Shown here: one piece after another, positions 1 to 64,000 of the stretch
Position numbering within the stretch: the first letter of the stretch is position 1
Layout of the letters: every line of letters begins with the position of its first letter
Assembly: GCA_963753595.1 (NCBI GenBank)
Contig: CAVWCX010000001.1
Span: forward strand, 64,001 to 128,000
Origin: Candidatus Methanoperedenaceae archaeon
Lineage (GTDB): Archaea > Halobacteriota > Methanosarcinia > Methanosarcinales > Methanoperedenaceae
Length of the DNA: 64,000 bases
Reading direction: 5' to 3'
Translations under genes and position numbers: made by a program
The notes under the pieces: generated by a model
Told to the model about the DNA's origin: nothing
What the model saw: only the letters and a program-made list of their open reading frames with translations
The model's database searches: none

Positions 1-63
1 ATCATCTGCATCGACTTGTTTTCCGGCTGCGCGGCTGAGTATTTTTTCGCTGATCGTTGGCAT
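1..63 (-). CDS. 5' end of an aconitase-family large subunit (3-isopropylmalate dehydratase/homoaconitase, LeuC/HacA-like); runs off the window edge
   Basis: Manual translation MPTISEKILSRAAGKQVDADD matches the typical LeuC/HacA N-terminus (TISEKILS...GK.V); not in the ORF track. Confidence 0.7.
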   Translation of the reverse strand, partial: MPTISEKILSRAAGKQVDADD

Positions 64-239
64 GGTTATTTGTTCATAGACTTAAAGCGGATATATAGCA
101 CTAATTATGTAAGCAAGTGTTGTCCTGTTTATTCGGAAAAGCGAAGGGTAGGGGCAAAATATTGTCTGATAAAAACAGTGTATATCCAAGTTCACGTAAA
201 TCGTCGACAGTAAAGAAATATTTGAATCAGAGACCCCAA

Positions 240-278
240 ATCCGCGCATATCCGCGTAATCCGTGTCATCCGTGTTCC
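240..278. repeat. Short REP-like tandem repeat of ATCCG(C/T)G(C/T)N units
   Basis: atccgcgcat atccgcgta atccgtgtc atccgtgtt: four ~9-nt units in an intergenic region. Confidence 0.55.
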
Positions 279-629
279 CTTTGATTTGATGATTATTATT
301 TCATCCCCCAAAACAACAACGACCAAAACCCAGCCTATTCCATATCCTGCTGTCATTTCTGCGTCTCCTGTTATCTAAAAGAGTATAGAGTTTACATGCA
401 GTATTTCTTTTCTCAAACCTGATATCCACAGCCTTAACCTAACATTAGGATAAACCAACACGAATTATAATGGACACAAAAAATCGCAATCCACATATAC
501 ATACTGAACAGTATGTTACTATATGGTATGCTTCATCAACCGAAAGAATGCAGATAAATCCTGTTGATAAAAACTAATCCATATCCTCCCTCAACTGCGC
601 CGTTTTCGTAAAAAAGCTAAGGAGGGGTT

Positions 630-2751
630 TTATCTCCTCAGTACCATATATCCTGTGCCAACAAGACCTGCCACAGCAAACAATATCCAATCATATTGCC
701 GGGGTTTCGCATTATCAACGGGTTTTGTTACTGGCGAACTGGCCTGGACTGCGACGGCTGACGATGTGGATGGGGTTGTTGTTTCTGCCGACGTGGAAGA
801 TTCAGCAGATGGGGTGGTTGCATTAGCAGTTGCAACTTTTAAATCTACTTTTGGAGCATCCTTGATCACCTGTTCAAAAAATGGATAGAATCGCAGTGCA
901 GTTGAACTGTCAGCCACCTTGAATTTTAGTCCATTTGCAAGATCAATAACAGCATTCTGGCCAAGGTTTATGTTGTTCTTATTGTGGAGCAGAACGTAAT
1001 TCTCATTCGCTTCTTTTACCTCAAATATTCCGAACTTATCTCCTGTTTTTATTTCAAGCACATTGCGGGATATAAGCCATGTGTATCTGAGCTGCACAAA
1101 TGTTTCCGCGTCTTTGCGCCCCTGAAAATATACTGTCCACATAGGTAACGAATACAGGCACATTGGACTCTCCCTTCAGGTCTTTCTCTGAATAAGTGTA
1201 TACTTCTCCCTCATTTACTACTTTAATATCTAATGTTATTCCATCTTTTGTCAGGGAAAGTGATGCCTGTCTTGGATTTGTTCTTACATCAAGAGCATCA
1301 ACTGTTAGATTATATCCTTCACCAAGGTTCCATGTCGTTCCAAGCTTTAGTGTCTGTTTTTCCTGTTTATCCTGCTCCTTTATCAGTTTGGCTAACTTAT
1401 TTGCCTTGCCATTCACGGCAACATAAAGCCCACCCTACCAGCCAAGGCGTGCATAGAAGCCTCCATTCCTGCTATTCATGAACGTCTTTGTTGTGCTATT
1501 GTACTCAAGAGCATTCTCAATTTTCAAGCCTTTTTCACTGAATACCTTATATTTTTGGTCTGTCCGGGATGTATTATAAAGCAGCTTTTCTGCCTCAATA
1601 GTCCTGCTCGCATTGGTCAAAGTTGATGCGCTCTGATCAACGACTAGACTTTCACTTGATTTTCCACCACCTGATGCATACCAGAATCCTGAAAATCTTT
1701 GCGCATCCCATACAAGAGTCTTATACTTGCTTTCGTCATAAGCGCCGCCTCTTAATTCATATTTTCCGGGTTTTGTTTTTTCAAGGATCGGATAAAAGCG
1801 AAGTGCTGTTGCGCTATCGGCTACCTTGAATTTTAGATCGCCATACAACGGCTGTACCGAGTTCTGGCCAAGGTTTATTGATTCTTTATTATATAAGGTC
1901 ATGGTGTTTTCTGTTGCTTCTTTTACTTCAAAAACACCGAATTTATCCCCTATCTTTATTTCAAGCACATTATTTGATATCAGCCATGTGTACTTAAGCT
2001 GGACAAAGGCAGCTTTGTCTTCAGCGCCTGTGAAAATACCATCAATGTAGGTGACAAATAGCGGTACGCTGGATTCTCCACCCAGGCTTTTTTCGGTATA
2101 GGTATAGACTTCACCTTCATTAACTACCTTTATATCCAGTGTTTTGCCATCCTTTGTCAGGTTAAGCCATGCCTGTCTTGGGGATGTTTTTGCATCAATG
2201 GCTTCAAGGGTAAGATTGTAGCCTTCTGGGAGTCTCCAGGTCTCACCGAGCTTTAATGTCTGCTTTTCTTCTGCCTTTTGTTCTTTTACAAGTTTTGCCA
2301 GCTTGTTCGCTTTTCCATTCACAGCTACATAAACGTCGCCAAACCATCCAAGCCGTGCGTAATATCCGCCCGTAGTATTTCTTGTAAAGATCTTGCTGGT
2401 ACTGTTATATTCAAGACCGTTCTCTACTAATTTACCTTTTTCACTGAAAACCTTATATTTCTGGTCAGTACGAACGGTATTATACAGGAGTTTTTCTTCA
2501 TTGATGATCCTGCTACCTGTTTTCAGGCTTGACGCAGCCTGGTCTATCCTGAGGGTTTCACTTGATTTCCCGCCGCCTGACGCATACCAGAAACCAGTAA
2601 AATTCTGTGCATCCCACAGCAATGTGGTATTATATTTATTTGAGCTCTCATCAAAAACCACGCCGTGGATCTCAACTTTAGTCACGTTGCCAGCTGTCAC
2701 AGGTAGTGCGGAAATTAATATGATCGCAAGTATTGCCAATATTTGTTTCAT
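630..2751 (-). pseudogene. Methanosarcina-type duplicated S-layer-domain protein with signal peptide and C-terminal TM anchor, interrupted by an in-frame TAG (1435-1437) and a frameshift (~1115)
   Basis: Two internal repeats (WDAQ.F.GFWYASGGGKSSE...YARLGW.G..YVAVNGKANKLAK...FVQL.YTWLIS.NVLEIK.GDKFG...ALRFYP) are spread over ORFs 1435-2784, 1054-1416 and 630-1163; Ser/Thr linker and hydrophobic tail ending LRR. Confidence 0.8.
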
Positions 2752-2800
2752 TTTTATAACCTCTGTGTTCAGAGATTTTTCCAAATCTATATAATGTTAG

Positions 2801-2813
2801 AGAAATCAGCAAC
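2801..2813 (-). promoter_or_regulatory. Putative transcription-factor site upstream of the TATA box of the S-layer gene
   Basis: AGAAATCAGCAAC, identical to 4880-4892; both lie next to TATA-like boxes of minus-strand units. Confidence 0.45.
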
Positions 2814-2974
2814 AGTTGTCGCAATTCATCCATAAACAGAATAAATCGAGCAAAGGATTCCGCTTTGATTCCATAATGGAAGAATTCAAAACAAAATCAA
2901 ATTTTTTGCAATAATTGAACAAAATGAAAAAAGTAATTACGAAAAATCATCTATATGACGAGAAACGCGGATAT

Positions 2975-3193
2975 TCAGTGTTTTTTTATGATGACTTTAA
3001 AATCACTGCCAGATTCCTCGATCCGTACTACTTCATGCCCATGTTCCCTGGTCCATTGAGGAATTGCATTTCTTGCAGTAACGTCATCGGTTAAAATTTC
3101 AAGTTCTTCGCCGGTTTTTAGCCCATCTATCTGTTTTTTGGTATAAAACAATGGTAACGGGCATACTCTACCTCTTGCATCTATTTTGTGCAT
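2975..3193 (-). CDS. TusA/SirA-family sulfur carrier
   Basis: IDARGRVCPLP motif; start moved to MHKID at 3193. Confidence 0.88.
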   Translation of the reverse strand: MHKIDARGRVCPLPLFYTKKQIDGLKTGEELEILTDDVTARNAIPQWTREHGHEVVRIEESGSDFKVIIKKH

Positions 3194-3271
3194 GTGTGGT
3201 AGTATGAATGCCGGCATATTTTAAGTTTGTATTAAGGCAAAAAATGTAAGAGTTATTCGCTTTTTGATAAA

Positions 3272-3505
3272 TCAGCTTTTTCGTACAAAGATACTATAAT
3301 TTCCTTTGATAGCCTCTACGGCAAGCAGTTCATTCCCTGATTTCTTTGCCCATGCATCTATATTCTGTGGAGCTACAGGGTCGCTGGCAAGGATTTTTAA
3401 TACCTGCCCCTTTTGAAGTTTGTCCACCTGCTGTTTTGTCCGTATCAAAGGATAGGGGCATGCTTCGCCCCTTACATCCAGTTCGAAGTCGTGAACTATT
3501 GTCAT
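3272..3505 (-). CDS. TusA/SirA-family sulfur carrier
   Basis: LDVRGEACPYP motif, 77 aa. Confidence 0.9.
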   Translation of the reverse strand: MTIVHDFELDVRGEACPYPLIRTKQQVDKLQKGQVLKILASDPVAPQNIDAWAKKSGNELLAVEAIKGNYSIFVRKS

Positions 3506-3506
3506 A

Positions 3507-3881
3507 TCAGAACACCAGTGTCACTTCACTCTCCAGTATCCTGTTCGTCAGGTCATCGATGTTAAGTTTAGATATTCCTTCGATAATTTCGCTGTCAGCC
3601 ACACCTCTTTTCTTCAGGTCCGCCTCCAGGGCATAGAACTTCACGCTATCCTTTGCCTTAATGATGCTTGCTTCAATGCTTGGCACATCTTTCTGCCATA
3701 CAGCAGCATCGCCGTAGCTGGTCTTCTGTCCCTTTACCACAGAGTGAACACCTCCACTCACAAAAGTGATGGACGGCGAATTTCCTGCCGCAGCCTGCGT
3801 CTCAGCAAGCGGGATCGCGCTGTATGCATCTTCCTTGCCGTAAGGGGGCTGTGTCACGATTATGTTTACTTTCTTGCTCAT
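3507..3881 (-). CDS. DsrF/DsrE-like (TusC-like) sulfur relay subunit
   Basis: IIVTQPPYGKE, FVSGGV..VVKGQ, DLKKRG, C-terminal VF; start MSKKV at 3881. Confidence 0.75.
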   Translation of the reverse strand: MSKKVNIIVTQPPYGKEDAYSAIPLAETQAAAGNSPSITFVSGGVHSVVKGQKTSYGDAAVWQKDVPSIEASIIKAKDSVKFYALEADLKKRGVADSEIIEGISKLNIDDLTNRILESEVTLVF

Positions 3882-3886
3882 TTTTA

Positions 3887-4267
3887 TTACCCTAATAATA
3901 TGGTCTTGTCTGATTCTGCTGTCCATTCACCAAGATCGTAAAGTCCGCCGATGACAACGCCTTCTGTCTGCTGTTTTGTCACACCGCGGGCATCTGTGCA
4001 TTTGATGCATGCTATTGCATCGGTCTTGGGATTCTTCAGTCCTTTCTTGAGAACGGTGCCAAAGAGCTGCTCAACGACTGGGAATTCTTTTGGTCCCTGG
4101 TCGCGGTGTCCGATCAACGTGCCATCCAGGTAGTTGAAGAAGTTGACATTGATCCCTTTCTCTTTTGCAGCATGGGCGAGCCTGATAAGCGTGTATGCCG
4201 CTTCATCGCGATATGGGCCGTTTATCGATACGATCGTTAAGGTTTTATTATAGCCGTTGTTTGCCAT
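3887..4267 (-). CDS. DsrE/TusD-like sulfurtransferase
   Basis: GPY, FFNYLDG, ACIKCTDARGV containing the catalytic Cys region, GGL.DL....ESDK. Confidence 0.82.
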   Translation of the reverse strand: MANNGYNKTLTIVSINGPYRDEAAYTLIRLAHAAKEKGINVNFFNYLDGTLIGHRDQGPKEFPVVEQLFGTVLKKGLKNPKTDAIACIKCTDARGVTKQQTEGVVIGGLYDLGEWTAESDKTILLG

Positions 4268-4276
4268 TGTATCACC

Positions 4277-4603
4277 TTAGAACCATGCCACTCGTGTGTT
4301 ATCTTCAACTATGTTGTCAAGGAGTGTTCCTATTTCATTTACCTGTACCCGGTCGGCCAGGTTCCCGTCAAGTCCCCTTGACTGCACAGCCCTGTCATCT
4401 GCAAGGATTTTGATGCCTTTCTTTTTAGCATCCTGGAGTTTATTCCCGAATTCACTTTTCCGAGCAGCGGTAACTCCGTCCTCTACAAGATAAAGAGAAA
4501 CATTGTTGCCTTTTGTTTTGGCATTTAACCCGATATCCAGAACGAGATTTGGTATCTCGGTCGTATATGGGTCTTTGGATAATACCAGTAATAGATTTGT
4601 CAT
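4277..4603 (-). CDS. DsrH/TusB-like sulfur relay subunit
   Basis: LYLVEDGVTAA, D...RGL, C-terminal VAWF. Confidence 0.75.
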   Translation of the reverse strand: MTNLLLVLSKDPYTTEIPNLVLDIGLNAKTKGNNVSLYLVEDGVTAARKSEFGNKLQDAKKKGIKILADDRAVQSRGLDGNLADRVQVNEIGTLLDNIVEDNTRVAWF

Positions 4604-4605
4604 GT

Positions 4606-4831
4606 TTATCTACCTCTGAAATTAATTGTTCGTTTATTATTCAATCCGGCAGTCAATTCATTCTCAACTCTTGCTATCATAGAATCAAGTGTTTCAAGTA
4701 TCGGCGTTCTTCTTTGCGCCCTTGAATACTCAAATTCGCGCCATTCCCTTAAGGTATTGAGGACCGGGGTTGTTTTCTGTGCTTTGCCTTTATCGGTGAC
4801 AAAGGCGATTCCTTCTTTTTATCTGATTAAT
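4606..4831 (-). CDS. Uncalled ~74-aa hypothetical protein heading the dsr/tusA operon (probable one-base homopolymer frameshift near the start)
   Basis: Frame open from 4818 to 4606 (KEGIAFVTDKGKAQKTTPVLNTLREWREFEYSRAQRRTPILETLDSMIARVENEL...RGR*), stopping 2 nt before the DsrH ATG; GGTGA RBS 6 nt before an ATT at 4831; one extra A in the A5 run. Confidence 0.5.
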
Positions 4832-4879
4832 ATTGTATCACCAGATACCTGATTATTAATGCAATACTTATATCAGTTC

Positions 4880-4892
4880 AGAAATCAGCAAC
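4880..4892 (-). promoter_or_regulatory. Putative transcription-factor site upstream of the sulfur-relay operon promoter
   Basis: Second copy of AGAAATCAGCAAC, next to TTATAT (ATATAA on the minus strand). Confidence 0.45.
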
Positions 4893-5061
4893 TTTTGATT
4901 GGTTAATTCTGTTTTTGTAACAATTGGGGCAAGTTTGTTTCAAAAATCGCTAATTTTGACCGTTGATTTTTTCTGCGGAAGCTGTCACAAAACAGGCATG
5001 GAATTGTAGGGTGTTTTATAAGATAAGATCAAGGTAAGAGTAGCGCGAAAGTGAAGGAACA

Positions 5062-5538
5062 ATGGCAGGATATAAAGAACACAATAAAATAGCAGAAATG
5101 GCAGGAATACCATCTGCCATATCCGAGGAGATCAATCGATTCATGGATGATATAAATCCTCCAGGGGACTTTGAAGCTCACAATACTGAAAATAAGATAT
5201 TCGTGTGCGGGCACTTGAATGTGTCAATAAGGACTTTGATGGGAAGTGAAAATTTACGAAACAGGGGAAAAAAGGAATGGGTGCAAAAAGAGGATCTGAA
5301 ATGGCTGCTGGCAGCGAAAAAAGAATATATCAGGTGCTACTATCTGCATCTTGCTGTTGATAATATTTGCGAGAGTAAGGAAAGCATAAAGGGCGGTAGA
5401 GAGACTGTTGATAGTTGCATAAATAGCTGGGGAAAAAATCGTGCTGCTGTTGTTCCGGGAACAGAACCGTATCTGAGAGACGTATTGGGTTTTTTGGGAA
5501 ATAATGTCGAGAATATCAGAAAGATTATTTTTTTATAA
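5062..5538 (+). CDS. Hypothetical protein
   Basis: 158-aa ORF with AAGGA RBS; H..(N)..IAE at the N-terminus and YYLHLAVD suggest a metal-binding helical fold. Confidence 0.7.
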   Translation: MAGYKEHNKIAEMAGIPSAISEEINRFMDDINPPGDFEAHNTENKIFVCGHLNVSIRTLMGSENLRNRGKKEWVQKEDLKWLLAAKKEYIRCYYLHLAVDNICESKESIKGGRETVDSCINSWGKNRAAVVPGTEPYLRDVLGFLGNNVENIRKIIFL

Positions 5539-5726
5539 TTCAGATAGTAGAAGAATACTCTAAACCAGTTCATGTATAAAAAAAGAACCGCAAGACTTTC
5601 CCATAATTTCTCAAAGTGGGGAAGTGCATCTTTTTAGCATGGAGGCTTATGGGATAAGATTGAGGTAATTTGGTGAAAGTATTTGGAATCCAAACCGGAC
5701 ATTTTATCTGATAAGTAATACTTTCA

Positions 5727-5969
5727 ATGAATATGAAAATCATCTACAGGCGGATAATTGGATTCATATTGTGCCTTCCCTTCATTTATTTCCTGTATGC
5801 TTGCGGACTATCCCAACCATCAAGACTAATTTTACCATGTGCTTTGGGCGCAGGCTCAGGTTTAACACCATTTACAGACATTGCATTGATTATTGGTCTT
5901 TATCTTATCATTACGGGTTGTAGAAAGGTGGATAAGAAGAATCTATTTTTCCTGGATGTATTTTTATGA
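5727..5969 (+). CDS. Small membrane protein
   Basis: Two hydrophobic segments; ATGA overlap with the next gene. Confidence 0.55.
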   Translation: MNMKIIYRRIIGFILCLPFIYFLYACGLSQPSRLILPCALGAGSGLTPFTDIALIIGLYLIITGCRKVDKKNLFFLDVFL

Positions 5970-6307
5970 ATTTAAAAGAATTTCTCATGCTGGATAAAGA
6001 AAAGATCAGAATATCCGGCGCTATTTTTATAATATCAATAATCTGCATAATTATCGGCATCTATTTTGGAGGGTCTAATTCAATATTACGCTTGTTCTTC
6101 ATTGCAGCATCTTTCTTTTATCTCCCAGTTCTGTTATTACCGGAGATAGCGTATTCCATCATTCCTTCGATGCGCCCTGATATGGATACAATGACTGCTC
6201 TGCAATTTTATTTCCAATCTGGTTTAATGTTTGTCCTTGTTTGTGTTTATATATATCTTATGTCCTGTGCTATCGTATTTGTCAGGAGAAAGAGAACAAC
6301 TGTTTGA
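5966..6307 (+). CDS. Small membrane protein (3 TM)
   Basis: MNLKEFL..DK.K start, three hydrophobic helices, basic tail. Confidence 0.65.
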   Translation: MNLKEFLMLDKEKIRISGAIFIISIICIIIGIYFGGSNSILRLFFIAASFFYLPVLLLPEIAYSIIPSMRPDMDTMTALQFYFQSGLMFVLVCVYIYLMSCAIVFVRRKRTTV

Positions 6308-6425
6308 TGCTTACCGAGATAAACAAAGAGGTGAGGCGATATTATTGGTCTATTCTCCGATTTCGGAAATACCTAGCAAACATTATTTAATCATTGATAC
6401 GTATTTATGAGGGAAAATAAAAGCG

Positions 6426-9400
6426 GTGATATATATTACCTTAGAATCTCTCCTCTCATCCCTGAAACCTCGCCAGCTTGAATCCATCAAACACTCACAA
6501 GGCCCCCAACTGATCCTCGCAGGCGCCGGAACTGGCAAGACCACGACCATCACCGCAAAGATCGCTTACATGGTCGAAAAAGAAGGCATCGACCCTTCCA
6601 ACATCCTCGCGCTCACCTTCTCCAAAGAAGCAGCAAGGAACATGCGCGAAAAAGTCGAGAAACTCCTTCAGGGAAAGGAAGTGATCGTTAAGACTTTTCA
6701 CTCATTCTGCGCCGAGCTTATCAAGGATCATGCTGACCGGTGCAAGGTTCCAGGTGATTTCAAGATATTCGAGGAGATGGATTCAGCTATTTTCATATAC
6801 AGGGAACTCAAAGTCGATGCAAGGACCGCCAGCCTGTACGCGAACACGATCGGAAAAGCCAAAGACCTGAATATCTCGATAGATAAATTCAAAGAATATC
6901 TGGAAACGCTTAAAAAACGGGTTCAGGATATCGCAAAAGATGAGAGCACATGGAAAGAACTGTATCGCGAATCTAAATTCAAACTCAATACATTCCATCT
7001 TCAGGAATTCAAAGACAAAGAAGATAAGAAGGCAAAACAGGCAGAGAAGAAAAGATATTCAGAATTCATAGACTTCTATGAAGAATACCTGAAATATTCA
7101 AACTTCATATCAGCCTGGGAGAAATATGAAGAAAAGAAAATAGCTTCAGGCGCTCTGGATTATGGCGACCTGAATCAGATCGTTCTCTGGTATCTGGATG
7201 TGTATGGCACGCAGGAATTGAATGACACCTTCAGCTACATAATCATTGATGAATTCCAGGATACCAATTATGTACAATTCGAACTGATAAAAAAACTCAC
7301 GGCAGCGAATAAGAACATAACAGTGGTGGCAGACCCGAACCAGACCATATATGCATTCCGTGGGGCGTACACCAATAATATTGAGGAGTTCAAAAAGAAA
7401 TTCTCACTATCTGATAAAGATATCGTGTCACTGGATGTGAGTTTCAGGTCAACGAATAAGATACTCAGAGTGGCTCATACCCTGATCGAAAAGAACTATG
7501 GAGAAGATAAAAGGCAAGAATGCCTGCTCCTGAAAAATCACAAAGATAAAGAAGGAGAGAACGTTAGTATCATCGAAACAGAGGATGATAATGAAGAAGC
7601 ACGAGCCATAGTCGAGAAGATCGAAGACTATCTGGCACAGGGAATCCCCCAAAAGAGATCGCTGTATTATACAGGACACATGCCCAGGGACGAAAGGTAA
7701 GACAGGCTCTTGAAAACAGGGGTCTGCCCTTTCGGGTCAAGGACGATACCGATTTCCTGAAGCAGCCTGAAATAAAGACCGCTCTTGCTTATCTGTATAT
7801 AATCAACAATATATCTCATCCCACAGCCCGCGGGACAGAAGCATGGTGGAGGATATTCCATTACAATAATGCCCTGAGCCAGGAAGATTCCATCAGGATA
7901 GGAGAATACCTCAAGAAAAAATGGGTCTCGTTCCAGGAAGCTATCTATCATCACATTGTAGAACTTAAACTTTCAAATAGCGGTCTTGAGACCATAAACA
8001 ATGTAAAAAAAAGAGTCGATTTACTGTGCTCGAAGAAGAATCTGGATGTATCAGACCTCATCCTTGAGGTATATGACCAATCCGGTCTCTCAAGGCAATT
8101 CGCCCATACAGACACAAAACGCAGCAGGGAAGCGCTGTTGAATCTCAGGCAGCTTCATGAATTAGCCAGTAATTTTGAGGAGTTCCATGGAAAAGACCTG
8201 AGTTTGTTCATAGATTATCTTGAGATCCTTGACGAGATGGACGGAAATCCGTCACCTGCAAGAATAGCGGATGATGATGCCATAAATCTCATGACGATAC
8301 ATTCGGCAAAAGGGCTGGAGTTCAAGGTTGTATTTGTCACAAATCTTGCAAAAGATAAATTCCCTCTGTACCGGGGAGGCGCAGAGCCACTTATTCCACC
8401 TGAATTGATGGAACAGTACAGGGATATTTTCGAGGACAAATCCATTAAAGATACTGAAAAAGCAGTCAGGGAGCGCAAAAAAGAGATCAAAAAAGAAGAA
8501 GAAAGACGGCTTGCTTATGTGGCACTTACCAGGACTAAAGAACATCTTTTCCTGACACTGGCAATCAAATACGCAGAGGATGAAAGAGAGCCGTCTGAGT
8601 TCCTTATTGATATTGGATATGACAACTGGAGAGCTGGCGGGAATATCACAGCTGGAGATATCAGTTATTTCAGGGATACTGATATGAAGGTCAGGGAGAT
8701 GGTAAAAGACAGCGCGCTTGAGCGGGAAAAGGCTCTGCGAAAAAGGCTGCTCATCGAGTCGCTTGATTCAGGCGATTTTAATGAGATAATGAAAAATACG
8801 CTGCTGTATCAGGCTTTAAAGCATGGAAAAGCGCCTGATTTCAAGGAATTTTTCGATTCCAACTGGGAAAAAATAGACCCTGCGCAGGATGCGCAGATTA
8901 TTCTGGGCAAGATCAAAGAGAATAAGAATGGGTTGAAATTCAATCCTGCAAGCATGACTTTCAGCTATTCCTCAATAAGTTCCTATGAACGGTGCCCGCG
9001 CCAGTATGAACTTGCAGAGCTTCTCAGGATGCCAACGCGCGATTCAGAAGATTCTACGGGAGCTATGAGACGCGGGAATTTTGTCCATAAGGTGCTTGAA
9101 AAAGCTGTGAGTGAGAAAATTACGTCAAAGGATCGGTTGTATGAAATAAGAGATACAGTTGCAAGAGAACCTGAATTCAAAGGTGTTGATATTGAAACGG
9201 CAACCGGGGCACTTGATGTATTCTGGGAGCGCAACAAGAATACAATTTCAAATAACCTGATGGTTGAGCAGCGGTTCACAGTACCGCTTGGCGGCTTTAA
9301 TTTTAAGGGATTCATTGACCGTGTGGATCTTATTCCGGGAACAAAGGATGAGGTCGAGATCATAGATTACAAGGCAGGAAAATATGAACCAGGACCTGTT

Positions 9401-9673
9401 GAACGAGGAAGACAACTTTTGCTGTATACACGCGGTATCGAGCATATGTATCCGAAATACAGGGTGAAAAGACTCACTCTGGAATTGCTCAACCTTCCTA
9501 ATCCCAGGACATTTGAGCTTATCGATGGAAAGTTCAAGAGCACAGGCAGCTCGCGGATGGAAGGGCTTGATGAGGCCGCTGTTGAGGATATGATCGAGAC
9601 TGCAAAGAAGATCGCGCATGATTATGAACACGGGTTTGAGAGGACGAAGGATGACGGTTATAAGGAGTGTTGA
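6426..9673 (+). CDS. UvrD/PcrA SF1 helicase fused to a C-terminal PD-(D/E)xK nuclease (AddA/AdnA-like), split by a frameshift at 7646-7654
   Basis: LAGAGTGKT, ALTFS, KTFHSF, IDEFQDTN, DPNQTIYAFRGA, SFRST; the shifted frame from 7655 reads EIAVLYRT and runs open into the 8138 ORF (MTIHSAKGLEF, EERRLAYVALTR, SYSSISSYERCP, GFIDRVD, IIDYK). Confidence 0.88.
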
Positions 9674-9938
9674 TGCAGTTGTATTGCGGGGATTGAAATC
9701 AAAGAATTAACAGGCAGCAAGGACAAAATACATGAAAAATAGAGGTGGGGGATGACCTGCTAAGAAGTGCATCCCTGACTTACCGTTATTTGAACATTTA
9801 TATAAATATTGTTGTGAGTGAAATTATAATGAGAACGATACTCCGATGAGGACAGAAAAATAACGAAAAAAGGACCCCCACAACCGGGTAAATCACACCG
9901 CAAGGACGGCGCCTGAGACCACATCATGCACTCAAGAC

Positions 9939-10250
9939 GGCTGGCAGTATTACCGCGATATCACTATCAACAACACCGGCAGCGCCCTGACCTACTACCA
10001 GGTGCTGGTAAACCTCACAGGAAGCGCCTTCCCAAACAGTGCACAACCCAGCGGCGCAGACATCAGATTCAGGGATGCGGGCGGCACTGATTTGAATTAC
10101 TGGTTCGAGAAGTGGGATCATGTGAACGGGAGCGCGCTTGTGTAGGTGAATGTCACCAGCATACTCGCAGGAGGAGACATGAGCATGCGGATGTATTACG
10201 GGAATCCGGGCACGGCAGGTGCGAGCGATGTAAATGCTCAGGTTCCCCCT
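9939..10250 (+). pseudogene. DUF2341-domain (surface protein) remnant with in-frame TAG
   Basis: GWQYYRDITINNTGSALTYYQVLVNL...GADIRFRD...LNYWFEKWD...ALV*VNV...MYYGNP; TAG (10143-10145) sits at the family's conserved Trp; no clear start. Confidence 0.7.
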
Positions 10251-10278
10251 CCCGGCGGATATTAGAAGAGTTCCAATC

Positions 10279-10680
10279 TCAAGTAATTTTGTTCCAGTTA
10301 ATGACTTCTAATTCATGGATATTATTAAAATGACCATCATTAGTCAGAAGCGGAACATCATGTTCCAAACATAATGCAGCTATCCAGATGTCATTTTCAG
10401 GAATAGGATTTCCTTTCTTTTTCAGGTCATAACGAACCTTAGCATATCGTATGGCAGCAGCTTCATCAATAGACATGAGAATTGAATCGTTGGCAAACAT
10501 GGTTATATCATGTTCATTTTTTTCTGGTTTTGCACTATTGATCGCACCATATAGCAGTTCACCCAGCACGATAGCAGGAAGAAATAGCTGAACTGTCTTA
10601 TCTATCAATGAACAAACATCAGAATTGGCTTCTCTATAAGCAATTACTGCATTAGTATCGATAGCCAGCCTACCATTCAC
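10279..10680 (-). CDS. vapC: VapC PIN-domain toxin
   Basis: AIDTNAVI, GELLYGA, IPENDIWIAA, LLTNDGHF; GTG start overlapping the antitoxin stop. Confidence 0.92.
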   Translation of the reverse strand: MNGRLAIDTNAVIAYREANSDVCSLIDKTVQLFLPAIVLGELLYGAINSAKPEKNEHDITMFANDSILMSIDEAAAIRYAKVRYDLKKKGNPIPENDIWIAALCLEHDVPLLTNDGHFNNIHELEVINWNKIT

Positions 10681-10900
10681 CTTCAATTTTTTCAAACTCC
10701 TTGTCTATAAGGTTCTGCTGTTCTTTTGCTTCATCATGAGTCAATGTCCCAACTACATCACGCAGCCCTTTCCTGACGGGGCGAGGACGTATAATTACTA
10801 TTACATTCTGATGTTCCATGATCCCCTTTAGAGGTTTTATGGGTTTCAATACGTTATCTTCGTATACTGCTTCTATTGTCTGTGTCGTGCTTTCTATCAT
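10670..10900 (-). CDS. AF2212/DUF104-family antitoxin
   Basis: TIEAVYEDNVLKPIKPL motif directly upstream of the PIN toxin. Confidence 0.85.
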   Translation of the reverse strand: MIESTTQTIEAVYEDNVLKPIKPLKGIMEHQNVIVIIRPRPVRKGLRDVVGTLTHDEAKEQQNLIDKEFEKIEGEW

Positions 10901-11310
10901 CTTAATTTCAAATAAGTTATTGGATTATTAAGATATATATTCTCTCTCTGTCAATGAAAATCAGCAATTTTTGTTTTCCTATAAAAAAAAGAATGGGTCA
11001 AGCTTGTGCATTTGATGGCGAGTGGAAGGTGGAGGAGGTCAGTGTCGGCAGGAGGTTTTCCATGCAGCCAATCTGCGTTCATATGCGGTTTTTATTTTCA
11101 TTGCTCGTTAATAATCCTTTTTGCACGATGCGCTTGAGGTTGCATGTGTATGTCGGCGTGCTGTATTTTAAAGCAGCATGTAATAAATATCATGGTAGTC
11201 CTCTGCCGGTGGTTATTTGAGGTCAGAATACTATCTGCCTTTTCTTTTAGCGAGCTGGAGAAATTATCCTGAAAATAAAGTTAAAAATAGGACTATCTAA
11301 AAAAATTATG

Positions 11311-11385
11311 TGCTCCGATGGGGATTTGAACCCCAGTCGTCAGAGTGAGAGTCTGACATGATTGGCCGTGCTACACTATCGGAGC
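11311..11385 (-). tRNA. tRNA-Glu (anticodon CTC), no intron, CCA not encoded
   Basis: GCTCCGATAGTGTAGCACGGCCAATCATG TCAGA CT CTC AC TCTGA CGACTGGGGTTCAAATCCCCATCGGAGCA: complete cloverleaf. Confidence 0.95.
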
Positions 11386-11556
11386 AGGATTGTCTCAAAG
11401 TAGTTATGTGTTAATTAAAGTTTCGTTTGTTGTTGGGGGAATTTGAATGAATCGATATTTATTACAACATAATTAAATATCATGATTAATAAGTATAATG
11501 ATTAAACATGATAAACTATAAGTACTTTAATATTCATACTAAAGGAAGGTGAAAGC

Positions 11557-11973
11557 ATGAGTCAAATCGTAAATGTGGTTTCCCGCGGTAATGGGAAGGT
11601 AACAAGAAAAAAAGTAAAAGCATCGCCATATGAATTTACAATAGCTACCAGGGCAAAGTGGGAAATGGTAATAGCGGATGAAGATATCCCGATCGGGGCC
11701 GGTAAGCTTGAGCGTGTCAAGGTAAAAGAAATAAGCGTGCAAAAGGACATGCTTGCGATACCATGTGCTTTCAGCCATCATCCAATTGTTTCGGTCATTA
11801 AAGTGGCAACAAAAGAAGGGCCAACACCAGTCGAAATGGACCGGACGATAAATGTAGCTTATGTTATGGGCCAGGAATCCGGCGAGATCAAAAAAGGAGA
11901 TCTCCTGTCAGTCCTGAACCTTTATCCCATAATGTTCACGCGGGAAGCAACTAAGCCGGTATGCGTCGGGTGA
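11557..11973 (+). CDS. DUF22-family protein, copy 1
   Basis: KWEMVIADED, PCAFSHHP, GEIKKGDLLSVLNLYP; AAGGTGA RBS. Confidence 0.75.
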   Translation: MSQIVNVVSRGNGKVTRKKVKASPYEFTIATRAKWEMVIADEDIPIGAGKLERVKVKEISVQKDMLAIPCAFSHHPIVSVIKVATKEGPTPVEMDRTINVAYVMGQESGEIKKGDLLSVLNLYPIMFTREATKPVCVG

Positions 11974-11978
11974 TAAAA

Positions 11979-12479
11979 ATGGAAACCTGCAAGATATGCA
12001 AGGGAGACCAGGATTCAAAACAATACAAGGGCTATAATATTTGTACCGAATGCGCAGACCTCATGGAAGACCTCATGGGTGAATATTTCCTGAGGACCAT
12101 AAGTGAAAGTGGAGAAACAAAAAAAGGGTACCTGAAATACCTGGAGAATGGAAAAGAATTCATAAGCAACTACCAGAAAATAAGACAGCACAGTAAAAGG
12201 CATATAAAGCATATGGAAGAACACGTGCAGGAGGAGATAAAAGGTGCCCAGGGCGGGAAACAAAGATACCTTGAGCGGCTCCTCATGACCATCAACTGGC
12301 TTGAACGCTGCCCGGAGTTCTACAATTATTATTTCAAGGAATATTATGTATGCCCGGGTTGCGGTGCGTCAATATTTGACCATTATGGTAAACATGAAGT
12401 TGGAGATTGGCTCATGATCTCTTGTGAAAAATGCGATACGGTTATCAAGAAGTATTTTTCGCCAAAGTTCATGAACTGA
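11979..12479 (+). CDS. Protein with two putative Zn sites, copy 1
   Basis: CKIC/CTEC at the N-terminus and CPGC/CEKC at the C-terminus; translationally coupled to DUF22. Confidence 0.75.
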   Translation: METCKICKGDQDSKQYKGYNICTECADLMEDLMGEYFLRTISESGETKKGYLKYLENGKEFISNYQKIRQHSKRHIKHMEEHVQEEIKGAQGGKQRYLERLLMTINWLERCPEFYNYYFKEYYVCPGCGASIFDHYGKHEVGDWLMISCEKCDTVIKKYFSPKFMN

Positions 12480-12660
12480 CCAACTTTATCCTTTTTAATT
12501 TCCTTTTATCCTTTTGGATTTAATTTTTCCAGTCTGCAACCTTTAATATTAATAAAGATTTATTATTAATTTGAATTTAATTAAAAATAAAATAAATTTA
12601 TAATGATTAGTCATGATAAAATATAAGTACTATTACAGTAGTTATCTTATGGGGGTTCTT

Positions 12661-13077
12661 ATGAACGAAATTGTAAATGTAGTAACCCATAACAACGGAC
12701 GAGTGGATCGAAAAAAAGTAAAGGCATCGCCATATGAATTTACAATAGCGACCCGGGCAAAATGGGAAATGATAATTGCAGATGAAGATGTCACAATAGG
12801 TGCGGGAAAACTTGAAAAAGTAAAAATTAAAGAGATAATTGTACAGAAAGATATGCTTGCAATGCCATGCGCATTCAGTCATCATCCTGTCGTATCTGTT
12901 ATTAAGGTCAAAACCAGGGATGGCCCATCACCCATTGAAACTGATCGCATAGTAAATAGTGCTTTTGTCCTTGGCCAGGAATCCGGTGAGATCAAAAAAG
13001 GTGACCTTTTGTCAGTGCTAAATCTCTATCCCATAATGTTCACGCGTGAAGCCACAATACCAGTAGGAGTGAGGTAG
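12661..13077 (+). CDS. DUF22-family protein, copy 2
   Basis: Close paralog of 11557-11973; start at MNEIVNVV. Confidence 0.75.
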   Translation: MNEIVNVVTHNNGRVDRKKVKASPYEFTIATRAKWEMIIADEDVTIGAGKLEKVKIKEIIVQKDMLAMPCAFSHHPVVSVIKVKTRDGPSPIETDRIVNSAFVLGQESGEIKKGDLLSVLNLYPIMFTREATIPVGVR

Positions 13078-13079
13078 TT

Positions 13080-13586
13080 ATGGAGACATGCAGGATCTGC
13101 AAGGGTGAACAGGACACCAGGTATTTCAAGGAATATAATATTTGTACTGAATGTGCTGATCTTATGGAAGACCTCATGAGTGAGTATTTCCAGAGAACCA
13201 TTAAATTTGAAGGATCCGTTTCAAAAAGATGGTATAACGATTATGTTGAAAACGTAAAACAATTTGCAAGCGATTATCAAAGAATACGAAAGCACAGCAA
13301 ACAGCACATAAGACATATGGAAGAACATGTAAAAGATGAAATGAATAAAGGCGTTGAGGGGGGAAGAAGGAGATATCTTGAAAGGCTGCTCCTCACGATC
13401 AACTGGCTAAGCGCCAGCCCTGAATTTTATAATTATTATTTCAAGGGCTTTTCTTCCTGTAAAGGATGCGGTTCATCAATATTCGACCACTTTGATAAAA
13501 TGGAAGTGGGAAGCTGGTTCATGATAAAATGTGATAAGTGCGATACTGTGATCAAGAAATATTTCTCGCCAAAGTTCATGAACTGA
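13080..13586 (+). CDS. Protein with two putative Zn sites, copy 2
   Basis: Paralog of 11979-12479; identical C-terminus DTVIKKYFSPKFMN; followed by a long T tract. Confidence 0.75.
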   Translation: METCRICKGEQDTRYFKEYNICTECADLMEDLMSEYFQRTIKFEGSVSKRWYNDYVENVKQFASDYQRIRKHSKQHIRHMEEHVKDEMNKGVEGGRRRYLERLLLTINWLSASPEFYNYYFKGFSSCKGCGSSIFDHFDKMEVGSWFMIKCDKCDTVIKKYFSPKFMN

Positions 13587-13765
13587 TTTTTTTTTTTGCA
13601 ATAATAAGACCCATATTTCGCACATTACATTGTTGAATTTACATTGTTTTCCGATTCAGATTATTATAAATATATATCTCGATTTATTGATTAATACTCC
13701 GCTGCTTAATTATTTTTAAATATCAAATTTATTTCGAGCATGTGCGAAATGCAGGACAGGATATC

Positions 13766-14782
13766 CTAAAACCACTTATCCAGTGTCTGTTGCCCCTCAT
13801 CCGAGGCTTCGACCAGGCGCTCCACAGCTTTTGAAACGCGAACTTGCGCAAAATCATGGTCATCACACAGGAATTTCATGATCGCCTTTGGATCTGGTTT
13901 TCTCCACTTTATCTCATATTCCTGAGTAACTACAGGATTGAGGAATAAATCTTTTATTTCAGAAAGATGTGTGATCTGCGTATTTAATTCAAGAAGCGCA
14001 GCTTCAATTCCTGCATGTTTTTTTATCAATTTCAAAGCCTTCTTGGGACCTATTCCCTTTATGCCGTCATTATAATCTGTTCCCACAAGAAGCGCAATAT
14101 CCACAAGTTGTTCTCTTGATATTCCCAGTGTTTCAAGCCCTTTTTCAAGTTCGATGAGTTCAGGTTTTACTTCCACGAATATGCTCTTTCCCGCAAGCTT
14201 TCGTTTCCCTGTGACTGCAAGATTCCTTACAACAACAGGCGCGCCGAACAACAGTGCATCATAATCCTGTGAACCTGCAGCATATGCTTTTCCATCCCTT
14301 ACTATTGATGAAGCCTGCGCCTCCCCTTCAGACGGCGCCTGGATGACAGGCATCCCCATAATCTGTAGCAAAAGTTTTGCATCTTCTATCATGTTTCCCT
14401 TGATCCGGGATGATGCCTGGGCGTGTTTAAAGGCTTCTTTATCTTCTCCCCTTGCTTTTGCCTCATCCCATTTTTCCTGGGCATTTGCTCTTAATTTTTT
14501 TCGTTCTTCAATTGTTTTATTTTTAAATTCAGGGGGTGTGCCATCAAAGACGAATACCGGTTTTATCCCCTCTTCTATGAGGTTTGTTGTCCGGTAAAGG
14601 AAACCTGAAAGATGGGATGTTACCTCCCCGTGGGAATCAATAAGCGGTGTACCATCACGCTGGCGTATTATACTCAGGAATTGATAAAGTGTATTATAGG
14701 CATCTATGGCTATTACTTTTCCTTTCAGGTCGGAAAATTCAATTTCTTTTCGTTCAAAAAGATCTCCGAGGTCAACCCCCAT
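13766..14782 (-). CDS. fen: Flap endonuclease 1
   Basis: MGVDLG, IDAYNTLYQFLSIIRQ.DGTPL, APSEGEAQA, SQDYDALLFG, GTDYN, C-terminal PIP box QQTLDKWF. Confidence 0.97.
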   Translation of the reverse strand: MGVDLGDLFERKEIEFSDLKGKVIAIDAYNTLYQFLSIIRQRDGTPLIDSHGEVTSHLSGFLYRTTNLIEEGIKPVFVFDGTPPEFKNKTIEERKKLRANAQEKWDEAKARGEDKEAFKHAQASSRIKGNMIEDAKLLLQIMGMPVIQAPSEGEAQASSIVRDGKAYAAGSQDYDALLFGAPVVVRNLAVTGKRKLAGKSIFVEVKPELIELEKGLETLGISREQLVDIALLVGTDYNDGIKGIGPKKALKLIKKHAGIEAALLELNTQITHLSEIKDLFLNPVVTQEYEIKWRKPDPKAIMKFLCDDHDFAQVRVSKAVERLVEASDEGQQTLDKWF

Positions 14783-14798
14783 GATAGCACCCTAAAGT

Positions 14799-15077
14799 TC
14801 ATCCCATTCTTACATCTATTACTGAATCGTTATCTGCTTCAATACCTCTTACTGTCAAAAGGTTGCCTTTTCGGTTTATTAATTCAGTTGACGTGACACT
14901 GACCTGATGTTCGTCCTGGGATTCTGTATTTTTATGTATGATCAGCACTTTTGTTCCTTTTTCGAATTCTTCCACGAAATTCCCAAGAACATGTTCATAA
15001 TCAGAATATATCAATATATGAGATAATCCGGATGCTGTGTTCTTGATAATGCCGATTGGTTCGATCTTTAGATTCAA
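14799..15077 (-). CDS. Short TsaA/TrmO-like beta-barrel protein
   Basis: IEPIGII start, L.VRGIEA...SVIDV; lacks the full catalytic insert. Confidence 0.55.
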   Translation of the reverse strand: MNLKIEPIGIIKNTASGLSHILIYSDYEHVLGNFVEEFEKGTKVLIIHKNTESQDEHQVSVTSTELINRKGNLLTVRGIEADNDSVIDVRMG

Positions 15078-15360
15078 ATGGATGACCTCTTAAAATATAC
15101 CGTTATTCGCATGGCCTGCATATAGCTTTTTCGACAATATGAATTTTCCCGGTTTGCCCTTTATTATGTAAATCCTCATCCCAATCCAACATTAATAATC
15201 GATATATATTCTTCAATTTCCAGGAAATTACCAGATAATGTTATATACAAAAACAAAGGTGATACGGGGTTCTGTTGTAATTTAAATAAATGAAAAAAAG
15301 CTGGGATATAATATTTTAAAAATATATGATTATTTATTTCTTGGACTGGTTGTTTTTTAT

Positions 15361-17352
15361 TTGATTGGGGCCATTTCATCAGTTATCTTAAACAAAAAAG
15401 ACCGCATTTGTTCCTACATTTCATTTTTCAGCGCAGCGGCAGGAGCCATTTTTGGAGTGATCTTTTCAATATCGGTAATTTTTGGCGAAACGTTTTACCT
15501 GGCACTTTCGCAAGATTCATACCTGAAATTCGGTATTTTTGTCGATAAACTATCTGCATTTTTTATTCTTGTAATATCAATATCAGTGTTTGCAGTATCG
15601 ATATTTTCAACAGGATATGTTAAAGAATATTTTGGGAAAAAGAATATCGGACATCTTGGTTTCCTGTATAATATTTTTATTCTTTCAATGATATTTGTAG
15701 TTTCGGCAAATAATGCAATAATGTTCTTAATAGTGTGGGAATTAATGTCTGTGATATCTTTTTTCCTCGTGGTTTACGAACATGAAAAACCAGAAACAAG
15801 AAAAGCGGGTTTTATCTATATTGTAATGACCCACATCGGAACCGGTTTCATTCTATTGTCATTCATGATCTTTGCAGGAACATCGGGCAGTTTCGGTTTT
15901 GAAACATTCCACGCTGCCGGCTCGACCATGACACCTCTTCTTAAAGATCTTGCTTTCATTTTTGCATTGATCGGTTTTGGAGCAAAAGCGGGTATCGTTC
16001 CCCTGCATATATGGCTTCCCTATGCTCATCCTGCGGCGCCAAGTAATGTCTCAGCGCTTATGTCTGGTGTAATGATAAAAACCGCTATTTTCATGCTGAT
16101 CCGGATATCTTTTGATTTCCTTGGGGCAAGCGTGTCCTGGTGGGGATACGTTGTGCTGGCAGTGGGTACGATATCTGCAATACTTGGCATATTGTATGCA
16201 GTTGTGGAACCGGATATGAAAAGGATGCTTGCATTCAGCAGCATCGAAAATATAGGGATCATCCTTATTGGTCTTGGCGCTTCTATGATCTTTTTAGCAA
16301 GCGGAAAGCCCATAATTTCAGCAATAGCCGCGATTGCGGCACTATACCACCTCCTGAATCATTCTGTTTTTAAAGGATTGCTCTTCATGGGAGCTGGTTC
16401 CATATTATTTTCAACACATACAAAAAATATCGAGAAGCTGGGTGGAATAATAAAGAAAATGCCATTTAGCGCCATTCTTATCCTTATTGGTGTTTTATCA
16501 ATTTCAGCGTTGCCGCCATTCAGCGGTTTTGTGAGCGAATGGCTGACTTTCCAGTCCTTGCTCCTGAGTTTTAATTTAAATAACAATTTTGCCATGATCG
16601 TGTTATCGATCAGTGCAGCAGTACTGGCTTTGACCGGAGCGCTTGCTGCTTATTGTTTCCTCAAGTTTTTCGGGATGGTTTTCCTTGCTCTGCCCAGAAG
16701 CGAACATGCGCAACACGCAAAAGAGGTAAATGTTTCAATGCTGGCCGGAATGGGGATATTTGCATTATTATCAATATTGCTTGGTATATTGCCAAAGTAC
16801 GTACTTCCTGTTCTTGACAGGATAGCAGCATCTTTTATCGGGACAGGTGCATTCAGCCAATCCATTTCAGTTGGCACTTTCGGGATGATATCCATCCCAT
16901 CCTCGCAGGGAATTTCAATTTCAACGCCGGTGCTTCTTGTAATGTTATTGATCCTTATGTTAATACCCGCAGTGATTTTATTGACCAATAGAAAGACCCT
17001 GCAGCCAATATATGAAACCTGGGGATGCGGCCAGCCAATTTCAACCTCAAGGAATGAATATTCGGCAAACGCTTTCTCAAAACCTGTACAGGTGTGGTTC
17101 AAGAGCTTATATCGTCCTGCAAGAGAAACAGAAGCAACATATTCATCCCCGTATCTTAAGCAATCATTTAAGTTCGAGTCAAGAATAGAACAGGTATTTG
17201 AACAATATTTATATAATCCGGTGGTTGATTTTGTCATAGTAAAATCAAGAAAAGCCAAACTGATCCAGACAGGAAGCATTCATGCATATCTTGGTTACAT
17301 TTTTGGAATATTAATAATCCTTTTTATGTTTGTGATCGCAGGAGGAACTTAG
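15361..17352 (+). CDS. hyfB: Ehr/hydrogenase-4 antiporter-like membrane subunit (HyfB-like); true start probably further upstream
   Basis: WELMS, KAGIVPLHIWLPYAHPAAPSNVSALMSG, FSSIENIG, WGCG; frame open back to ~15300. Confidence 0.9.
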   Translation: MIGAISSVILNKKDRICSYISFFSAAAGAIFGVIFSISVIFGETFYLALSQDSYLKFGIFVDKLSAFFILVISISVFAVSIFSTGYVKEYFGKKNIGHLGFLYNIFILSMIFVVSANNAIMFLIVWELMSVISFFLVVYEHEKPETRKAGFIYIVMTHIGTGFILLSFMIFAGTSGSFGFETFHAAGSTMTPLLKDLAFIFALIGFGAKAGIVPLHIWLPYAHPAAPSNVSALMSGVMIKTAIFMLIRISFDFLGASVSWWGYVVLAVGTISAILGILYAVVEPDMKRMLAFSSIENIGIILIGLGASMIFLASGKPIISAIAAIAALYHLLNHSVFKGLLFMGAGSILFSTHTKNIEKLGGIIKKMPFSAILILIGVLSISALPPFSGFVSEWLTFQSLLLSFNLNNNFAMIVLSISAAVLALTGALAAYCFLKFFGMVFLALPRSEHAQHAKEVNVSMLAGMGIFALLSILLGILPKYVLPVLDRIAASFIGTGAFSQSISVGTFGMISIPSSQGISISTPVLLVMLLILMLIPAVILLTNRKTLQPIYETWGCGQPISTSRNEYSANAFSKPVQVWFKSLYRPARETEATYSSPYLKQSFKFESRIEQVFEQYLYNPVVDFVIVKSRKAKLIQTGSIHAYLGYIFGILIILFMFVIAGGT

Positions 17353-18297
17353 ATGATCGCACAAATTATTTTCCAGATAATTATTATCATTGCACTTGCA
17401 CCGCTGCTTAGCGGAATTATGAAAAAAGTAAAAGCGTTCTTCCAGATAAGAAAAGGCCCGGGCGTTCTGCAGCCTTATTTTGATATTATAAAACTGCTTA
17501 AAAAAGATTCCGTTATTTCAGGGAATGTGTCCTGGATATTTCATGCTGCGCCTATTATTTCTTTTGTTGCCTTCCTTACAGCGGGTCTTTTGATACCGAT
17601 ATACATTACACAACTTTCCCTTGGTTTTGCCGGAGACCTGATCGCGGTTATCTACCTGTTTGCCCTTGCAAGATTCTTTACTGCCCTTGCTTCACTGGAT
17701 GCAGGAAGTTCTTTCGGCGGGATGGGGGGAAGCCGTGAGATGTTCATAGCGTCTTTAGTAGAACCTGCATTGATGCTTTCCATATTTGCAGTTGCGTTAA
17801 ATGTTGGTTCAACGAATCTGGGTTTCATTTCACAAACCATATCGGGCCTGGGTATTGGTGCCATGTCACCTTACCAGATCCTTGCTTTTGTTGCATTTTT
17901 TATCATCGCAATAGCTGAAACCGGGCGTATCCCTGTGGATAACCCGGCCACACATCTTGAACTTACAATGATCCACGAGGCAATGATACTTGAATATTCA
18001 GGAAAACAACTTGCAATAGTGGAGCTTGGGGCAATGATAAAGCAATTACTTATTTTTTCATTGCTTGCTAACATATTTTTCCCATGGGGCATAGCCACAG
18101 AAGGTGCAGGTGCATCAGCAATGGTTTTAGCACTCCTGGTTTATTTTATAAAGATAGTGATTATTGGAATTACAATGGCATCTGTTGAAATTTCAACAGC
18201 AAAATGGAGATTATTCAGATTGCCTGAATTAATGTCAATATCTCTTATGCTTTCATTCCTTGCCCTTGTCTCATTTATTATAGTAAAAGGAGGATAA
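17353..18297 (+). CDS. hyfC: HyfC/NuoH-like membrane subunit
   Basis: GPGVLQPYFD, FGGMGGSRE, AETGRIPVDNPATHLELTMIHEAMILEYSG. Confidence 0.92.
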   Translation: MIAQIIFQIIIIIALAPLLSGIMKKVKAFFQIRKGPGVLQPYFDIIKLLKKDSVISGNVSWIFHAAPIISFVAFLTAGLLIPIYITQLSLGFAGDLIAVIYLFALARFFTALASLDAGSSFGGMGGSREMFIASLVEPALMLSIFAVALNVGSTNLGFISQTISGLGIGAMSPYQILAFVAFFIIAIAETGRIPVDNPATHLELTMIHEAMILEYSGKQLAIVELGAMIKQLLIFSLLANIFFPWGIATEGAGASAMVLALLVYFIKIVIIGITMASVEISTAKWRLFRLPELMSISLMLSFLALVSFIIVKGG

Positions 18298-18301
18298 AAA
18301 A

Positions 18302-18961
18302 ATGACAGAAGTTGTTTTCGGGTCTAAAATAATGCAATTATTGATAGCATTCATTCTTGTTTCCACCTTCATGATCCTTGGTTCCACAAGGCTTTATTCA
18401 TGTGTCAGGGCTTTTGGGATACAATCATTCCTGCTTGCATGTGTTGCCGGGATCGTGGCATATTCCACAGGAAAATATGATATTTATATTGTCGCTCTCC
18501 TGACCCTTATAATAAAATCAGCAGTAATTCCTTATATTTTTATTTACATTATCCGGGAGATCAAAGTTAAAAGGGAGATAGAACTTTATGTAAGCATCTC
18601 ACCTTCACTTATCATAGGCGGCATCCTTGTTGTGATCTCATATTATCTCATAAGATCGATAAGTATAATTTCAGAACTTTCAAGTTTAGCCCTTTCAGCA
18701 TCCATGTCGCTTGTGTCAATAGGACTTTTCATTATGATAAGCCGAAAAAAAGCCCTGATGCAGATGCTTGGAATCCTGATAATGGAAAATGGTCTTTTCC
18801 TTGGGGCAATCTCATTGACAAATGGCATGCCTCTCCTTGTTGAACTCGGGATATTCTTTGATGTCCTTATCGGAGTTCTCATTATGGGCATCCTGATATT
18901 CAGGATAAACAAAACATTTGAGAGTATAGATACGGATTTGCTCAAAAATTTAATAGGTTGA
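18302..18961 (+). CDS. hyfE: HyfE-like membrane subunit
   Basis: QS..LA, MENG, GMPLLVELGIFFD. Confidence 0.9.
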   Translation: MTEVVFGSKIMQLLIAFILVSTFMILGSTRLYSCVRAFGIQSFLLACVAGIVAYSTGKYDIYIVALLTLIIKSAVIPYIFIYIIREIKVKREIELYVSISPSLIIGGILVVISYYLIRSISIISELSSLALSASMSLVSIGLFIMISRKKALMQMLGILIMENGLFLGAISLTNGMPLLVELGIFFDVLIGVLIMGILIFRINKTFESIDTDLLKNLIG

Positions 18962-18965
18962 TACC

Positions 18966-20420
18966 ATGATAGAATATCTTCTTCTTGCTCCGATATTGAC
19001 AGGCATATTATGCTTTTTTACAAGATCAAAGAAACAGGTTGAGACGGCAAGTCTTATAGGCTCTATTGCTACCCTTATTCTTGGATTGGTCCTGGTGAAA
19101 AATGTGTATCAAAACGGCACCATAGTATCGTGGACAAATTCTCTCTTTGCGGATGCATTCAGTGCTTTTATTGTCCTTATCGTTTCCATTGTGGGTTTTG
19201 TGGCTTCGGTTTATTCCATCGGCTACATGGGGCATGAATTCAAACACGGGATAATGGATTTAAAAAAATTGAAAATCTATTATGTCCTTTTCCACACCTT
19301 CATGTTCACCATGCTCCTTGTTGGAGTCACAAATAATCTTGGCCTGTGGATCGCCATTGAGATGACAACTCTAGTCTCAGCCCTCCTCATGATACTTCAT
19401 ACCAAAAAATCCTCTGTTGAAGCCGCATGGAAATATATGATCATATGTACTGTAGGAATCACGTTCGCCCTGTTCGGAACCATACTTACTTACTATGGCG
19501 CTGTAAAAATACTGGGGGAATCAGGAGATGCGCTTAACTGGACATCTCTTATCGCGGTGGCAGACCAGTTTGACCCGACTATAATGAAGCTCGCATTCAT
19601 ATTTATTCTCATAGGTTATGGCACAAAAGCAGGTCTTGCTCCCATGCATACCTGGCTTCCGGATGCGCACAGCGAGGCCCCAACACCTGTGAGCGCGCTG
19701 CTTTCAGGAGTTCTCCTGAATTGCGCCATGTACGGGATTATCAGATTCTATACTATAGCAACAAAGTCAACAGGACCGGCTTTTACAAGCAATCTCCTCA
19801 TTATATTCGGGCTTCTTTCCATTGGCATTGCAGTACCGTTCATAATTCTCCAGGAAGATTACAAAAGGATGCTAGCATACAGCAGCGTTGAGCATATGGG
19901 AATAATAGCCCTCGGGATAGGGTTCGGCGGGTTCCTGGGGGTTTTTGGCGCGATACTTCATATGTTTAACCATGCCATGACAAAATCACTAATGTTCTTC
20001 GGCGCAGGAAATGTGCTTCTAAAGCATGAAACAAAAGAGATAGACAAGGTGAGCGGCATAATTAAATCCATGCCGGCAACAGGAACAATGCTGCTGATAG
20101 GAGGGCTTGCGATCACAGGGTCGCCGCCATTTGGGATATTCATTAGTGAATTTACAATACTTTCAGCAGGTTTTTTCCAGGGAAATATCATCTCTTCGGT
20201 CTTATTTCTGCTATTTATAATTATGATATTCGCAGGCTTTTTCTATAACCTCAGTAAAATGATTTTCGGAACTCCAAAACCCGGAATAGTGGCCGGGGAA
20301 GTGAGCAGGTGGACACTCGGAGCAATGGCGATCGTTGCAGTTTTCGTAATTGTGCTCGGAGTCTATATTCCTCCGTTTTTTTATGATATGATAATAAAAG
20401 TCGTGGCTGTTATAAGGTGA
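18966..20420 (+). CDS. hyfF: HyfF-like antiporter subunit
   Basis: EAAWKY, GYGTKAGLAPMHTWLPDAHSEAPTPVSALLSG, YSSVEHMG. Confidence 0.92.
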   Translation: MIEYLLLAPILTGILCFFTRSKKQVETASLIGSIATLILGLVLVKNVYQNGTIVSWTNSLFADAFSAFIVLIVSIVGFVASVYSIGYMGHEFKHGIMDLKKLKIYYVLFHTFMFTMLLVGVTNNLGLWIAIEMTTLVSALLMILHTKKSSVEAAWKYMIICTVGITFALFGTILTYYGAVKILGESGDALNWTSLIAVADQFDPTIMKLAFIFILIGYGTKAGLAPMHTWLPDAHSEAPTPVSALLSGVLLNCAMYGIIRFYTIATKSTGPAFTSNLLIIFGLLSIGIAVPFIILQEDYKRMLAYSSVEHMGIIALGIGFGGFLGVFGAILHMFNHAMTKSLMFFGAGNVLLKHETKEIDKVSGIIKSMPATGTMLLIGGLAITGSPPFGIFISEFTILSAGFFQGNIISSVLFLLFIIMIFAGFFYNLSKMIFGTPKPGIVAGEVSRWTLGAMAIVAVFVIVLGVYIPPFFYDMIIKVVAVIR

Positions 20421-20424
20421 TTCA

Positions 20425-21990
20425 ATGAATTCCAATATAGAATCCATCAACAAAGAATTTAATGCTAATATTCTTGATGTTTCCACATCACATAATGAAA
20501 CATATCTCACTGTAAAAAAAGAGATAATCGTGAAAATGTGTGACTATATTTATCACCATCTGGATCTTCCCCTCATTTCTCTTTTTGCCACGGATGAACG
20601 CAAAATTGATGGTTCTTTTAAGATCCATTATGTTTTTTCAGTGGACAAAGAAGATGCATTCATAATTTTAAGAATAAATATCGATGAAAAAAATCCTACA
20701 TATCCATCTATCACAAATAAGATCGCTGCTGCTAACTGGTATGAACGGGAGATACAGGACCTGTTCGGCTTGATACCAATGGGGCATCCTGATCCGAGAA
20801 GGCTTATGAATTTTGAGGACTGGCCTGCCGGATTGCATCCCCTCAGGAAGGATTTTGATATCAAAACAAAACCCCCCAGGGTTGAGGGTGAATATATCTA
20901 CCGCCGTGTGGAGGGTGAAGGTGTATATGAGATACCCGTAGGACCTGTGCATGCCGGTGTAATAGAACCCGGGCATTTCAGGTTCAGCGTAGCAGGTGAG
21001 CCCATACTCAACCTTGAGATCAGGCATTTCTACACTCACAAAGGAGTTGAGAAACTATTTGAGAACATCTCTATCGATAAAGCCGTTTTTCTTGCAGAAA
21101 GGGTTTCCGGCGATAACTCAGTTGCTCATGCAGTGGCTTTTTGCCAGGCAATGGAAAAAATCGCTGGCATAAACATCCCGCCACGCGCAAAGCATATCAG
21201 GACAATTCTTCTGGAACTTGAGCGGATATACAATCACCTTGGTGACATTGCCGGGATCGCGACAGATGTGGCTTTTTCATTCGGCGCAGCGCATGCGAAC
21301 AAACTAAGGGAAGATGTATTGCAGTTAAACGAACGTGCCACAGGAAGCAGGATGCTTCGGGGAATGAACACAATCGGTGGCGTGCGGCGGGATATCGGTG
21401 ACCGGAAAGATGAAATCCTTCTTAGCCTCTCAATTATCCAGCGGGATTTCAGGAAATTGATGGAACACCTTACTTCGACCCCATCACTTATGGACAGGAT
21501 AGAAACAACAGGGCGTCTCTACAATGATATAGCTAAGGGATTGCATGTAGTTGGGCCGGTTGGACGAGCTTCAGGGATCGACAGGGATATGCGGCGCGAC
21601 CACCCTTACGCTGCCTACAGGGAATTCAATTTCAAAGTAATTGTTTTAAAAGCAGGTGATGTGCTTGCAAGGACCATTGTAAGGGCAGATGAAGTGTGTG
21701 AATCTGTGGCATTGATAGAACAGGCGCTCTGGTCACTTCCCGAAGGGGACATAAAAGTAAAGGTTGATGAAATCCCTGACGGTCAAGCACTTGGGATTTG
21801 CGAAGCACCAAGGGGAGAAACAATTTACTGGATAAGAACTTCAGGGAATAAGATCGAAAGATGCAAAGTCCGTGACCCGTCCTTCTGTAACTGGCTATCC
21901 ATAGAGTATGCTGTACTTGATAATATCGTCCCGGATTTTCCGATCATAAACAAAAGCTTGAGCTTGTCTTATTCAGGCAATGATATGTAG
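20425..21990 (+). CDS. Ehr large subunit (NuoC+NuoD/HyfG-like fusion) lacking the NiFe-binding cysteines
   Basis: WYEREIQDLFG, GPVHAGVIEPGHFRF, ERVSGDNSVAH in place of RxCGxC, NKSLSLSYSGNDM in place of DPCxxC. Confidence 0.9.
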   Translation: MNSNIESINKEFNANILDVSTSHNETYLTVKKEIIVKMCDYIYHHLDLPLISLFATDERKIDGSFKIHYVFSVDKEDAFIILRINIDEKNPTYPSITNKIAAANWYEREIQDLFGLIPMGHPDPRRLMNFEDWPAGLHPLRKDFDIKTKPPRVEGEYIYRRVEGEGVYEIPVGPVHAGVIEPGHFRFSVAGEPILNLEIRHFYTHKGVEKLFENISIDKAVFLAERVSGDNSVAHAVAFCQAMEKIAGINIPPRAKHIRTILLELERIYNHLGDIAGIATDVAFSFGAAHANKLREDVLQLNERATGSRMLRGMNTIGGVRRDIGDRKDEILLSLSIIQRDFRKLMEHLTSTPSLMDRIETTGRLYNDIAKGLHVVGPVGRASGIDRDMRRDHPYAAYREFNFKVIVLKAGDVLARTIVRADEVCESVALIEQALWSLPEGDIKVKVDEIPDGQALGICEAPRGETIYWIRTSGNKIERCKVRDPSFCNWLSIEYAVLDNIVPDFPIINKSLSLSYSGNDM

Positions 21991-21998
21991 GTGAAATA

Positions 21999-22337
21999 AT
22001 GCTTGAAATACTTAAGAAAACCATTAAAACCGGCTGCCAAACAACGAAATATCCCGCTGTACCTGATATTGCGCCGGAGGGATTTCGCGGAAAACCGGAG
22101 TTCACTTCCAATAATTGTACCTATTGCGGTGAATGCGTCAAAGCCTGTCCGCCTGGTGTTATCCTGCTTAAAGAAAAAAGCGGCGAAAAGACGCTTTCAT
22201 TATCATATTGCGGCTGCATATTCTGTGGAAGATGCGAGGAAGTATGCAAATACGGTGCCGTCAGGCTTACACAGGAATATGAACTCGCATCAAAGACAAA
22301 AGAAGACCTTGTTACCAGTATCCGGAGAAAGTTATGA
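21999..22337 (+). CDS. 2x[4Fe-4S] ferredoxin subunit (HyfH/NuoI-like)
   Basis: FRGKP, CTYCGECVKACP, CIFCGRCEEVC. Confidence 0.9.
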   Translation: MLEILKKTIKTGCQTTKYPAVPDIAPEGFRGKPEFTSNNCTYCGECVKACPPGVILLKEKSGEKTLSLSYCGCIFCGRCEEVCKYGAVRLTQEYELASKTKEDLVTSIRRKL

Positions 22338-22822
22338 CCGTTGAAGATGAAATAGAGATCATGGGGCAGCGCCTGAATGATAAAATAAGGAATATATTCG
22401 GGCGCTCACTGCATATTCGGGAGGTAGATGCCGGCTCATGCAATGCATGTGAGGTGGAGGTGAATTCGCTCTCAAATCCGATATACGATATCGAGCGATT
22501 CGGTCTTCATATTGTGGCTTCACCGCGCCATGCAGATATGCTTATTGTCACAGGTCCTGTGACGCGGAATATGGAATTAGCTCTTCTTAAGACATATAAT
22601 GCCACACCAGCACCAAAACTTGTCGCCGCAATGGGTTCATGTGCCTGCAACGGCGGGATTTTTGGCGATACTTACGCAAGCTTGGGCGGAGTTGATAAAA
22701 TTATTCCCGTTGATGTGTATATTCCGGGGTGCCCTCCAAGACCGCAGGCTGTGATTTTTGGACTTATGGTGGCACTTGATAAACTTGAGCAAAAAATCAA
22801 AAAGACAGAGGTCTTATCATGA
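22334..22822 (+). CDS. Ehr small subunit (HyfI/NuoB-like)
   Basis: GSCNACEVE, ASPRHAD, GSCACNGG, PGCPPRP. Confidence 0.92.
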   Translation: MTVEDEIEIMGQRLNDKIRNIFGRSLHIREVDAGSCNACEVEVNSLSNPIYDIERFGLHIVASPRHADMLIVTGPVTRNMELALLKTYNATPAPKLVAAMGSCACNGGIFGDTYASLGGVDKIIPVDVYIPGCPPRPQAVIFGLMVALDKLEQKIKKTEVLS

Positions 22823-23253
22823 CCCATTATGAGATACTCCTTGCTACAGATGGCAGTGATTATGGGAGAAAAGCAGAGATAGCAGCTATGAAGATCACAA
22901 AATCCTACAATATCAAAATGGCAGCTATATATGTTGCTGTAGCAAAGAAGGATTCAGAGAGGGAGGAACTTGTATCACATGGTGAGGAAGTATTGGGGAG
23001 GGTCGTGGAAATGGGGGATGATATGGGCATAGATGTCCATAAAATACTTGTTGGGGTAAGCATGCAGCGGATCCCAAAGATGGGAGCCCGCGCAGAAATC
23101 ATCGCGCATGCGATACTTGAAGCTGCTGAAAAATATAAGGTCCATACGATCGTCATGGGCGGCGAGGGTGAGACCGAGATAAATCCGGAGCTTGGGAGTG
23201 TGGCGCAGGCTGTGGTAAAAATGGCAAAATGCACGGTGCTTGTGGCGAGATAA
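22819..23253 (+). CDS. Universal stress protein
   Basis: ILLATDGS, IVMG, LGSVAQAVVKMAKCTVLV; ATGA overlap with the small subunit. Confidence 0.88.
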   Translation: MTHYEILLATDGSDYGRKAEIAAMKITKSYNIKMAAIYVAVAKKDSEREELVSHGEEVLGRVVEMGDDMGIDVHKILVGVSMQRIPKMGARAEIIAHAILEAAEKYKVHTIVMGGEGETEINPELGSVAQAVVKMAKCTVLVAR

Positions 23254-23282
23254 CCTGGAGCAAAATCCCTATAGTTTATCTT

Positions 23283-23669
23283 TCACAACTTTTTGAGAAT
23301 CCTTAATGCCAGGTATGCCGCATTCTCACCATTATCTATTCCCACACAAGCGACAGGGACTCCTTTTGGCATCTGGACTATTGATAAAAGCGCATCAAGT
23401 CCGCCAAGTTTTGAACTTACTGGAACGCCTATTACAGGTTTCTTTGTCCGTGAGGCGACTATCCCGGGAAGAGCTGCAGATAATCCTGCAATTGCAATGA
23501 ACACCTGCGCATCACTATTTTGTATATAATCCTCAAGCTCTGCCGGATTCCTGTGAGCGGAAAGAACCTGAATATCATAATCGATACCTGCATTATCCAG
23601 CACTTTTATTGTTTTTTCGGCGATTTGGCGGTCTGATTCCGATCCTATCAGTATTGCAATATTAACCAT
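23283..23669 (-). CDS. purE: N5-CAIR mutase / AIR carboxylase
   Basis: [41 protein letters not shown]; start MVNIAIL at 23669. Confidence 0.95.
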
Positions 23670-23765
23670 AGATATTAATGGTTGATTAATACTTAAAATC
23701 CTTTTGAGAAAAAAGCTTTTAGAGAGGTGAGGGGGGAAGACCAATCCCGCCCCCTTTATGGCATC

Positions 23766-24026
23766 TCACTCTTCTTGATCATCATTACAAGGTTTAGCGT
23801 GTCTTGTAAACATTGAAAGCCACATTGCATACTTTCCATAGGCCATAATGGCGCTATTCGGGTAAGCAGTTTCATTTATGTATGTGGAGTCTTGCCCCAG
23901 TTCGGCAGTATCCTGGAAATTTAACATCATCGCCCCATTTTCTTGAAAAACAAGTGAAATGTTGATATTTTGTGTTTCATTTGGCTGGATCTGGATAGAT
24001 GTGATATATTTTGGAACATCTTTCAT
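23766..24026 (-). CDS. Hypothetical protein
   Basis: 86-aa ORF with a strong GGAGGAG RBS, coupled to the upstream small ORF. Confidence 0.6.
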   Translation of the reverse strand: MKDVPKYITSIQIQPNETQNINISLVFQENGAMMLNFQDTAELGQDSTYINETAYPNSAIMAYGKYAMWLSMFTRHAKPCNDDQEE

Positions 24027-24027
24027 A

Positions 24028-24165
24028 TTACTCCTCCTGTGCGCATTTTAAATAATAATAAACAGCTTTTGAAATCGCTTCCTTTACTGAGGATTCTCCA
24101 GTTTTTGTTTTAAGAGCAATCACATCCTCCTGTGGAAGTACTGATTGAACGTGAACATATTTCAT
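24028..24165 (-). CDS. Uncalled 45-aa DUF5371-like small protein (ribbon-helix-helix-like)
   Basis: Manual translation MKYVHVQSVLPQEDVIALKTKTGESSVKEAISKAVYYYFKCAQEE; GGAGG/AAGGA RBS; below the ORF-track cutoff. Confidence 0.7.
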   Translation of the reverse strand: MKYVHVQSVLPQEDVIALKTKTGESSVKEAISKAVYYYLKCAQEE

Positions 24166-24335
24166 TCCTTAATTCCTCCGAATGCTACTAAACATATTAT
24201 AATCATAATAATGATACTAATGATGTATAAAGCTTTCGATGGAAAATCTTCCCTTTGAAATTTGACTTATCAAAAACTTAATATGCAAGGTAAGGTATTC
24301 ACCTGCAAAATTGAGGTAGCAGAGGATATTATTGA

Positions 24336-25067
24336 ATGATTGGACGATTTAAATACGATAATGAAGTGTTCAAAGGGGTCGTCAAGGGAGAGCGCGTTAT
24401 AGTTGAAAGGGGGCTTTATAGTGATACTTTTGTTCTATCAGAGTTAGAGATATTGCCGCCAACAATCCCGAGTAAAATAATCTGCGTGGGATTAAACTAC
24501 ATGGATCATGCCCGGGAACTGGAAATGACGATACCGGAAAAACCTTTGATTTTTCTAAAACCCCCGTCTTCAGTAATAGGTCATCTAGGGAAAATTGTTT
24601 ATCCTGGCACGGTAAAACGAGTTGATTATGAAGCTGAACTTGCTGTTGTAGTAGGCAAGCGCTGTAAAAATGTTCCCTCCATGGATGCAGGTAGTGTAAT
24701 TATGGGATATACGTGTTTCAATGATGTAACGGCCAGGGATATCCAGAAGGAAGATGGACAATGGACACGGTCAAAAAGTTTTGATACTTTTGCTCCCACA
24801 GGTCCTTTTATAATGGATCAGGGACTGGATATTAGTGACCTTTCTATCAGGACAAGGGTAAATGGAAAAGTAAGGCAGGATTCAAGAACTTCCGATCTTA
24901 TTTTTAGCGTACCTGAATTGATAGAGTTCATTTCCAATATAATGACTCTTGAGGCCGGTGATATCATAGCTACAGGCACGCCTCCGGGTGTTGGTGAATT
25001 ATATGCCGGGAATGAGGTTGAAATTGAAATTGAGGACATTGGAGTATTGAAAAACAGTGTTGTTTGA
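24336..25067 (+). CDS. Fumarylacetoacetate hydrolase-family protein
   Basis: KIICVGLNY.DH, FLKPPSS, DYEAELAVV, NDVTARD, KSFDTFAP, GDIIATGTP.GVG. Confidence 0.93.
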   Translation: MIGRFKYDNEVFKGVVKGERVIVERGLYSDTFVLSELEILPPTIPSKIICVGLNYMDHARELEMTIPEKPLIFLKPPSSVIGHLGKIVYPGTVKRVDYEAELAVVVGKRCKNVPSMDAGSVIMGYTCFNDVTARDIQKEDGQWTRSKSFDTFAPTGPFIMDQGLDISDLSIRTRVNGKVRQDSRTSDLIFSVPELIEFISNIMTLEAGDIIATGTPPGVGELYAGNEVEIEIEDIGVLKNSVV

Positions 25068-25193
25068 TAGAGACCAAATATAATCATTGAATATTGGATA
25101 TTAAAAAATAAAACCTATCAATTGTATCCTCTCGTTTTATTAAGAATGAAATCAATAAAAGTATCAAATAACAAGCGAAAAGGTGAATGAATA

Positions 25194-25352
25194 ATGTCGG
25201 ATGTATATGATAATGTATGGGAAACCAGAAAGCGTAAGCCTCCTGCAAGGGAAGAAAAAAAACTCCAGGAGGTAAAACCACCATCCACAGACCGGGACAG
25301 GTTAAATGATACAATTGAGCGAAGAAAAAAGAATGTTTATGGGATGAAATAA
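25194..25352 (+). CDS. Uncalled 52-aa charged small protein
   Basis: MSDVYDNVWETRKRKPPAREEKKLQEVKPPSTDRDRLNDTIERRKKNVYGMK; AGGTGA RBS upstream, T tract downstream. Confidence 0.55.
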   Translation: MSDVYDNVWETRKRKPPAREEKKLQEVKPPSTDRDRLNDTIERRKKNVYGMK

Positions 25353-25382
25353 CTTTTTTTATTTAGATCAGGGGGTATTCAT

Positions 25383-26090
25383 ATCGTAGAGGTTTCAATC
25401 GTACTTCCTGCTTATAACGAAGCGAAACGAATTGAAGGAACTGTTGAAAGAACGGCAGCAGCTCTATGCGAAATCACCTCATCTTTTGAAATAATAATAG
25501 CTGAGGATGGCGCCATTGACGGCACAGATAAAATATGTGAATCTCTTGCAAGAAAATATAATTTTGTGATGCATCTGCACTCGGATGAACGCCAGGGAAG
25601 GGGACGAGCCCTGAACCGGGCATTCAAGGCATCAAAAGGAGAAATCCTTGGATATATAGATGTAGACCTTGCAACTGATATGGATCATCTAAAAGAGTTG
25701 ATACAATACATCCGTGATGGATATGATTTTGCCACTGGCTCACGGATGCTTCCGGAAAGCAATGTCAAGCGGCCTTTAAAAAGAGGATTTGCAAGCAAGG
25801 GTTTCAATTACCTGACGCGCCTGGTGCTTGGTTCGAAACTCTATGACCACCAGTGCGGTTTCAAATCCTTCAGGCGCGAAGCCTTATTTTCGCTCATGGA
25901 TGATATCAAAGATACCCACTGGTTCTGGGATACCGAATTGTTCGTGAGGGCACAGCGCAAAGGATTCAAAGTAAAGGAATTTCCGGTTGTCTGGAAACAT
26001 GGCGGCACAACCAAAGTCAATCTTGTGAAGGATGTATTCGGAATGGGATCCCAGGTATTCAGGTTATGGTATGAATTCTTATGGGATTGA
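25383..26090 (+). CDS. GT2 dolichol-phosphate glycosyltransferase (AglD/DPG-synthase-like)
   Basis: Frame extends upstream of the called GTG to VEVSIVLPAYNE...IIIAEDG..DGT; YIDVDLATD, DHQCGFK, WFWDTE; apparent ATC start after GGGGGT. Confidence 0.88.
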   Translation: MVEVSIVLPAYNEAKRIEGTVERTAAALCEITSSFEIIIAEDGAIDGTDKICESLARKYNFVMHLHSDERQGRGRALNRAFKASKGEILGYIDVDLATDMDHLKELIQYIRDGYDFATGSRMLPESNVKRPLKRGFASKGFNYLTRLVLGSKLYDHQCGFKSFRREALFSLMDDIKDTHWFWDTELFVRAQRKGFKVKEFPVVWKHGGTTKVNLVKDVFGMGSQVFRLWYEFLWD

Positions 26091-28267
26091 ACCTGTTTGA
26101 TATTGCGATCTGGTGGCTTGTTTTAGAGCTTATCGGTTTTTTAACCCTTCCGATTTCGTGTTATTTTTGCCGGAATTTAAAAGATTCAGGCTATTGTATT
26201 TCAAAACCGCTTGGATTACTGCTCGTTACATATATTAGCTGGATAATTTCTATTGTTATCGGTTATTCTTATATTTCCGTAATGCTTTCATTGGTTGTTA
26301 TAGCTGCATTATCGTTCTGGATATATATCAAAAAAGGATTTGCTCATTTTGAAAAAAAATATATTATTAAATTTGAAGTAATGTTTTTACTTGCTTTTTT
26401 AATATTTGTATTGATACGCGCTTACAGCCCAGAGATTTATTGGACAGGTGGTGAGAAATTCATGGATATGACCTTCATTAACGGCATACTTCGAACCACC
26501 GGGTTCCCGCCTCCTGACCCGTGGATGTCAGGCACTGTGACATATTATTATTATTTCGGCTATCTTGTAGTTTCGAATTTGATAAATATTACCGGAATAT
26601 TGCCGTCGATAGCTTTTAATCTTGCTACCGCTTCTTTTTTTGCTTTATCTTTCACGACAGCTTTCGGTATCGGGTTCAATAGTACTGAAAGAATAAAGTA
26701 CGGGATCCTTACTGCATTTTTCGTTACTATCGCTGGGAATCTTGTGGGTTTTTACCAGATGGTGGATATTTTCAGAAAAGAAAACGCCATTAGCAGCATG
26801 CTTTCGTTTGATTACTGGACAAGTTCCCGCGTTATCCCCGATACTATCAACGAATTCCCATTTTTCAGCTTCCTCCAGGGTGACCTGCATCCCCATATGA
26901 TATCAATTACTTTCCAGCTTCTTGTAATTCTTCTTCTGCTGAATATAATGAAATCAAATTCTATTAAATCTAATTCTATTGATTGGCCTTTGATCCTGAT
27001 TGTGGGGCTATCCATAGGTTTTTTGTATCCATTGAATACGTGGGATTATCCGGTTTATCTGGTTCTGGCGATTACGGTAATCGGCTGCAATCAAATATTT
27101 AATTATCAAATTCATCAGATACGAATAAAATTTTATCTTACCTCATTTGCATCAATAACGGCAATGGCAGCTGTAAGTTATCTATTATATATACCATATC
27201 ATCTTTCATATAAAATAGATAAGACTATTTCATTAGTCCCTTCTGGCAGGACATCGTTGATATTTTATCTGGCTGTTTATGGATTATTCCTTTTCCTTAT
27301 TTACTCTTTTGTCCTGAGAAACACCTGGAATTTTAATAAAAAAATATTCAAGTTATCATTGACCCTGGCGGGAATAGGTATATTGATAACATTAATTGAG
27401 TTTCGGCAGTTTATTTTAAATACTTCGGCAAATCCAAAAACCAGTGAATTCGAAATTTTGATCCTACTGATACCGCTTCTTGTTATAACGGTACTTTCAA
27501 TTTTAAAAGAGAAGGATAAGAATAATGTTTTTATTTTGATATTGATTCTTGCGGGTGTATTCACATCCCTGTTTTGTGAATTTTTTTATATCCAGGACGC
27601 TCTGGGAAGTGGTGACTCAACATATATCCGCTTGAACACTGTTTTTAAATTGTATCTCCAGAACTGGGTATTTTGGGGCATATGCGCCGGTTATATCGTA
27701 TTCCAGCTGCGTGATCATTTCAAATCAAAAAAAGCATGGGGGGTAGCAGCTGTCACTCTCATCCTGCTGGTTTCCATATATCCTGTTTTTGCTACTATCG
27801 GAAAATCCGGAAGTTTCAGGGGTGTTCCTGAACTTGACGGCATGGCGTATGTGGAAAAAGAGCATCCACAGGACTACCAGGCGATATTATGGTCCATGAA
27901 TATCACAGGGCAGCCCGTAATCCTCCAGGCGCCGGGTGAATTATACCATTGGAATACTGCCATAACAACCTTTACAGGACTTCCGACAGTAATAGGATGG
28001 GCCGGGCATGAACTTAACTGGAGATTCCCGAAAAGGAGTGAAGTAGATATGCGCTGGTCTGATGTCGGTAAAATATACACATCGAGTGATATTAGCGAAG
28101 CAGGGGGGCTTTTGAGAAAATATAATGTTTCTTATGTTTATTTTGGTGAGGCTGAGGCGAAACGATTTGGCAGTCCGAACCTTTTTGAGGAACATCCTGA
28201 GGTGTTTGAAAAGGTGTTTGAATATGGGGAAGTGCGGATTTTCAAGCTGAAAAACATAGAGTATTGA
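26081..28267 (+). CDS. DUF2298 (YYY-motif) polytopic membrane protein, GT-C-like
   Basis: GEKFMD, PPPDPWMSG...YYYYFG, TINEFPFFSFLQGDLHPH, NTWD, NTVFK, TGLPTVIGW.GHE. Confidence 0.85.
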   Translation: MGLNLFDIAIWWLVLELIGFLTLPISCYFCRNLKDSGYCISKPLGLLLVTYISWIISIVIGYSYISVMLSLVVIAALSFWIYIKKGFAHFEKKYIIKFEVMFLLAFLIFVLIRAYSPEIYWTGGEKFMDMTFINGILRTTGFPPPDPWMSGTVTYYYYFGYLVVSNLINITGILPSIAFNLATASFFALSFTTAFGIGFNSTERIKYGILTAFFVTIAGNLVGFYQMVDIFRKENAISSMLSFDYWTSSRVIPDTINEFPFFSFLQGDLHPHMISITFQLLVILLLLNIMKSNSIKSNSIDWPLILIVGLSIGFLYPLNTWDYPVYLVLAITVIGCNQIFNYQIHQIRIKFYLTSFASITAMAAVSYLLYIPYHLSYKIDKTISLVPSGRTSLIFYLAVYGLFLFLIYSFVLRNTWNFNKKIFKLSLTLAGIGILITLIEFRQFILNTSANPKTSEFEILILLIPLLVITVLSILKEKDKNNVFILILILAGVFTSLFCEFFYIQDALGSGDSTYIRLNTVFKLYLQNWVFWGICAGYIVFQLRDHFKSKKAWGVAAVTLILLVSIYPVFATIGKSGSFRGVPELDGMAYVEKEHPQDYQAILWSMNITGQPVILQAPGELYHWNTAITTFTGLPTVIGWAGHELNWRFPKRSEVDMRWSDVGKIYTSSDISEAGGLLRKYNVSYVYFGEAEAKRFGSPNLFEEHPEVFEKVFEYGEVRIFKLKNIEY

Positions 28268-28325
28268 ATAAAACCCAAACCGTTAAAGCTTTTTAGTAAT
28301 AGGTTGTGCAAAGCCAGGAATAATA

Positions 28326-31190
28326 ATGAAAGAATGGTATAATCCGCAGGAAATAGATGAAAAATGGCAGCGCAAATGGAGCGATGCCAGGATATTCGAG
28401 CCTGAGCCAGATGATCGTGAAAAGTTTTTCATAACCATCCCATACCCATATTTGAACGGCAATCTCCATGCAGGTCATACAAGGACTTTCACGATCGGCG
28501 ATGTTATTGCGCGGTATAAACGCATGTCAGGATTTAATGTTCTTTTCCCGATGGGTTTTCATGCAACAGGTACGCCAATCGTTGGTCTTGCTGAACAGAT
28601 AGCAAAAAAAGATCCAGAAACCATGAGGGTATATAATCAGCTCCACCAGATACCGCTTGAGGTACTCGATACTATCCAGACGCCTGAGCAAATCGTTGAA
28701 TTCTTCAGTAAAGAAGATGAAGCAGCTATGAAAATAATAGGATTTTCTATTGACTGGCGAAGAAAATTCACAACTACTGACCCGCATTATAAGAAAATGA
28801 TAACCTGGCAGTTCAACCTGCTTCGCAGCAAGAACAAGGTCGTAAAAGGGGCGCATCCGGTCAGATGGTGCCCGCACGATGAAAACCCGGTTGAGGACCA
28901 TGATATCTTAAAAGGCGAAGATGCCACGATCATAGATTATACACTCATTAAATTCAAACTTGACGGGTATATCCTTCCCTGCGCCACGCTACGCCCTGAG
29001 ACCGTATTCGGGGTAACGAACCTGTGGGTCAATCCGAAAATCCTTCATGTGAAGACCAGGGTGAATGAAGAGACCTGGATAATAAGTAAAGAAGCCTATG
29101 ATAAACTCAAATTCACAGATAAGCTGGTGGAACTGATCGGGGAAATCAATGGCGAAGAACTGATAGGTAAGAAAGTCACAAATCCCGTTACAGGTTCCCT
29201 TGTTTTGATATTGCCGGCATCTTTTGTATGCCCGGAAAATGGCAGCGGAATAGTGATGAGCGTTCCGGCGCATGCTCCCTACGATTACCTTGCACTTCAC
29301 GACCTAAAAGGGGCAGATCTGTCAAAATATGCAATTACAGAAGATGTGTCCTCAATCCCTCTCATTTCACTTATAAAAGTGCCGGAATACGGAAAATATC
29401 CTGCTGTGGATGCGGTTTCTGAATTAAAAGTAAAAGATCAGAACGACCCAAAAGCAGAAGAAGCGACAAAACTCGTTTACAGGCGGGAATTCCATGGGGG
29501 AGTCCTGACCGGGTCAACTGGTAAATATGCAGGAATGGCAGTTTCTAAAATCAAAGATATTCTTACTCATGACTTTATTGAACAGGGGATAGCGGATATT
29601 TTCTATGAGTTCAGCGAACAGCCGGTAATATGCAGGTGCGGCGCCACATGTGTTATAAAAATGGTAAAGGACCAGTGGTTCCTTAATTATTCAGACCTTT
29701 CATGGAAAGAACAGGTTTATAAATGCCTTGGAAATATGAAAATAATACCATCTGAATTAAGAGTGGAATTTGAAAATAAGATAGACTGGCTGAAAGATAA
29801 AGCCTGTGCCCGGCGAAAAGGGCTTGGGACGAGGGTTCCATGGGATCCTGAATGGGTGATAGAATCCCTGGGTGATTCAACTATCTATATGGGATATTAT
29901 ATTATTGCAAAATACCTTGATAAATTTGAACCCGAACAATTAAAAGAGGAGTTTTTCAATTATTGCTTCCTTGGTGAAGGGACAGAGCAAAGTGTAGTCT
30001 CAAGTACAGGGATCGATGAAAGCATAATCGATAATATAAGAAAGGATTTCCTTTACTGGTACCCGGTTGACCTTCGCTCTTCAGGTAAAGACCTTATACC
30101 GAACCACCTCTTGTTTTTCCTGTTCCATCATGTAGCAATTTTTCCGGAAATCCACTGGCCGCGTGCTATTGCTGTCAATGGTTTTGTCTCGCTTGAAGGG
30201 CAAAAGATGAGTAAATCCAAAGGGCCTATCCTCACATTGAAATCTGCGGTAAACGAATACGGCGCTGATATCACACGTCTTTATATCCTGAGTACAGCCG
30301 AGCATGTACAGGATGCAGATTGGAGGTCAGCTGATATTGAATCCACGCGAAAACAATTTGAAAGATTCTATAAAATGGCTTTTGATTGCCCGCCAAGTGA
30401 CCAGAATACCGGGGATCGCCAACTGAAGTTCATAGATAAATGGATGCTCAGCAAATTACAATACAGGATAAAAGAAACAACTGATGCCCTGGGTAAAATG
30501 GAGATAAGAAGAGCGGTCCAGAATGCTTTTTATCATATGATCAATGATATGAAATGGTATGAACGGCGTGGAGGTATTGCAGTCAAGGGAGAGGTCATAA
30601 ACGTCTGGATCAGGTTAATGGCGCCATTTACACCTCATACTTGTGAGGAAATCAATGAACGATCCGGAAAGGATTTCATTTCATTGGATAAGTTCCCCGA
30701 AGCGGATATTTCATTAATTGACAGGGGTGCAGAACTCGCAGAAGAAATAACGGGTAATACTCTGCGGGATATTGAAGAAATAATCAGGCTTATCAGGATT
30801 AAACCAAAAAGAGTTATTCTTTATACTGCGGCTTCCTGGAAGAAAAAGGTCCTGGTAAAAGCTATAATTATGAAAAAAGGTAATGTCCTTGAAATGAAAA
30901 CTCTCATGAATGCACTAATGAGCGATCCTTTAATGAGACCGTTTGTAAAAGAGATCCCGAAATTTGCACAAAAGATAATTACTGATGTCCAGGGGATGGA
31001 AATGGAATTGATGAAATCCCTGACAGAGGTAGATTTTGATGAGACGTCCGCATTAAAAGAATCATTGGATTTCCTGAGCCGTTCTGTTGAATGCAGTGTA
31101 GAGATTTTAAATGCAGATGATGCTGGATATGATCCACAGGGAAAAAGCCGCCAGGCAGTTCCTATGAGACCGGCAATATATATTGAATAA
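28326..31190 (+). CDS. leuS: Leucyl-tRNA synthetase, archaeal type
   Basis: PYPYLNGNLHAGH, ATLRPET, GKDLIPNHL, KMSKSKG, A.PMRPAIYIE. Confidence 0.96.
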   Translation: MKEWYNPQEIDEKWQRKWSDARIFEPEPDDREKFFITIPYPYLNGNLHAGHTRTFTIGDVIARYKRMSGFNVLFPMGFHATGTPIVGLAEQIAKKDPETMRVYNQLHQIPLEVLDTIQTPEQIVEFFSKEDEAAMKIIGFSIDWRRKFTTTDPHYKKMITWQFNLLRSKNKVVKGAHPVRWCPHDENPVEDHDILKGEDATIIDYTLIKFKLDGYILPCATLRPETVFGVTNLWVNPKILHVKTRVNEETWIISKEAYDKLKFTDKLVELIGEINGEELIGKKVTNPVTGSLVLILPASFVCPENGSGIVMSVPAHAPYDYLALHDLKGADLSKYAITEDVSSIPLISLIKVPEYGKYPAVDAVSELKVKDQNDPKAEEATKLVYRREFHGGVLTGSTGKYAGMAVSKIKDILTHDFIEQGIADIFYEFSEQPVICRCGATCVIKMVKDQWFLNYSDLSWKEQVYKCLGNMKIIPSELRVEFENKIDWLKDKACARRKGLGTRVPWDPEWVIESLGDSTIYMGYYIIAKYLDKFEPEQLKEEFFNYCFLGEGTEQSVVSSTGIDESIIDNIRKDFLYWYPVDLRSSGKDLIPNHLLFFLFHHVAIFPEIHWPRAIAVNGFVSLEGQKMSKSKGPILTLKSAVNEYGADITRLYILSTAEHVQDADWRSADIESTRKQFERFYKMAFDCPPSDQNTGDRQLKFIDKWMLSKLQYRIKETTDALGKMEIRRAVQNAFYHMINDMKWYERRGGIAVKGEVINVWIRLMAPFTPHTCEEINERSGKDFISLDKFPEADISLIDRGAELAEEITGNTLRDIEEIIRLIRIKPKRVILYTAASWKKKVLVKAIIMKKGNVLEMKTLMNALMSDPLMRPFVKEIPKFAQKIITDVQGMEMELMKSLTEVDFDETSALKESLDFLSRSVECSVEILNADDAGYDPQGKSRQAVPMRPAIYIE

Positions 31191-31280
31191 TGACTATAAT
31201 AGATAATAACTTTCATGATAGTGATTATGATGTGTACGAAAATATATAACTTATAACGTTTGTAGTATTATTGGAGTAAG

Positions 31281-31646
31281 ATGACAACAATAGAAATGCT
31301 TGAAAAGGCCTTGAAGGAGATTAATAATGTCGGAGGGGTCGAAGCATCTGCTGTGGCAAGCAGGGATGGTTTATTGATATGTTCAACAATATCCAAAAAA
31401 CAGCATGCTGAAACATTTGTAGCAATGTCCGCTACAATGGTGGGGGCAGCCGAAACAGCAACTATGGAGCTTGGAAAAGGCCTTCCGGACAGAATTATCG
31501 TGGAGTCCAAAAATGGAAGAATAATTGGGACCGGAGCCGGACCGAAAGCGTTACTATTGGTCATGACCAGGCCGGATGCAGGTCTTGGATTAGTTTTGAT
31601 CGAGATGGCAAAATCTTCAGAAAAGATCAGGGAGATCCTGGGTTAA
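31281..31646 (+). CDS. Roadblock/LC7 (MglB-like) protein
   Basis: GVEASAVASRDGL, AMSATMVGAAE, LGLVL.EM. Confidence 0.9.
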   Translation: MTTIEMLEKALKEINNVGGVEASAVASRDGLLICSTISKKQHAETFVAMSATMVGAAETATMELGKGLPDRIIVESKNGRIIGTGAGPKALLLVMTRPDAGLGLVLIEMAKSSEKIREILG

Positions 31647-31661
31647 TATTCGAGGAATAAA

Positions 31662-33104
31662 ATGAAAAAGGTAATGACGGGGATAAAAGGTCTGGATGAT
31701 ATTCTGGGAGGAGGTTTCCTGCGGCCATCAATTGTATTGATATCCGGCACGGCCGGGACTGGAAAAACAACACTGGCAATGCAATCAATTTTTAACTCGG
31801 CAAAAAAAGAGGAAATCTGCATGTATATAACTGCACTTTCCGAGCCAATTGCCATGATCAATAACTTCATGTCACAATTCTCTTTCTATAACATTTCGCT
31901 TCTTGGAAAAGGCAATGTCAAGTATGTGCCTATCGATATCGATATCATTCATAAGGGTTCTGAAGCGATCATTAAGGAAATGGAACGCAATATTGAAATA
32001 ATCAAACCTGACAGGATCGTCATTGACCCTGTGAATGTATTTGCTTATGGATTGGATAGTGAATCACAGCGGCAGTTTTACTATGATTTTTTTACCAGCA
32101 TGAAAGGATGGAATTCTCTTGTCATATTAACGGGAGAATTTACAGGGGAAGAGCTTATCAAGAGTACGCTTGGTTATATGGTCGATGCTATAATCCAGAT
32201 CAGCAATGAACCATTTTATGAGAAAAATATCAGATACCTGAATGTTCTCAAAATGAGGGGACAGGAAATCCAGGGGGGTAAACATTCCTGCAAGATCACT
32301 AAAGATGGATTCACAGTTTTCCCCAGAATACAGGCAACAGCCAGGAAATCTGTTTTCAATGAACGGATATCAACCGGTGTAAAGGGACTGGATAAAATGA
32401 CTGGCGGAGGCTTCTTACGTGGTTCTTCAATATTGATCTCAGGGTCAAGCGGAACAGGGAAGACAATACTTGGAATGCAATTCATCATGGATGGCCTCTT
32501 AAAAAATGAACCTGGTATAATAGTCTCTTTTGAAGAGGACATGGAGCAGATCCGTGAAAATTCTAAAATGTTCAATTGGAACCTGGAGGAATTTGAAAAT
32601 AAAAACCTCTTAAAAATGATATCTCCTCTTGAATATGATGCATATGAACTGGCGCTCCAGATCGGTGAGACAATTGACACTATAAAACCTAAACGTCTAT
32701 TGCTGGATGGCACAGGAAGGCTGCAGAGAATGTTGCCCCAATATGCACAACTACCCGAATATATGGGGACGATCAGTAACATCTTAAAGAATAAGAATGT
32801 GACGGCAGTCTATACGAATGAGACCTCTAACCTGACAGGGGCAACACAGATCACAGGGATGGGCATCTCCCCATTTTTGGATACGGTCATTCTGCTCAGG
32901 TATGTAGAGATAAAAAGCGAGATGCGAAAAGCCATATCAGTACTTAAGATGAGGGGAAGCGACCATGACAAGGAGATAAGGGAAATCGTTATTAACAAAA
33001 ATGGGGCTGAAATCAAGCTACCTTTCAGTGAATACTCTGGATTATTATCAGGCAATCCTGTAAAGACGCCATCCCAGGCTTTTGTGGAAGCATTTAAGAA
33101 ATAA
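31662..33104 (+). CDS. KaiC-like double RecA-domain ATPase
   Basis: Two Walker A motifs (GTAGTGKT, GSSGTGKT), two KMRG motifs, SFEE, ISPFLDTVILLRYVE. Confidence 0.92.
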   Translation: MKKVMTGIKGLDDILGGGFLRPSIVLISGTAGTGKTTLAMQSIFNSAKKEEICMYITALSEPIAMINNFMSQFSFYNISLLGKGNVKYVPIDIDIIHKGSEAIIKEMERNIEIIKPDRIVIDPVNVFAYGLDSESQRQFYYDFFTSMKGWNSLVILTGEFTGEELIKSTLGYMVDAIIQISNEPFYEKNIRYLNVLKMRGQEIQGGKHSCKITKDGFTVFPRIQATARKSVFNERISTGVKGLDKMTGGGFLRGSSILISGSSGTGKTILGMQFIMDGLLKNEPGIIVSFEEDMEQIRENSKMFNWNLEEFENKNLLKMISPLEYDAYELALQIGETIDTIKPKRLLLDGTGRLQRMLPQYAQLPEYMGTISNILKNKNVTAVYTNETSNLTGATQITGMGISPFLDTVILLRYVEIKSEMRKAISVLKMRGSDHDKEIREIVINKNGAEIKLPFSEYSGLLSGNPVKTPSQAFVEAFKK

Positions 33105-33108
33105 CCTT

Positions 33109-33390
33109 ATGATTGAAATATCACTTGCCCAAATCATTAAAATTTATTCATGGATCATTGCGAGTTTTATCATGATTTTCATAGCTGCAATAGCCATGTT
33201 TTATCAAAAAAAATTTGGAGTGAAGACTTTTTATTATTTTTATTTTGTTCCGATAATATTCCTTTTTGCTGCAATTATTAATTTGTATTCATTTAATACC
33301 CCTGAAAGTGAATATGTGGAATTTATCGGGGTATTCATCTCTTTTATAGCTACTTATTATCTGTACAGAATAATGGTGGGAGTAAAATGA
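33109..33390 (+). CDS. Small 3-TM membrane protein
   Basis: Hydrophobic, FYQKKFG..TFY motif; coupled to its neighbours. Confidence 0.75.
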   Translation: MIEISLAQIIKIYSWIIASFIMIFIAAIAMFYQKKFGVKTFYYFYFVPIIFLFAAIINLYSFNTPESEYVEFIGVFISFIATYYLYRIMVGVK

Positions 33391-33686
33391 CAGAAAATTT
33401 GGAAATTCTTGATGTTGCTGCTTTTTTTTTAGTGGCTCTTATACTATATTTTCTGAGCGTCATGAGCAAACGACTGGGGGAGGTCATGGGACTGAAAAAG
33501 TATTATTATCTATATTATATTGGAATATTTTTCATATTATTTGCTTCTATCATAACGATTTTATCTGCAGGCATAGAAGATGCAGATTTTTTTGGATATG
33601 TCTTTTTTTCAATCGGAATTACTCTGGGTCTTATTGCATCGATCAGATACTGGGGCTGGTTAATTATAGAATTATTTAGAGGATAA
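33387..33686 (+). CDS. Small 3-TM membrane protein
   Basis: SKRLGEV, RYWGWL; ATGA overlap. Confidence 0.75.
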   Translation: MTENLEILDVAAFFLVALILYFLSVMSKRLGEVMGLKKYYYLYYIGIFFILFASIITILSAGIEDADFFGYVFFSIGITLGLIASIRYWGWLIIELFRG

Positions 33687-33691
33687 TTGTA

Positions 33692-34600
33692 ATGAAATAT
33701 GTATATTTAATGTTATTATTATTTATATTATTAATATCGGGTTGTGTTGATAAAACTGAAAAAATTGACCTTAGTGTGATCCAGGAGACTGAAACCATAA
33801 AGAATTCTTCGATCAATGTGGCGATCGCTTCGGTTGTTTCCCCGAAAGAATCTTACGAATATTATGGGGAAATGATCCAATATGTTTCGCGAAAACTTGG
33901 TGGTGAAGTAAAAATAATCCAGAGAAGAAGTTACCAGGAAGTAAATGAACTTATTAAAAACAATGAAATTGACTTTGCTTTTGTCTGCAGCGGGGCATAC
34001 ATTGACGGCAATTCGGAATTCGGTATGAAAATTCTCGTTGCACCAGTAGTACATGGTAAATCGACATATAATTCTTATATAATAGTGCATAAAAATAGCA
34101 ATTATACCAGTTTGAATGATCTGCGTGGTAAGAAATTTGCTTTTTCAGACCCATTATCAAATACGGGGAAACTTTACCCAACCTACAGGCTTTACCTTAT
34201 GAATGAAACCCCGGAATCTTTCTTCGGGATCGATGAACAGGGAAGGAATAATTCATTTTATACTTACAGCCATGATAATTCCATAATTGCGGTAGCTGAA
34301 CAAATAGCAGAAGGTGCGGCAGTTGACAGCCTCGTATATGAGGATATGAAAGAACTCCAACCTGAAATAATCTCAAAAACCAGGATCATTGAAACGTCAC
34401 CGCCATTTGGTATCCCCCCGGTCGTAGTTTCAAAAAATATAGACCCTTTTTTAGACGAAAGACTCATGAATATTTTCCTGAAAATGGATAAGGATGAAGA
34501 GGGAAAAAAAATACTTTCAAAAGTCAAGATCGACAGGTTCGTTTATCTTCAAGACAATGCTTATGATTCGATCCGGGAAATGAGGAAACAAATTAAATGA
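33692..34600 (+). CDS. PhnD-like substrate-binding lipoprotein
   Basis: Lipobox ISGC, DFAFVCSG, Y.SYIIV, LRGKKFAFSDPLSNTG, SHDNSI, AAVDS. Confidence 0.85.
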   Translation: MKYVYLMLLLFILLISGCVDKTEKIDLSVIQETETIKNSSINVAIASVVSPKESYEYYGEMIQYVSRKLGGEVKIIQRRSYQEVNELIKNNEIDFAFVCSGAYIDGNSEFGMKILVAPVVHGKSTYNSYIIVHKNSNYTSLNDLRGKKFAFSDPLSNTGKLYPTYRLYLMNETPESFFGIDEQGRNNSFYTYSHDNSIIAVAEQIAEGAAVDSLVYEDMKELQPEIISKTRIIETSPPFGIPPVVVSKNIDPFLDERLMNIFLKMDKDEEGKKILSKVKIDRFVYLQDNAYDSIREMRKQIK

Positions 34601-37257
34601 CCAGCCTGCGAGGTCGTATAATTGTCTCAATGCTGGCGATCATATTTTTGATATTATCCGGTTCATATTTTGTAATCCAGGATATAGAAACTGGAATTAT
34701 AGAAGGGCAATTCAGAAATGAAGGGTTCTTATTAGCAAATAATCTTGCTTCCGAAATCACAAACGATTTTTTGGTAAATGATCTGGTTGAAATCAGGAAA
34801 TCAGTTGATAATGCAAAGAATAATTATCCTGAGATCGAATATATATTTGTGACTGATTCGGAGGGAATCGTGCTTGTTCATACGTTTGAAAACGGATTCC
34901 CAAAAGCCCTGTTAGATTTTGCCAAACCTGAAAATGTCCGCAAAGAAGAGATCTTAGAAACTGAAAAGGGAACTATTCACGAATTTGATGCACCGCTTTT
35001 TAAAAATGTTGGGTATGTACACATAGGATTATCAGAAAACAAAGTAAGAGCACAAATACTTGATGCATCACGAAAAATTCTGTTTTTGGCTATTTGCGCC
35101 GTGTTACTTGGCGGAATTTTTATTTATTATATAGGAAAACGATTGACAGAGCCCATATTAAGACTTAATGAAGGGGCAAAAAGAATAAACCAGGGTATTC
35201 TTGACCAGAAGATAGAGGTAGGTTCGAATGATGAAATGGGGGAACTTGCACGTACATTTAATGATATGTCTTCAACTCTTGATCAACAAATCAAGGAACT
35301 CATTGCCTCAAAAGAAAAAACAGAAGATGCAGAGAAATACCTGGAAACATTGTTCAACAGTATTGAAGATGGAATTATTGTCATGAACATCAATCATGAG
35401 ATCATTAAAATGAACCGGTCTTTCTTGAATATAACAGGAATGAGTGAAAAAGAGGTGATGGGAAAAACATGCCATGAATTGATTTTCCAGGCTTTACCTT
35501 CACAAAAACAAAAAGAAGAGTGCCCTGTCAATATAGTATTGCAAACAAGAAAGCCAATACGATTTTTACATGAGATTCTTTTTGATACAGGAACGAAAAT
35601 CCTGGATATAAATTCCTCACTGTTCCTGGATAAAAAGGGAAATCCAAATATTATAATGGTAATAAGGGACGTAACACAGTATAAAACTCTTGAAAATGAA
35701 ATAATAATTCGAAATCGTGAACTCACTGTTCTTAATGAAATTTCAAACAATATCAGCGAAGCGTTCGATATTGATAGGATAGTATCAAAATCACTTGAGA
35801 ATATCTTGAAATTAACAAATATGGAATATGGGGAAACCTATCTTATTGACGACAAAAACGGGAAATTTATCCTGATAAATCATCTGGGTGAAAAATGTCC
35901 TGATACTTTTGAACTCAAGACTGTAAATGAAGTACTGATCGTTGAAGGCAGTAAAAATACTGTACCGACAAAGAATGATTGCTATTCTTATGCAGTTATT
36001 CCACTAAAATCAAAAGAAAAAGTTTTAGGGATAATTAAGATCAGCAGCAGAAAAAGTCATATTTTTTCAGGGAGAGACAAAGAACTTTTCTCGGCTATAG
36101 GAAACCAGATAGGTGTGGCTATAGAGAACATCAGTTTCTATGATAATATAAAATCTCTCAAGGAATTTAACGATGAAATCCTGAACAATATAAACCTTGC
36201 ATTAAATGTTGTTGATAGGGATTTGAGGATACTTGCCGTAAATGATGAATTAATAAAACTTGGCAGGGGCAGGATAAAAAGGGAAGAGATCATAAATAAA
36301 AAACTGTACGATGTTTTTCCATTCCTTATGGAAAAACATGTGGATATGGAATATGATCATGTTATTAAAACCGGAGAAATTTTCCAAAGTGAGGAAAAAA
36401 TTCAATATTATGATGAAATAATTTATACAAGTACCAGCAAAATCCCTGTCAAGGACAAGAATGGATTTGTTGAAAAGATCATAACAGTAATTAAGGATGT
36501 ATCTGAACAGAAAAAACTTGAAGAAGACCTTAAAGACTCTTATGAAGAGCTTAAATTGACATATTCAAAACTTCAGGAACTGTATAAGGTCAAAGATAAT
36601 TTCCTTTCAAGTATCTCTCATGAACTCAGAACTCCGCTTACATCTGTTATCGGATACACTGAATTAATGCTGGACGAGGATTTGACGCAAAACCAACGTC
36701 ATAAAATCGAAATAATTTTCAGGAATTCAAAAAGATTATACAGGTTGATAAGAGGGCTTCTTGATACGCAGATAATCGAATCAAGCAATCTCCAACTCAC
36801 AAAAGAGCTGGTAGTGATCAATAAACTTATCACTGCTGTGGTAGAAGATATGAAGAATTTTGCGGTTACTAAGAATATACCTATAACCATTGATTTTCCT
36901 GATATCCTGGTCGTTGAAGGGGATAACGAAAGGTTGATAGAGGTATTTTCAAATATTGTGGAAAATGCTATTAAATTTTCAATAACAGGTGAGATTATTA
37001 TTAAAGGAGAAATGGATAATGATAATGTCCATATCGCGATCAGTGACGACGGTATCGGCATAGCTCAGGATAATCTGGAAAAGATATTTGACAGGTTTTA
37101 CCAGGTGGATTCATCAAACAAACGAAAATTCGGCGGTACAGGATTGGGTTTATGGCTATCAAGGAAAATTGTAGAAGCGCATGGCGGCAGAATATGGGCG
37201 GAAAGTAAAAATAGGGGGAGTACCTTTCATATTTTATTGCCAAAACCGGTGAAATAA
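34597..37257 (+). CDS. Membrane sensor histidine kinase (HAMP-PAS-GAF-PAS-HisKA-HATPase)
   Basis: DEMGELARTFN, GKTCHE, SHELRTPL, NAIKF, DDGIG, GGTGLGL. Confidence 0.93.
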   Translation: MTSLRGRIIVSMLAIIFLILSGSYFVIQDIETGIIEGQFRNEGFLLANNLASEITNDFLVNDLVEIRKSVDNAKNNYPEIEYIFVTDSEGIVLVHTFENGFPKALLDFAKPENVRKEEILETEKGTIHEFDAPLFKNVGYVHIGLSENKVRAQILDASRKILFLAICAVLLGGIFIYYIGKRLTEPILRLNEGAKRINQGILDQKIEVGSNDEMGELARTFNDMSSTLDQQIKELIASKEKTEDAEKYLETLFNSIEDGIIVMNINHEIIKMNRSFLNITGMSEKEVMGKTCHELIFQALPSQKQKEECPVNIVLQTRKPIRFLHEILFDTGTKILDINSSLFLDKKGNPNIIMVIRDVTQYKTLENEIIIRNRELTVLNEISNNISEAFDIDRIVSKSLENILKLTNMEYGETYLIDDKNGKFILINHLGEKCPDTFELKTVNEVLIVEGSKNTVPTKNDCYSYAVIPLKSKEKVLGIIKISSRKSHIFSGRDKELFSAIGNQIGVAIENISFYDNIKSLKEFNDEILNNINLALNVVDRDLRILAVNDELIKLGRGRIKREEIINKKLYDVFPFLMEKHVDMEYDHVIKTGEIFQSEEKIQYYDEIIYTSTSKIPVKDKNGFVEKIITVIKDVSEQKKLEEDLKDSYEELKLTYSKLQELYKVKDNFLSSISHELRTPLTSVIGYTELMLDEDLTQNQRHKIEIIFRNSKRLYRLIRGLLDTQIIESSNLQLTKELVVINKLITAVVEDMKNFAVTKNIPITIDFPDILVVEGDNERLIEVFSNIVENAIKFSITGEIIIKGEMDNDNVHIAISDDGIGIAQDNLEKIFDRFYQVDSSNKRKFGGTGLGLWLSRKIVEAHGGRIWAESKNRGSTFHILLPKPVK

Positions 37258-37667
37258 TGAGTACGGATAATTCAACAAAAAAAGTTCTGGTAGTGGATGA
37301 TGAACCTGATACGCTCGAACTTGTCAAGCTGGTACTTGAGAGCGGGGGATTTGAAGCTGTGCTTGCAAATAACGGAAAAGAAGCCCTGGCTCAAATAGCT
37401 ACCGTGAAGCTCGATCTTGTTCTTCTTGACATCATGATGCCGGACATGGATGGCTGGGATGTTTTCAGGAAAATGAAAGAAAAGGATCCGGGTATTCCTA
37501 TCGCTATTTTGACAGCAAAAGCGCAAAATATCGATAAATTACTCGGGTTGCACGTTTTAAAAGCTGACGATTATATAACTAAACCATTCGGGAAAAATGA
37601 ATTGATCGGCAAAGTGAAGAAATTGACAGGATCAAAGGATAAAAAACAAATAACGACCATAAATTAA
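37257..37667 (+). CDS. Stand-alone response regulator receiver
   Basis: VVDDE, LLDIMMPDMDG, LTAK, DYITKPF. Confidence 0.93.
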   Translation: MSTDNSTKKVLVVDDEPDTLELVKLVLESGGFEAVLANNGKEALAQIATVKLDLVLLDIMMPDMDGWDVFRKMKEKDPGIPIAILTAKAQNIDKLLGLHVLKADDYITKPFGKNELIGKVKKLTGSKDKKQITTIN

Positions 37668-37697
37668 AATATTATTCAAAACAATGGAGAGAATATC

Positions 37698-38297
37698 ATG
37701 CAAGTACAAAAAATTGTAATTCCCTTTTATACACAGGAAAGATGGCAGAACTGGATAATACAGGTCAAAGAAAGCGGTTTTAAGATCGATGACCAGCAAA
37801 AAGGAGCGATTTTTGTTAATATGGAAGATGATGTTGTCCTTGCATGCCTTAAAATCATTGCAAAATTTGATAAGAACCTGATCACAAAAGAAGATTCACT
37901 GGGACAAATTCAGGAGATAAAGGAAATAGTCCTGAAACAGGTTGAGCCCATTTCAGAAGATATTGATATGATGATCGAATCCACCCAATTATCGCTAATG
38001 GGTGTTTTTGCTTCATGTGAATGTTACGTAGAGAAAGCTTTTGAAAAAACAAAATCGCTTAAGCCTTTGATCAAAAAAGCAATAGAAGCCGAGAAAGAAG
38101 AGAATATGGGGGCAGTCCTTGGAAATATTGCCGAGATCGGCGCAAATATCCTTGCCGGCGGAAAAGTAAAAGATAAGGATCTTGAGGATATTCCTGACGG
38201 GCTTGTAGCTGAATGGCTTGATGGGATAGATTCACTCCGGGCAGCCATGATCGGGGATACAAGCTATCGTGATGATGAACCCGATGAAGGCAAATGA
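37698..38297 (+). CDS. DUF2150-family protein
   Basis: FYTQERWQNW, MEDDV.LAC.K, EWLDG.DS. Confidence 0.8.
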   Translation: MQVQKIVIPFYTQERWQNWIIQVKESGFKIDDQQKGAIFVNMEDDVVLACLKIIAKFDKNLITKEDSLGQIQEIKEIVLKQVEPISEDIDMMIESTQLSLMGVFASCECYVEKAFEKTKSLKPLIKKAIEAEKEENMGAVLGNIAEIGANILAGGKVKDKDLEDIPDGLVAEWLDGIDSLRAAMIGDTSYRDDEPDEGK

Positions 38298-38304
38298 AAT
38301 TTAG

Positions 38305-39234
38305 ATGCTGATCCACAAAATCCTGGGCCTTCCTGAAAATGAGAATGTCTGTTTTGTTGAAGAAAGCTTTGCTTCTTTAAAAAACAATACGCTTACACTT
38401 GCGTATCTTGAAAATATCAGGAAAGACCCGGACGCCATGGTAACAGGGATAAAAGATGAAACTGATAACATTATCGGCCTGGTCCTTATTAATCCTGAAT
38501 CCGAAGAATCTGAATCATTCCATGCAATTTTTACCAACATAATATCATCAGGACCGATCCCAAATAATAGCAGCAGGATTTTTTCCGGGATTGTCAAAGA
38601 TATGAAGCTGCAAAATTCATATAATACAACAATACGGGAATTTAATGAAGCGGTAATTGAATATTTTTCTGTTGAACTTGTTAACAGGCATTTATGTGAA
38701 AATTGCCATGTAAATAAAGAACCCTATAATATGGTTTATATTGAAAGCAGGAATGCCAGGTTGAACGGAATTCTTGACCGATATAAACTCCAGGGCAGGA
38801 TACTGGAAATTTGCTGCGGGAACGGGATGTCCACCCTGCCGCTCCATAATAGGGGATATGATCCCATTTCTATTGATTATGATAAATGCCAGATATGCCA
38901 GGGACTTGAACACGGTGTGCTTGACCCGAAAAGGACAATAGTTATTGATGCCACCAGGCTTTGTGAATTCTTCAATGAGAATAGTTTTGATACAATAGTG
39001 GGCTTTATGCTTGGAACGATATATCCATTCAATAAAAGCGTATGGGAAAAAATGATGGCTGAATCAATGAAGCTTCTTAAGCCTGAAGGAATGATCCTGT
39101 TGACAGTAAATAAGAAAGAAGAGATCGAGATATTGAAAAACGCACTTGAAATAAATGGGATCCATGGGCAATTAATTGATAATACCGATGGCAAAGGCAT
39201 TTACGACCAGTGGGTATATGCAGGAACTAAATAA
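38305..39234 (+). CDS. Class I SAM-dependent methyltransferase-like protein
   Basis: ILEICCGNG motif I, IDAT, FDT.VGFMLG. Confidence 0.75.
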   Translation: MLIHKILGLPENENVCFVEESFASLKNNTLTLAYLENIRKDPDAMVTGIKDETDNIIGLVLINPESEESESFHAIFTNIISSGPIPNNSSRIFSGIVKDMKLQNSYNTTIREFNEAVIEYFSVELVNRHLCENCHVNKEPYNMVYIESRNARLNGILDRYKLQGRILEICCGNGMSTLPLHNRGYDPISIDYDKCQICQGLEHGVLDPKRTIVIDATRLCEFFNENSFDTIVGFMLGTIYPFNKSVWEKMMAESMKLLKPEGMILLTVNKKEEIEILKNALEINGIHGQLIDNTDGKGIYDQWVYAGTK

Positions 39235-39265
39235 TATAATATAAATTGTAATAAAGGATAACAGG

Positions 39266-40027
39266 ATGCCACGAGACAGAAGAGATTTTTTTTATAAGAA
39301 AGCAAAGGATGAGGGTTATCGTTCCCGCGCGGCTTTTAAACTTAAACAGATCAATGATAAATTTAAGATAATCAAAAAAGGAGATACCGTAGTAGATCTT
39401 GGCGCAGCTCCCGGAGGCTGGCTCCAGGTCGCAAAAGAACTCTCCGGCGGAATAGTTGTGGGTGTGGATATTCTGGATATAGAGGGGATAGAAGGAGTGG
39501 TTTTAATAAAAGGTGATATCCGCCTTGATAAAACGATTGAAAAGATAAGGGAAAAGATGAAATCGGATAAGGCTGATGCCGTAATTTGTGATGCTGCGCC
39601 CAACCTTTCAGGAAGCTGGAGTTATGACCATGCCCGTTCTATTGACCTTTCAACCTGCGCTCTTGAGTGCGCAAGAAAGATACTTAAGAACGGGGGAAGT
39701 TTTGCTGTAAAAGTCTTCCAGGGAGATATGTTCCCGGACTTTCTCAATAAAGTCCGTGGATATTTTGGGAAGGTACAGGCTTTTTCCCCCGAGGCGTCCA
39801 GGCAGCAGAGCGCTGAGATCTATGTTATCGGGAAGGAATTATTGACGGATGCGGTCAAAATGAACGGGGAATATGAAGTCACGATAGAGGATATAGGCGC
39901 AAGCGGGGACGGGATCGCAAAGATAAATGATTTCGTTGTGTTCGTAAATAATGCACAAAAGGGAGAGAAACTTAATATACGGATAAGGTTCATCAAACCC
40001 AATTTTGCATTTGGTGATAGAATCTAA
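39266..40027 (+). CDS. rlmE: 23S rRNA Um2552 methyltransferase with C-terminal TRAM domain
   Basis: GYRSRAAFKL, DLGAAPGGW, CDAAPN, KVFQG, SAEIY; TRAM motif GDGIAKI..FVVFV. Confidence 0.95.
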   Translation: MPRDRRDFFYKKAKDEGYRSRAAFKLKQINDKFKIIKKGDTVVDLGAAPGGWLQVAKELSGGIVVGVDILDIEGIEGVVLIKGDIRLDKTIEKIREKMKSDKADAVICDAAPNLSGSWSYDHARSIDLSTCALECARKILKNGGSFAVKVFQGDMFPDFLNKVRGYFGKVQAFSPEASRQQSAEIYVIGKELLTDAVKMNGEYEVTIEDIGASGDGIAKINDFVVFVNNAQKGEKLNIRIRFIKPNFAFGDRI

Positions 40028-40043
40028 TAGGAATTAAGTTTAC

Positions 40044-41204
40044 ATGAAAAAAAAATTAGCATATTTGACGATTATCATATTATCTTTGCCATTTTTCATC
40101 GCGCTGATTTTGAGTGTTTCCAGTTCCAACGAATTGTTTGATCTTCACGCTGAATTTAGTAAAGTCATTTTAGTGGCCCCATCATCGGCTTCAATACTAC
40201 AAGAACTATTTTTTCAAAATAAAAATATTATTAATAATAAAGCGATAGAAATAGACGGGAATTACTCCATTAATTATGAATCCCGTTCTACAAAATTATT
40301 AGTAAGTAAAGGACCAATGATACTTAAAGACCTTCAGAGGGTACAGGTACACCAGATTGAAACATTTCAAAACGCAACCAATAACGCGGATATTGGCTTG
40401 ATTGATGTTGGTTCTTCCAGTGAGATGTCAGATGTTCAATTCATCCAAAATGATGATAATTTATATGGAGTATACATAAATGGTCCAATTGATATTTCTT
40501 CTCCAATTCATGAAGGAACTTTTTTTTTGTTAGCTGAAGCGGTGCCATTCAATGAGACGGGAATACCTTCAGTTCTTTTTATCGATGATAATTTTACAAA
40601 AACTGTAACTATTAATGCAATTTTAAACCCTTCCGATGATCCAGCTCAAAGGACAACAATTATGCCAGATAACAATTTCGAAATCCGACAAAATAACGAC
40701 AAAAACCTAATACAATCCTCTACTGTTTTTAAAGGATTATTGAATACGGATTATAATTTCATCACTGCACGAACATTATATACCTCACGCTTGGATAGTC
40801 AATCAGATCATTTTATTTTGTCAGGTCTTGGATTACCCTCAATGATTGGAATTGATGGCGAATCAATTAATTCTGTGAGAATTAATGGTTTCACTGGTTG
40901 GTACCAGATTTTTGATGATGATACAATTCAAAAGATTGGAAGCCAGAATTGGGAAATCAGAGATGTAAAAAAATCAAATGTGACAATAGAGGTAAAATCT
41001 GCTGGAGAGTCATCAGAGGTACTGGTTAAAGTAAATTTCAAAGGAAAAGTTGGAAACCTAATCATAAACGACAAAGAACTTAGAAATTTTAAAACTAATT
41101 TTTTGAGAAATTTATTTGTCATCTATACTAATTCCTATTATGAAGGGATATTAATATTAGTTATCGGCTTACTATTAGGTAGCTGGTTCAAAGAGAGGCA
41201 ATAA
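40044..41204 (+). CDS. Hypothetical AT-rich membrane-anchored protein
   Basis: 386-aa ORF with N- and C-terminal hydrophobic helices; no recognisable motif. Confidence 0.7.
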   Translation: MKKKLAYLTIIILSLPFFIALILSVSSSNELFDLHAEFSKVILVAPSSASILQELFFQNKNIINNKAIEIDGNYSINYESRSTKLLVSKGPMILKDLQRVQVHQIETFQNATNNADIGLIDVGSSSEMSDVQFIQNDDNLYGVYINGPIDISSPIHEGTFFLLAEAVPFNETGIPSVLFIDDNFTKTVTINAILNPSDDPAQRTTIMPDNNFEIRQNNDKNLIQSSTVFKGLLNTDYNFITARTLYTSRLDSQSDHFILSGLGLPSMIGIDGESINSVRINGFTGWYQIFDDDTIQKIGSQNWEIRDVKKSNVTIEVKSAGESSEVLVKVNFKGKVGNLIINDKELRNFKTNFLRNLFVIYTNSYYEGILILVIGLLLGSWFKERQ

Positions 41205-41709
41205 ATGGAAATTTTTAAGAAAATTGCGTAATTTTTATGCATGACACGACGATGTACGACCCTACGGGGGGTTTACACGGGGGACGTTGTTGAATTGTTC
41301 TTAGCTTAATAATAAACAAACACGACCAAGACCTACAGGGTTTTTGATAAAACCGACATTCGAGAAGTGACATAAAAGTAATAAAATCTTAAAAATCTGG
41401 ATAATATAAAAATCAAAAAATGCAAGAAAAATTGCAAATTTATTCCTTCGTGTTAAATTCTTGACCCAGATATGTTAAACCTCTTGAACGTCGGATAAAA
41501 CTCTATATTTTATCTATTTCGATATTTCTGTAATAATTTCGGAATTATGGTAATACGCTAATAATAATCCTTCCGCTTCGCTTTCAGCTTTATTCTATAT
41601 TAGCCAAGGCGCGCCGCGCAAGCGCGGACGCGCATAGGAAGATCTTCAGATATCCCTAATAACTTAACGGCATTTGAATGTAATCATTTAATATGATGGG
41701 TGATGAGCG

Positions 41710-41785
41710 CCGCATTAAGCACGCCTCCCAATGGGTTCGGGCACTGCCCGAATCCGCCTGCGTGCGGACGGCGTACTTACTGCGG
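41710..41785. other. GC-rich multi-stem palindromic element
   Basis: 41710-41725 pairs with 41770-41785 (14/16) and encloses a 10-bp hairpin at 41733-41755. Confidence 0.5.
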
Positions 41786-41853
41786 GAGGGTGAGTGACAG
41801 CCCTGCGCCGGACAGTCGCAGTTTTTAGACTTCCTAATATTTTCTGGTTTGAA

Positions 41854-41922
41854 AACCACAGAGAGCACAGAGGACATAGAGAAAAATGGCAACGCTCTGT
41901 GCTCTCTGAGTGCTCTGTGGTT
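41854..41922. repeat. REP-like inverted repeat
   Basis: AACCACAGAGAGCACAGAG ... CTCTGTGCTCTCTG(AGTGCTCTG)TGGTT. Confidence 0.65.
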
Positions 41923-42201
41923 GATTACCTATACAAATATTCCTTTTTCCTACGGAGGATGCGCAAAACAAATACCGCCCTTTCGTTCACGCAAAAAGAA
42001 ATCCGTCGCCTCCTGCCCGCCTTTTATCAAATGCGGTGCGCCCTCCTTGAAGGTTTGCCCTGCGGGAATAAATGACATAAAGAAGTAAAAATCAAACCAA
42101 CAAGCACTGCAACAGCCCCTCTTGAAATCATAAGAGTTATATGTCCGATAATCTAATTATAAATAAGTTAATCATAAGCGAAATCCTGCAGGAAAAAGAA
42201 A

Positions 42202-43683
42202 GTGAATATTTTGACCTTATACACACTTCTTCATAAATCAGTAATTTTGAGTCTTATTTTTATGTTCTTGTCTTCATCAGTATCAGCGAACTGGCAGAAT
42301 TATGGCGGGGATCTTGTGCATAGCGGTTATTCAGGAAGTTCGCAAATTCCATTGGAATTGAGGTGGAAATACCATGCAGGGAACTCAGAAATTTCTGCGC
42401 CTGTTATTGATGAAGGAATACTTTTTGTGGGTTCTGATGATAATAATTTGTATGCTATAGACGCTGTTAAGGGTGAATTAAAATGGCAGTTTCCCGCACT
42501 TGGAAAAGTCTATACACCGGCAGCAAAAAACGGAGTGGTTTTTGCGGCTTCCTATGATAATTATATTTACGCTTTAGATTATAATGGGAACCTGAAGTGG
42601 AAATCTAATATCTGGGGCAGTATAGCCTCGCCTCCAGTTGCTGATAATAATATTCTCTATGGCGGGTCTGAGATGTATATTTATGCAATATTTATAAACA
42701 ATGGCAGTATAAACTGGAAATATGCAACCAACGGCAAGGTAGAATCCTCACCGGCAATATCACAGGGCCTTGTTTATGCCGGATCATACGATGATAACTT
42801 ATACGCCCTGGATGCAGGAAACAAAAACCTCAGATGGAAATATCCGACCGGCGGGAGCGTCACATCGTCTCCGGCTGTGATAAACGGCATTGTATTTGCA
42901 GGGTCAAACGATAACTACATTTATGCTATTGATTCCAATAGCGGAGAATTGAAATGGCGAAAAAAAACAAATGATATAGTAAAATCAACTCCTGCAGTTT
43001 TTCAAAAATCGGTTTATGTAGGTTCTAATGACAATACATTATATGCAATGGACATGGATAATGGGGATATTATCTGGAAATTTGTAACCAACGGATGGGT
43101 AGACTCACAACCAATAGTGACAAAAGATATTGTTTATGCAGGATCAAAAGACGGAACCATTTATGCTATTGATAGGGAAAAAGGAACTAAAGTCAGTAGT
43201 TATGATGCAGGCAGCGGAATAATTTCCCTGGCAATATCTGATAGTATCTTGTATGCTACATCAAATGATGGTTATGTTTATGCTTTTGGTGCCCGGATTC
43301 CTGAATCGACAACGATCTCTAAAGTCGCTCAGGATTTGATCCCTCCTGAACTTAGAATAAATCCTATTCCCATAAATGTTACTTCTGATACACTGACCGT
43401 TTCAGGCACAGCAAAGGATCCAGGCGGCATATTGATTGTTACAGTTAATGGTATTGATGCCGGGGCAGATAACTGGAAAACAACATTGAAACTTTCTAAT
43501 GGTATAAATATTATATCGATAAAGGCAGTAGATAAATCAGGAAATATTAAAACAGAGGTTCGTACGGTTAGATATAATCCTCCTGAAATTCAGGAAACAC
43601 CTGAAGTTCCGGGATTTTCTCTTTATCTTTGTTTAGTATCCTTTGCAGCAATTGTAATTTTTAGTAAAAATAAAAAAAATTAA
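42202..43683 (+). CDS. PQQ-like/BamB-type beta-propeller surface protein with Ig-like domain and PGF-CTERM
   Basis: Signal peptide, repeated V.SSPA...G.VY.GS.D..LYA.D...G...WK blades, VPGF-TM-basic tail. Confidence 0.85.
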   Translation: MNILTLYTLLHKSVILSLIFMFLSSSVSANWQNYGGDLVHSGYSGSSQIPLELRWKYHAGNSEISAPVIDEGILFVGSDDNNLYAIDAVKGELKWQFPALGKVYTPAAKNGVVFAASYDNYIYALDYNGNLKWKSNIWGSIASPPVADNNILYGGSEMYIYAIFINNGSINWKYATNGKVESSPAISQGLVYAGSYDDNLYALDAGNKNLRWKYPTGGSVTSSPAVINGIVFAGSNDNYIYAIDSNSGELKWRKKTNDIVKSTPAVFQKSVYVGSNDNTLYAMDMDNGDIIWKFVTNGWVDSQPIVTKDIVYAGSKDGTIYAIDREKGTKVSSYDAGSGIISLAISDSILYATSNDGYVYAFGARIPESTTISKVAQDLIPPELRINPIPINVTSDTLTVSGTAKDPGGILIVTVNGIDAGADNWKTTLKLSNGINIISIKAVDKSGNIKTEVRTVRYNPPEIQETPEVPGFSLYLCLVSFAAIVIFSKNKKN

Positions 43684-43733
43684 TTTTGTAAAACTTAAAT
43701 AGTAATATTATTGTATGTGCTTATAACTGCAAA

Positions 43734-45995
43734 ATGACAATCTTAAATAAAATCAAGCTGGATTCTAAGAGCCACATTTTCTTATTTTTAATACTTTTAA
43801 TCGGTCTTATTGTAAGGTTTTTTACTTTTTCCCAGGTATTTGAACAAGGCCGGATAGTGTTTCTTGAGACAGATCCATATTATCATATGTGGCGGGTATT
43901 TTCATATATTGAGATGTTCCCAAAAACATTCTTTTTTGATCCGTTTATTAATTATCCATACGGAGTTGTTGTGGGGTGGCCGCCCCTCTTTGATCAAATT
44001 ATCGCGCTTATATCTTTAATTGCCGGTCTTGGGAAACCTGGCATACATCTTGTTGAAACGATAGGAGTATTTATTCCTGTTATTTCAGGTATTTTCTCAA
44101 TAATTTCAGTATATTATATAACAAAAGAAATTTTTAATGAACGTATCGCCCTCTACAGTTCCCTTTTACTTGCAGTGATGCCGGCGCATGCCCAGATATC
44201 TTTTCTTGGATTTACAGACCATCATATCGCAGAAGTTCTAATTTCGGTTCTGGCTTATTTGTTTTTTATAAAATCAATAAAAAAAGAATCCTGTTTGTTT
44301 TCAATTTTATCCGGAATTATGATCGGATTATCTTTTTTAATATGGATTGGGGCACCGATATTCATCGGGATAATATTATCCTATATAGTCATTCAATTCG
44401 TTTTGGATAAAAAATCAAATATTAATTCTGATTATCTTCTGAAAACCGGTACAATTTCTTTTTTGACCGCATTTGTTATGATCATCTTTTTTTATCTCTG
44501 GACACCATGGCAAAAGGATATCCAGGCAGGTACGCTGTCATATTTTCAGCCAGTATATGTATTTTTATGTGCTATAATAGTACTTGTTTTTGGGATAACT
44601 TCCAGGATAATGAAGGATAAAAAATGGGTTTTATTTCCGATAATGATTTTAATTATGTTCACTTCCTTTTTTTCAATACTGGTATTTAGTTTTCCATCTT
44701 TCTATGATAATTTATTAAATGGCATAGGATATTTGCTCACGGATGCGCCTCTATTAAAACAAATAGTTGAGGCACAGCCGTTATTTTATACCTATGACGG
44801 GATTTTCCTGGGATGGCAATTCTTCAGTAACCCTGTGTGGTATTCATTTGCTTTTAGTTTTTATTTTGCGATCATCGGGCTTTTATTATTGTTATATTAC
44901 CATCGAACAGGAATTGATAAAGGAAGATTGTTTCTTGTAATATGGACATCGATAGTCCTTGTGCTTGCATTGTTCCAGAGACGCTTCACTTATACGCTGG
45001 CAGTGAATGTTGCGATATTGTCGGGATTTTTTATAGATAATATCACATTTAATATACGTAATATATATAAAACATATACATATAAGTCCATGGCTTTTAA
45101 TCTGAAATCGGGCCACATCGCTTTGTTAATTCTCATGGTTCTTTGTATTCCAAATTTAGTATTGGCATATAACATGGCACAGTCCCCGCCCAAACCTTCG
45201 GATGACTGGTATGAATCATTGATATGGTTAAGAGAAAACACTCCTGATCCGGGAAAAAGTCCTGAATATGGCATAATGACATGGTGGGATTACGGGAACT
45301 GGATCTTGTATATCTCAAAGCGCCCTGTTGTTGCTAATAATTTCCAGATTGGCGGGGACAGCGCTGCGAAGTTTTTTGTTGCGCCGGATGAGACTGCTGC
45401 AAATAAGATAATGGATATGCGAAAAGCAAGATATGTGATCCTTGATCACAGGATGGGCTTAAATAAGTTCAGGGAGGGAGATCAAGTCTTGTTAAGAGGT
45501 ACATTCTTTGCTATTGCAGGTTTTGCAGACGAGGATATTGCAATGTATTTAGACCGAAATAACCTTCCCAATCAAAATTTTGCCAATACCATGTATGCCA
45601 GGATGCACATATTTGACGGAAACGGGCTTGAATATTACAGGATGATTTACGAATCAAAAGAGACACATTATAACTTATTCGACAGGCCCACGAGAAATAT
45701 CAAAATATTTGAATACGTAAAAGGAGCAAAAATTACTGGAAAAGCATCATCAAATGCAACTGTTTTTATTTCAGGAAAAATAATTACAAACCAGGGACGC
45801 ATATTTGATTATTTAAAGGAAGTAAAAGCTGATGAAAAAGGATATTTTGAGTTCATTGTCCCGTATTCCAGAGAAGGTCCATATGAAACAACATTACTGA
45901 ATAGTTATAACATAAAATACGACAATTCAAATATTTCTATCAACGTATCAGAGAATGATGTCCTGAAGGGAAATATAATAAAGGTGAACTTATGA
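43734..45995 (+). CDS. aglB: Oligosaccharyltransferase AglB/STT3 paralog
   Basis: ETDPYYH, GFTDHH.AE, I.EAQPL, QRRF.Y, MTWWDYGNWI, R.VVANNFQ, KIFEYVKGA. Confidence 0.92.
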   Translation: MTILNKIKLDSKSHIFLFLILLIGLIVRFFTFSQVFEQGRIVFLETDPYYHMWRVFSYIEMFPKTFFFDPFINYPYGVVVGWPPLFDQIIALISLIAGLGKPGIHLVETIGVFIPVISGIFSIISVYYITKEIFNERIALYSSLLLAVMPAHAQISFLGFTDHHIAEVLISVLAYLFFIKSIKKESCLFSILSGIMIGLSFLIWIGAPIFIGIILSYIVIQFVLDKKSNINSDYLLKTGTISFLTAFVMIIFFYLWTPWQKDIQAGTLSYFQPVYVFLCAIIVLVFGITSRIMKDKKWVLFPIMILIMFTSFFSILVFSFPSFYDNLLNGIGYLLTDAPLLKQIVEAQPLFYTYDGIFLGWQFFSNPVWYSFAFSFYFAIIGLLLLLYYHRTGIDKGRLFLVIWTSIVLVLALFQRRFTYTLAVNVAILSGFFIDNITFNIRNIYKTYTYKSMAFNLKSGHIALLILMVLCIPNLVLAYNMAQSPPKPSDDWYESLIWLRENTPDPGKSPEYGIMTWWDYGNWILYISKRPVVANNFQIGGDSAAKFFVAPDETAANKIMDMRKARYVILDHRMGLNKFREGDQVLLRGTFFAIAGFADEDIAMYLDRNNLPNQNFANTMYARMHIFDGNGLEYYRMIYESKETHYNLFDRPTRNIKIFEYVKGAKITGKASSNATVFISGKIITNQGRIFDYLKEVKADEKGYFEFIVPYSREGPYETTLLNSYNIKYDNSNISINVSENDVLKGNIIKVNL

Positions 45996-47605
45996 AACCC
46001 ATATGCAAAATAATGATAATATTAATTATTTTTTATTCAAGCATTTTTCCGGTATTTGCCGAGGAGCCGGAATGGGTCGATCCCCAGGAAAAAACGATGA
46101 GAATGACAGAATCATTTACAAGAGAAGGCTATGTTATAGAAGCAACTGATTTTTATGATTATTCAGCATTGATAACGGTCTTTGATACAAAAGGAAACCT
46201 TGTAACAAGAAATGTGACTCGAATTGATGATTATTTTGTCGTTGATGACAGGTTAAATATTAGTATAATCAACCTTCAGGAAGTCAGGGGTAACATAGGA
46301 GCAAATCTCGGATTAAATGTATCTGTGGACCAGTGGGTGAAGATAAGAACAAGAGTGAAAGGAAGGCCTTCAATAAAATTATCAATCATCCCGAAAGGGA
46401 TCGAAATTAATAATAAGTCAATTGTCAGGCATACATATATTCCTGGCTCTGAAATCGCGGTAAATTTTTCAGTAAGGAACGAGGGTAAGGCCAGGCTAAA
46501 AGATATGATCTTAAAGATCAATACCTCGATGCCAGTGCTGTATGATGAAAAATTGAATTATGAAATACTTGAATTGGGCGCGGGAAACGAATCCGATCCG
46601 ATCACTGTCAGGTTTCAGGCACCGTACACAGGAGAGCGAAAGTCGATATCGATCATGGTAGAAGCAATTGGATATGATATCTATGGGAAGGCATATAGGG
46701 CAGCTGATTCAGCATTTATCGAGTTAATCCCTCCATTTGATAATAAAATCGATCTTAAAAAATATATTTCAGAAAAAGTATATATGGGTGACGTTGCCGT
46801 TGTTTCCATAAATATCAGGAACAATGGAAGTCAAAAATTAGATAATGTGAATTTAACTGACAGTCTTCCACCCGGGATCGAACCAATAGATACGAACCTT
46901 TCATGGAATTTTACTTTAGGGCCATTTGAACAAAAAACAATATCATATATGGTAAAACCCCAAAAACCCGGAATTTATTTCTTCTTACCGGGAAGTTCCA
47001 TTATTGAATATCAGGGCGTATTGGATTACAATAAGAAACCCATTAAATTGATCGTGGGCGGTCCTTATGTAGTTTTATTGAAATATGCAAGCTCCTATGA
47101 TATTTTCAAAGGCGATAATGTCAATGTAACGGTGGAAGCTAAAAACATGGGAGATGCCACAGCGATAGTAAAACTCAATGAAACTATCCCGGCGAATTAT
47201 TCCCTGACTTTCGGGAACCAAACATATGAGACAGTTTCAGATACTATGGTACTTCATCCCGGTATGTCGGGATCATTTTCTTATTTGCTTTTTGCATCTG
47301 GCACAGGAGGTTTTATTCTCCCGCCGGCAAAAGCAATAATTCTTGATAAGATCCTGTATAAGGATGAACGATATACACAAAGAGCCACTTCGGCTGAAGT
47401 GATAATAAAAGTCAGGGAGCCATTGAAAATGGAACTTTCCTCTTCCAAAATGACTTCAATACCGAAAAAATCCACCAGTCCTGAAAGTATTGAGACAAAT
47501 GTCCCATCTGAAACACCTAAATCTTCAGCTGGATTCGAGGGATATATTTTTATCATTTTCGTCCTAGTTATAGTGGTTATAAGAAAATTGAATTTCAGAA
47601 TTTGA
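45992..47605 (+). CDS. Multi Ig-like (BatD/DUF11-type) surface glycoprotein with PGF-CTERM-like tail
   Basis: Signal peptide, V.I.N.G...L.NV.LTDSLP.G repeats, Ser/Thr/Pro linker, AGFE-TM-RK. Confidence 0.75.
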   Translation: MKPICKIMIILIIFYSSIFPVFAEEPEWVDPQEKTMRMTESFTREGYVIEATDFYDYSALITVFDTKGNLVTRNVTRIDDYFVVDDRLNISIINLQEVRGNIGANLGLNVSVDQWVKIRTRVKGRPSIKLSIIPKGIEINNKSIVRHTYIPGSEIAVNFSVRNEGKARLKDMILKINTSMPVLYDEKLNYEILELGAGNESDPITVRFQAPYTGERKSISIMVEAIGYDIYGKAYRAADSAFIELIPPFDNKIDLKKYISEKVYMGDVAVVSINIRNNGSQKLDNVNLTDSLPPGIEPIDTNLSWNFTLGPFEQKTISYMVKPQKPGIYFFLPGSSIIEYQGVLDYNKKPIKLIVGGPYVVLLKYASSYDIFKGDNVNVTVEAKNMGDATAIVKLNETIPANYSLTFGNQTYETVSDTMVLHPGMSGSFSYLLFASGTGGFILPPAKAIILDKILYKDERYTQRATSAEVIIKVREPLKMELSSSKMTSIPKKSTSPESIETNVPSETPKSSAGFEGYIFIIFVLVIVVIRKLNFRI

Positions 47606-47625
47606 ATTACTAATGGGTTTCCTAC

Positions 47626-48300
47626 ATGTTGAAAAAATTATTTACAAAAAATAACAGGGAATATCGGTTAATAAAGACAACCTTGATAATATCTGTCTTA
47701 ATAATTTTTGTTTCTTCTCTTGCAATATCCGTAAATGCATACGAAAGACCCGAATATACGGATGGATTGACTGATAAATGGCATCCAGGCGCCTATTGTA
47801 TACCCTGTCATTATACCCTGTTGAGTACGGATAAAGCCCAATCGATTTCAAATGGGTGCAAATGCCATGATTACGTACCGAAAAATGCAGAAAATAAGTA
47901 TAAAGTTGATATGACAAAGATTTTCAATATCCATGAGGATATCGTATGCATAAGGTGCCATGTTGGTGTGAAGGAAGGGACCAACGTGACCGCGGCGGAT
48001 TTCCACAGGATAATGAACAAAGAGACATGCATGACATGCCATACTTATGAGAATGGCACGATCCAAAAGCCACTAAAAACGAAATGCTCCGACTGTCATT
48101 CAGGTGATCCGCATGTGGTTCACGGCAAAAGGCTTGAAAAAATGTGCGAGACATGTCATGGGGATTTTGCGAAAAACTATGTTGGGGGTAAAACAATTAG
48201 TCCCATATCGACTAAACCTGAAGTTGCTGTTAAGGAATACACAACAATAGGGCAGATTATCAGTAACTTAGTTGAGTCTTTAATGCAAATATTCAGGTGA
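47626..48300 (+). CDS. Secreted multiheme cytochrome c (5 CxxCH + 1 CxCH)
   Basis: CIPCH, CKCH, CIRCH, CMTCH, CSDCH, CETCH; PH.VH distal ligands; amphipathic C-terminal helix. Confidence 0.88.
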   Translation: MLKKLFTKNNREYRLIKTTLIISVLIIFVSSLAISVNAYERPEYTDGLTDKWHPGAYCIPCHYTLLSTDKAQSISNGCKCHDYVPKNAENKYKVDMTKIFNIHEDIVCIRCHVGVKEGTNVTAADFHRIMNKETCMTCHTYENGTIQKPLKTKCSDCHSGDPHVVHGKRLEKMCETCHGDFAKNYVGGKTISPISTKPEVAVKEYTTIGQIISNLVESLMQIFR

Positions 48301-48728
48301 ATATGAAATTAATTCTGGTGCTGTTTTTCATTTCAGTAATGATTTTCTCCGGCTGCATAGGAAATCCCACAAAACAAGTACCTGTAGTACATGTTAATAT
48401 CACTTTTGTGGAAAAAGAGGGTTTTTCGCAAGTGCAAAATTATAAAATAACCCAGGAGACGGTCAACTATCTTGGAAGGCCTAAAAAAACCCAGGCTGAA
48501 TCTTTCCCTGCCATAACTGCAAGAACGATGATAATGAAAGAAAAAAATAGTAGTATAGGGCCATGGGAAACTCTGTCCTATAATGGAAATGGGATTTATT
48601 CATTTAATATCGGATTTAAGGACGACAATTATCCTGCAGCCGGAGATAAAGTACATATTTCTATAATGGTCGTTGATAAAAAAGGGGATAGAATAGGATA
48701 TTTCGTGCAGGATATGGTTTGGGAATGA
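48297..48728 (+). CDS. Lipoprotein
   Basis: Lipobox FSGC; GTGA overlap with the cytochrome. Confidence 0.75.
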   Translation: MNMKLILVLFFISVMIFSGCIGNPTKQVPVVHVNITFVEKEGFSQVQNYKITQETVNYLGRPKKTQAESFPAITARTMIMKEKNSSIGPWETLSYNGNGIYSFNIGFKDDNYPAAGDKVHISIMVVDKKGDRIGYFVQDMVWE

Positions 48729-48853
48729 AATTGATACACTAAATATTGAGTATCCTGATATAATATTGAAATCATAAAGTATTTATGGCAATAAAAGAAA
48801 TAAAAGGGTAGTAAAGGTATGGATATTTGATTTAATAAAAGGTGGAAAGTCTT

Positions 48854-49536
48854 ATGAGTAACAAAATGATATTAATTGGGATTGCAATAGCAGCAATTGG
48901 GTTGGTTGCACTACCACAAACATTAGCATTATTTGCAGGACAGCATAACTTCTATGATAATATAGGCAATGGCGCTGCAGCTATTCCATGTGAGAAATGC
49001 CATGCGGATGTATTTTCAGAACTGAGCCAGCCCGGATCAGTAAATGCAGTTCATATGCGTCAGGGTTGTGAGGGATGCCATGTAACGACTGCTCCTACGA
49101 AAGAAGGGCTTGTGCAGGGTGGGAATTTAACGGATGATTTCCACGCAGCTGCATTACCTTTGTGTTTGGATTGCCATAGTGGCACAGGACCAGGAGCAGA
49201 TGCGAGATCGATACTTGAAGGTACTGTAGAAGCTCATACGGCATTTGCAAACCAGGCTAATGACTCTTTGCTCCTGCGGGGTTCTAATGAAGCATGTATT
49301 TCATGTCATACACATGTTGCGGTGGACATAAACTGGACAAAGGCTTATAAGATCAGCTTCAATGCCATGGAAAATGCAACAACTGGCCTTCATGAATGGA
49401 CTGTTGATAACTTCGCTACAGAAGGTACGGTCCAGATACAGACTACGGCAACAGGTCCGGTGAGATCAATAGTGCAACAGAACCAGTAGTATCTATTACA
49501 CCAGCACCACTAGGTTTTGATCCCAGCAATCCATGA
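48854..49536 (+). CDS. Secreted tetraheme cytochrome c, LFAGQH family (one-base frameshift at ~49443; called ORF stops at 49489)
   Basis: CEKCH, CEGCH, CLDCH, CISCH; the shifted frame gives YGNRSGE...NP*, matching YGNGSGE...TP* of the paralog at 59922; T-rich terminator follows 49536. Confidence 0.85.
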
Positions 49537-49580
49537 GTAAGTAGGAAAAATAACTTTTTTTCCTATTTTTATCTTTTTTT

Positions 49581-50306
49581 ATGTATATCCCTTTAAATGA
49601 TATACTGTTTCTTTTAATTCTTTTGGCATTTTTGATAATGGTATATAGAAGAATTATTTACAGCATTAGTTTTTCTGAGCCAATTATCCAAACCTTTAAA
49701 ACTTTTGACAGGAAGCATAGGATCAATGCTTATATTAAACAAATAAACCAAAGACCAGAAGAATCCCAGAAAGTCGTATTAAAAGAGCTATTTATTTTTA
49801 TATTTGCACTAATGATAATGTTCCTTTTTGCTTCAAAAGCAATTTTGTTTACAGCTGTGATATCAGGGAGCATGTCTCCCACCTTCGATAAGGATGATCT
49901 TGTCCTTATGCAGAATATAGACCGTACATACAAACCCGGGGACATAATAATGTTCGAGCGGCCAGATACTTCATTTCCTGTTGTACATAGAATAAAGCAG
50001 ATTACAGACAAAGGTATAAATACAGCAGGTGATGCCACGGATCAGGTGGACTGGTGGGAACTCGAAAAAGAAAAAATTCTCGGGAAAGCTATTATGATAC
50101 AGGGGAAACCAGTAGTTATAAAAGGATATGGTAAGTTCTTCATAATTGATGAACGTAACCAGGACTTTGGTCCAATGGGGCAGGATTACGGAAAATACTT
50201 TTTATTTTTCCAGATTATAAAGATTTATGGATATGTTATTGCAGTGTTTTCTTTATTTCTTTATATTTTTATGACATTAAGGCAAAAGCCATGGCAAAGT
50301 AGATAA
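49581..50306 (+). CDS. Archaeal/SipW-type signal peptidase I (S26B)
   Basis: VISGSMSPT (Ser), PGDIIMF, VVHRI (His), T.GD; extra TM helices. Confidence 0.88.
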   Translation: MYIPLNDILFLLILLAFLIMVYRRIIYSISFSEPIIQTFKTFDRKHRINAYIKQINQRPEESQKVVLKELFIFIFALMIMFLFASKAILFTAVISGSMSPTFDKDDLVLMQNIDRTYKPGDIIMFERPDTSFPVVHRIKQITDKGINTAGDATDQVDWWELEKEKILGKAIMIQGKPVVIKGYGKFFIIDERNQDFGPMGQDYGKYFLFFQIIKIYGYVIAVFSLFLYIFMTLRQKPWQSR

Positions 50307-50329
50307 TATTCTGAATGATAGGTGTATAA

Positions 50330-51895
50330 ATGGAAAAAAGGCATATCTTGCTTATCGTGGCGTTACTTTCTGCCATAGTATTCGTAATGCCAAATATTTA
50401 TTCTTTATTTGCAGGCCAGCACTGGTTTTATGATACTGGAGTGTCCTATTGCCTGAAATGCCATTCTGATATCAAACAGGAGCTTGATTCCCAATTCCAT
50501 CATACTTTTACATGCGAAAACTGCCACTCTATCAATACGAATTCAAATGCAACGCATGGAAATGTGGTTTCACCCAGATGCCTTGATTGCCATTCTAATC
50601 CCGGGCGTCTAGTGACGGATTCAAATGGAAATACATTCCTCACTCCTCTTGCATATGTTTTTGGAGAAAATGTAACAAATGCGGAATCACATAAGCCTTT
50701 GATTACAGGGGCCAATTCATCACCTCTTATGAAAGGTGAAAATGAAGCATGTTTTTCCTGCCATACCAGGAAATCGATCAGCATCAATATACGTTATGCA
50801 GATACATACAGTTTCAATTCCCGCAGGGCTGATAACGGCACATGGCAAATGTGGGATTATTCAAAAAATGCCGAAAATTCAGTAAATTTGATTATCCAGG
50901 CCAACGAATCTTCAGGAAAGCATTTGTTTTTATCATTAAATCAATTAAAATGTGAAAAATGCCATCCGAATACTGGAGACGAGCTCACAAGTTCCTCCCA
51001 TCATACATACTTTTCATGCAACTCCTGCCATCAGCTGTATTCGACATACCATGTATCAAGTATCCCCCCATGTCTTGAATGTCACGGCACAGAGCCAAAG
51101 ATGGTCACTGATATGCAAAAGAATACATATGTTGCATCTGCAGCTAAAGTCTATTCAGAAAATACGATAGGGGCAGATGCACATCTCCCGTTTGTCCTGG
51201 GCGCAAATTCAAGCAATTTATCTGCAGGCAGTAACATTGCCTGCTTTTCATGCCATTCCGGTTTAAATAATAAGATAATTTTTTCAAGACCGGAATATAT
51301 TGAATGGGATGTTGAAAATTCAGGCGGCACATGGACGATACAAAATCTTGCATTGGGAGAAACAAAGGAAGTGAAGGTTACAAAATATTCAGATGGAAAA
51401 TCCCATAATATCTCTATGGATACAGGTTGCATATCCTGCCACGATGACATAAGGCAGGCAGTCTCTAATGGCGGACATTCTAACGAGCAGTGGGGAATGA
51501 AACATAATTATTCCGATTATAGCGATATGAACTTTTATTGCAGGTCATGCCATGATCCATTTACTAAAGATAACTTTAATAATTCTCCATATCCAGCCTA
51601 TCCTTTTAACTCCATCAATCATGGTTCTATTAAAATACTATGTATGGATTGTCATGGCAGATCAGGAAGTTTGTCAGTAAGCTTCAATGGGATCATGAAG
51701 ATTCCATCTTACAACAGTACTTCCATGGGCAATATTGAGAGTTCGATCAGCCTCCAGCCGGATTTTATTCAATCGTACCTGTGCATAGCATGTAAGAACA
51801 CGGGGAATCCTGTTCCGAATACTTCATTACACTTTAAATTATATACTGAACCTGAGGTAAAGGTTTATGTCAATGGGACGCAACGATATCCGTAA
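50330..51895 (+). CDS. Secreted dodecaheme cytochrome c (11 CxxCH + CxxCK) made of three tandem LFAGQH-family tetraheme units
   Basis: CLKCH/CENCH/CLDCH/CFSCH; CEKCH/CNSCH/CLECH/CFSCH; CISCH/CRSCH/CMDCH/CIACK. Confidence 0.9.
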   Translation: MEKRHILLIVALLSAIVFVMPNIYSLFAGQHWFYDTGVSYCLKCHSDIKQELDSQFHHTFTCENCHSINTNSNATHGNVVSPRCLDCHSNPGRLVTDSNGNTFLTPLAYVFGENVTNAESHKPLITGANSSPLMKGENEACFSCHTRKSISINIRYADTYSFNSRRADNGTWQMWDYSKNAENSVNLIIQANESSGKHLFLSLNQLKCEKCHPNTGDELTSSSHHTYFSCNSCHQLYSTYHVSSIPPCLECHGTEPKMVTDMQKNTYVASAAKVYSENTIGADAHLPFVLGANSSNLSAGSNIACFSCHSGLNNKIIFSRPEYIEWDVENSGGTWTIQNLALGETKEVKVTKYSDGKSHNISMDTGCISCHDDIRQAVSNGGHSNEQWGMKHNYSDYSDMNFYCRSCHDPFTKDNFNNSPYPAYPFNSINHGSIKILCMDCHGRSGSLSVSFNGIMKIPSYNSTSMGNIESSISLQPDFIQSYLCIACKNTGNPVPNTSLHFKLYTEPEVKVYVNGTQRYP

Positions 51896-52877
51896 AAAAA
51901 TCAAGAACCCTTTACTTGATGTTAATGAAGATGTATCTGTCAGGCCTTTTGAGCATTATTCGTTCTTTGATAAAATAGGCGTTGCCAGTGCTTTGATCAT
52001 GTCGATGGCGATATTATTAATGTCAATCATTTCTTTTTATATTGATTTTGTAAAATCAAATTATCTTTATACATTGATAGATTTAATTATTTTTGTATTC
52101 TCTCTGGGAGCTGTATACTTTGTCTTAAATGCTTTCAAGAAAAGAGTGATCACTGACCTATTGATAGATACGGCATTCCAGGAAGGAGTTTATTCAAGAC
52201 TTGCGCCTTTGGTTGAAAATATAGCCAGGTCGCATGTAGATACAAATATTATTCTGGACAGGATGTCCAATATTGATTTGAAGGTCGAAAATATTTTAAA
52301 AGAAGGGTATGCAAGGGATATAAAATCAGGTGACGTTTTACAGGAGCCCATTGCTGTTGCAACCTCAATTAAATTCGCGATCAAATCGATTTTTTTAATA
52401 GTTGTGACAATGGCTGTTTTTATGTTCCTTTTAAATTTTAATCTCGCTGGTATTACTCCCTATGCTGTTCTTTTGGTATTTATCGCATGGTGGGGATTTA
52501 TAACAAACGAATATAATTTATGGAAGGAGTCTTCTGCCTGGGCAATGGTTTTTCTCCCAATACTTGTGATACCGGTAGCCGTCATGCTTTTAGCAAATCT
52601 TTTGAATTATAACGTATTAATGGCGATACTATATGTATCTGTTGGATTATATACATTTGTTTATTATATCTGGGCTGTATATGCATCAACAGGAAGCCTG
52701 CCATTAATCGCGACAAGAAAACAAGAACAGGTAGAAAGTGAATTTTTCGCTTTACAACAAAAAGGAATGCTGAAAAAACTTTTTGATTTATCAATTTCAA
52801 GAGTTGAACAAAAATTGCAGGAAGACAAGAAAAAGCAGGAATCAGATTATATCTGGAAAAAATCTTTGAAGGACTGA
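51867..52877 (+). CDS. Polytopic membrane protein (~6 TM) of unknown function
   Basis: Overlaps the dodecaheme gene; 2+4 TM helices with a cytoplasmic coiled segment. Confidence 0.75.
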   Translation: MSMGRNDIRKKIKNPLLDVNEDVSVRPFEHYSFFDKIGVASALIMSMAILLMSIISFYIDFVKSNYLYTLIDLIIFVFSLGAVYFVLNAFKKRVITDLLIDTAFQEGVYSRLAPLVENIARSHVDTNIILDRMSNIDLKVENILKEGYARDIKSGDVLQEPIAVATSIKFAIKSIFLIVVTMAVFMFLLNFNLAGITPYAVLLVFIAWWGFITNEYNLWKESSAWAMVFLPILVIPVAVMLLANLLNYNVLMAILYVSVGLYTFVYYIWAVYASTGSLPLIATRKQEQVESEFFALQQKGMLKKLFDLSISRVEQKLQEDKKKQESDYIWKKSLKD

Positions 52878-53429
52878 CAAACTTTCATTCTTGAATTTAA
52901 TTACATCACGAGATTTTTGGATTTTACGATATTTTGTTTCAGTTCTTTTCATTGTTACGTTTCTATATTTCTTAACTTCTTTTGTTGCCGGTATTATATC
53001 ATATTTAAATTCCGTGATGGTCTCGTTATAACTTATTTCAATTGTTTTCATTTCTCCGGAAGAAATATAATTTCCTGTCGAAGATATTTTGGTGACCAAT
53101 GGAATAGAAATATCTTTTTTGGTAGTAATACGAAAATCCACATTAAAATTTCCATTTATTGTGTCATTATTCTTGATTGTAACCCATACATGGGATGGGG
53201 AAGGAGATATAGAGTTTGAATATTGGGCATCAATTACAATGTAATCGATTGGAACGTCCTCTATGTATGATTCGTTAACTGTGTAATTATAAAAATTAAA
53301 ATCTATATACGGTTCCTCAAATGTATAATATTCTGTATCAGTATAAGGTACGGATGTATTATAAGGTACATTTATGCAGATGAATAGGAAAAATGCAAGG
53401 AAAGCGTATTTATGGTTTATTCTTTTCAT
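52842..53429 (-). CDS. Hypothetical secreted protein
   Basis: N-terminal hydrophobic helix, VPYT..E.Y...EPY repeats, V.I.N.D...G.F.V. Confidence 0.65.
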   Translation of the reverse strand: MKRINHKYAFLAFFLFICINVPYNTSVPYTDTEYYTFEEPYIDFNFYNYTVNESYIEDVPIDYIVIDAQYSNSISPSPSHVWVTIKNNDTINGNFNVDFRITTKKDISIPLVTKISSTGNYISSGEMKTIEISYNETITEFKYDIIPATKEVKKYRNVTMKRTETKYRKIQKSRDVIKFKNESLSVLQRFFPDII

Positions 53430-53433
53430 AATA

Positions 53434-54957
53434 TCATATAAAAGTAGTTGCAGTCTCTTCCACCAAATAAATAGCTACACCTTTTCGTGTGAGGTAATGG
53501 AAACGATCAGGGGAATCAAACATGATCCCTCCTCCATCGTAGATAAAGATAATAGAATCATATCTCTTTCCGTCTTTCCCATCCACAACAACGAATTGCC
53601 CGTCATTGTTTGAAGCCCCATAGACCAGATGCTTGTTATCCGGGCTGAAAAGTAAAGAACCTTCTATAATATCATCATATTGTTTTCCTATATTGCCGTC
53701 AATAACATCTTTTAAACCATCATCATTTCCAAAATCTTCAAAATTCATGGGGACAGAGCTAAATGAAATCACGCCGCTATAAGTTGATTTTTTCTCAGTT
53801 GTTTCCTCTATCACGAACCATTTATCTTTTTCTCTTGCCGCATAAGCTACCCGTTTGCTGTCAGGGCTAAATACTGGAGTATATTTCAGGATATCATCAT
53901 ACCGCTGTCCCTCTTTTCCATCCACAACTACGAACCATTTATCGCCTTCTCTTGCTGCGTAAGCGATCCTTTTTCCATCAGGACTGAAGGTGATACTATG
54001 TTTCAATATGCTGCCGTATATTTTTTCCTCTTTTCCATCTACTACTACAAACCACCCATTTCCCTCTCTTGCTGCATAAGCGATCTGTTTGCTGTCCGGG
54101 CTGAAGATGGGAGTGTATTTCAGGATTTCATCATATGTTTTCCCTTCCTCTTCATTTTCTACAACAAACCACTTTCCGTCCTTTTTTGCTACATAAGCCG
54201 TCTTATTGCTGTCAGGACTGAACATGAGGGTGTTTGTCAGTATGCTATCATATTGCTGTCCCTCTTTTCCATCCAATACCACAAACAATTTGCCCTCTTC
54301 TCCTGCGACATAGGCTACTCGATTGCTGTCAGGACTAAAGACAGGGTAAAAACTGCTTTGAAATTTCTTATCTTCTTTTCCATCCACAACCACGAACCAT
54401 TTATCTTCCTCCCTTGCTTCATAGGCTATCCTTTCGCTGTCCGGGCTAAAGACAGGCATTTTGATGCTATCGTATTGTTTTTCTTCTTTTCCATCTACGA
54501 CCACAAACCATTTACTGCTATCATTTGCCACATAAGCCTGGCGCCTGCCATCAGGACTGAAAACCAGGTTTCTAACATTTTCATAATGAGTTTCTTCTTT
54601 TCCATTAAGTACTACAAACCACCTCTCATTCTCTTTTGCGGCATAAGCCAGGCTTTTGCTATCCGGGCTAAAAATGAAACCATTTATATCATCGTATTTT
54701 TTTTCATTTTCTCCATTCAGGACAATGAATTTCTTTTCTCCTTCAGTTTCAACATAAACAAATTGCATACTATCCGGACTTACCTTGAAAGTCTCCGGAA
54801 CCCCCGAAAAAAAACCGAATTTAACAATAAGTTTTTCTGAAATCACCCTGCCGGCTATTTCTTCATTATTTTGCGCTCTTGATGGAGTATCCCGCGAAAT
54901 ACAACCACTTGCCAATATTATTATAATTAGAATAAAAGTAATTATGTATTTTTTCAT
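53434..54957 (-). CDS. TolB/PD40-like beta-propeller lipoprotein
   Basis: Lipobox ASGC; ~9 tandem FSPD.KR.AY.A....KWFVVVDGKE...YD.I repeats. Confidence 0.85.
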   Translation of the reverse strand: MKKYIITFILIIIILASGCISRDTPSRAQNNEEIAGRVISEKLIVKFGFFSGVPETFKVSPDSMQFVYVETEGEKKFIVLNGENEKKYDDINGFIFSPDSKSLAYAAKENERWFVVLNGKEETHYENVRNLVFSPDGRRQAYVANDSSKWFVVVDGKEEKQYDSIKMPVFSPDSERIAYEAREEDKWFVVVDGKEDKKFQSSFYPVFSPDSNRVAYVAGEEGKLFVVLDGKEGQQYDSILTNTLMFSPDSNKTAYVAKKDGKWFVVENEEEGKTYDEILKYTPIFSPDSKQIAYAAREGNGWFVVVDGKEEKIYGSILKHSITFSPDGKRIAYAAREGDKWFVVVDGKEGQRYDDILKYTPVFSPDSKRVAYAAREKDKWFVIEETTEKKSTYSGVISFSSVPMNFEDFGNDDGLKDVIDGNIGKQYDDIIEGSLLFSPDNKHLVYGASNNDGQFVVVDGKDGKRYDSIIFIYDGGGIMFDSPDRFHYLTRKGVAIYLVEETATTFI

Positions 54958-55082
54958 ATTTAATTTAAACAAATTCACTTTTAATAAAGCCTTTAAGTAT
55001 ATAGATTTGGCTGAGTAATCAACCTGTATTGATTGAATGTTTTAAGCCTTATTTTCAAAATCTTTATAAGTAAATCAGTATA

Positions 55083-56372
55083 TTGTTGTGCGTGGAATTT
55101 AAACTGACTATCCTAATTATGGTATTTATTCTCTTTGCCGTTCCTTCCCTGGCTGTTGATAATGGATATGCCAGGATAGTTTATAATGTAAGGGGATTGC
55201 AGGATTATGATCTGCACTGGAACGACAGGTTCCCTCCCGGGAGCACTTTAAGAATTTATGCAGAGGCAAACGGCGTGAATCATAAGCGCCAGGTGGCAGT
55301 TGATTACATTTTTATTATTAAGGATCCAAATAATAATGTTATAGATACGGCATTATATAGCAATAGATATGAAGATTACAGGGAAAATGATTTCATGACC
55401 TATTCAAGGAATGTGCCGCAAGAGTGGGATGATGGGGTTTATACGGCTGATATACATATTTTTGACCTGTTGAATGAAACACTAATGGATACATATTATC
55501 GTGAACTTATAATGTCATATTTGAATGAGAGTGACAGGCCTGATCTTCCGGTAATGAATCGAAGCAATGCATCAGTTCTGCCGGAACAGCACATGATAAT
55601 TAAGAAAACCTTTTTTATTGACAGGTATGCAAATAAATATCCCGTTGACAGATTCAGAATAGAAAAAATCATGCTTGATAGAACAAGTGTTGCGCCAAAT
55701 ATGCCAGTTGCGGTTAGCGCCAATGTGATCAATACTTTTTATGATAAAGGTTCAACATCTATTGATTTGTTATTAGATAATAAAGTAATTAACAAAACTA
55801 CGCTGGAAATTGAAAGTTATAGTTCCAGCCAGGCTATTTTCACAGTTTCCACCGAAATTATCGGGAACCATACTGTAGAAATTATACCGACTGGAATGAA
55901 TACTATTGGAATAAATCTGTCCGGTGTCTTCATGGTGAGCGCCGAAAAAGAGATAGAAAAACCTACGGAATTTGTTTACCAGGATATACAGATAGATAAA
56001 TTAAGTGTCGAGCCAAACGGGACCGTGATTATCGCTGTGACAGTAAAAAATACAGGAAAGGAAGGAATCCAGTCTGTGGAGTTGTATATTAATGATGTCC
56101 TGGAAGAAGAAAGACAGGTAGATCTAAACTTTTCGGAAATTAAAGATATTTTATTCAATGTGACCAAAAAAGATCTGGGCGCATACAGGGTTACAGTTGG
56201 CAAATCAACTCTTAGCAAGGTTTTTTTTGTGGAATCAAGTACACCTGTTCCTTTTGTAACAGCCGGACCCAAAATAGAAAAAAAGCCGCAGCTTAAGGTC
56301 GTGATCGGCCTATCAGTTATTGTTATATTGATATATCTTTTAAGAATATATTTAAAAAATAAATGGAAGTGA
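55083..56372 (+). CDS. CARDB/Ig-domain membrane-anchored surface protein
   Basis: Signal peptide, V.V.NTG..G...V.L.IN, G.Y.V.VG, C-terminal TM + basic tail. Confidence 0.75.
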   Translation: MLCVEFKLTILIMVFILFAVPSLAVDNGYARIVYNVRGLQDYDLHWNDRFPPGSTLRIYAEANGVNHKRQVAVDYIFIIKDPNNNVIDTALYSNRYEDYRENDFMTYSRNVPQEWDDGVYTADIHIFDLLNETLMDTYYRELIMSYLNESDRPDLPVMNRSNASVLPEQHMIIKKTFFIDRYANKYPVDRFRIEKIMLDRTSVAPNMPVAVSANVINTFYDKGSTSIDLLLDNKVINKTTLEIESYSSSQAIFTVSTEIIGNHTVEIIPTGMNTIGINLSGVFMVSAEKEIEKPTEFVYQDIQIDKLSVEPNGTVIIAVTVKNTGKEGIQSVELYINDVLEEERQVDLNFSEIKDILFNVTKKDLGAYRVTVGKSTLSKVFFVESSTPVPFVTAGPKIEKKPQLKVVIGLSVIVILIYLLRIYLKNKWK

Positions 56373-56376
56373 TAAA

Positions 56377-57114
56377 ATGGTAGCAAGAATCATTGCCATA
56401 GCATCGGGAAAAGGCGGTGTCGGTAAAACGACTATCGCTTTGAACTTGGGATTTGCTATGGCATCATTAAAAAAGAATGTCCTGGTCATAGACACTGACG
56501 TATCTCTTCCAAATCTGGATCTATATACAGGACTTGAAAAACCATTAATTACTCTTCTTGAGGTATTGAATGGCTCAGCAAATATCCAGAGCGCGATATA
56601 CTCAATCCAGATGGGGCTGAACATCCTGCCATGCGGTTCTTCGATTGAAGCTTTACGCGGTGCAGATATTGACAAATTAGGAGATATTATCTCAGAATTA
56701 AAAAACAGCGAATTTGATTTTATAATTCTGGATGTTCCTGCAGGTCTTTCCAAGTTCAGTTTATTGCCCATGACATATTCCGATGAGGTTATACTTATTG
56801 TCAATCCGGACCCGGCTTCCATATCAGATGCCCGGAAGGTAAGAACAGTATCCGGGCTTACTGATATGAAGATCACAGGCATAATTGTGAATAAATTTAA
56901 AAAGAACAATTATGAGGACATTGGAATAAAATTAGGACTGCCAGTTATCGGGGTGGTACCTGTGGATGATGCTGTCGTTAAATCCAGGGATTCAAGAAAA
57001 CCTGTAATATTACTGAAACCAAAATCTGCTCCCGCAAAAGCATTAATGCAAATAGCAAGAAAAGTATGCGGGATCCCTGAGAAAAAAAGTATTTTAGCGA
57101 GATTATTAGGATAA
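56377..57114 (+). CDS. minD: MinD-family ATPase
   Basis: ASGKGGVGKTT, IDTD...PNL, ILDVPAG, amphipathic MTS KKSILARLLG. Confidence 0.88.
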   Translation: MVARIIAIASGKGGVGKTTIALNLGFAMASLKKNVLVIDTDVSLPNLDLYTGLEKPLITLLEVLNGSANIQSAIYSIQMGLNILPCGSSIEALRGADIDKLGDIISELKNSEFDFIILDVPAGLSKFSLLPMTYSDEVILIVNPDPASISDARKVRTVSGLTDMKITGIIVNKFKKNNYEDIGIKLGLPVIGVVPVDDAVVKSRDSRKPVILLKPKSAPAKALMQIARKVCGIPEKKSILARLLG

Positions 57115-57116
57115 TT

Positions 57117-57732
57117 ATGGACAAGACCAAGGAAAAGGAAGTTTTGGATTTTCTTATGGATGATGGCACATGGGAAAAGACTCCCGGGAAAAAAATCGTT
57201 CAAAAACAACAGGAAATTGGAAAACCAAAAGTCAGCCAACCTGGTAAAATCCCCGAAAATCGAAAATCTGAAAATATGGGGCATATAAACGAAGTCGCAA
57301 AAGAATTTACAAATGAAGAGGTTGATAAAAAAATATAAAAAGACAGGCGATGTTTCTGAAAATGAATTTGGTGAAGTGGATTATGCTATCCTGAAATCAG
57401 TGACTTTTGGTTTTAAAACCATAAAAGAAATTGCAGAAGTGCTGCAAATAAGGACAATGGTCATTGAGAAACATATTTATAAACTTATTCAGGATGGATT
57501 TATAAAATATTTTCAATATTGTGTAATTACTTCAAGGGGAAAACAAGTAATTGAAGACTTTGTGAAAGATAATCCCGAAGATGTCTGGATGCCAATAGAT
57601 GAATTTATATTATCAGTTATCGAACAGAAAAAAGAACGAAATTTAAAGTTCCAGAAGATGGTCGATTTAATTCTTCTTATCTCCATGATAATTTTGATTG
57701 TGCTGATTATTTATTTTGGGCTCATCGCATGA
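57117..57732 (+). CDS. Membrane-anchored winged-helix protein; probably one gene split at A7 (57327-57333)
   Basis: Removing one A fuses EEVDKK to YKKTGD; D.AIL..TIKEIAE.L.....E.HI.KL...GF....ITSRG wHTH; C-terminal TM. Confidence 0.65.
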
Positions 57733-57783
57733 TTTTCAAAAAAGACAAACAGACTGCAGATAAGCGTATTATTGACACTTTCG

Positions 57784-57847
57784 GCCAACATTATCTTAAC
57801 GGCGCCGGGGTTGCGACCCCAGACCCCTGCGGTGCGCCGCCGTTGGC
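57784..57847. repeat. GC-rich palindromic intergenic element
   Basis: GCCAAC...GTTGGC and AACGGCG...CGCCGTT enclosing GGGGTTGCGACCCC. Confidence 0.5.
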
Positions 57848-57894
57848 GGATTATAACATTAACAATACCTGTAATATTTCTAAGTCAAAGACCA

Positions 57895-59637
57895 ATGTAT
57901 AAAAAAATTGTTAAATTATTGGAATCGAACCAAATTCCGTTATCAATATTTTTCATTTCATTATTTGTATTTCTCAGTTTTGCAGGCACACGTATGCTAT
58001 TTTCAGATGAAGGGATAATCGTAAGCCAGTTCTATAATTTTATACATGGTTCTTTAGATTTACAAACGGCCAAAGTGAATGTGGAAAGGGGAATATATAC
58101 GACTGTTGAAAATCATATATATGGAAGATTCAGTTATTCATTGCTTATATTATCTTTACCTGTATATATTATATTAAAAAATATAGATTATTTTTATGGT
58201 GCGCATTTATTTCTTCTGCAGATATGGGCTTTAAGCGGCGGGATATGTGTTTATCTTCTCACAAAAAACTGGAAAATAAAGAATGCGGCATTAGGTGGGG
58301 TTGTATCTTATTTCATATTAATAATGGTCAATCTGCTATCATTTGATCCTATTTATTTTCCTAAATGGGGGGAAATTATATCAATTGAATTTACTAATAT
58401 TCTAATCTCTTCTTTTTTGGTTTTAATGGTATATTTCTTATTCAAGAATCTATTTAATAATAAAATCGCTATCTTCGCGTCTCTTTTTGTTATATTCGCA
58501 ACGCCCATATCCTTTTATTCAATTACGTTGAAGCATCATTCTCTTGCTCTATTATTAACTGTATTGGCATTTTATTTTTTTTATAAATACCAGGAAAAAA
58601 AAGAAAATAAGTTTATTTATTATGCTTATCTATTAGCAGGACTTTGCATCTGGACTAGAATTGCAGAGGGTGCAGCACTTCTGTTGTCCCTCCTTATAAT
58701 AGATATAGTATTTTCCAGGCGAAGCATCAAACATATTGCCTTTGTCTCAATTATTATTCTGGTCTCACTTATCCCATTTTTCATTTTCAATCAATTGATA
58801 CTGGGGAATCCGTTTTCGATCATGGAATTACGCCCCTTAAGTGATATGCCCATGAAAATGGAGATTGAAAAAAATATGATCGTGCTAAGTGAAAGTTCGG
58901 TAAAAGCCAGGCAGGTAGAACTTCTGAATAATCTTGGCTTTATCTGGAATCCAGGGATCAAGACTGCCTTTTTGGACATTATGTCGTATATTTCGATTCG
59001 AAAAATGGGAAACACGTTTGGCCTATTCTTAATAAGTCCATTCTTGATAATCGCGCTTGCGTTTGTTATAGATCGGATAAAAAAGAAAATCAAGTTAAAT
59101 GCAACAGATAAATTATTGGGACTATACGCCATAATATTTATTTTAATACATAAAAATTACCTTAAATTAATAATTACTGATACACCAGTAGTTCTCGAAT
59201 ACAGGTATTTACTTATTATGTATATAGTCCTTCTTTATTTTGGGCTTAGAATAGATAAAGTCGGGGATCTTATTGAAAATAACTATAAGAAAATAGTACA
59301 GTTATACGCAGCCGCAGTAATAATACTAATTTTATATTTTATTAATATTTTTCCTCCCCCCTTCATGAATTTATACTATTCTTTAGCGTTGATCACTTCA
59401 ATCATTTTATTGATTTCATTATCGATGAGTATTTTAATTGAGAATAAAAAATCTTTTGCTGATTTATTGGATAAAATTACATTATTTTTCATCGCATTGT
59501 CACTTGCGCAAGCTTCCATATTGCTGCTTTTTTATTACTGGGTTGTTAGTATTACCTACATTTCGCCATCACAAAATTATACTGTAGTGCCAATTATTGG
59601 GAGTATTTTGAAATGGATGTACCAGGCACTTTTGTGA
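57895..59637 (+). CDS. Polytopic GT-C/PMT-like membrane glycosyltransferase candidate
   Basis: FSDEG in the first loop, many TMs, FATPI.FYS...KHH, WTR..EG, EYRYL; start moved to ATG 57895. Confidence 0.6.
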   Translation: MYKKIVKLLESNQIPLSIFFISLFVFLSFAGTRMLFSDEGIIVSQFYNFIHGSLDLQTAKVNVERGIYTTVENHIYGRFSYSLLILSLPVYIILKNIDYFYGAHLFLLQIWALSGGICVYLLTKNWKIKNAALGGVVSYFILIMVNLLSFDPIYFPKWGEIISIEFTNILISSFLVLMVYFLFKNLFNNKIAIFASLFVIFATPISFYSITLKHHSLALLLTVLAFYFFYKYQEKKENKFIYYAYLLAGLCIWTRIAEGAALLLSLLIIDIVFSRRSIKHIAFVSIIILVSLIPFFIFNQLILGNPFSIMELRPLSDMPMKMEIEKNMIVLSESSVKARQVELLNNLGFIWNPGIKTAFLDIMSYISIRKMGNTFGLFLISPFLIIALAFVIDRIKKKIKLNATDKLLGLYAIIFILIHKNYLKLIITDTPVVLEYRYLLIMYIVLLYFGLRIDKVGDLIENNYKKIVQLYAAAVIILILYFINIFPPPFMNLYYSLALITSIILLISLSMSILIENKKSFADLLDKITLFFIALSLAQASILLLFYYWVVSITYISPSQNYTVVPIIGSILKWMYQALL

Positions 59638-59921
59638 ATTTCCAGGTTAATGTTTAATCATTTTATTAAAAAACGTTCTTAAAATAATGGATAGGATAGG
59701 GAACTTGCAGCCTGATACTATTTATCATGATTAATTGAAATTAATGAATCGTAAAGTATATATGCTGTAAACTCATATCCTAATTATACCCAAATTGACA
59801 CCAAATTGGGAAAATGGATAGGATAGGAGCGATAGCAAAACGAAGATTGTGTTTGCTTGATTCTTATTCTTAACAAACCAAATTGGATTTAGGGTTAATA
59901 AAGATAGGATGTGAAAAATAT

Positions 59922-61181
59922 ATGAACGCAAAATTTACTTTAGCCATAATTGCGTTAGTTGGAATAGGCGTGTTCGCCCTGCCATCAACCATGTCGTTGT
60001 TCGCAGGCCAGCACTCGTTCTATAACATTGACGCAACAGGCAACCAGGTCCCGTGTGTGAAATGCCACGGTGATGTGAAAGCAGAATTGGGATCAAATGC
60101 AAATACAGTTGCAGCCAATGGACCCCTGACAGCAGGACCACACGCAGCATTTAAGTGCGAGTACTGCCACAGAATAGAACAGGGTGCTTCCAGCGGTGAC
60201 AATGCAGTTGCAATAGTTCCATACGAAAATGCGACAGGAGCAATTATAAGGGCAATTGCAATACCAGTATCAGACATGGAAGCAGGTAATTTCCCAACGG
60301 GAATTACGGGTGCTATGCTATTTACTAGCAGCAGTACAACTCTTAATGGTACAAAATTACAATTCGGTAAGGGTGCTATCAGTGCAGCTACAGCCGATGC
60401 AACATTAGAAGTAGCTCCCAGACAAGATTGGACAATAATGGCATCATATGATGCAATTACTGGCTTACCCAAGGATACAAACGCATCCACAATGTATGGT
60501 GGAATTGACCCATCGAAGATAAACGTCACTATAAATACTGCTAGACCATACGTTAGTCTTGGTTTCTTGAATGCAGGTTCACAGGCAGTCAACCCGGGCA
60601 GCAAATATCATGCAGCATCACTTGTATCATGCATGGAATGCCACGGTGGCGAAGAACCACTTGGTCACTATACCAGAGTTACAAGCGAAACGAGATGTTC
60701 TGACTGTCACTACGGTTACAACCCAGTTCCAGGCGCTAGATGGACTCAGCTCGCAGCAGGCGGCTTCGGACTTACAACATCCGCAAATGATACTGGCACA
60801 TCAGAAGCCCATAACGCATGGGTAAAAACCGATGACGGTATAAACAGATTCGGCGGACAACAGGGCAAGGAAGCAAATAACGGTGCATGTATTGGATGCC
60901 ATACCCACGTAGCAGTAGACATTGCATTCAATAAGGGCTACAAGCTCTCATTCACTGCAACCGAGGCAGCAACCGGTTCTTATACTGTTTCCGATGCAAA
61001 AGTTGAGGGAACAGTTCACGTTGACATATACGGCAACGGTTCTGGCGAAACCTTCGGTGTGGGCGACAAGTCCTATACCTGGACACCAGAGACAACCCTG
61101 TATCTCAATGGTAATGGCACAGTTATCAGCGGTCTCAATGGAGACTCCAGCGACAGCGCAACAGCTCTTACAACCCCGTAA
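59922..61181 (+). CDS. Secreted pentaheme cytochrome c, LFAGQH family, with a large heme-free insert
   Basis: LPSTMSLFAGQHSFY, CVKCH, CEYCH, CMECH, CSDCH, ACIGCHTHVAVDI; GGATGTGA RBS before ATG 59922. Confidence 0.9.
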   Translation: MNAKFTLAIIALVGIGVFALPSTMSLFAGQHSFYNIDATGNQVPCVKCHGDVKAELGSNANTVAANGPLTAGPHAAFKCEYCHRIEQGASSGDNAVAIVPYENATGAIIRAIAIPVSDMEAGNFPTGITGAMLFTSSSTTLNGTKLQFGKGAISAATADATLEVAPRQDWTIMASYDAITGLPKDTNASTMYGGIDPSKINVTINTARPYVSLGFLNAGSQAVNPGSKYHAASLVSCMECHGGEEPLGHYTRVTSETRCSDCHYGYNPVPGARWTQLAAGGFGLTTSANDTGTSEAHNAWVKTDDGINRFGGQQGKEANNGACIGCHTHVAVDIAFNKGYKLSFTATEAATGSYTVSDAKVEGTVHVDIYGNGSGETFGVGDKSYTWTPETTLYLNGNGTVISGLNGDSSDSATALTTP

Positions 61182-61184
61182 TGA

Positions 61185-61225
61185 AATGGGTAATCCCCAT
61201 TTCTCTTTTTTTTAATTCTCTTTTA
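61185..61225 (+). terminator. Hairpin + oligo-T terminator
   Basis: AAATGGG-TAATC-CCCATTT followed by T tracts. Confidence 0.7.
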
Positions 61226-61428
61226 CTGAAAAAATGTTTTATTCATAAACATAATAATCTGTTCGTAAATATACGATTTGTGTACGAAAATTTTCCCACC
61301 TGTACGTATCGCTTTTAGAATAAGCAAAGAAAACGAGTGTCGATACTTTTGAACGAACGTTAAGGATACAAAAGAATCTGTCTGAAATAACTCATTGTGG
61401 AATAAAACAGAATAATACGAAAAAAAAT

Positions 61429-62082
61429 TTACACTCCACCTTTATATGCCCCTTCAATTGTTTTCATGTTTTCAATCATTCTTCTTCCGGCCTGGGTCAG
61501 CATGTATACCTTCTCGCTGTCTTGCTCAATAACATTATATGATTTCAGGATACGAAGATGAAAGCTGAGTTTTGTGGCATCATCTATCTTAAGCATGTTT
61601 TTAATCTCTGTGAACTTGAGTTTACCTGCTTTATTGAGAAGTTTCAGGGTGTTTTTTCTTATTGGATTTGAAATCGCCTTAATTAAATCAGATTCAAGGA
61701 GTTGTGGATATTTATTGATCTCTGCCGTTGCTAGAATTATCCTTATCTTTGTCTGTACCTCGTCTATCTTAAATGGTTTCGTTATATAATCCGACGCTCC
61801 TGCTTTTATTGCATCCACAGCATTTTCAATTGTCCCGAATGCTGTAATTATTATTACGTTTGCCCCGGGTTTGATATGTTTTATCTCCATTAAGACATCC
61901 ATTCCCCCCATGACTGGCATAATCAGATCAGTCAAAATAACATCAAATTCTTTTTTCCTGATTTTTTCAAGCCCAACCTGGCCATTCTCGGCAGACTCTA
62001 CATTATATCCCTCATCTGTTAAAATTTCTACTAATCCATCCCGCATTTTCTGTTCGTCTTCTATAACTAGTATATTTTTCAT
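61429..62082 (-). CDS. Response regulator with receiver + ArsR-like winged-helix output
   Basis: VIEDE, TDLIMP, ITAFG, DYITKPF; KAISNPIR...LKFTEI...KLSFHLRIL...Y.LT.AG. Confidence 0.9.
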   Translation of the reverse strand: MKNILVIEDEQKMRDGLVEILTDEGYNVESAENGQVGLEKIRKKEFDVILTDLIMPVMGGMDVLMEIKHIKPGANVIIITAFGTIENAVDAIKAGASDYITKPFKIDEVQTKIRIILATAEINKYPQLLESDLIKAISNPIRKNTLKLLNKAGKLKFTEIKNMLKIDDATKLSFHLRILKSYNVIEQDSEKVYMLTQAGRRMIENMKTIEGAYKGGV

Positions 62083-62086
62083 ATTG

Positions 62087-63790
62087 TTAAACCGGTAGTT
62101 TTATTTTGAATGTAGTGCCATGATTTACTTCACTTTTCACTTCAATTGATCCATTGTGGCGTTTGATAATTCCATAGCAGATAGAGAGACCAAGACCAGT
62201 CCCATTGCTCCGCTCCTTTGTTGTGAAGAATGGATCAAATATTTTATCAAGTTTTTCCTCTGGTATGCCGCAGCCGTTATCTGATATGCTGATTTCTACA
62301 TGTTTCGGGTTTGCTGTGGTTTTAATGATTATTTCTCCATTTTCTGTAATTGATTGAATTGAATTTGTGAGCAGATTCATTATAACCTGTTGAATCCTGA
62401 CGCTGTCACCAACGATAAGAGGAAGAGGCTCAAAAAAGGTATTGACTTTTATATCTTTTACTTGAGGATTCATGATTCCAAGTACTTTACTTATCTCATT
62501 ATTTATATCAATATTACATAGTTTCAGATCTGAATTCCTTGCAAAATCAAGCAGGTCTTTCACAATATTTGCGGCCCTGTTTGCTTCATCATCGATTATT
62601 ATGAGTTTATTCTTTATTTTATCATCATCTGTCTTTTTTATCAGCATCTGGGCATAAAGGGAGATATTCCCAAGTGGATTATTTAGCTCATGGGCCACAC
62701 CTGAAGCAAGCGTGCCTATTGTTGCGAGTTTGTCGGATTGCAGAAATTGTTTTTGAAGGTTCTCCATTTCCTTCTGCATGCTTATATCCCTGATAATTCC
62801 AACCATGGCTATTGGCTCACCTTTGTAATCTTTAACCATATATACATTTAACCATATCGGAAATTTTCGATTATCTTTGTGCTTGGCCGTGATTTCCCCG
62901 GTCCAATTCCTTTTCTCTTTTATACAAGGGATTATCACTTTGCTGCCAAACTCCTGATCTGCAATAATTTCCTTGAAATGCCTTCCCTTGAACTCATCGG
63001 GAGAAACTCCGAACATATTCTCCATTGCTTTGTTGGAGTAGATGATAAGGCCGTTCATATCAGTGATTTGAACCCCGTCCGGAGCTTCTTCCACCGCAGT
63101 CGAGAGCTTCCGAAGCTCGCTTATATTTTTATTTAAGTCGTATGACATCTGGTTAAAAGCTTTTGAAAGAGTATGGATATCGTCATCAGTCGAATCGAGT
63201 TCTATTTTATATTCGAAATTCCCCCGGCCTATTTCTTCGGCCCCTTTTACAAGTGCCCGTATCGGTGCTGCAAAATAATTTCCGGCCAGATAAGCCATTA
63301 AAATTCCAAATAAGCCTACTATCAAAATGTTAAATATTATAATATCTATTTGTTTATTTATCGTTTCATTTATGGAGGTTCTATCCATTCCAATATGGGC
63401 AAAACCTTCCCTGCCGCCATAAATTGGAGCTTGGAAATCCATAATATTTCCTGTGCCGGAGCTGCTGTTACAATCGATATCAGTAACCAGGAAATCGTTT
63501 GAGTATATATGTCCTATTACATTATGAGAGGCATCGGTTAAATATACACATTTTACTTCACTATCTGCATTTATAATGTTCTTAGCAAGCTGGCTGAAGT
63601 TGGCATTACCCTCATTCGGTAAGCTCCCGCCAGCTTCTTCTGCAAGATGTTTTACAAGAAAATTTCCCCTCCCATTAAGTTCTTCGGATAATGTAGTTTC
63701 CATGTTAGACTGCATAAAGAAGATGGTCAGAATATCAATGAACACTATAATAGCAACTGTCCAGAGGATAAATTTCTTAGTTATTTCCAT
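62087..63790 (-). CDS. Membrane sensor histidine kinase (HAMP-PAS-HisKA-HATPase, NtrB-like core)
   Basis: [46 protein letters not shown]. Confidence 0.93.
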
Positions 63791-64000
63791 ACTTATGATT
63801 TTATCTGTTTATCTTTAAGAGTCATACAATTCATTACATATTATTTTTTCTAATTAAAAGTATCGGTTAGTTTATCCATAATATCTGATATAAAATTTAA
63901 TACAATTATTGATATAAACATAAAAGGGAACAAGGGAACAAAAAGTGAAAAAAAATTTTAAAGATAGGATGTGAGTTATCGTTACGGATGTCACATCCAA

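Follow-up and report, generated by a model that had tools for sequence, protein, structure and literature searches.

A cytochrome locus of Candidatus Methanoperedens with three homologues of an archaeal filament subunit and a candidate dedicated signal peptidase

The window, a chromosomal stretch of Candidatus Methanoperedens of 64,000 nucleotides, carries a locus for extracellular cytochromes of the AvECN family, which is also the MmcX family. By sequence, three of its genes, ECN4, ECN11 ("ECN-long") and ECN5, encode homologues of the subunit that builds the cytochrome filament of Archaeoglobus veneficus, and across several archaeal orders members of this family are accompanied by a core set of neighbouring genes (Table 1). 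We read the locus as one in which ECN cytochromes and this conserved core set act together and in which a signal peptidase would license filament polymerization, and we put the probability of this reading at roughly 60%. ECN homologues in Methanoperedens are already published, as is a pair of a peptidase and a membrane protein in ANME. What is added here is a testable hypothesis, in which polymerization would be driven by an N-terminal His arm that a dedicated signal peptidase sets free.

Table 1. Features of the ECN locus, in window coordinates
Feature	Coordinates	Strand	Basis or remarks
PQQ/BamB-like secreted beta-propeller, Glucodextran_B domain, PGF-CTERM-like tail	42202..43683	+	PF13570 6.4e-66, PF13360, PF09136
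AglB/STT3 oligosaccharyltransferase, archaeosortase-A-associated type	43734..45995	+	TIGR04154 1e-174, 583 bits, cutoff 450
DUF11/CARDB surface protein, AGF/PGF-type C-terminal anchor	45992..47605	+	Pfam DUF11, bMG10, BatD, CARDB
cyt224, small c3/c7-like multihaem cytochrome	47626..48300	+	Pfam PF14537, PF02085, PF14522
lipo143, lipobox protein (...FSGC...)	48297..48728	+	Paired with cyt224; family-less
TATA-like 17-mer	48771..48787	+	ATCATAAAGTATTTATG; upstream of ECN4
ECN4, tetrahaem AvECN-family cytochrome	48854..49489	+	211 aa, 4 CxxCH; candidate main filament subunit
S26 signal peptidase I, divergent archaeal type	49581..50306	+	TIGR02228 58.8 bits, cutoff 51.85
ECN11	50330..51895	+	521 aa, 11 CxxCH
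mem336, six-helix membrane protein	51867..52877	+	No Pfam or NCBIfam match
hyp195, secreted protein, lineage-specific insertion	52842..53429	-	No Pfam or NCBIfam match
PD40/TolB-like beta-propeller lipoprotein, lineage-specific insertion	53434..54978	-	PF07676 1e-23; lipobox ASGC
CARDB429, CARDB/Ig-like surface protein	55083..56372	+	Pfam CARDB 5.2e-5
MinD/ParA-type ATPase, archaeal	56377..57114	+	TIGR01969 217.6 bits, cutoff 201.75
HTH139, winged-helix protein, C-terminal membrane helix	57313..57732	+	Pfam HTH_40 4.5e-5
GT-C (PMT_2-type) membrane glycosyltransferase	57772..59637	+	PF13231 3.8e-9
TATA-like 17-mer, second copy	59748..59764	+	Upstream of ECN5
ECN5	59922..61181	+	419 aa, 5 CxxCH

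An earlier note on this DNA had described the three ECN genes as encoding paralogous multihaem cytochromes with a common signal peptide and LFAGQH junction. They are indeed real open reading frames of this kind, and their hydrophobic leaders end in P-x-(T/I)-x-(A/S), followed by LFAGQHxFY. Pairwise BLASTP aligns ECN4 with ECN11 (E 2.5e-23, and 2.2e-15 for a further internal repeat) and with ECN5 (2.5e-16 and 4.7e-16), and ECN11 with ECN5 (5e-15). The note also pointed to a likeness to the A. veneficus subunit AvECN (F2KMU8, PDB 8E5G), reportedly described as an extracellular cytochrome filament subunit by Baquero et al. in 2023, and this likeness is borne out. A PDB sequence search matches 8e5g_A to ECN4 (E 1.3e-27, query 3-117 and 120-192), ECN5 (8.5e-22, query 3-87 and 217-384) and ECN11 (9.9e-8), and the same search returned no other significant match for any of the three. 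8E5G was also the sole Foldseek match, at 28% identity to a query that was itself a poor model. The AF2 models of ECN4 (pLDDT 53.5) and mem336 (pLDDT 60.9) are too poor for use.

Homologues of ECN4 number 214. An alignment of 17 sequences contains invariant His residues in all four CxxCH motifs (H50, H76, H108 and H152) and exactly four further invariant His residues (H31, H97, H128 and H154). The junction is likewise a property of the family: the strict form LF.G.H lies within the first 90 amino acids of 116 of the 171 family ORFs at 77 related loci, a relaxed form occurs in 39 more, and 16 have neither. The background is 1 in 2277 other ORFs, so the motif is far above chance.

The paralogues differ in architecture. 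Compared with three close relatives, ECN4 lacks one base between 49443 and 49444, and its last ~33 codons are shifted as a result; the conserved tail runs on in a different frame, which reaches a stop at 49534-49536. This shifted tail counts against the filament reading of the locus. ECN11 consists of tandem ECN domains (1-193 and 206-358) followed by a C-terminal part with three haems, and it has the motif YTEP at its C-terminus. Its orthologues carry 7-10 haems and are encoded after the peptidase in loci of Methanoperedens, ANME-1, Syntrophoarchaeum, GoM-Arc1 and Archaeoglobales. In a phylogenetic tree ECN11 falls within a set of 18 rows that has support, and 10 of these rows are directly upstream of mem336. 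ECN5 lies on a long branch, and its ECN domain is interrupted by a beta-rich insert of ~150 amino acids bearing the fifth CxxCH; full-length relatives measure 381-444 amino acids, with 33 representatives at E<=1e-30. By homology, all three are candidate filament proteins in Methanoperedens, and the roles of major, minor and cap subunit suggested for them may be drawn as an analogy. A TATA-like 17-mer pattern, built post hoc from its two sites upstream of ECN4 and ECN5, matches only those sites in the window with up to 2 mismatches allowed, and is present upstream of ECN4 orthologues at three further loci (L001-L003).

The neighbours listed in the earlier note (a hexaheme-like cytochrome, a lipoprotein, an S26 peptidase, AglB, a GT-C-like protein, PGF-CTERM proteins, a CARDB protein and MinD) agree with its description. 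Our survey covered 77 related loci in 57 genomes, with Methanoperedens (11 genomes), Archaeoglobaceae (18) and ANME-1 (9) among the groups. These loci come from the 80 highest-ranking of 215 genomic matches and many end at contig ends, so the sample is biased and every fraction given is a lower bound. The note had placed the accessory genes in one locus with the cytochromes. Across orders, synteny with this cytochrome family stands for the S26 peptidase, long ECN, mem336, cyt224 with lipo143, CARDB429, MinD and HTH139, but not for AglB, the two propellers or the GT-C enzyme, which are confined to Methanoperedens. Outside that genus, core genes occur together in GoM-Arc1 (L014), an Archaeoglobus (L040), ANME-1 (L055 and L065) and Methanocellales (L056).

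The peptidase is present at 18 of the 77 loci (18 of the 57 genomes), always inside a run of ECN genes. It is found beside ECN in 8 of the 11 Methanoperedens and 4 of the 9 ANME-1 genomes, and also in GoM-Arc1, Methanocellales, Syntrophoarchaeum, tar-biofilm Halobacteriota and one Archaeoglobus. It has extra membrane helices at its N- and C-termini, and all 19 sequences compared share residues S97, M98, P100, H136, D151 and D157; the invariant Ser, His and Asp indicate that the enzyme is catalytically intact. The mem336 gene occurs at 15 loci, always downstream of a long or mini ECN gene, which gives a conserved order of peptidase, (ECN), long or mini ECN, and mem336. Its family comprises 125 proteins, with a Pfam domain in 0 of the 120 listed, and those members that have a name belong to the taxa in which the ECN and peptidase loci occur. 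Residues W208, W209, E215 and W225 of mem336 are invariant, and no His is.

The cytochrome cyt224 contains five CxxCH motifs and one CKCH, had no significant match in the PDB search, and is present at 17 loci, always adjoining the lipoprotein. The latter, lipo143, is present at 20 loci after HMM iteration; it has no Pfam, NCBIfam or PDB match, and in the Atlas corresponds only to unnamed archaeal clusters below 0.9. CARDB429, with a C-terminal membrane anchor without PGF, occurs at 14 loci, including those of GoM-Arc1, ANME-1 and one Archaeoglobus. MinD, in which the Walker A residues G11-K12-G13-G14-x-G16-K17 are invariant, adjoins CARDB429 at 10 loci; four more weak MinD matches, ~7 kb off, occur in Archaeoglobaceae. 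HTH139 is found at 9 loci, always downstream of MinD, and relative to L001 its N-terminal part is in another frame here (57072-57272).

These observations suggest the following mechanism. ECN precursors would be exported by Sec and cleaved by the co-encoded peptidase at the invariant junction between P-x-T-x-(A/S) and L-F-x-G-Q-H, a site placed by the -3/-1 rule only. Cleavage would free the N-terminal arm, whose His (H31 of the precursor) would complete the bis-His coordination of a haem in the following subunit. In this way cleavage would license head-to-tail polymerization, giving a filament through which the haems run as an unbroken chain. Most of the filament would consist of ECN4, and a membrane-proximal base would be formed by the long paralogue together with mem336, both always downstream of the peptidase. 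Electrons would be fed in by the lipoprotein and by cyt224 as membrane-proximal feeder, while MinD and the HTH and CARDB proteins would position the structure or regulate it. According to the relevant part of 10.1101/2023.06.12.544705, every solved filament but OmcZ, and thus 8E5G as well, needs an axial His that an adjoining subunit provides.

It is possible, if unlikely, that the three proteins are instead non-polymerizing electron carriers, soluble or membrane-associated in the pseudo-periplasm, with the peptidase and the membrane protein serving as general maturation factors for the many multihaem cytochromes that these archaea have. Chadwick et al. put forward a role of this kind for a family of small multihaem proteins that is widespread and highly transcribed, and for a signal peptidase and membrane protein pair (PMC9012536); if these are the same two families, then the peptidase and mem336 are not ECN-specific. 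MmcX altered electrode currents in Shewanella, and the description of that experiment reports no filament (PMC11176372). In Archaeoglobaceae, to which the organism with the solved filament belongs, the peptidase is within 10 kb of ECN in 1 of 18 genomes and mem336 in 0 of 18, so the accessory set is not obligatorily tied to the ECN family; the 17 genomes in which the peptidase is not near ECN genes fit the carrier explanation. In favour of the filament reading, presence of ECN^Mv of M. vercellensis coincided with a thicker filament; against it, the passages of PMC13748539 on that protein say that this filament was not observed by cryo-EM, and they give no solved ECN-family filament from Methanoperedens. 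Against the carrier explanation, the solved protein nearest to those of the window builds a filament, and its eight haem ligands are all kept in them, the N-terminal His among these. 8E5G needs a His from its neighbour, and in a monomer built the same way one haem would be a ligand short. The peptidase, moreover, lies inside ECN gene runs at 18 loci from 8 groups (7 named lineages and one unassigned genome).

Several genes of the locus are found in Methanoperedens only, and these would lie outside the conserved system proposed above. AglB, with AglB_core, AglB_L1 and STT3 matches in Pfam and WWDYG visible in its translation, is present in 7 of the 11 genomes (7 of 77 loci), the PQQ-like propeller in 6 (6 loci), the PD40 protein in 3 (3 loci), and the GT-C enzyme in 2 (2 loci), most loci stopping short of its position. 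Among the remaining genes, the DUF11/CARDB gene, which overlaps AglB by 4 bases, is present at 9 loci, and hyp195 at 3 (L001-L003). The PD40 protein scores 160 bits against TmcD_fam, below the cutoff of 440. By eye, the tails of the PQQ-like propeller (...EVPGFSLYLCLVSFAAIVIFSKNKKN) and the DUF11/CARDB protein are of the form PGF/AGF, hydrophobic stretch and basic residues; the NCBIfam HMM search listed no PGF-CTERM match for either. AglB, like the remaining genes for glycosylation and PGF-CTERM proteins, may decorate products of the locus. That the ECN run merely adjoins by chance an unrelated surface-glycoprotein island (AglB, PGF-CTERM proteins, GT-C, propellers) and a MinD cell-biology module would agree with this restriction to one genus, with the opposite strand of PD40 and hyp195 and their absence from L004-L009, where mem336 abuts CARDB429, and with the name of TIGR04154, which points to the archaeosortase A system rather than to cytochromes, but it is improbable given the core genes that recur together outside Methanoperedens and given AglB, DUF11, cyt224 and lipo143, which overlap or are 20-50 bases apart and are therefore probably co-transcribed.

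Among known systems, the bacterial OmcE and OmcS nanowire clusters also combine a subunit with more multihaem cytochromes and with beta-propeller lipoproteins, to which some lineages add genes for glycosylation (10.1101/2025.10.22.684050). However, they are unrelated in sequence to the window ECNs, they have an outer-membrane beta-barrel and lack a private signal peptidase, and the window propellers are conserved in Methanoperedens only.

The earlier note had likened the locus to a pilus operon, which fits only loosely: no prepilin peptidase, assembly ATPase or platform protein is present at the locus. A closer parallel is offered by Sec-dependent fibres of archaea and bacteria in which a dedicated signal peptidase I adjoins the subunit genes, namely haloarchaeal Taf (TafD, TafG, TafB; PMC12337348), and the archaeal bundling pili AbpX and Bacillus TasA/SipW (PMC12518558). 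Minor-subunit paralogues and an HTH regulator are further points in common (PMC12337348; PMC12518558), and the window peptidase matches SipW weakly, below threshold (33 bits versus a cutoff of 190). Their subunits, in contrast, are jelly-roll proteins joined by donor-strand exchange and not haem proteins, and no homologue of TafG (DUF5305) was seen in the window.

The pair of Chadwick et al. (2022), described in the relevant text for ANME, Syntrophoarchaeum, Geoglobus and Ferroglobus, resembles the peptidase and mem336 in joining a signal peptidase to an unannotated membrane protein with conserved Trp, in cytochrome-rich archaea only (PMC9012536). In ANME-1 that pair is inside a cytochrome gene cluster, which matches three surveyed loci (L047, L055 and L065). 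Compared by description, their protein has "8x TMH" and a Trp-rich periplasmic loop, whereas mem336 has six helices, with Trp in or next to helix 4. MmcX, from the Methanocellales member Ca. Serpentinarchaeum aceticum Met12, belongs to the same family as the window ECNs, and its tree spans Methanoperedenaceae, ANME-1, ANME-2, Syntropharchaeales and Archaeoglobales; it differs in being read as an electron-uptake protein, in text that does not discuss the gene neighbourhood (PMC11176372). A Methanocellales contig in our survey (L056) has the order lipo143, ECN, S26, ECN, mem336.

Nearest in genus and family are ECN^Mv of Ca. Methanoperedens vercellensis, whose gene cluster is depicted in Fig. 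3a of PMC13748539, and the "ECN" of BLZ2 (PMC12246660). The passages on these two name the four-haem gene only, with the peptidase, long paralogue, membrane protein and MinD unmentioned (PMC13748539; PMC12246660). One surveyed locus (L002) is a Ca. Methanoperedens BLZ2 contig with the gene order of the window and an ECN4 that is 86% identical, and WP_097300794.1 may be its ECN gene.

AvECN itself, the A. veneficus filament of PDB 8E5G according to the text on it in PMC12954529, is a solved filament, whereas the window proteins are candidate filament proteins. ECN4 is shorter (211 versus 262 amino acids for the AvECN precursor), and ECN11 and ECN5 are multi-domain forms. Otherwise, AvECN is, like ECN4, a tetrahaem c-type cytochrome; it matches the window ECNs significantly across nearly the whole domain, with the leader and LF.GQH junction in common (AvECN reading LPSTTSLFLGQH in the 8E5G alignment) and likewise a CHTH... 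beta-rich C-terminal part.

The cytochromes ECN4, ECN11 and ECN5 (table) are homologous to the subunit of a solved filament, with all haem ligands conserved. Each has a single significant sequence match in the PDB, 8e5g_A (E = 1.3e-27 for ECN4, over query residues 3-192; 8.5e-22 for ECN5; 9.9e-8 for ECN11), and the entry is entitled 'Cryo-EM of A. veneficus cytochrome filament'. The resemblance to the Archaeoglobus veneficus subunit that the earlier note had suggested is thus real. The available part of a review names the 8E5G protein AvECN (PMC12954529), and on their sequences the three proteins belong to the AvECN/MmcX family of archaeal extracellular cytochromes. The AF2 model of ECN4 is poor (pLDDT 53.5), so its only Foldseek match, to 8e5g (E = 3.8e-4, probability 0.98, TM 0.25, rmsd 16.7), offers nothing independent of the sequence. 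A complex prediction for two mature ECN4 chains (residues 26-211, alignment A1) with four haems scored 0.01 and 0.00 against a mark of 0.42; it was uncontrolled and favours neither side.

The three cytochromes are paralogues, as had been noticed from the DNA, and all have a Sec-type leader and an LF.GQH junction. BLASTP aligns ECN4 with the two ECN11 repeats (E = 2.5e-23 and 2.2e-15) and with ECN5 (2.5e-16 and 4.7e-16), and ECN11 with ECN5 (5e-15). ECN11 comprises two tandem ECN domains and a 3-haem tail, and ECN5 a single ECN domain interrupted by an insert of ~150 aa with an extra haem site. Four CxxCH sites (C46-H50, C72-H76, C104-H108 and C148-H152) are invariant in 17/17 sequences of the family alignment. 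Beyond these, exactly four His residues are invariant (H31, H97, H128 and H154), as many as four haems need for bis-His ligation; H31 belongs to LFAGQH. The junction is a hallmark of the family. Its strict form, LF.G.H within the first 90 residues, occurs in 116 of the 171 family ORFs from 77 related loci and in 1 of 2277 other ORFs; a relaxed form occurs in 39 family ORFs, and 16, fragments among them, have neither. Haem counts per family ORF run from 1 to 11, with four haems in 85/171. Many genomes carry three to five ECN genes in tandem, and GoM-Arc1 has five in a row, then the long form.

Compared with its orthologues in three related loci (L001, L002, L003; cagacAtacgg), ECN4 is one base short at 49443/49444, which shifts the frame of its last ~33 codons. 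In another frame the conserved tail YGNRSGEINSATEP...FDPSNP can still be read to 49536, and all haem sites lie upstream of the change, which reflects a genuine truncation or else a mistake in the assembly. A second frame change of single-base type affects the HTH protein. A TATA-like 17-mer precedes ECN4 and ECN5, with no third site in the window at up to two mismatches; this pattern, derived post hoc, also precedes the ECN4 orthologues in L001-L003.

The 16 plausible genes in 42202-61181 (14 on the + strand, two on the - strand at 52842-54978) are listed below in order, followed by other features.

Features of the cytochrome locus, its surroundings and related loci. Coordinates are those of the window unless prefixed by a locus from another genome (L); the last column gives related loci with a homologue.
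Feature	Coordinates	Strand	Description	Loci
PQQ propeller		+	Secreted PQQ/BamB-like beta-propeller, PGF-type tail (Pfam/NCBIfam)	6/77
AglB		+	TIGR04154, 583 bits (cutoff 450); WWDYG motif in translation	7/77
DUF11		+	DUF11/CARDB protein (Pfam/NCBIfam)	9/77
cyt224	47626-48300	+	c3/c7-like cytochrome, 224 aa; 5 CxxCH and CKCH	17/77
lipo143	48297-48728	+	Lipobox protein, 143 aa; no family match in Pfam/NCBIfam	19/77; 20/77 after HMM iteration
ECN4	48854-49489	+	Tetrahaem cytochrome, 211 aa	
S26	49581-50306	+	Archaeal-type signal peptidase; TIGR02228, 58.8 bits (cutoff 51.85)	18/77
ECN11 (long ECN)	50330-51895	+	Cytochrome, 521 aa; 11 CxxCH	
mem336	51867-52877	+	Membrane protein, 336 aa; no family match in Pfam/NCBIfam	15/77
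hyp195	52842-53429	-	Small secreted protein	3/77
PD40	53434-54978	-	Propeller lipoprotein	3/77
CARDB429	55083-56372	+	CARDB protein, C-terminal anchor	14/77
MinD	56377-57114	+	Archaeal MinD; TIGR01969, 217.6 bits (cutoff 201.75)	14/77
HTH139	57313-57732	+	HTH protein, C-terminal helix	9/77
GT-C		+	PMT_2 GT-C enzyme	2/77
ECN5	59922-61181	+	Cytochrome, 419 aa; 5 CxxCH	
HTH frame change	57072-57349		N-terminal ~70 residues, in another frame than the conserved HTH and helix part (relative to L001)	
TATA-like 17-mers	48771-48787; 59748-59764		Before ECN4; before ECN5	
Long ECNs with end motif	50330-51895; L007:7846-8943; L010:3225-4307; L041:12498-13649; L029:8651-9835; L014:13310-14569; L040:1954-3309; L012:7498-8739; L076:3945-5234			
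Mini ECNs	L037:12395-12742; L047:2801-3136; L055:12812-13138; L065:12414-12821		Between peptidase and mem336; LFGG(D/Q)H junction	
Tandem ECN genes	L014:9158-13313; L019; L074; L027			
Loci with the recurring order	L001-L009; L014; L041, L047, L055, L065; L029; L056; L010, L015, L020; L040		Respectively Methanoperedens; GoM-Arc1; ANME-1; Syntrophoarchaeum; Methanocellales; tar-biofilm Halobacteriota; one Archaeoglobus MAG	
UvrD-type helicase	6426-7700		N-terminal half	
UvrD_C, PD-(D/E)XK	8138-9673		UvrD_C and nuclease half	
Fpo/Mbh-like membrane complex	15361-22822		Two antiporter-type subunits, NuoH-like, fused 30 kDa/49 kDa and 20 kDa subunits; followed by a Usp protein	
GT2 glycosyltransferase	25566-26090		N-terminally short (profile positions 58-164 only)	
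DUF2298 membrane protein	26081-28267		Directly after GT2 ORF	
Regulator and kinase	61429-63790	-	Response regulator with DUF7347 HTH domain; PAS/HAMP histidine kinase; abuts the locus	

Core genes of the locus are linked to the ECN family across archaeal orders. Scanning genomes with the family alignment gave 215 matches, the best 80 of which were kept as 77 loci (57 genomes by contig prefix). Neighbours were counted by comparing window proteins with every ORF of 50 aa or more from these loci (phmmer, E<=1e-5), in a sample that comprises the best-scoring loci, many of them ending at contig ends, and that lies outside the A. veneficus genome. With iterated HMMs only the lipo143 count rose; the cyt224 profile drifted to all cytochromes and was discarded. 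Clustering all ORFs blind to family returned the same families as the commonest real neighbours. The recurring order is (CARDB), cyt224, lipo143 ... one or more ECN genes, S26, (ECN), long or mini ECN, mem336, (CARDB429, MinD, HTH139). Among the genomes fetched, the peptidase, mem336, CARDB429, MinD and HTH139 lie next to an ECN gene in 8/11 from Methanoperedens; of 18 Archaeoglobaceae only one has the peptidase there and none has mem336. AglB, the propellers and GT-C were not found outside Methanoperedens in the 77 loci, and PD40 with hyp195 is an insertion confined to the window and L001-L003. The earlier proposal of a biogenesis locus, with its putative subunit roles and filament, has partial support: a conserved core recurs across orders, but half of the accessory genes it listed are lineage-specific neighbours.

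The S26 peptidase should be active, to judge from Ser97, His136, Asp151 and Asp157, which are invariant in 19/19 sequences, and its score only just above the archaeal signal-peptidase cutoff is consistent with a specialised paralogue. The next gene always belongs to the ECN family and has the N-terminal junction. This gene is a 7-11-haem form in the window and in nine loci (Methanoperedens, ANME-1, Syntrophoarchaeum, GoM-Arc1, tar-biofilm Halobacteriota and Archaeoglobales), a mini ECN (108-135 aa, 2-3 haems) in four ANME-1-like loci, and an ECN of 268 aa in a Methanocellales locus. The mini form is a candidate cap or primer. Long ECNs end in a conserved (Y/I)(T/E)(E/S)EP motif that might serve in sorting or docking; its forms across orders include HF.(V/I/L/Y)YTEP, IESEP and QYTEP. 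A FastTree analysis of 150 N-terminal domains, for which 24/171 ORFs lacking the motif or shorter than 120 aa were removed beforehand, places ECN11 inside a supported set of 18 rows, among which 10 are the genes directly upstream of mem336; long branches make the details of this tree unsafe.

The mem336 family has 125 database proteins without a Pfam domain, with named members from Methanoperedens, Halobacteriota and Methanophagales. The protein has six predicted helices, and W208, W209, E215 and W225 are invariant in 13 sequences. Haem-handling proteins of the CcmC/CcmF type, which Chadwick et al. proposed for their unannotated membrane protein, have a Trp-rich external loop between conserved histidines. 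mem336 does not fit this type: W208, W209 and W225 are invariant, but the 13 sequences share no invariant His and the protein matches no family in Pfam/NCBIfam. Its AF2 model (pLDDT 60.9, pTM 0.27) is too poor to interpret. An Atlas search gave no usable match for mem336 and, for lipo143, unnamed clusters alone, below 0.9; a PDB sequence search with cyt224, lipo143 and mem336 gave nothing significant.

The locus had also been likened to a pilus operon. A pilus-type assembly system is out, because no prepilin peptidase, assembly ATPase or platform protein appears among the Pfam/NCBIfam results for 18 proteins. The three ECN leaders are of the hydrophobic-first Sec type and are not class III signal peptides. 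Substrates of archaeosortase A (PGF-CTERM proteins) end in a PGF motif, a hydrophobic helix and a basic end. By eye, the motif is PGF on the protein at 42202 and AGF on that at 45992 (PGF in most orthologues); NCBIfam listed no PGF-CTERM HMM match at E<=0.01, and no archaeosortase gene was found within the window. Glycosylation is plausible in Methanoperedens, given the N-x-S/T sequons in ECN4 (4), ECN11 (13) and ECN5 (7) and the adjacent AglB. PMC13748539, in its accessible text, speaks of additional densities on AvECN.

The DNA is chromosomal, since the window carries housekeeping genes, counted among them one for an S-layer protein. A Borg origin of the low-GC region was rejected on account of LeuRS, FEN1, FtsJ and an Fpo/Mbh-like complex elsewhere in the window and of its closest relatives, which are chromosomal contigs of Candidatus Methanoperedens. 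GC content is 0.312 in 58001-60000, over the GT-C gene, and reaches 0.423 over ECN5, a protein rich in Ala, Gly and Thr. Rfam has no match across 41000-64000. In L003, weak homologues of the regulator and kinase genes are located upstream of the propeller. The two UvrD-related ORFs, ~440 bases apart, represent either an AddA-like gene in two pieces or a further frame problem.

A bolder reading, at a probability of roughly one in four, is that the peptidase, long ECN and mem336, together with cyt224, lipo143, CARDB429, MinD and HTH139, make up an archaeal system, not defined before, that is devoted to building and anchoring cytochrome filaments. In the mechanism judged most likely, the private peptidase would cut after the invariant small residue at -1 and free a Leu-Phe-x-Gly-Gln-His arm, whose His may plug into a haem of the next subunit. 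Because of this plugging, processing would license polymerisation, and on the bolder reading the peptidase would act as its switch. An axial His from a neighbouring subunit is needed in every solved filament except OmcZ, according to the available part of 10.1101/2023.06.12.544705. More speculatively, a long ECN, with its YTEP motif, or a mini ECN could form the base with mem336, the long paralogue priming the filament or anchoring it on the six-helix protein; cyt224 with lipo143 could feed in electrons. Equally speculative is a role in placement or regulation for HTH139, CARDB429 and MinD, the last an ATPase that might set the cell site. In the MinD alignment a deviant Walker A motif with the signature lysine is invariant (G11, K12, G13, G14, G16 and K17).

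Baquero 2023 is said to have described the family as AvECN. It appears as MmcX in Methanocellales, with a tree covering Methanoperedenaceae, ANME and Archaeoglobales (PMC11176372, in the part available), as 'ECN' in Methanoperedens BLZ2 and a Lake Cadagno MAG (PMC12246660), and, in the accessible text of PMC13748539, as ECN^Mv in Ca. M. vercellensis, with the gene cluster drawn in Fig. 3a. That text gives, for Methanoperedens filaments, only a thick filament without a resolved structure, and in a review the AvECN homologues of Methanoperedenaceae are named as a lead still to be followed (PMC13046784). The sections available of Chadwick et al. 2022 (PMC9012536) describe a small, widespread and highly transcribed multihaem family, and a signal peptidase and unannotated membrane protein that are confined to these archaea, occur also in an ANME-1 cytochrome cluster, and are proposed to act in cytochrome maturation. 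The cytochrome family, its occurrence in Methanoperedens and the ANME pair of peptidase and membrane protein are thus already published. Among the papers listed in literature searches, Baquero 2023 aside, we saw none that specifically connects the peptidase, long paralogue, membrane protein and MinD with the ECN family.

The gain is a sharper, testable assembly hypothesis rather than a new kind of system. Methanoperedens and ANME remove methane by sending electrons out of the cell. Even in Geobacter, according to 10.1101/2025.10.22.684050, the questions of how a cytochrome filament is secreted and anchored, and of what starts and stops it, have no answer yet. Genes that accompany an archaeal filament family across orders, here those for a private signal peptidase, a long paralogue and a membrane protein of no known family, are concrete candidates for genetics, structural studies and expression in other hosts.

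Archaeal cytochrome nanowires carry Sec signals (PMC12337348), and in function the closest parallels are Sec-dependent fibres that have their own signal peptidase I, namely Taf, Abp and TasA (PMC12337348, PMC12518558); neither of these papers links the peptidase to ECN. Bacterial OmcE clusters, in which cytochromes are accompanied by beta-propeller lipoproteins, with or without glycosylation genes, are a looser parallel (10.1101/2025.10.22.684050).

Follow-up and report, generated by a model that had tools for sequence, protein, structure and literature searches.

The window, that is the whole stretch of 64,000 nucleotides that was analysed, carries between positions 43734 and 52877 a cluster of eight co-directional genes, with spacings that range from overlaps up to gaps of 114 bp (Table 1). 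In order, these genes encode AglB, a DUF11/CARDB protein, a 224-aa cytochrome, a 143-aa lipoprotein-like protein, a 215-aa cytochrome, a signal peptidase, a 521-aa cytochrome and a 336-aa membrane protein. The AglB gene overlaps its 3' neighbour by 4 bp, and the product of that neighbour has 15 N-glycosylation sequons and, at its C-terminus, a hydrophobic anchor. The 224-aa cytochrome has an ordinary signal peptide and is without the LF.GQH motif. The 143-aa protein found no match in either Pfam or NCBIfam, although a second cassette encodes a counterpart of 149 aa (contig C1:130536-130985). The peptidase gene starts 92 bp past the gene for the 215-aa cytochrome and ends 24 bp ahead of that for the 521-aa cytochrome. 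The original prediction had placed an S26B peptidase of the Ser-His type between two cytochromes bearing the sequence LFAGQH, and profiles, motifs and gene positions all confirmed this.

Table 1. Features of the cluster, related genes and the other Sec11 genes of the genome (positions are those of the window)
Feature	Position	Strand	Basis and remarks
AglB/STT3 oligosaccharyltransferase	43734..45995	+	TIGR04154 583 bits (cut-off 450); Pfam AglB_core-like, AglB_L1, STT3; first gene of the cluster
537-aa secreted DUF11/CARDB-repeat protein	45992..47605	+	Pfam DUF11 33.2 bits, BatD, bMG10
224-aa multiheme cytochrome	47626..48300	+	Pfam Cytochrom_c3_2, Cytochrom_CIII; 5 CxxCH + 1 CxCH
143-aa lipoprotein-like protein	48297..48728	+	sequence; without family assignment
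215-aa tetraheme cytochrome, AvECN subunit homologue	48842..49489	+	phmmer against 8e5g_A; 4 CxxCH
LFAGQHNFY, residues 30-38 of the 215-aa cytochrome	48929..48955	+	immediately follows the predicted cut TLA↓L
Long-type Sec11/S26B signal peptidase, 241 aa (Sec11 no. 1)	49581..50306	+	TIGR02228, SEC11A/C alignment, invariant residues, tree
521-aa cytochrome with ECN-like N-terminal module	50330..51895	+	similarity to the 215-aa protein and 8e5g_A; 11 CxxCH; 13 sequons
LFAGQHWFY, residues 26-34 of the 521-aa cytochrome	50405..50431	+	after the predicted cleavage site IYS↓L
336-aa polytopic membrane protein, ~6 helices by eye	51867..52877	+	recurrent neighbour of long-type peptidases
432-aa ECN-like paralogue	59883..61181	+	Pfam cytochrome matches; 5 CxxCH; MS↓LFAGQHSFY
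Sec11 no. 2, 228 aa, long type	~19 kb downstream, just past the window end		similar cytochrome cassette
Sec11 no. 3, 193 aa	contig 37		unrelated surroundings

The peptidase and the other Sec11 proteins

The peptidase scored 58.8 bits against TIGR02228, 'signal peptidase I, archaeal' (cut-off 51.85), and 27.0 bits against Pfam Peptidase_S26 (cut-off 22.9), and human SEC11A and SEC11C could be aligned with it across the SGSM.P and VHR motifs. It has the Ser-His arrangement, with no Lys, and the GD...D box, with S97 lying in SGSMSP, H136 in VVHR and the box formed by D151/D157. All of these residues, together with M98, P100, R137 and G150, were invariant in 23 long-type sequences. Going by earlier studies of Sec11 and the archaeal enzymes, S97, H136 and D151/D157 are presumably the catalytic residues. 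Judged by its sequence, the protein is a predicted catalytically intact archaeal Sec11 paralogue. It had been described as SipW-like, and orthology with SipW was rejected with a score of 33.4 bits against NF046067, where the cut-off is 190.

The long-type proteins, with helices assigned from sequence by eye, consist of an extra N-terminal helix, a basic linker, a second helix, the catalytic domain, a C-terminal extension and a C-terminal helix. The extension is conserved as GKPVV.K..G.YFILD...YG.EY.F and is followed by the helix. Among the 120 of 307 database matches listed, homologues of the long type were named only 'signal peptidase I', 'Peptidase S24-like protein' or 'hypothetical protein', and their sources included Methanophagales, Syntropharchaeales, Methanosarcinales and Methanoperedens.

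Since three Sec11 genes were found in the genome (Table 1), the peptidase between the cytochromes is not the housekeeping copy. That it might be the only Sec11 of the genome, which was named at the outset as an outcome that would overturn the proposal, is thereby ruled out. A separate short Sec11 in unrelated surroundings was also present in all five of the other genomes checked; four of these genes read as 164-170 aa, and that of G032 as a 303-aa ORF. A maximum-likelihood tree was built from 51 Sec11 sequences, leaving out six rows (five duplicates and one truncated sequence), and in it six housekeeping proteins of 164-193 aa formed a clade with support of 100/96. The 43 long-type sequences made up one side of a branch with support of 86/91, which was recovered in 91% of bootstrap trees, and two long-branch sequences fell outside both groups. 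A caveat to be applied to this tree is that the groups were defined by length and C-terminal extension after a quick tree had been viewed, and the support for the long type as a single branch is moderate. The claim of a second S26B peptidase that is not the housekeeping enzyme is borne out by the number of Sec11 genes and by the position of the long type apart from the housekeeping clade.

The flanking cytochromes and their cleavage region

Attempts to place the flanking cytochromes led to AvECN, the extracellular cytochrome nanowire of Archaeoglobus veneficus (PDB 8E5G; Baquero et al. 2023, Cell, as cited by later papers). The 215-aa cytochrome matched the subunit 8e5g_A with a phmmer E value of 1.3e-27 over residues 7-121 and 124-196, while the match of the 521-aa cytochrome was weak (E 9.9e-8). 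The latter is 36% identical to the 215-aa protein over residues 5-188 and has a second ECN-like stretch in addition. The N-terminus of 8e5g_A carries the same motif, LPSTTS↓LFLGQHMWY, the arrow marking the predicted cut. Assignment of the flanking genes to the AvECN type rests on homology, on the four CxxCH motifs of the 215-aa protein and on the conserved positions of the distal His residues. The 'heme wire' of the original prediction was thus right by homology, the 215-aa neighbour being related to the subunit of a solved filament. Both proteins have four CxxCH motifs, the same four conserved extra His positions and a matching N-terminal motif; the difference is that the AvECN filament has been solved, whereas the Methanoperedens protein is known here as a sequence. 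Database relatives of the 215-aa protein were mostly from Candidatus Methanoperedens, and a 29%-identical homologue in 'Ca. M. vercellensis' has been named ECN-Mv in a 2026 Methanoperedens study (PMC13748539, available in part).

The two N-termini read ...ALPQTLA↓LFAGQHNFYD in the 215-aa protein and ...VMPNIYS↓LFAGQHWFYD in the 521-aa protein, and both predicted sites are of the canonical small-residue kind. A pattern T.A/S ahead of LFAGQH had been proposed, and this stands for the 215-aa protein, which has Thr at -3, and falls for the 521-aa protein, where Ile occupies that position. With 123 distinct N-terminal stretches of the family, taken from the fetched loci and anchored on the His (which is therefore 100% by construction), it became apparent that conservation around and after the predicted site is indeed unusual and more than chance. 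Upstream of the site Pro was found at -5 in 87%, Thr at -3 in 75% and Ser/Ala at -1 in 95% of the stretches. Downstream the values were 80% for Leu at +1, 91% for Phe at +2, 93% for Gly at +4, 85% for Gln at +5, 92% for Trp/Phe at +8 and 82% for Tyr at +9, giving the consensus (A/V)LP-x-T-x-(S/A)↓L-F-x-G-Q-H-x-(W/F)-Y. Heme ligation alone could account for the conservation downstream of the predicted site. Conservation upstream of the cut is not explicable by heme binding, so that only positions -5, -3 and -1 speak for recognition by a peptidase. No conserved cleavage region was seen in a family of co-located 6-heme cytochromes (14 informative N-termini), which keep a Trp-His ahead of the first heme motif and have signal-peptide ends that are mutually unrelated.

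Alignments pointed to particular residues of the motif. In the first of them (A1) G20, P25, F31, G33, H35, Y38, H101 and H132 were invariant in the numbering of the 215-aa protein. The four CxxCH motifs, Pro-5, Phe+2, Gly+4 and His+6 were invariant or nearly so in alignments of 21 and 58 members, as were three more His residues, of which the first lies between motifs 1 and 2 and the other two precede motifs 3 and 4, respectively. His+6 and these three further residues make exactly four candidates for the four distal heme ligands. His+6 lies 14 residues ahead of the first CxxCH, a place that in c7-type cytochromes is also taken by an intramolecular ligand. The distal His of three of the four AvECN hemes comes from another subunit, according to the part of a review that was available (PMC12203936), and a preprint, likewise available in part, gives the number of inter-subunit His ligands across known filaments as 0, 1 or 3 (10.1101/2023.06.12.544705). 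Given that the conserved candidates number four, the odds that the N-terminal His is among the three inter-subunit ligands are fair. It is plausible that His+6 is a ligand to the neighbouring subunit, and it could equally be the one intramolecular ligand.

Structure prediction yielded poor models, with a pLDDT of 53.6 for the 215-aa protein (21-row alignment, AlphaFold2) and of 59.2 for the protein identical to 8e5g_A (58 rows), and the predicted complex of two mature 215-aa copies with four hemes scored 0.00 in a run without controls. The 8E5G entry, as reached through fold searches, covers 220 of 262 residues, with residue 34 onwards included, and is compatible with the loss of a 26-residue signal peptide. 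The TasA-type (camelysin) family was absent from the Pfam and NCBIfam matches of both flanking cytochromes, and to our knowledge donor-strand exchange is not known for AvECN.

Linkage and co-occurrence of peptidase and cytochromes

Studies of the surroundings of the peptidase revealed both tight and loose linkage. Matches to the peptidase were found in 45 of 53 Methanoperedenaceae genomes, and 30 loci of this family were inspected with flanks of ~1.4-1.5 kb. LF.GQH cytochromes lay on both sides in 11 of the 12 listed loci with a peptidase identity of at least 47%, the twelfth being a contig-end fragment with such a cytochrome on the side that remained. The sandwich was kept down to a peptidase identity of 51% inside the family, and at one divergent locus the flanking cytochromes had a degenerate motif. 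A subtype of 266-298 aa in Methanoperedens had no CxxCH ORF within flanks of ~1.4 kb at any of 17 loci. Four wider views of this subtype placed a 6-heme cytochrome ~4.1 kb away in every case and a family cytochrome alongside in one.

Across the phylum a long-type peptidase was present in 12 of 40 cytochrome-centred regions (32 genomes), at a distance from the family cytochrome of 46 bp or less in eight of these 12 and of 0.9-7.9 kb in the other four. A frequent tight order was peptidase, ECN of ~270 aa and ECN-like protein of ~430 aa, with overlapping gene ends. Conversely, a family cytochrome was found in 5 of 16 peptidase-centred regions from other genomes. The partner was lacking within about 7-10 kb in 28 of the 40 cytochrome-centred and 11 of the 16 peptidase-centred regions (one of the 11, L146, being only 2 kb long), so linkage is loose in many genomes. 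A search of genome contigs with a single protein returned only three close relatives and one spurious match.

The pairing was also examined at the level of whole genomes. The same 401 sampled genomes of the phylum were searched with a cytochrome profile (E 1e-8 or better) and a peptidase profile (E 1e-30 or better), giving 64 genomes with the cytochrome and 59 with the long-type peptidase. Both were present in 57 genomes, the cytochrome only in 7, the peptidase only in 2 and neither in 335; the corresponding numbers were 23, 1, 2 and 38 within family f6 and 22, 3, 0 and 29 within family f13. The two genomes with the peptidase only are fragmented (230 and 320 contigs), and their congeners carry the cytochrome. 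Fragmented or incomplete assemblies likewise account for five of the seven with the cytochrome only, congeners of these five carrying the peptidase, and the other two gave weak cytochrome matches (E 1e-16 and 8e-10). Each positive genome had exactly one long-type peptidase, save the present one, which has two. A caveat that must be kept with these counts is that the genomes are kin rather than independent, so that the counts overstate independence. Cytochrome-rich lineages also have many other genes in common. The proposed tie of the peptidase to LF.GQH cytochromes is upheld by the conserved adjacency and by co-occurrence in 57 of the 59 peptidase-positive genomes, and support for a functional pairing of the peptidase with AvECN-family cytochromes is good. 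The present host is a methane-oxidising archaeon, and the enzyme type travels with cytochromes of this family across the archaeal phylum.

The genome of the solved filament could be identified among those sampled, since a protein of G165 is the same as 8e5g_A at 262 of 262 residues. This genome has a single long-type peptidase; it lies ~1.57 Mb from the nanowire genes, and the gene for a homologue of the membrane protein (336 aa) is found at a distance of 16 bp from it. With the peptidase and the nanowire genes far apart, the pairing thus holds without linkage where the filament is known.

The 336-aa membrane protein itself had no match in Pfam or NCBIfam. It was related to the neighbour of the peptidase in another genome, G125, with a BLASTP E value of 2e-22 and 27% identity, and an iterative search over the fetched loci found homologues within 2.3 kb of the peptidase at 37 of the 60 distinct loci. 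Among the others, several had flanks too short for judging. Peptidase and membrane protein also occur as a pair without a nearby cytochrome (e.g. G165, G316 and G157). This pattern suggests that the membrane protein is part of a module with the peptidase.

Proposed maturation of the cytochromes

The reading that we prefer, at a probability of roughly 70%, is that the long-type enzyme is a dedicated maturation peptidase for the AvECN-family cytochromes, probably acting together with the membrane protein. The cytochromes would be exported by a Sec-type signal peptide with a fixed cleavage region, and the peptidase, its active site facing outwards from the membrane, would cut after the Ser/Ala to leave a new N-terminus beginning Leu-Phe-x-Gly-Gln-His. 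Peptidase and 6-helix protein may then form a membrane platform that passes the matured subunit into the growing filament. The substrates and the position of the cut are inferred; the partnership with the membrane protein is likewise putative, as is any coupling of cleavage to polymerisation.

One extension of this reading, which we regard as tentative and would sooner doubt than defend, is that the cut of a private peptidase gates nanowire assembly, processing and polymerisation being a single event at the platform of peptidase and 6-helix protein. An uncut signal peptide would tether the heme-loaded subunit and bury the Leu-Phe-x-Gly-Gln-His sequence. The N-terminal arm, once freed, would give its invariant His to a neighbouring subunit as one of the three distal ligands. 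The paralogues of 521, 432 and 324 aa, having the same N-terminus, might dock in that same socket, serving as base or branch subunits from which electrons enter the filament.

The alternative that survives best is that the enzyme processes the many multiheme cytochromes and surface proteins of electron-exporting archaea at large, without specificity for the AvECN family, and that heme binding alone explains the conserved motif. Chadwick et al. 2022 take essentially this view, and it accommodates the many long-type peptidases that are not adjacent to a family cytochrome, the 266-298 aa subtype that lies nearer a 6-heme cytochrome and the other secreted proteins encoded in the cluster. However, a fixed cleavage region was seen in the AvECN family only, that family is present in all peptidase-positive genomes except the two fragmented assemblies, and at the tightly linked loci it is specifically family members that border the peptidase, so that we consider a general role unlikely. 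A distinctly less probable alternative leaves removal of the signal peptide to the housekeeping Sec11 and gives the long-type paralogue a different part in filament biogenesis, such as quality control, a further cut or keeping precursors at the membrane; the extra helices and the C-terminal extension would then form a scaffold with the 6-helix membrane protein. The added N-terminal helix, the linker and the conserved C-terminal extension with its helix would suit such a part, as would the pairing with the membrane protein at loci that lack a neighbouring cytochrome, but the catalytic residues are all invariant, and the conserved site is the only canonical small-residue site of the precursor, with no second conserved site seen. 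That the peptidase is a redundant Sec11 duplicate in a chance neighbourhood, without a special tie to the cytochromes, can practically be set aside, because although archaeal genomes frequently have more than one Sec11, the sandwich is kept to 51% peptidase identity and recurs in other families of the phylum, and the co-occurrence counts (57/7/2/335) are against it.

A signal peptidase dedicated to filaments is of a kind already known. In Bacillus subtilis SipW is private to the filament subunits TasA and TapA. An archaeal TasA-like protein, AbpX, was described with its own class I signal peptidase alongside (PMC12518558), and the Tafi pili likewise have their own, TafD (PMC12337348), both according to the parts of these papers that were available. 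These systems resemble the present one, as far as those accounts go, in having a second signal peptidase of the ER type beside Sec-exported filament subunits, which polymerise without a known chaperone. The substrates here differ in being heme proteins in which no TasA-type domain was detected. A protease is also encoded beside a nanowire cytochrome in the case of OzpA, a subtilisin-like enzyme that matures OmcZ nanowires and is needed for polymerisation of that cytochrome (PMC13748539, citing Kai et al. 2021). On that account, which was available in part, OzpA differs in belonging to another protease class and in cutting off a C-terminal inhibitory part rather than a signal peptide.

The closest precedent is that of Chadwick et al. 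2022 (PLoS Biol, PMC9012536), who, in the available part of the paper, reported a signal peptidase with an unannotated '8x TMH' protein in ANME cytochrome clusters and also in the cytochrome c clusters of Geoglobus and Ferroglobus, and proposed a role in cytochrome maturation. The likeness is one of description, a multiheme-cytochrome cluster that encodes a signal peptidase next to a polytopic membrane protein lacking annotation. That study links its peptidase with CcmF2/MHC-B clusters and with cytochromes at large and gives no substrate motif, whereas here there is the putative substrate motif of the AvECN family. Their membrane protein has 8 helices against the ~6 counted by eye here, a comparison made by description only. 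A literature search for a peptidase tied to the AvECN family turned up only that study and papers on other filaments; Baquero et al. 2023 may bear on the point, as may the supplements to the Chadwick paper.

What is added here is the substrate family, which is that of a solved nanowire, together with its fixed cleavage motif, and a peptidase group apart from the housekeeping Sec11 that is paired with this family nearly one to one among genomes, that of 8e5g_A included. The peptidase is a strong candidate for the machinery that matures archaeal cytochrome filaments. We know of no established route for the secretion, maturation or polymerisation of archaeal cytochrome nanowires. The physiological roles of archaeal ECN filaments have been called unresolved in the available part of the 2026 Methanoperedens study (PMC13748539). 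Two candidate genes for biogenesis can now be named, the Sec11 paralogue, which 57 of the 64 sampled genomes with the cytochrome encode, and a membrane protein that matched no family. The organism of the solved filament has the two genes as well as a defined cleavage motif, which makes the question testable. They would help in the heterologous production of archaeal nanowires, and the gene pair would serve as a simple genomic marker for predicting which uncultured archaea make them.

A second cassette and neighbouring secreted proteins

A second cassette, following the same logic as the first, lies on the same contig 2-14 kb past the right end of the window. It begins with a 6-heme cytochrome and a protein of 149 aa, followed by an ECN-like cytochrome of 324 aa (related to the Archaeoglobus veneficus nanowire subunit) and a 491-aa protein, and continues with a 228-aa long-type signal peptidase, two further cytochromes and a 2092-aa ORF containing two CxxCH motifs. 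The N-terminal motif of the ECN-like cytochrome is LS/LFSGGHSFY (slash, predicted cleavage site), and those of the two cytochromes that follow the peptidase are degenerate (FVSSDHQ and FIVGDHQFY). The 491-aa protein resembles the secreted CARDB-like protein found near the first cluster. The beta-propeller protein next to that cluster scored 160 bits against the TmcD family, below the cut-off of 440.

Features in and beyond the window and at one locus of another genome
Feature	Coordinates	Remarks
AglB oligosaccharyltransferase	window 43734-45995	first gene of the cluster
514-aa lipoprotein-like protein	window 53434-54978 (-)	PD40/WD40-like beta-propeller repeats; opposite strand, immediately downstream of the cluster
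CARDB-like secreted protein, 429 aa	window 55083-56372	C-terminal helix
ParA/MinD-type ATPase	window 56377-57114	directly after the CARDB-like protein
PMT_2-type glycosyltransferase-like membrane protein and family-2 glycosyltransferase	window 57772-59637 and 25566-26087	nearby
ECN-like paralogues, 432 and 433 aa	window 59883-61181 and contig C1:128271-129572	near-identical
Response regulator and PAS histidine kinase	window 61429-63790	divergently oriented; between the paralogues
Second cassette	contig C1:129963-142003	
Third Sec11, 287 aa	L116, G099:C1:1472459-1475908	Archaeoglobi-type genome

Glycosylation and regulatory genes

Besides the glycosylation genes tabulated, N-x-S/T sequons are abundant in the secreted proteins: the 215-aa cytochrome carries four, the 521-aa cytochrome 13 and the DUF11 protein 15. 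For the AvECN filament, additional densities have been described and compared to the N-glycan densities of OmcZ2-Mv (PMC13748539). Both ECN-like paralogues have five CxxCH motifs and the N-terminal sequence MS/LFAGQHSFYNID. The arrangement, with the regulator and kinase between them, may be a regulatory unit for the cytochrome genes.

Other peptidase types

A subtype of the long-type peptidase, of 266-298 aa and with a longer multi-helix N-terminus, was found in Methanoperedens genomes (loci L028-L045 and L128-L131). It has a homologue of the cluster's polytopic membrane protein ~1.1 kb away and a 6-heme cytochrome ~4.1 kb away, and is not sandwiched by cytochromes of the ECN family. The 287-aa Sec11 belonged to neither the housekeeping nor the long-type group in the Sec11 tree, and no cytochrome was found within 10 kb of it. 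It immediately follows two small secreted proteins, one with ...HTAAFFYDIEK near its N-terminus, and may be a separate private peptidase serving another filament.

Follow-up and report, generated by a model that had tools for sequence, protein, structure and literature searches.

How cytochrome nanowires start, stop, attach and end is an open question, put explicitly for OmcE in the available text of 10.1101/2025.10.22.684050, and the spatial organisation of extracellular cytochromes is listed as a gap for Methanoperedenaceae (PMC13046784). The question arises concretely in a 64,000-nucleotide stretch of a Candidatus Methanoperedenaceae contig (CAVWCX010000001.1, positions 64,001 to 128,000 of the forward strand; hereafter the window), where a gene for a four-heme nanowire-type subunit, ECN4, lies close to a gene for a twelve-motif multiheme cytochrome, MHC12. 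We propose, with about an even chance of being right, that MHC12 is a cluster-encoded minor subunit that acts as a donor, not an acceptor, and so provides the seed or the cap at one defined filament end. It is a concrete candidate for an end subunit: conserved, encoded within the cluster, putatively 'donor but not acceptor', and provided with an unusual last heme motif. If the proposal is true, MHC12 would define filament polarity, would offer a means of labelling the ends of wires in methane-oxidising archaea, and would exemplify the seeding or capping of a heme wire by covalently fused subunits.

MHC12 Resembles Three Nanowire Subunits in One Chain

The ORF, motifs and homologues of MHC12 (50330..51895, + strand, as are all features described below) define a protein of 521 aa with an ATG start. 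Eleven of its heme motifs are CxxCH (starting at aa 41, 62, 84, 141, 208, 230, 248, 305, 367, 404 and 438), the terminal one is CxxCK (CIACK), and all of its cysteines (24/24) fall inside these motifs. A Sec-type signal peptide covers aa 1-27 (50330..50410), with a putative cleavage site at its end; the N-terminal pattern is that of the ECN4 family and of 8E5G_A, including the S-L-F end common to the four-heme subunit. As in ECN4 and 8E5G_A, the signal peptide is followed by an [LF]-x-G-Q-H strand, such that aa 25-31 of MHC12 read S-L-F-A-G-Q-H. PDB entry 8E5G is reportedly the solved nanowire subunit AvECN of Archaeoglobus veneficus (F2KMU8), attributed to Baquero et al. 2023. In the alignment of twelve-motif homologues, S25 and H31 are invariant, with F27 and G29 reaching at least 90 % conservation.

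Downstream of the signal peptide the chain divides into three modules, each delimited by hhalign against the ECN4 family. Module R1 (aa 28-195; 50411..50914) contains the A-G-Q-H donor strand with H31, four CxxCH motifs and a four-strand beta domain; module R2 (aa 196-355; 50915..51394) contains an internal G-K-H with H198, four CxxCH motifs and a beta domain; and module R3 (aa 356-521; 51395..51892), for which His counts and invariant columns were also used, contains K-S-H with H359, three CxxCH motifs plus CIACK, and a short tail. Profile-profile comparison in global mode (hhalign) matched R1, R2 and R3 to the ECN4 family with probabilities of 100 %, 99.9 % and 97.9 % and E values of 5e-45, 2e-35 and 3.5e-12, respectively, with CIACK falling on the fourth CxxCH of the monomer. 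BLASTP against a database of four sequences gave 38 % identity between R1 and R2 (E 5e-32), E 5e-8 between R3 and R1, and E values of 3e-20, 2e-18 and 1e-3 for R1, R2 and R3 against the ECN4 monomer. The initial annotation had divided the protein into three repeats, each aligning to the monomer at 48854; BLASTP self-comparison and hhalign agree with this division, and by these sequence comparisons the similarity among the repeats is far above chance. The internal recurrence of the GQH motif that it described was also recovered, as SGKHLF at aa 195-200 and DGKSHN at aa 355-360, with an invariant His before each module. Across 49 aligned twelve-motif homologues, H31, H198, H359 and K489 are all invariant.

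The earlier suggestion that the repeating unit is nanowire subunit-like is borne out by the homology of ECN4 to 8E5G_A (E 1.3e-27); MHC12 itself matched 8E5G_A at E 9.9e-8, over a region limited to its N-terminal module. As expected of an AvECN-type unit of roughly 160-190 aa, R1 and R2 each carry four conserved non-motif histidines (H31, H58, H76 and H121 in R1; H198, H225, H241 and H285 in R2) in addition to their four CxxCH motifs. Among close homologues, 48 proteins have 12 motifs and 18 have 8; the end module is always kept, and R2 is the module missing from the eight-motif forms. A search of PDB sequences at E up to 1 returned 8E5G and one unrelated multiheme chain. An AF2 model of MHC12, built without hemes, was of moderate quality (pLDDT 68.5, pTM 0.58), and Foldseek with this model ranked 8e5g at the top as the sole match above a probability of 0.1 (0.96); this match is weak (E 7e-3 (7.4e-3), target TM-score 0.41), and nothing besides 8e5g was found below E 1.

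Together, these comparisons support the view that MHC12 is a covalent trimer of the AvECN-type tetraheme unit. The likeness comprises an ECN4 homologue of AvECN, MHC12 modules homologous to ECN4, the same signal peptide and G-Q-H strand, and 8e5g as the sole, though weak, fold match. AvECN is a single four-heme unit that forms a homopolymer in which all hemes are bis-His (PMC12954529, available text). MHC12, in contrast, has three units per chain, the last of which has CxxCK, one conserved His fewer and a shortened beta domain.

The Last Module Is Altered at Conserved Positions

The terminal CIACK motif noticed in the initial annotation is present at aa 485-489 (51782..51796), where a motif scan places it and where, in the alignment, the nanowire subunit has its fourth CxxCH. 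Its Lys codon is AAG, two base changes from the nearest His codon, and CxxCK occurs in 66 of 68 close homologues, the other two having CxxCH. On these grounds we rejected a sequencing error at the Lys codon; the same check on orthologs, which the annotation had called for, extends to Archaeoglobaceae relatives that also carry the Lys. Last modules of the K type fall into a single group of 86 rows (82 K, 4 H) that takes in Methanoperedenaceae and Archaeoglobaceae-type proteins, with at least four K/H changes, and CxxCH stands at the last site in most ANME-1, Syntrophoarchaeum and other relatives. Our literature search found no description of the large ECN-cluster cytochrome or of its CxxCK; Baquero et al. 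2023 lay outside the reach of that search and might already cover part of it.

R3 also differs in its other histidines. The His ahead of the fourth motif is found in EAH in the monomer, ESH in R1 and DAH in R2, and is replaced by Ser in R3. The loss of a conserved histidine from the third repeat, as first annotated, therefore stands, but the E(A/S)H wording of the motif does not, since R2 reads DAH. The nearby STSMGN was located at aa 463-468; its M466 is conserved in at least 90 % of twelve-motif homologues and possibly replaces the lost His as a ligand in R3. A His between the last two motifs is absent from 44 of 53 twelve-motif rows and from 15 of 15 eight-motif rows, and the equivalent inner segments carry at least one His in all 53 of 53 rows. 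The non-motif histidines of R3 include no equivalent of ECN4 H132 and comprise, as extras, the invariant H383 and H392 and also H501.

The chain ends in a conserved 32-aa tail (51797..51892; ..L-H-F-K-x-Y-T-E-P..) that contains H501 and that, from alignments and hhalign, appears to be a remnant of the beta domain: the tail after the fourth motif measures 32 aa in R3 versus 46-59 aa in R1, R2 and ECN4. Of 53 twelve-motif rows, 49 carry the tail His, as do 15 of 15 eight-motif rows; 6 of 11 seven-motif K proteins lack it.

A Predicted Complex Is Consistent with Attachment by One End

A predicted complex of MHC12 (28-521) with ECN4 (32-215) gave ipSAE values of 0.74, 0.77 and 0.74, compared with 0.00 for the best control; among solved complexes, 116 of 157 attain the mark applied to this score, as do 2 of 215 mismatched pairs. 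At least 92 % of contacts were common to the three runs, with partner pLDDT of at least 70. The complex was modelled without hemes and with a single ECN4 copy, and its score above the mark may stem from recall of 8E5G by the model. The MHC12 side of the predicted interface consists of the N-terminal strand and module R1 (residues 28-36, 40-47, 66-81, 123-157 and 177-196), and the ECN4 side comprises residues 56-68, 71, 120-132, 136, 153-161 and 163-203. H71 and H132 of ECN4 and H31 of MHC12 are included, and the N-strand of ECN4 is left free.

In AvECN, the numbers of His coordinated to adjacent subunits are given as '0, 1 or 3' (10.1101/2023.06.12.544705, available text), and a second source by the same author treats inter-protomer His in the same filament (Fig. 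1 legend, PMC11936953, available text). What both papers imply is an AvECN filament whose protomers are tied to one another by several His-Fe bonds. When the docking geometry of the model is applied to R3, the changes specific to this module (Lys motif, lost His, short beta domain) are predicted to sit on the equivalent of the ECN4 receiving face. The suggestion in the initial annotation that the altered last repeat could stop elongation fits this prediction.

We therefore favour a mechanism in which MHC12 would be secreted and would belong to an AvECN-type extracellular filament of this Methanoperedens-like archaeon, contributing three subunits in a single chain. The donor strand of its N-terminal module (His31, after the signal peptide) would insert into an ordinary ECN4 at its acceptor face, which consists of the fourth heme, the region around His132 and the beta domain. 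In R3 the acceptor face would be lost: the beta domain is reduced to 32 residues, the His that an ordinary subunit would lend to its successor would be gone, and the fourth heme would be bound via CxxCK with the conserved tail His near. We infer from these missing features that R3 is unable to accept a subunit; without an acceptor face, MHC12 would therefore join the filament by one end only, and no subunit would add behind it. It would thus serve as a preformed three-module seed and/or cap, in which the chain would end with the Lys-bound heme. Repeat homology, conservation and synteny are what this computational analysis shows, and the docking geometry comes from a model. The heme ligands, the donor-only logic and where MHC12 lies with respect to the cell are likewise what we infer, and on the last point we lean slightly towards MHC12 being built first and finishing at the far tip rather than at the cell-side base.

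Dedicated end subunits are familiar from other filaments, among them the PapH terminator and tip adhesins of chaperone-usher pili, TapA of TasA fibres and CsgB of curli. TafC and TafF are minor end subunits of archaeal Tafi pili (PMC12337348, available text). MHC12 resembles all of these in that it is kin to the major subunit, is encoded in the same cluster, and would keep one half of the interface with the other half missing; an adjoining dedicated signal peptidase is common to the MHC12 cluster and the Tafi and TasA systems. It differs from these end subunits of donor-strand filaments in having no sequence or fold kinship to them, in an interface that would consist of hemes and His-Fe bonds, and in the tandem fusion of three copies. 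A 'stopper' or tip has been postulated for the OmcE nanowire as a subunit-like protein whose hemes are more exposed or whose number of His is changed, and the OmcE operons are described there as having no tip candidate and a stopper candidate outside the OmcE gene cluster (10.1101/2025.10.22.684050, available text). MHC12 fits the postulated description in an archaeal system, although the OmcE and ECN folds are unrelated.

A joint reading of all these features goes further and is, in our estimate, unlikely though not negligible. MHC12 would then be the first genetically defined 'business end' of such a wire: the seed would set polarity, and the Lys heme at the far tip, possibly with open coordination, would pass electrons to minerals, electrodes or partner cells. 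The arrangement would be an old device of Methanoperedenaceae and Archaeoglobaceae, with simpler one- and two-module versions at the corresponding place in the cluster of further archaea that oxidise alkanes or methane.

Gene Neighbourhood and the End That Faces the Cell

To place MHC12 in its genomic context we used 64 related loci, obtained from the best 80 matches of one genome scan; the A. veneficus locus was not among them. The cluster opens with an AglB oligosaccharyl-transferase paralogue and a DUF11/CARDB surface protein (43734..47605; Pfam, with synteny in L001-L004 and L007). These are followed by a conserved pair consisting of a 5-heme c3/c7-like cytochrome and a 143-aa protein (47626..48728; Pfam, motifs and synteny), homologues of which occur in 18 and 17, respectively, of the 64 loci from the best 80 matches. 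ECN4 (48842..49489), the four-heme homologue of the A. veneficus nanowire subunit according to its 8E5G_A match and family alignment, has its likely start at ATG 48854, preceded by GGTGG; its C-terminal tail is frameshifted in the window by a 1-nt deletion relative to L001, L002 and L007, and a T-rich stretch follows the gene. A cluster-specific signal peptidase I (49581..50306; S26, archaeal/SipW-like; Pfam PF10502; NCBIfam TIGR02228, E 5.5e-16) ends 23 nt upstream of MHC12. Downstream, the ORF list gives a multi-pass membrane protein, mem336 (51867..52877), whose first 29 nt lie within the end of the MHC12 gene. The peptidase has a homologue in 27 of the 64 loci from the best 80 matches and co-occurs with mem336 in 24 of them. 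The mem336 family had no match in Pfam, NCBIfam or Atlas, and none in Foldseek at E up to 0.001; its AF2 model is all-helical (pLDDT 68.8, pTM 0.38), and the family has an invariant W-W pair and no invariant His.

A comparable cluster, ECN(Mv), is described for 'Ca. Methanoperedens vercellensis' of the same genus, in which a 4-heme AvECN homologue is followed a few genes downstream by a large multiheme cytochrome (PMC13748539, available text). Both cytochromes were detected outside cells (PMC13748539). The available text of that paper names the 4-heme protein only and gives heme counts in a figure, with the repeats and CxxCK of the large cytochrome undiscussed there. Three genes downstream of ECN lies an 11-motif, 71.5-kDa cytochrome (PMC13748539), which on position and motif count is the probable counterpart of MHC12. 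The electrode-medium proteome (PMC13748539 supplementary file 1) lists an area of 1.28e8 for the 4-heme ECN and of 1.04e7 for the 71.5-kDa cytochrome, a ratio of ~12:1 that hints at a sub-stoichiometric MHC12, is label-free and comes from another species.

Rather than finishing at the far tip, MHC12 could be a seed and anchor at the cell surface, much as TapA is for TasA fibres or CsgB for curli, that offers its N-strand to the first ECN4, so that the wire grows outward and the Lys heme is the point of electron entry from donors on the cell surface; this arrangement keeps the donor-only logic of our preferred explanation, differs from it solely in the end that faces the cell, and seems to us a serious though unlikely competitor. 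In its favour are the overlap of MHC12 with a membrane-protein gene and the order peptidase, MHC, mem336, which is kept in 10 of 10 Methanoperedenaceae-type loci; this fixed gene order counts for our preferred explanation as well. Four homologues (P0053, P0065, P0067 and P0074) also carry Thr/Pro-rich, sequon-rich extensions of ~85 to 230 aa beyond the tail. Extensions of this kind are typical of archaeal surface stalks. In addition, tip and anchor proteins are encoded alongside a dedicated signal peptidase in archaeal Tafi pilus loci (PMC12337348, available text). Conversely, neither a C-terminal membrane anchor nor a sorting signal was seen in the window MHC12 or in the four extended homologues, and the cluster offers other candidates for this role in the DUF11/CARDB proteins with hydrophobic C-terminal ends. 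The probable Ca. M. vercellensis counterpart came from the medium fraction (PMC13748539), and mem336 is probably the peptidase-linked membrane protein that the available text of PMC9012536 argues to be a maturation factor, not an anchor, with a heme-handling idea attached.

A finite wire is less probable still. Here MHC12, alone or 1:1 with an ECN4-like protein, would form a rod of 12 to 16 hemes that conducts electrons through the pseudoperiplasm and S-layer, and would have only ancestry in common with nanowire subunits. In Archaeoglobaceae-type loci, an ECN4-like gene and the gene for the CxxCK protein overlap by a few bases, with two or three such pairs per locus (up to three in L010 and L014); these look more like 1:1 partners, which is a counterpoint to a rare cap. 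Lineages also differ in module number, with 3 motifs in a protein of ANME-1 loci and 12 in MHC12, and this number could track envelope thickness. Against a finite wire, R1 retains a full donor strand to which ECN4 docks polymer-like in the model, and under the cross-subunit His scheme a free MHC12 would leave the R1 hemes without a sixth ligand. ECN4 moreover lies behind its own T-rich stretch, outside the MHC12 operon, an arrangement that fits unequal expression.

The Lysine-Type Heme Motif

The initial annotation had also raised a catalytic role for the last heme, by analogy with NrfA. According to this idea, which we regard as improbable, the CxxCK heme would be five-coordinate, Lys-ligated and catalytic towards nitrite or another small substrate, fed by the other eleven hemes. 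In NrfA, the CxxCK motif comes first and holds the active site. The likeness of MHC12 to NrfA consists of the CxxCK motif alone, which in MHC12 is the last of twelve and occupies a normal nanowire heme site. The strict conservation of CxxCK is in keeping with catalysis, as are the statement that motif variants occur mostly in enzymes (PMC4429474, available text) and the maturation of a CxxCK heme by Methanoperedens in its own NrfA (PMC4683180, available text), a source that also lists the catalytic Arg, Tyr and His and the Ca2+ site of NrfA.

However, Pfam and NCBIfam at E up to 0.01 matched MHC12 neither to NrfA nor to another enzyme family, giving only sub-threshold generic multiheme matches (NrfB-, NrfH-like), and the PDB sequence and fold searches returned no NrfA, ONR or Otr structure; assignment to the NrfA family was ruled out on these Pfam, NCBIfam, PDB sequence and Foldseek results. 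The site to which CIACK aligns in the nanowire subunit is that of an ordinary electron-transfer heme, H and K interchange among relatives, and R3, with four hemes in ~165 aa, would leave little space for a substrate pocket. The spare conserved His and Met of R3 could close the sixth position: given the surplus of conserved His (H383, H392 and H501) together with M466, an open coordination site is not required. The catalytic claim found no family or fold match in these searches and runs against the Lys/His interchange in the wider family.

Lastly, it is very improbable that MHC12 polymerises head to tail as a second, thicker wire, an idea in keeping with its donor strand and with a thicker, rare filament seen in Ca. 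M. vercellensis when ECN was the second most abundant cytochrome (PMC13748539, available text), since the acceptor elements are missing from R3 and, in some homologues, that face bears a tail of >200 aa.

MHC12 is a fusion of three ECN4-like modules

MHC12, a multiheme cytochrome with twelve heme motifs, is encoded on the + strand at 50330-51895 as an ORF of 521 aa. Eleven of its motifs are CxxCH and the last, at aa 485, is CIACK; none of the 24 cysteines lies outside these motifs. The Lys is encoded by AAG, two base changes from any His codon. The window derives from a Methanoperedens-like archaeon, and among the matches listed the nearest loci are those of uncultured archaeon isolate LFW-24 (89% protein identity), followed by Ca. 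Methanoperedens sp. BLZ2 (88%).

All genes of the cluster lie on one strand: an AglB paralogue (43734-45995), a DUF11/CARDB surface protein (45992-47605), a 5-heme c3/c7-like cytochrome (47626-48300), a 143-aa protein (48297-48728), the 4-heme protein ECN4 (48842-49489), an S26 signal peptidase (49581-50306), MHC12, and the multi-pass membrane protein mem336 (51867-52877), whose gene overlaps that of MHC12 by 29 nt. A T-rich stretch occurs 3' of ECN4, and just 23 nt separate the peptidase gene from MHC12. ECN4 is clearly homologous to the structurally solved nanowire (AvECN) subunit of Archaeoglobus veneficus (8E5G_A, E 1.3e-27).

The initial annotation had read MHC12 as a covalent trimer of the tetraheme unit, and self-alignment bore this out. 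Its modules are R1 (aa 28-195), R2 (aa 196-355) and R3 (aa 356-521). In BLASTP against a 4-sequence database, R1 and R2 shared 38% identity (E 5e-32), R3 matched R1 at E 5e-8, and R1, R2 and R3 matched ECN4 at E 3e-20, 2e-18 and 1e-3, respectively. Profile-profile comparison to the ECN4 family (global mode) gave probabilities of 100, 99.9 and 97.9%, with all four motif positions in register and CIACK placed on ECN4's fourth CxxCH. Outside the heme motifs, four His are conserved across the ECN4 family (36 sequences), namely H35 in the N-terminal G-Q-H strand, H71, H101 and H132, all with equivalents in R1 and R2. The strand His does recur internally, as previously proposed: its counterparts H198 and H359 are invariant in 49 twelve-motif homologues.

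R3 breaks with this arrangement. It carries Ser at the H132-equivalent position. In the alignment, 44 of the 53 twelve-motif rows and all 15 eight-motif rows lack any His between the last two motifs, whereas His occurs at least once in the corresponding inner segments of all 53. Repeat 3 has thus indeed lost a conserved His. Two His, H383 and H392, are invariant in R3 where one suffices in the other modules; K489 is invariant, and M466 and H501 are at least 90% conserved. R3 retains just 32 residues after the last motif, which match the opening strands of the beta domain; the corresponding stretch is 50 residues long in R1, 46 residues long in R2 and no shorter than 59 in ECN4.

The CxxCK end is conserved

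A word-indexed search returned 72 proteins at E ≤ 1e-3 from 6490 candidates, 68 of which formed a close set. The C-terminal motif, whose conservation the initial annotation had proposed to check, was CxxCK in 66 of these and CxxCH in two (P0039 and P0059). Twelve motifs were present in 48 and eight (R1 plus R3) in 18, and the two with nine are truncated records. An exhaustive search of 1.84 billion representatives yielded 221 proteins at E ≤ 1e-3, among them ~400-aa proteins that combine six CxxCH with a CxxCK and share the Y/W-T-E-P tail. In a FastTree analysis of 106 last modules, where several long branches leave the deep order unsure, K-type modules fell into a single group with SH-like support of 90, made up of 82 K and 4 H rows (86 in total), and the tree required at least four K/H changes; two of the 'H' rows still have CxxCK eight residues upstream. 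Together, the fused-module, CxxCK-ended architecture is a real, conserved feature.

Four homologues (P0053, P0065, P0067 and P0074) extend the tail by ~85-230 Thr/Pro-rich aa with many N-glycosylation sequons; none of the four showed a membrane segment at its end.

Gene order in related loci

A single genome scan was performed, and its best 80 matches corresponded to 64 loci. The large cytochrome lay between the peptidase and mem336 in 10/10 Methanoperedenaceae-type loci (L001-L009, L021), with ECN4 upstream in eight; L006 is cut by a contig end, and L008 has none within 2.5 kb. All five Archaeoglobaceae-type loci (L010, L013, L014, L017, L020) have an ECN4-like gene (202-203 aa) followed directly by a CxxCK protein of 396-415 aa with six CxxCH plus CxxCK. 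L010:4606-9886 and L014:7989-13253 hold as many as three pairs in tandem, each made up of a gene for a 4-heme ECN-like protein and one for a CxxCK-ended cytochrome (~400-435 aa) that overlap by a few bases; the middle cytochrome (L010:6575-7885, L014:9972-11264) has an extra CxxCH eight residues after its CxxCK.

In 5/5 ANME-1-type loci the position flanked by the peptidase and mem336 is taken by a tiny cytochrome of 108-135 aa that has 2-3 motifs and shares the N-terminal strand, S-L-F-G-G-[DQ]-H (L034:3029-3376, L036:10806-11132, L040:10984-11391, L044:2801-3136, L049:10389-10736); it may represent the minor subunit in minimal form. In other lineages, proteins of 9-10 motifs terminate in CxxCH but retain the N-strand, together with a tail of the E-[SP]-E-P type. 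Across the 64 loci, peptidase homologues occurred in 27 and mem336 homologues in 24, the latter never without the former. Mem336 has no known fold; W208 and W209 form an invariant pair, and none of its His is invariant. It may correspond to the '8x TMH' protein of PMC9012536.

Predicted docking of MHC12 and ECN4

The AF2 model of MHC12 was of moderate quality (pLDDT 68.5, pTM 0.58), R3 being its best part; four strands follow motif 4 in R1 and R2, and three short ones in R3. Foldseek against the PDB retrieved 8e5g (E 7.4e-3, probability 0.96) and no other match below E 1.

Complex predictions for MHC12 (28-521) and ECN4 (32-215) gave ipSAE values of 0.74, 0.77 and 0.74 (best control 0.00), with at least 92% of contacts in common and partner pLDDT of at least 70. 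The mark applied is reached by 116/157 solved complexes and 2/215 mismatched pairs, counts that hold just roughly here because our own alignments fed the prediction. These models support MHC12-ECN4 binding, although the pass may reflect likeness only, since a like complex (8E5G) is already solved. The predicted interface comprises ECN4 residues 56-68, 71, 120-132, 136, 153-161 (fourth motif) and 163-203 (beta domain), and MHC12 residues 28-36 (the strand with H31), 40-47, 66-81, 123-157, 177-196 and 295-298. It includes ECN4 H71 and H132 and MHC12 H31 and H76; the ECN4 N-strand lies outside. The elements of ECN4's predicted receiving face are therefore those altered or missing in R3.

A candidate donor-only end subunit

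Two sources by the same author imply that His-Fe bonds join AvECN protomers: one puts the number of His coordinated to neighbouring subunits at '0, 1 or 3' (10.1101/2023.06.12.544705), and the Fig. 1 legend of the other implies several such bonds (PMC11936953). We infer that every unit would lend the preceding one its N-strand His and the following one its H71 and H132 equivalents; ECN4 H71 and H132 and MHC12 H31 all sit in the predicted interface, although MHC12 H76 does too. R1-R2-R3 would then be a covalent copy of three polymerised subunits, in which R1 would still require ECN4 ahead of it. R3 would require no subunit behind it, because the lent His is dropped, the docking domain is shortened, and spare His/Met could close the last heme. 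MHC12 would thus be a donor-only subunit, able to occupy just one defined filament end, as seed, cap or both.

The 8-motif forms retain R1 and R3 and have lost R2. In supplementary file 1 of PMC13748539, the Ca. M. vercellensis medium proteome has an ECN area of 1.28e8 and 1.04e7 for a downstream 11-motif cytochrome, likened to MHC12 by position and motif count rather than by sequence. These data, together with the T-rich stretch and the 23-nt spacing, fit a minor subunit co-made with assembly genes. An end-subunit mechanism is plausible. The earlier proposal that the altered last repeat stops elongation stands in part: the changes fall on the predicted receiving face, which fits a subunit that would end elongation, at either the tip or the base.

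If the last-added subunit remains tethered because its signal peptide is not cleaved, and passes its N-strand on to its successor, the seed would sit at the far tip. Alternatively, a cell-bound seed could be extended by secreted subunits, as happens in TasA/TapA and curli, which would put MHC12 at the filament base. The Thr/Pro-rich extensions and the mem336 overlap fit both base and tip; no anchor was seen in MHC12 or its four extended homologues, and we consider a basal position unlikely. That MHC12 instead forms a finite wire, alone or with a 1:1 ECN4-like partner, outside any filament, is quite improbable, although the overlapping Archaeoglobaceae gene pairs may encode 1:1 partners, which would speak for it. 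NrfA family membership fails, as Pfam, NCBIfam, PDB sequence and Foldseek searches gave no NrfA match; K and H interchange in relatives, and the suggested catalytic, NrfA-like role of the Lys heme is very unlikely.

The ECN family, including its presence in Methanoperedenaceae, is already known (PMC13046784), the cluster has been drawn with heme counts (PMC13748539), and the peptidase and membrane-protein pair has been noted (PMC9012536). Our literature search, which covered work other than the key paper (Baquero et al. 2023), found no paper describing the large cytochrome as fused nanowire units and no mention of its CxxCK end. For OmcE, 10.1101/2025.10.22.684050 raises, as an open question, that a 'stopper' or tip protein is needed. 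MHC12 is a testable candidate for such an end-subunit mechanism.

Other features of the window

MHC12 contains 13 N-x-S/T sequons and ECN4 four; the cluster begins with its own AglB paralogue (43734-45995), and a PMT_2-type glycosyltransferase lies downstream (57772-59637). This combination suggests dedicated N-glycosylation of the wire proteins. At 49443-49535, comparison with three close relatives shows one nucleotide missing from ECN4 (ACAGAC-TACGG versus ACAGACATACGG), which ends the ORF early at 49489; the relatives' frame is conserved to a TGA at ~49533-49535. Either the assembly is wrong at this point or a genuine frameshift costs the major subunit its ~30 last residues.

Two beta-propeller proteins with PQQ/BamB-like and PD40 repeats flank the cluster (42202-43683, +; 53434-54978, -), and bacterial OmcE nanowire clusters always include two beta-propeller lipoproteins, according to 10.1101/2025.10.22.684050. 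Another 5-motif multiheme cytochrome (59883-61181, 432 aa) has c7/c3-like matches and is seemingly unrelated to the ECN family. A Mrp/Mbh-like membrane-bound complex gene set (15361-22822) encodes antiporter-type subunits, a NuoH-like protein, a fused 30K/49K NiFe-hydrogenase-like large subunit and a 20K subunit.
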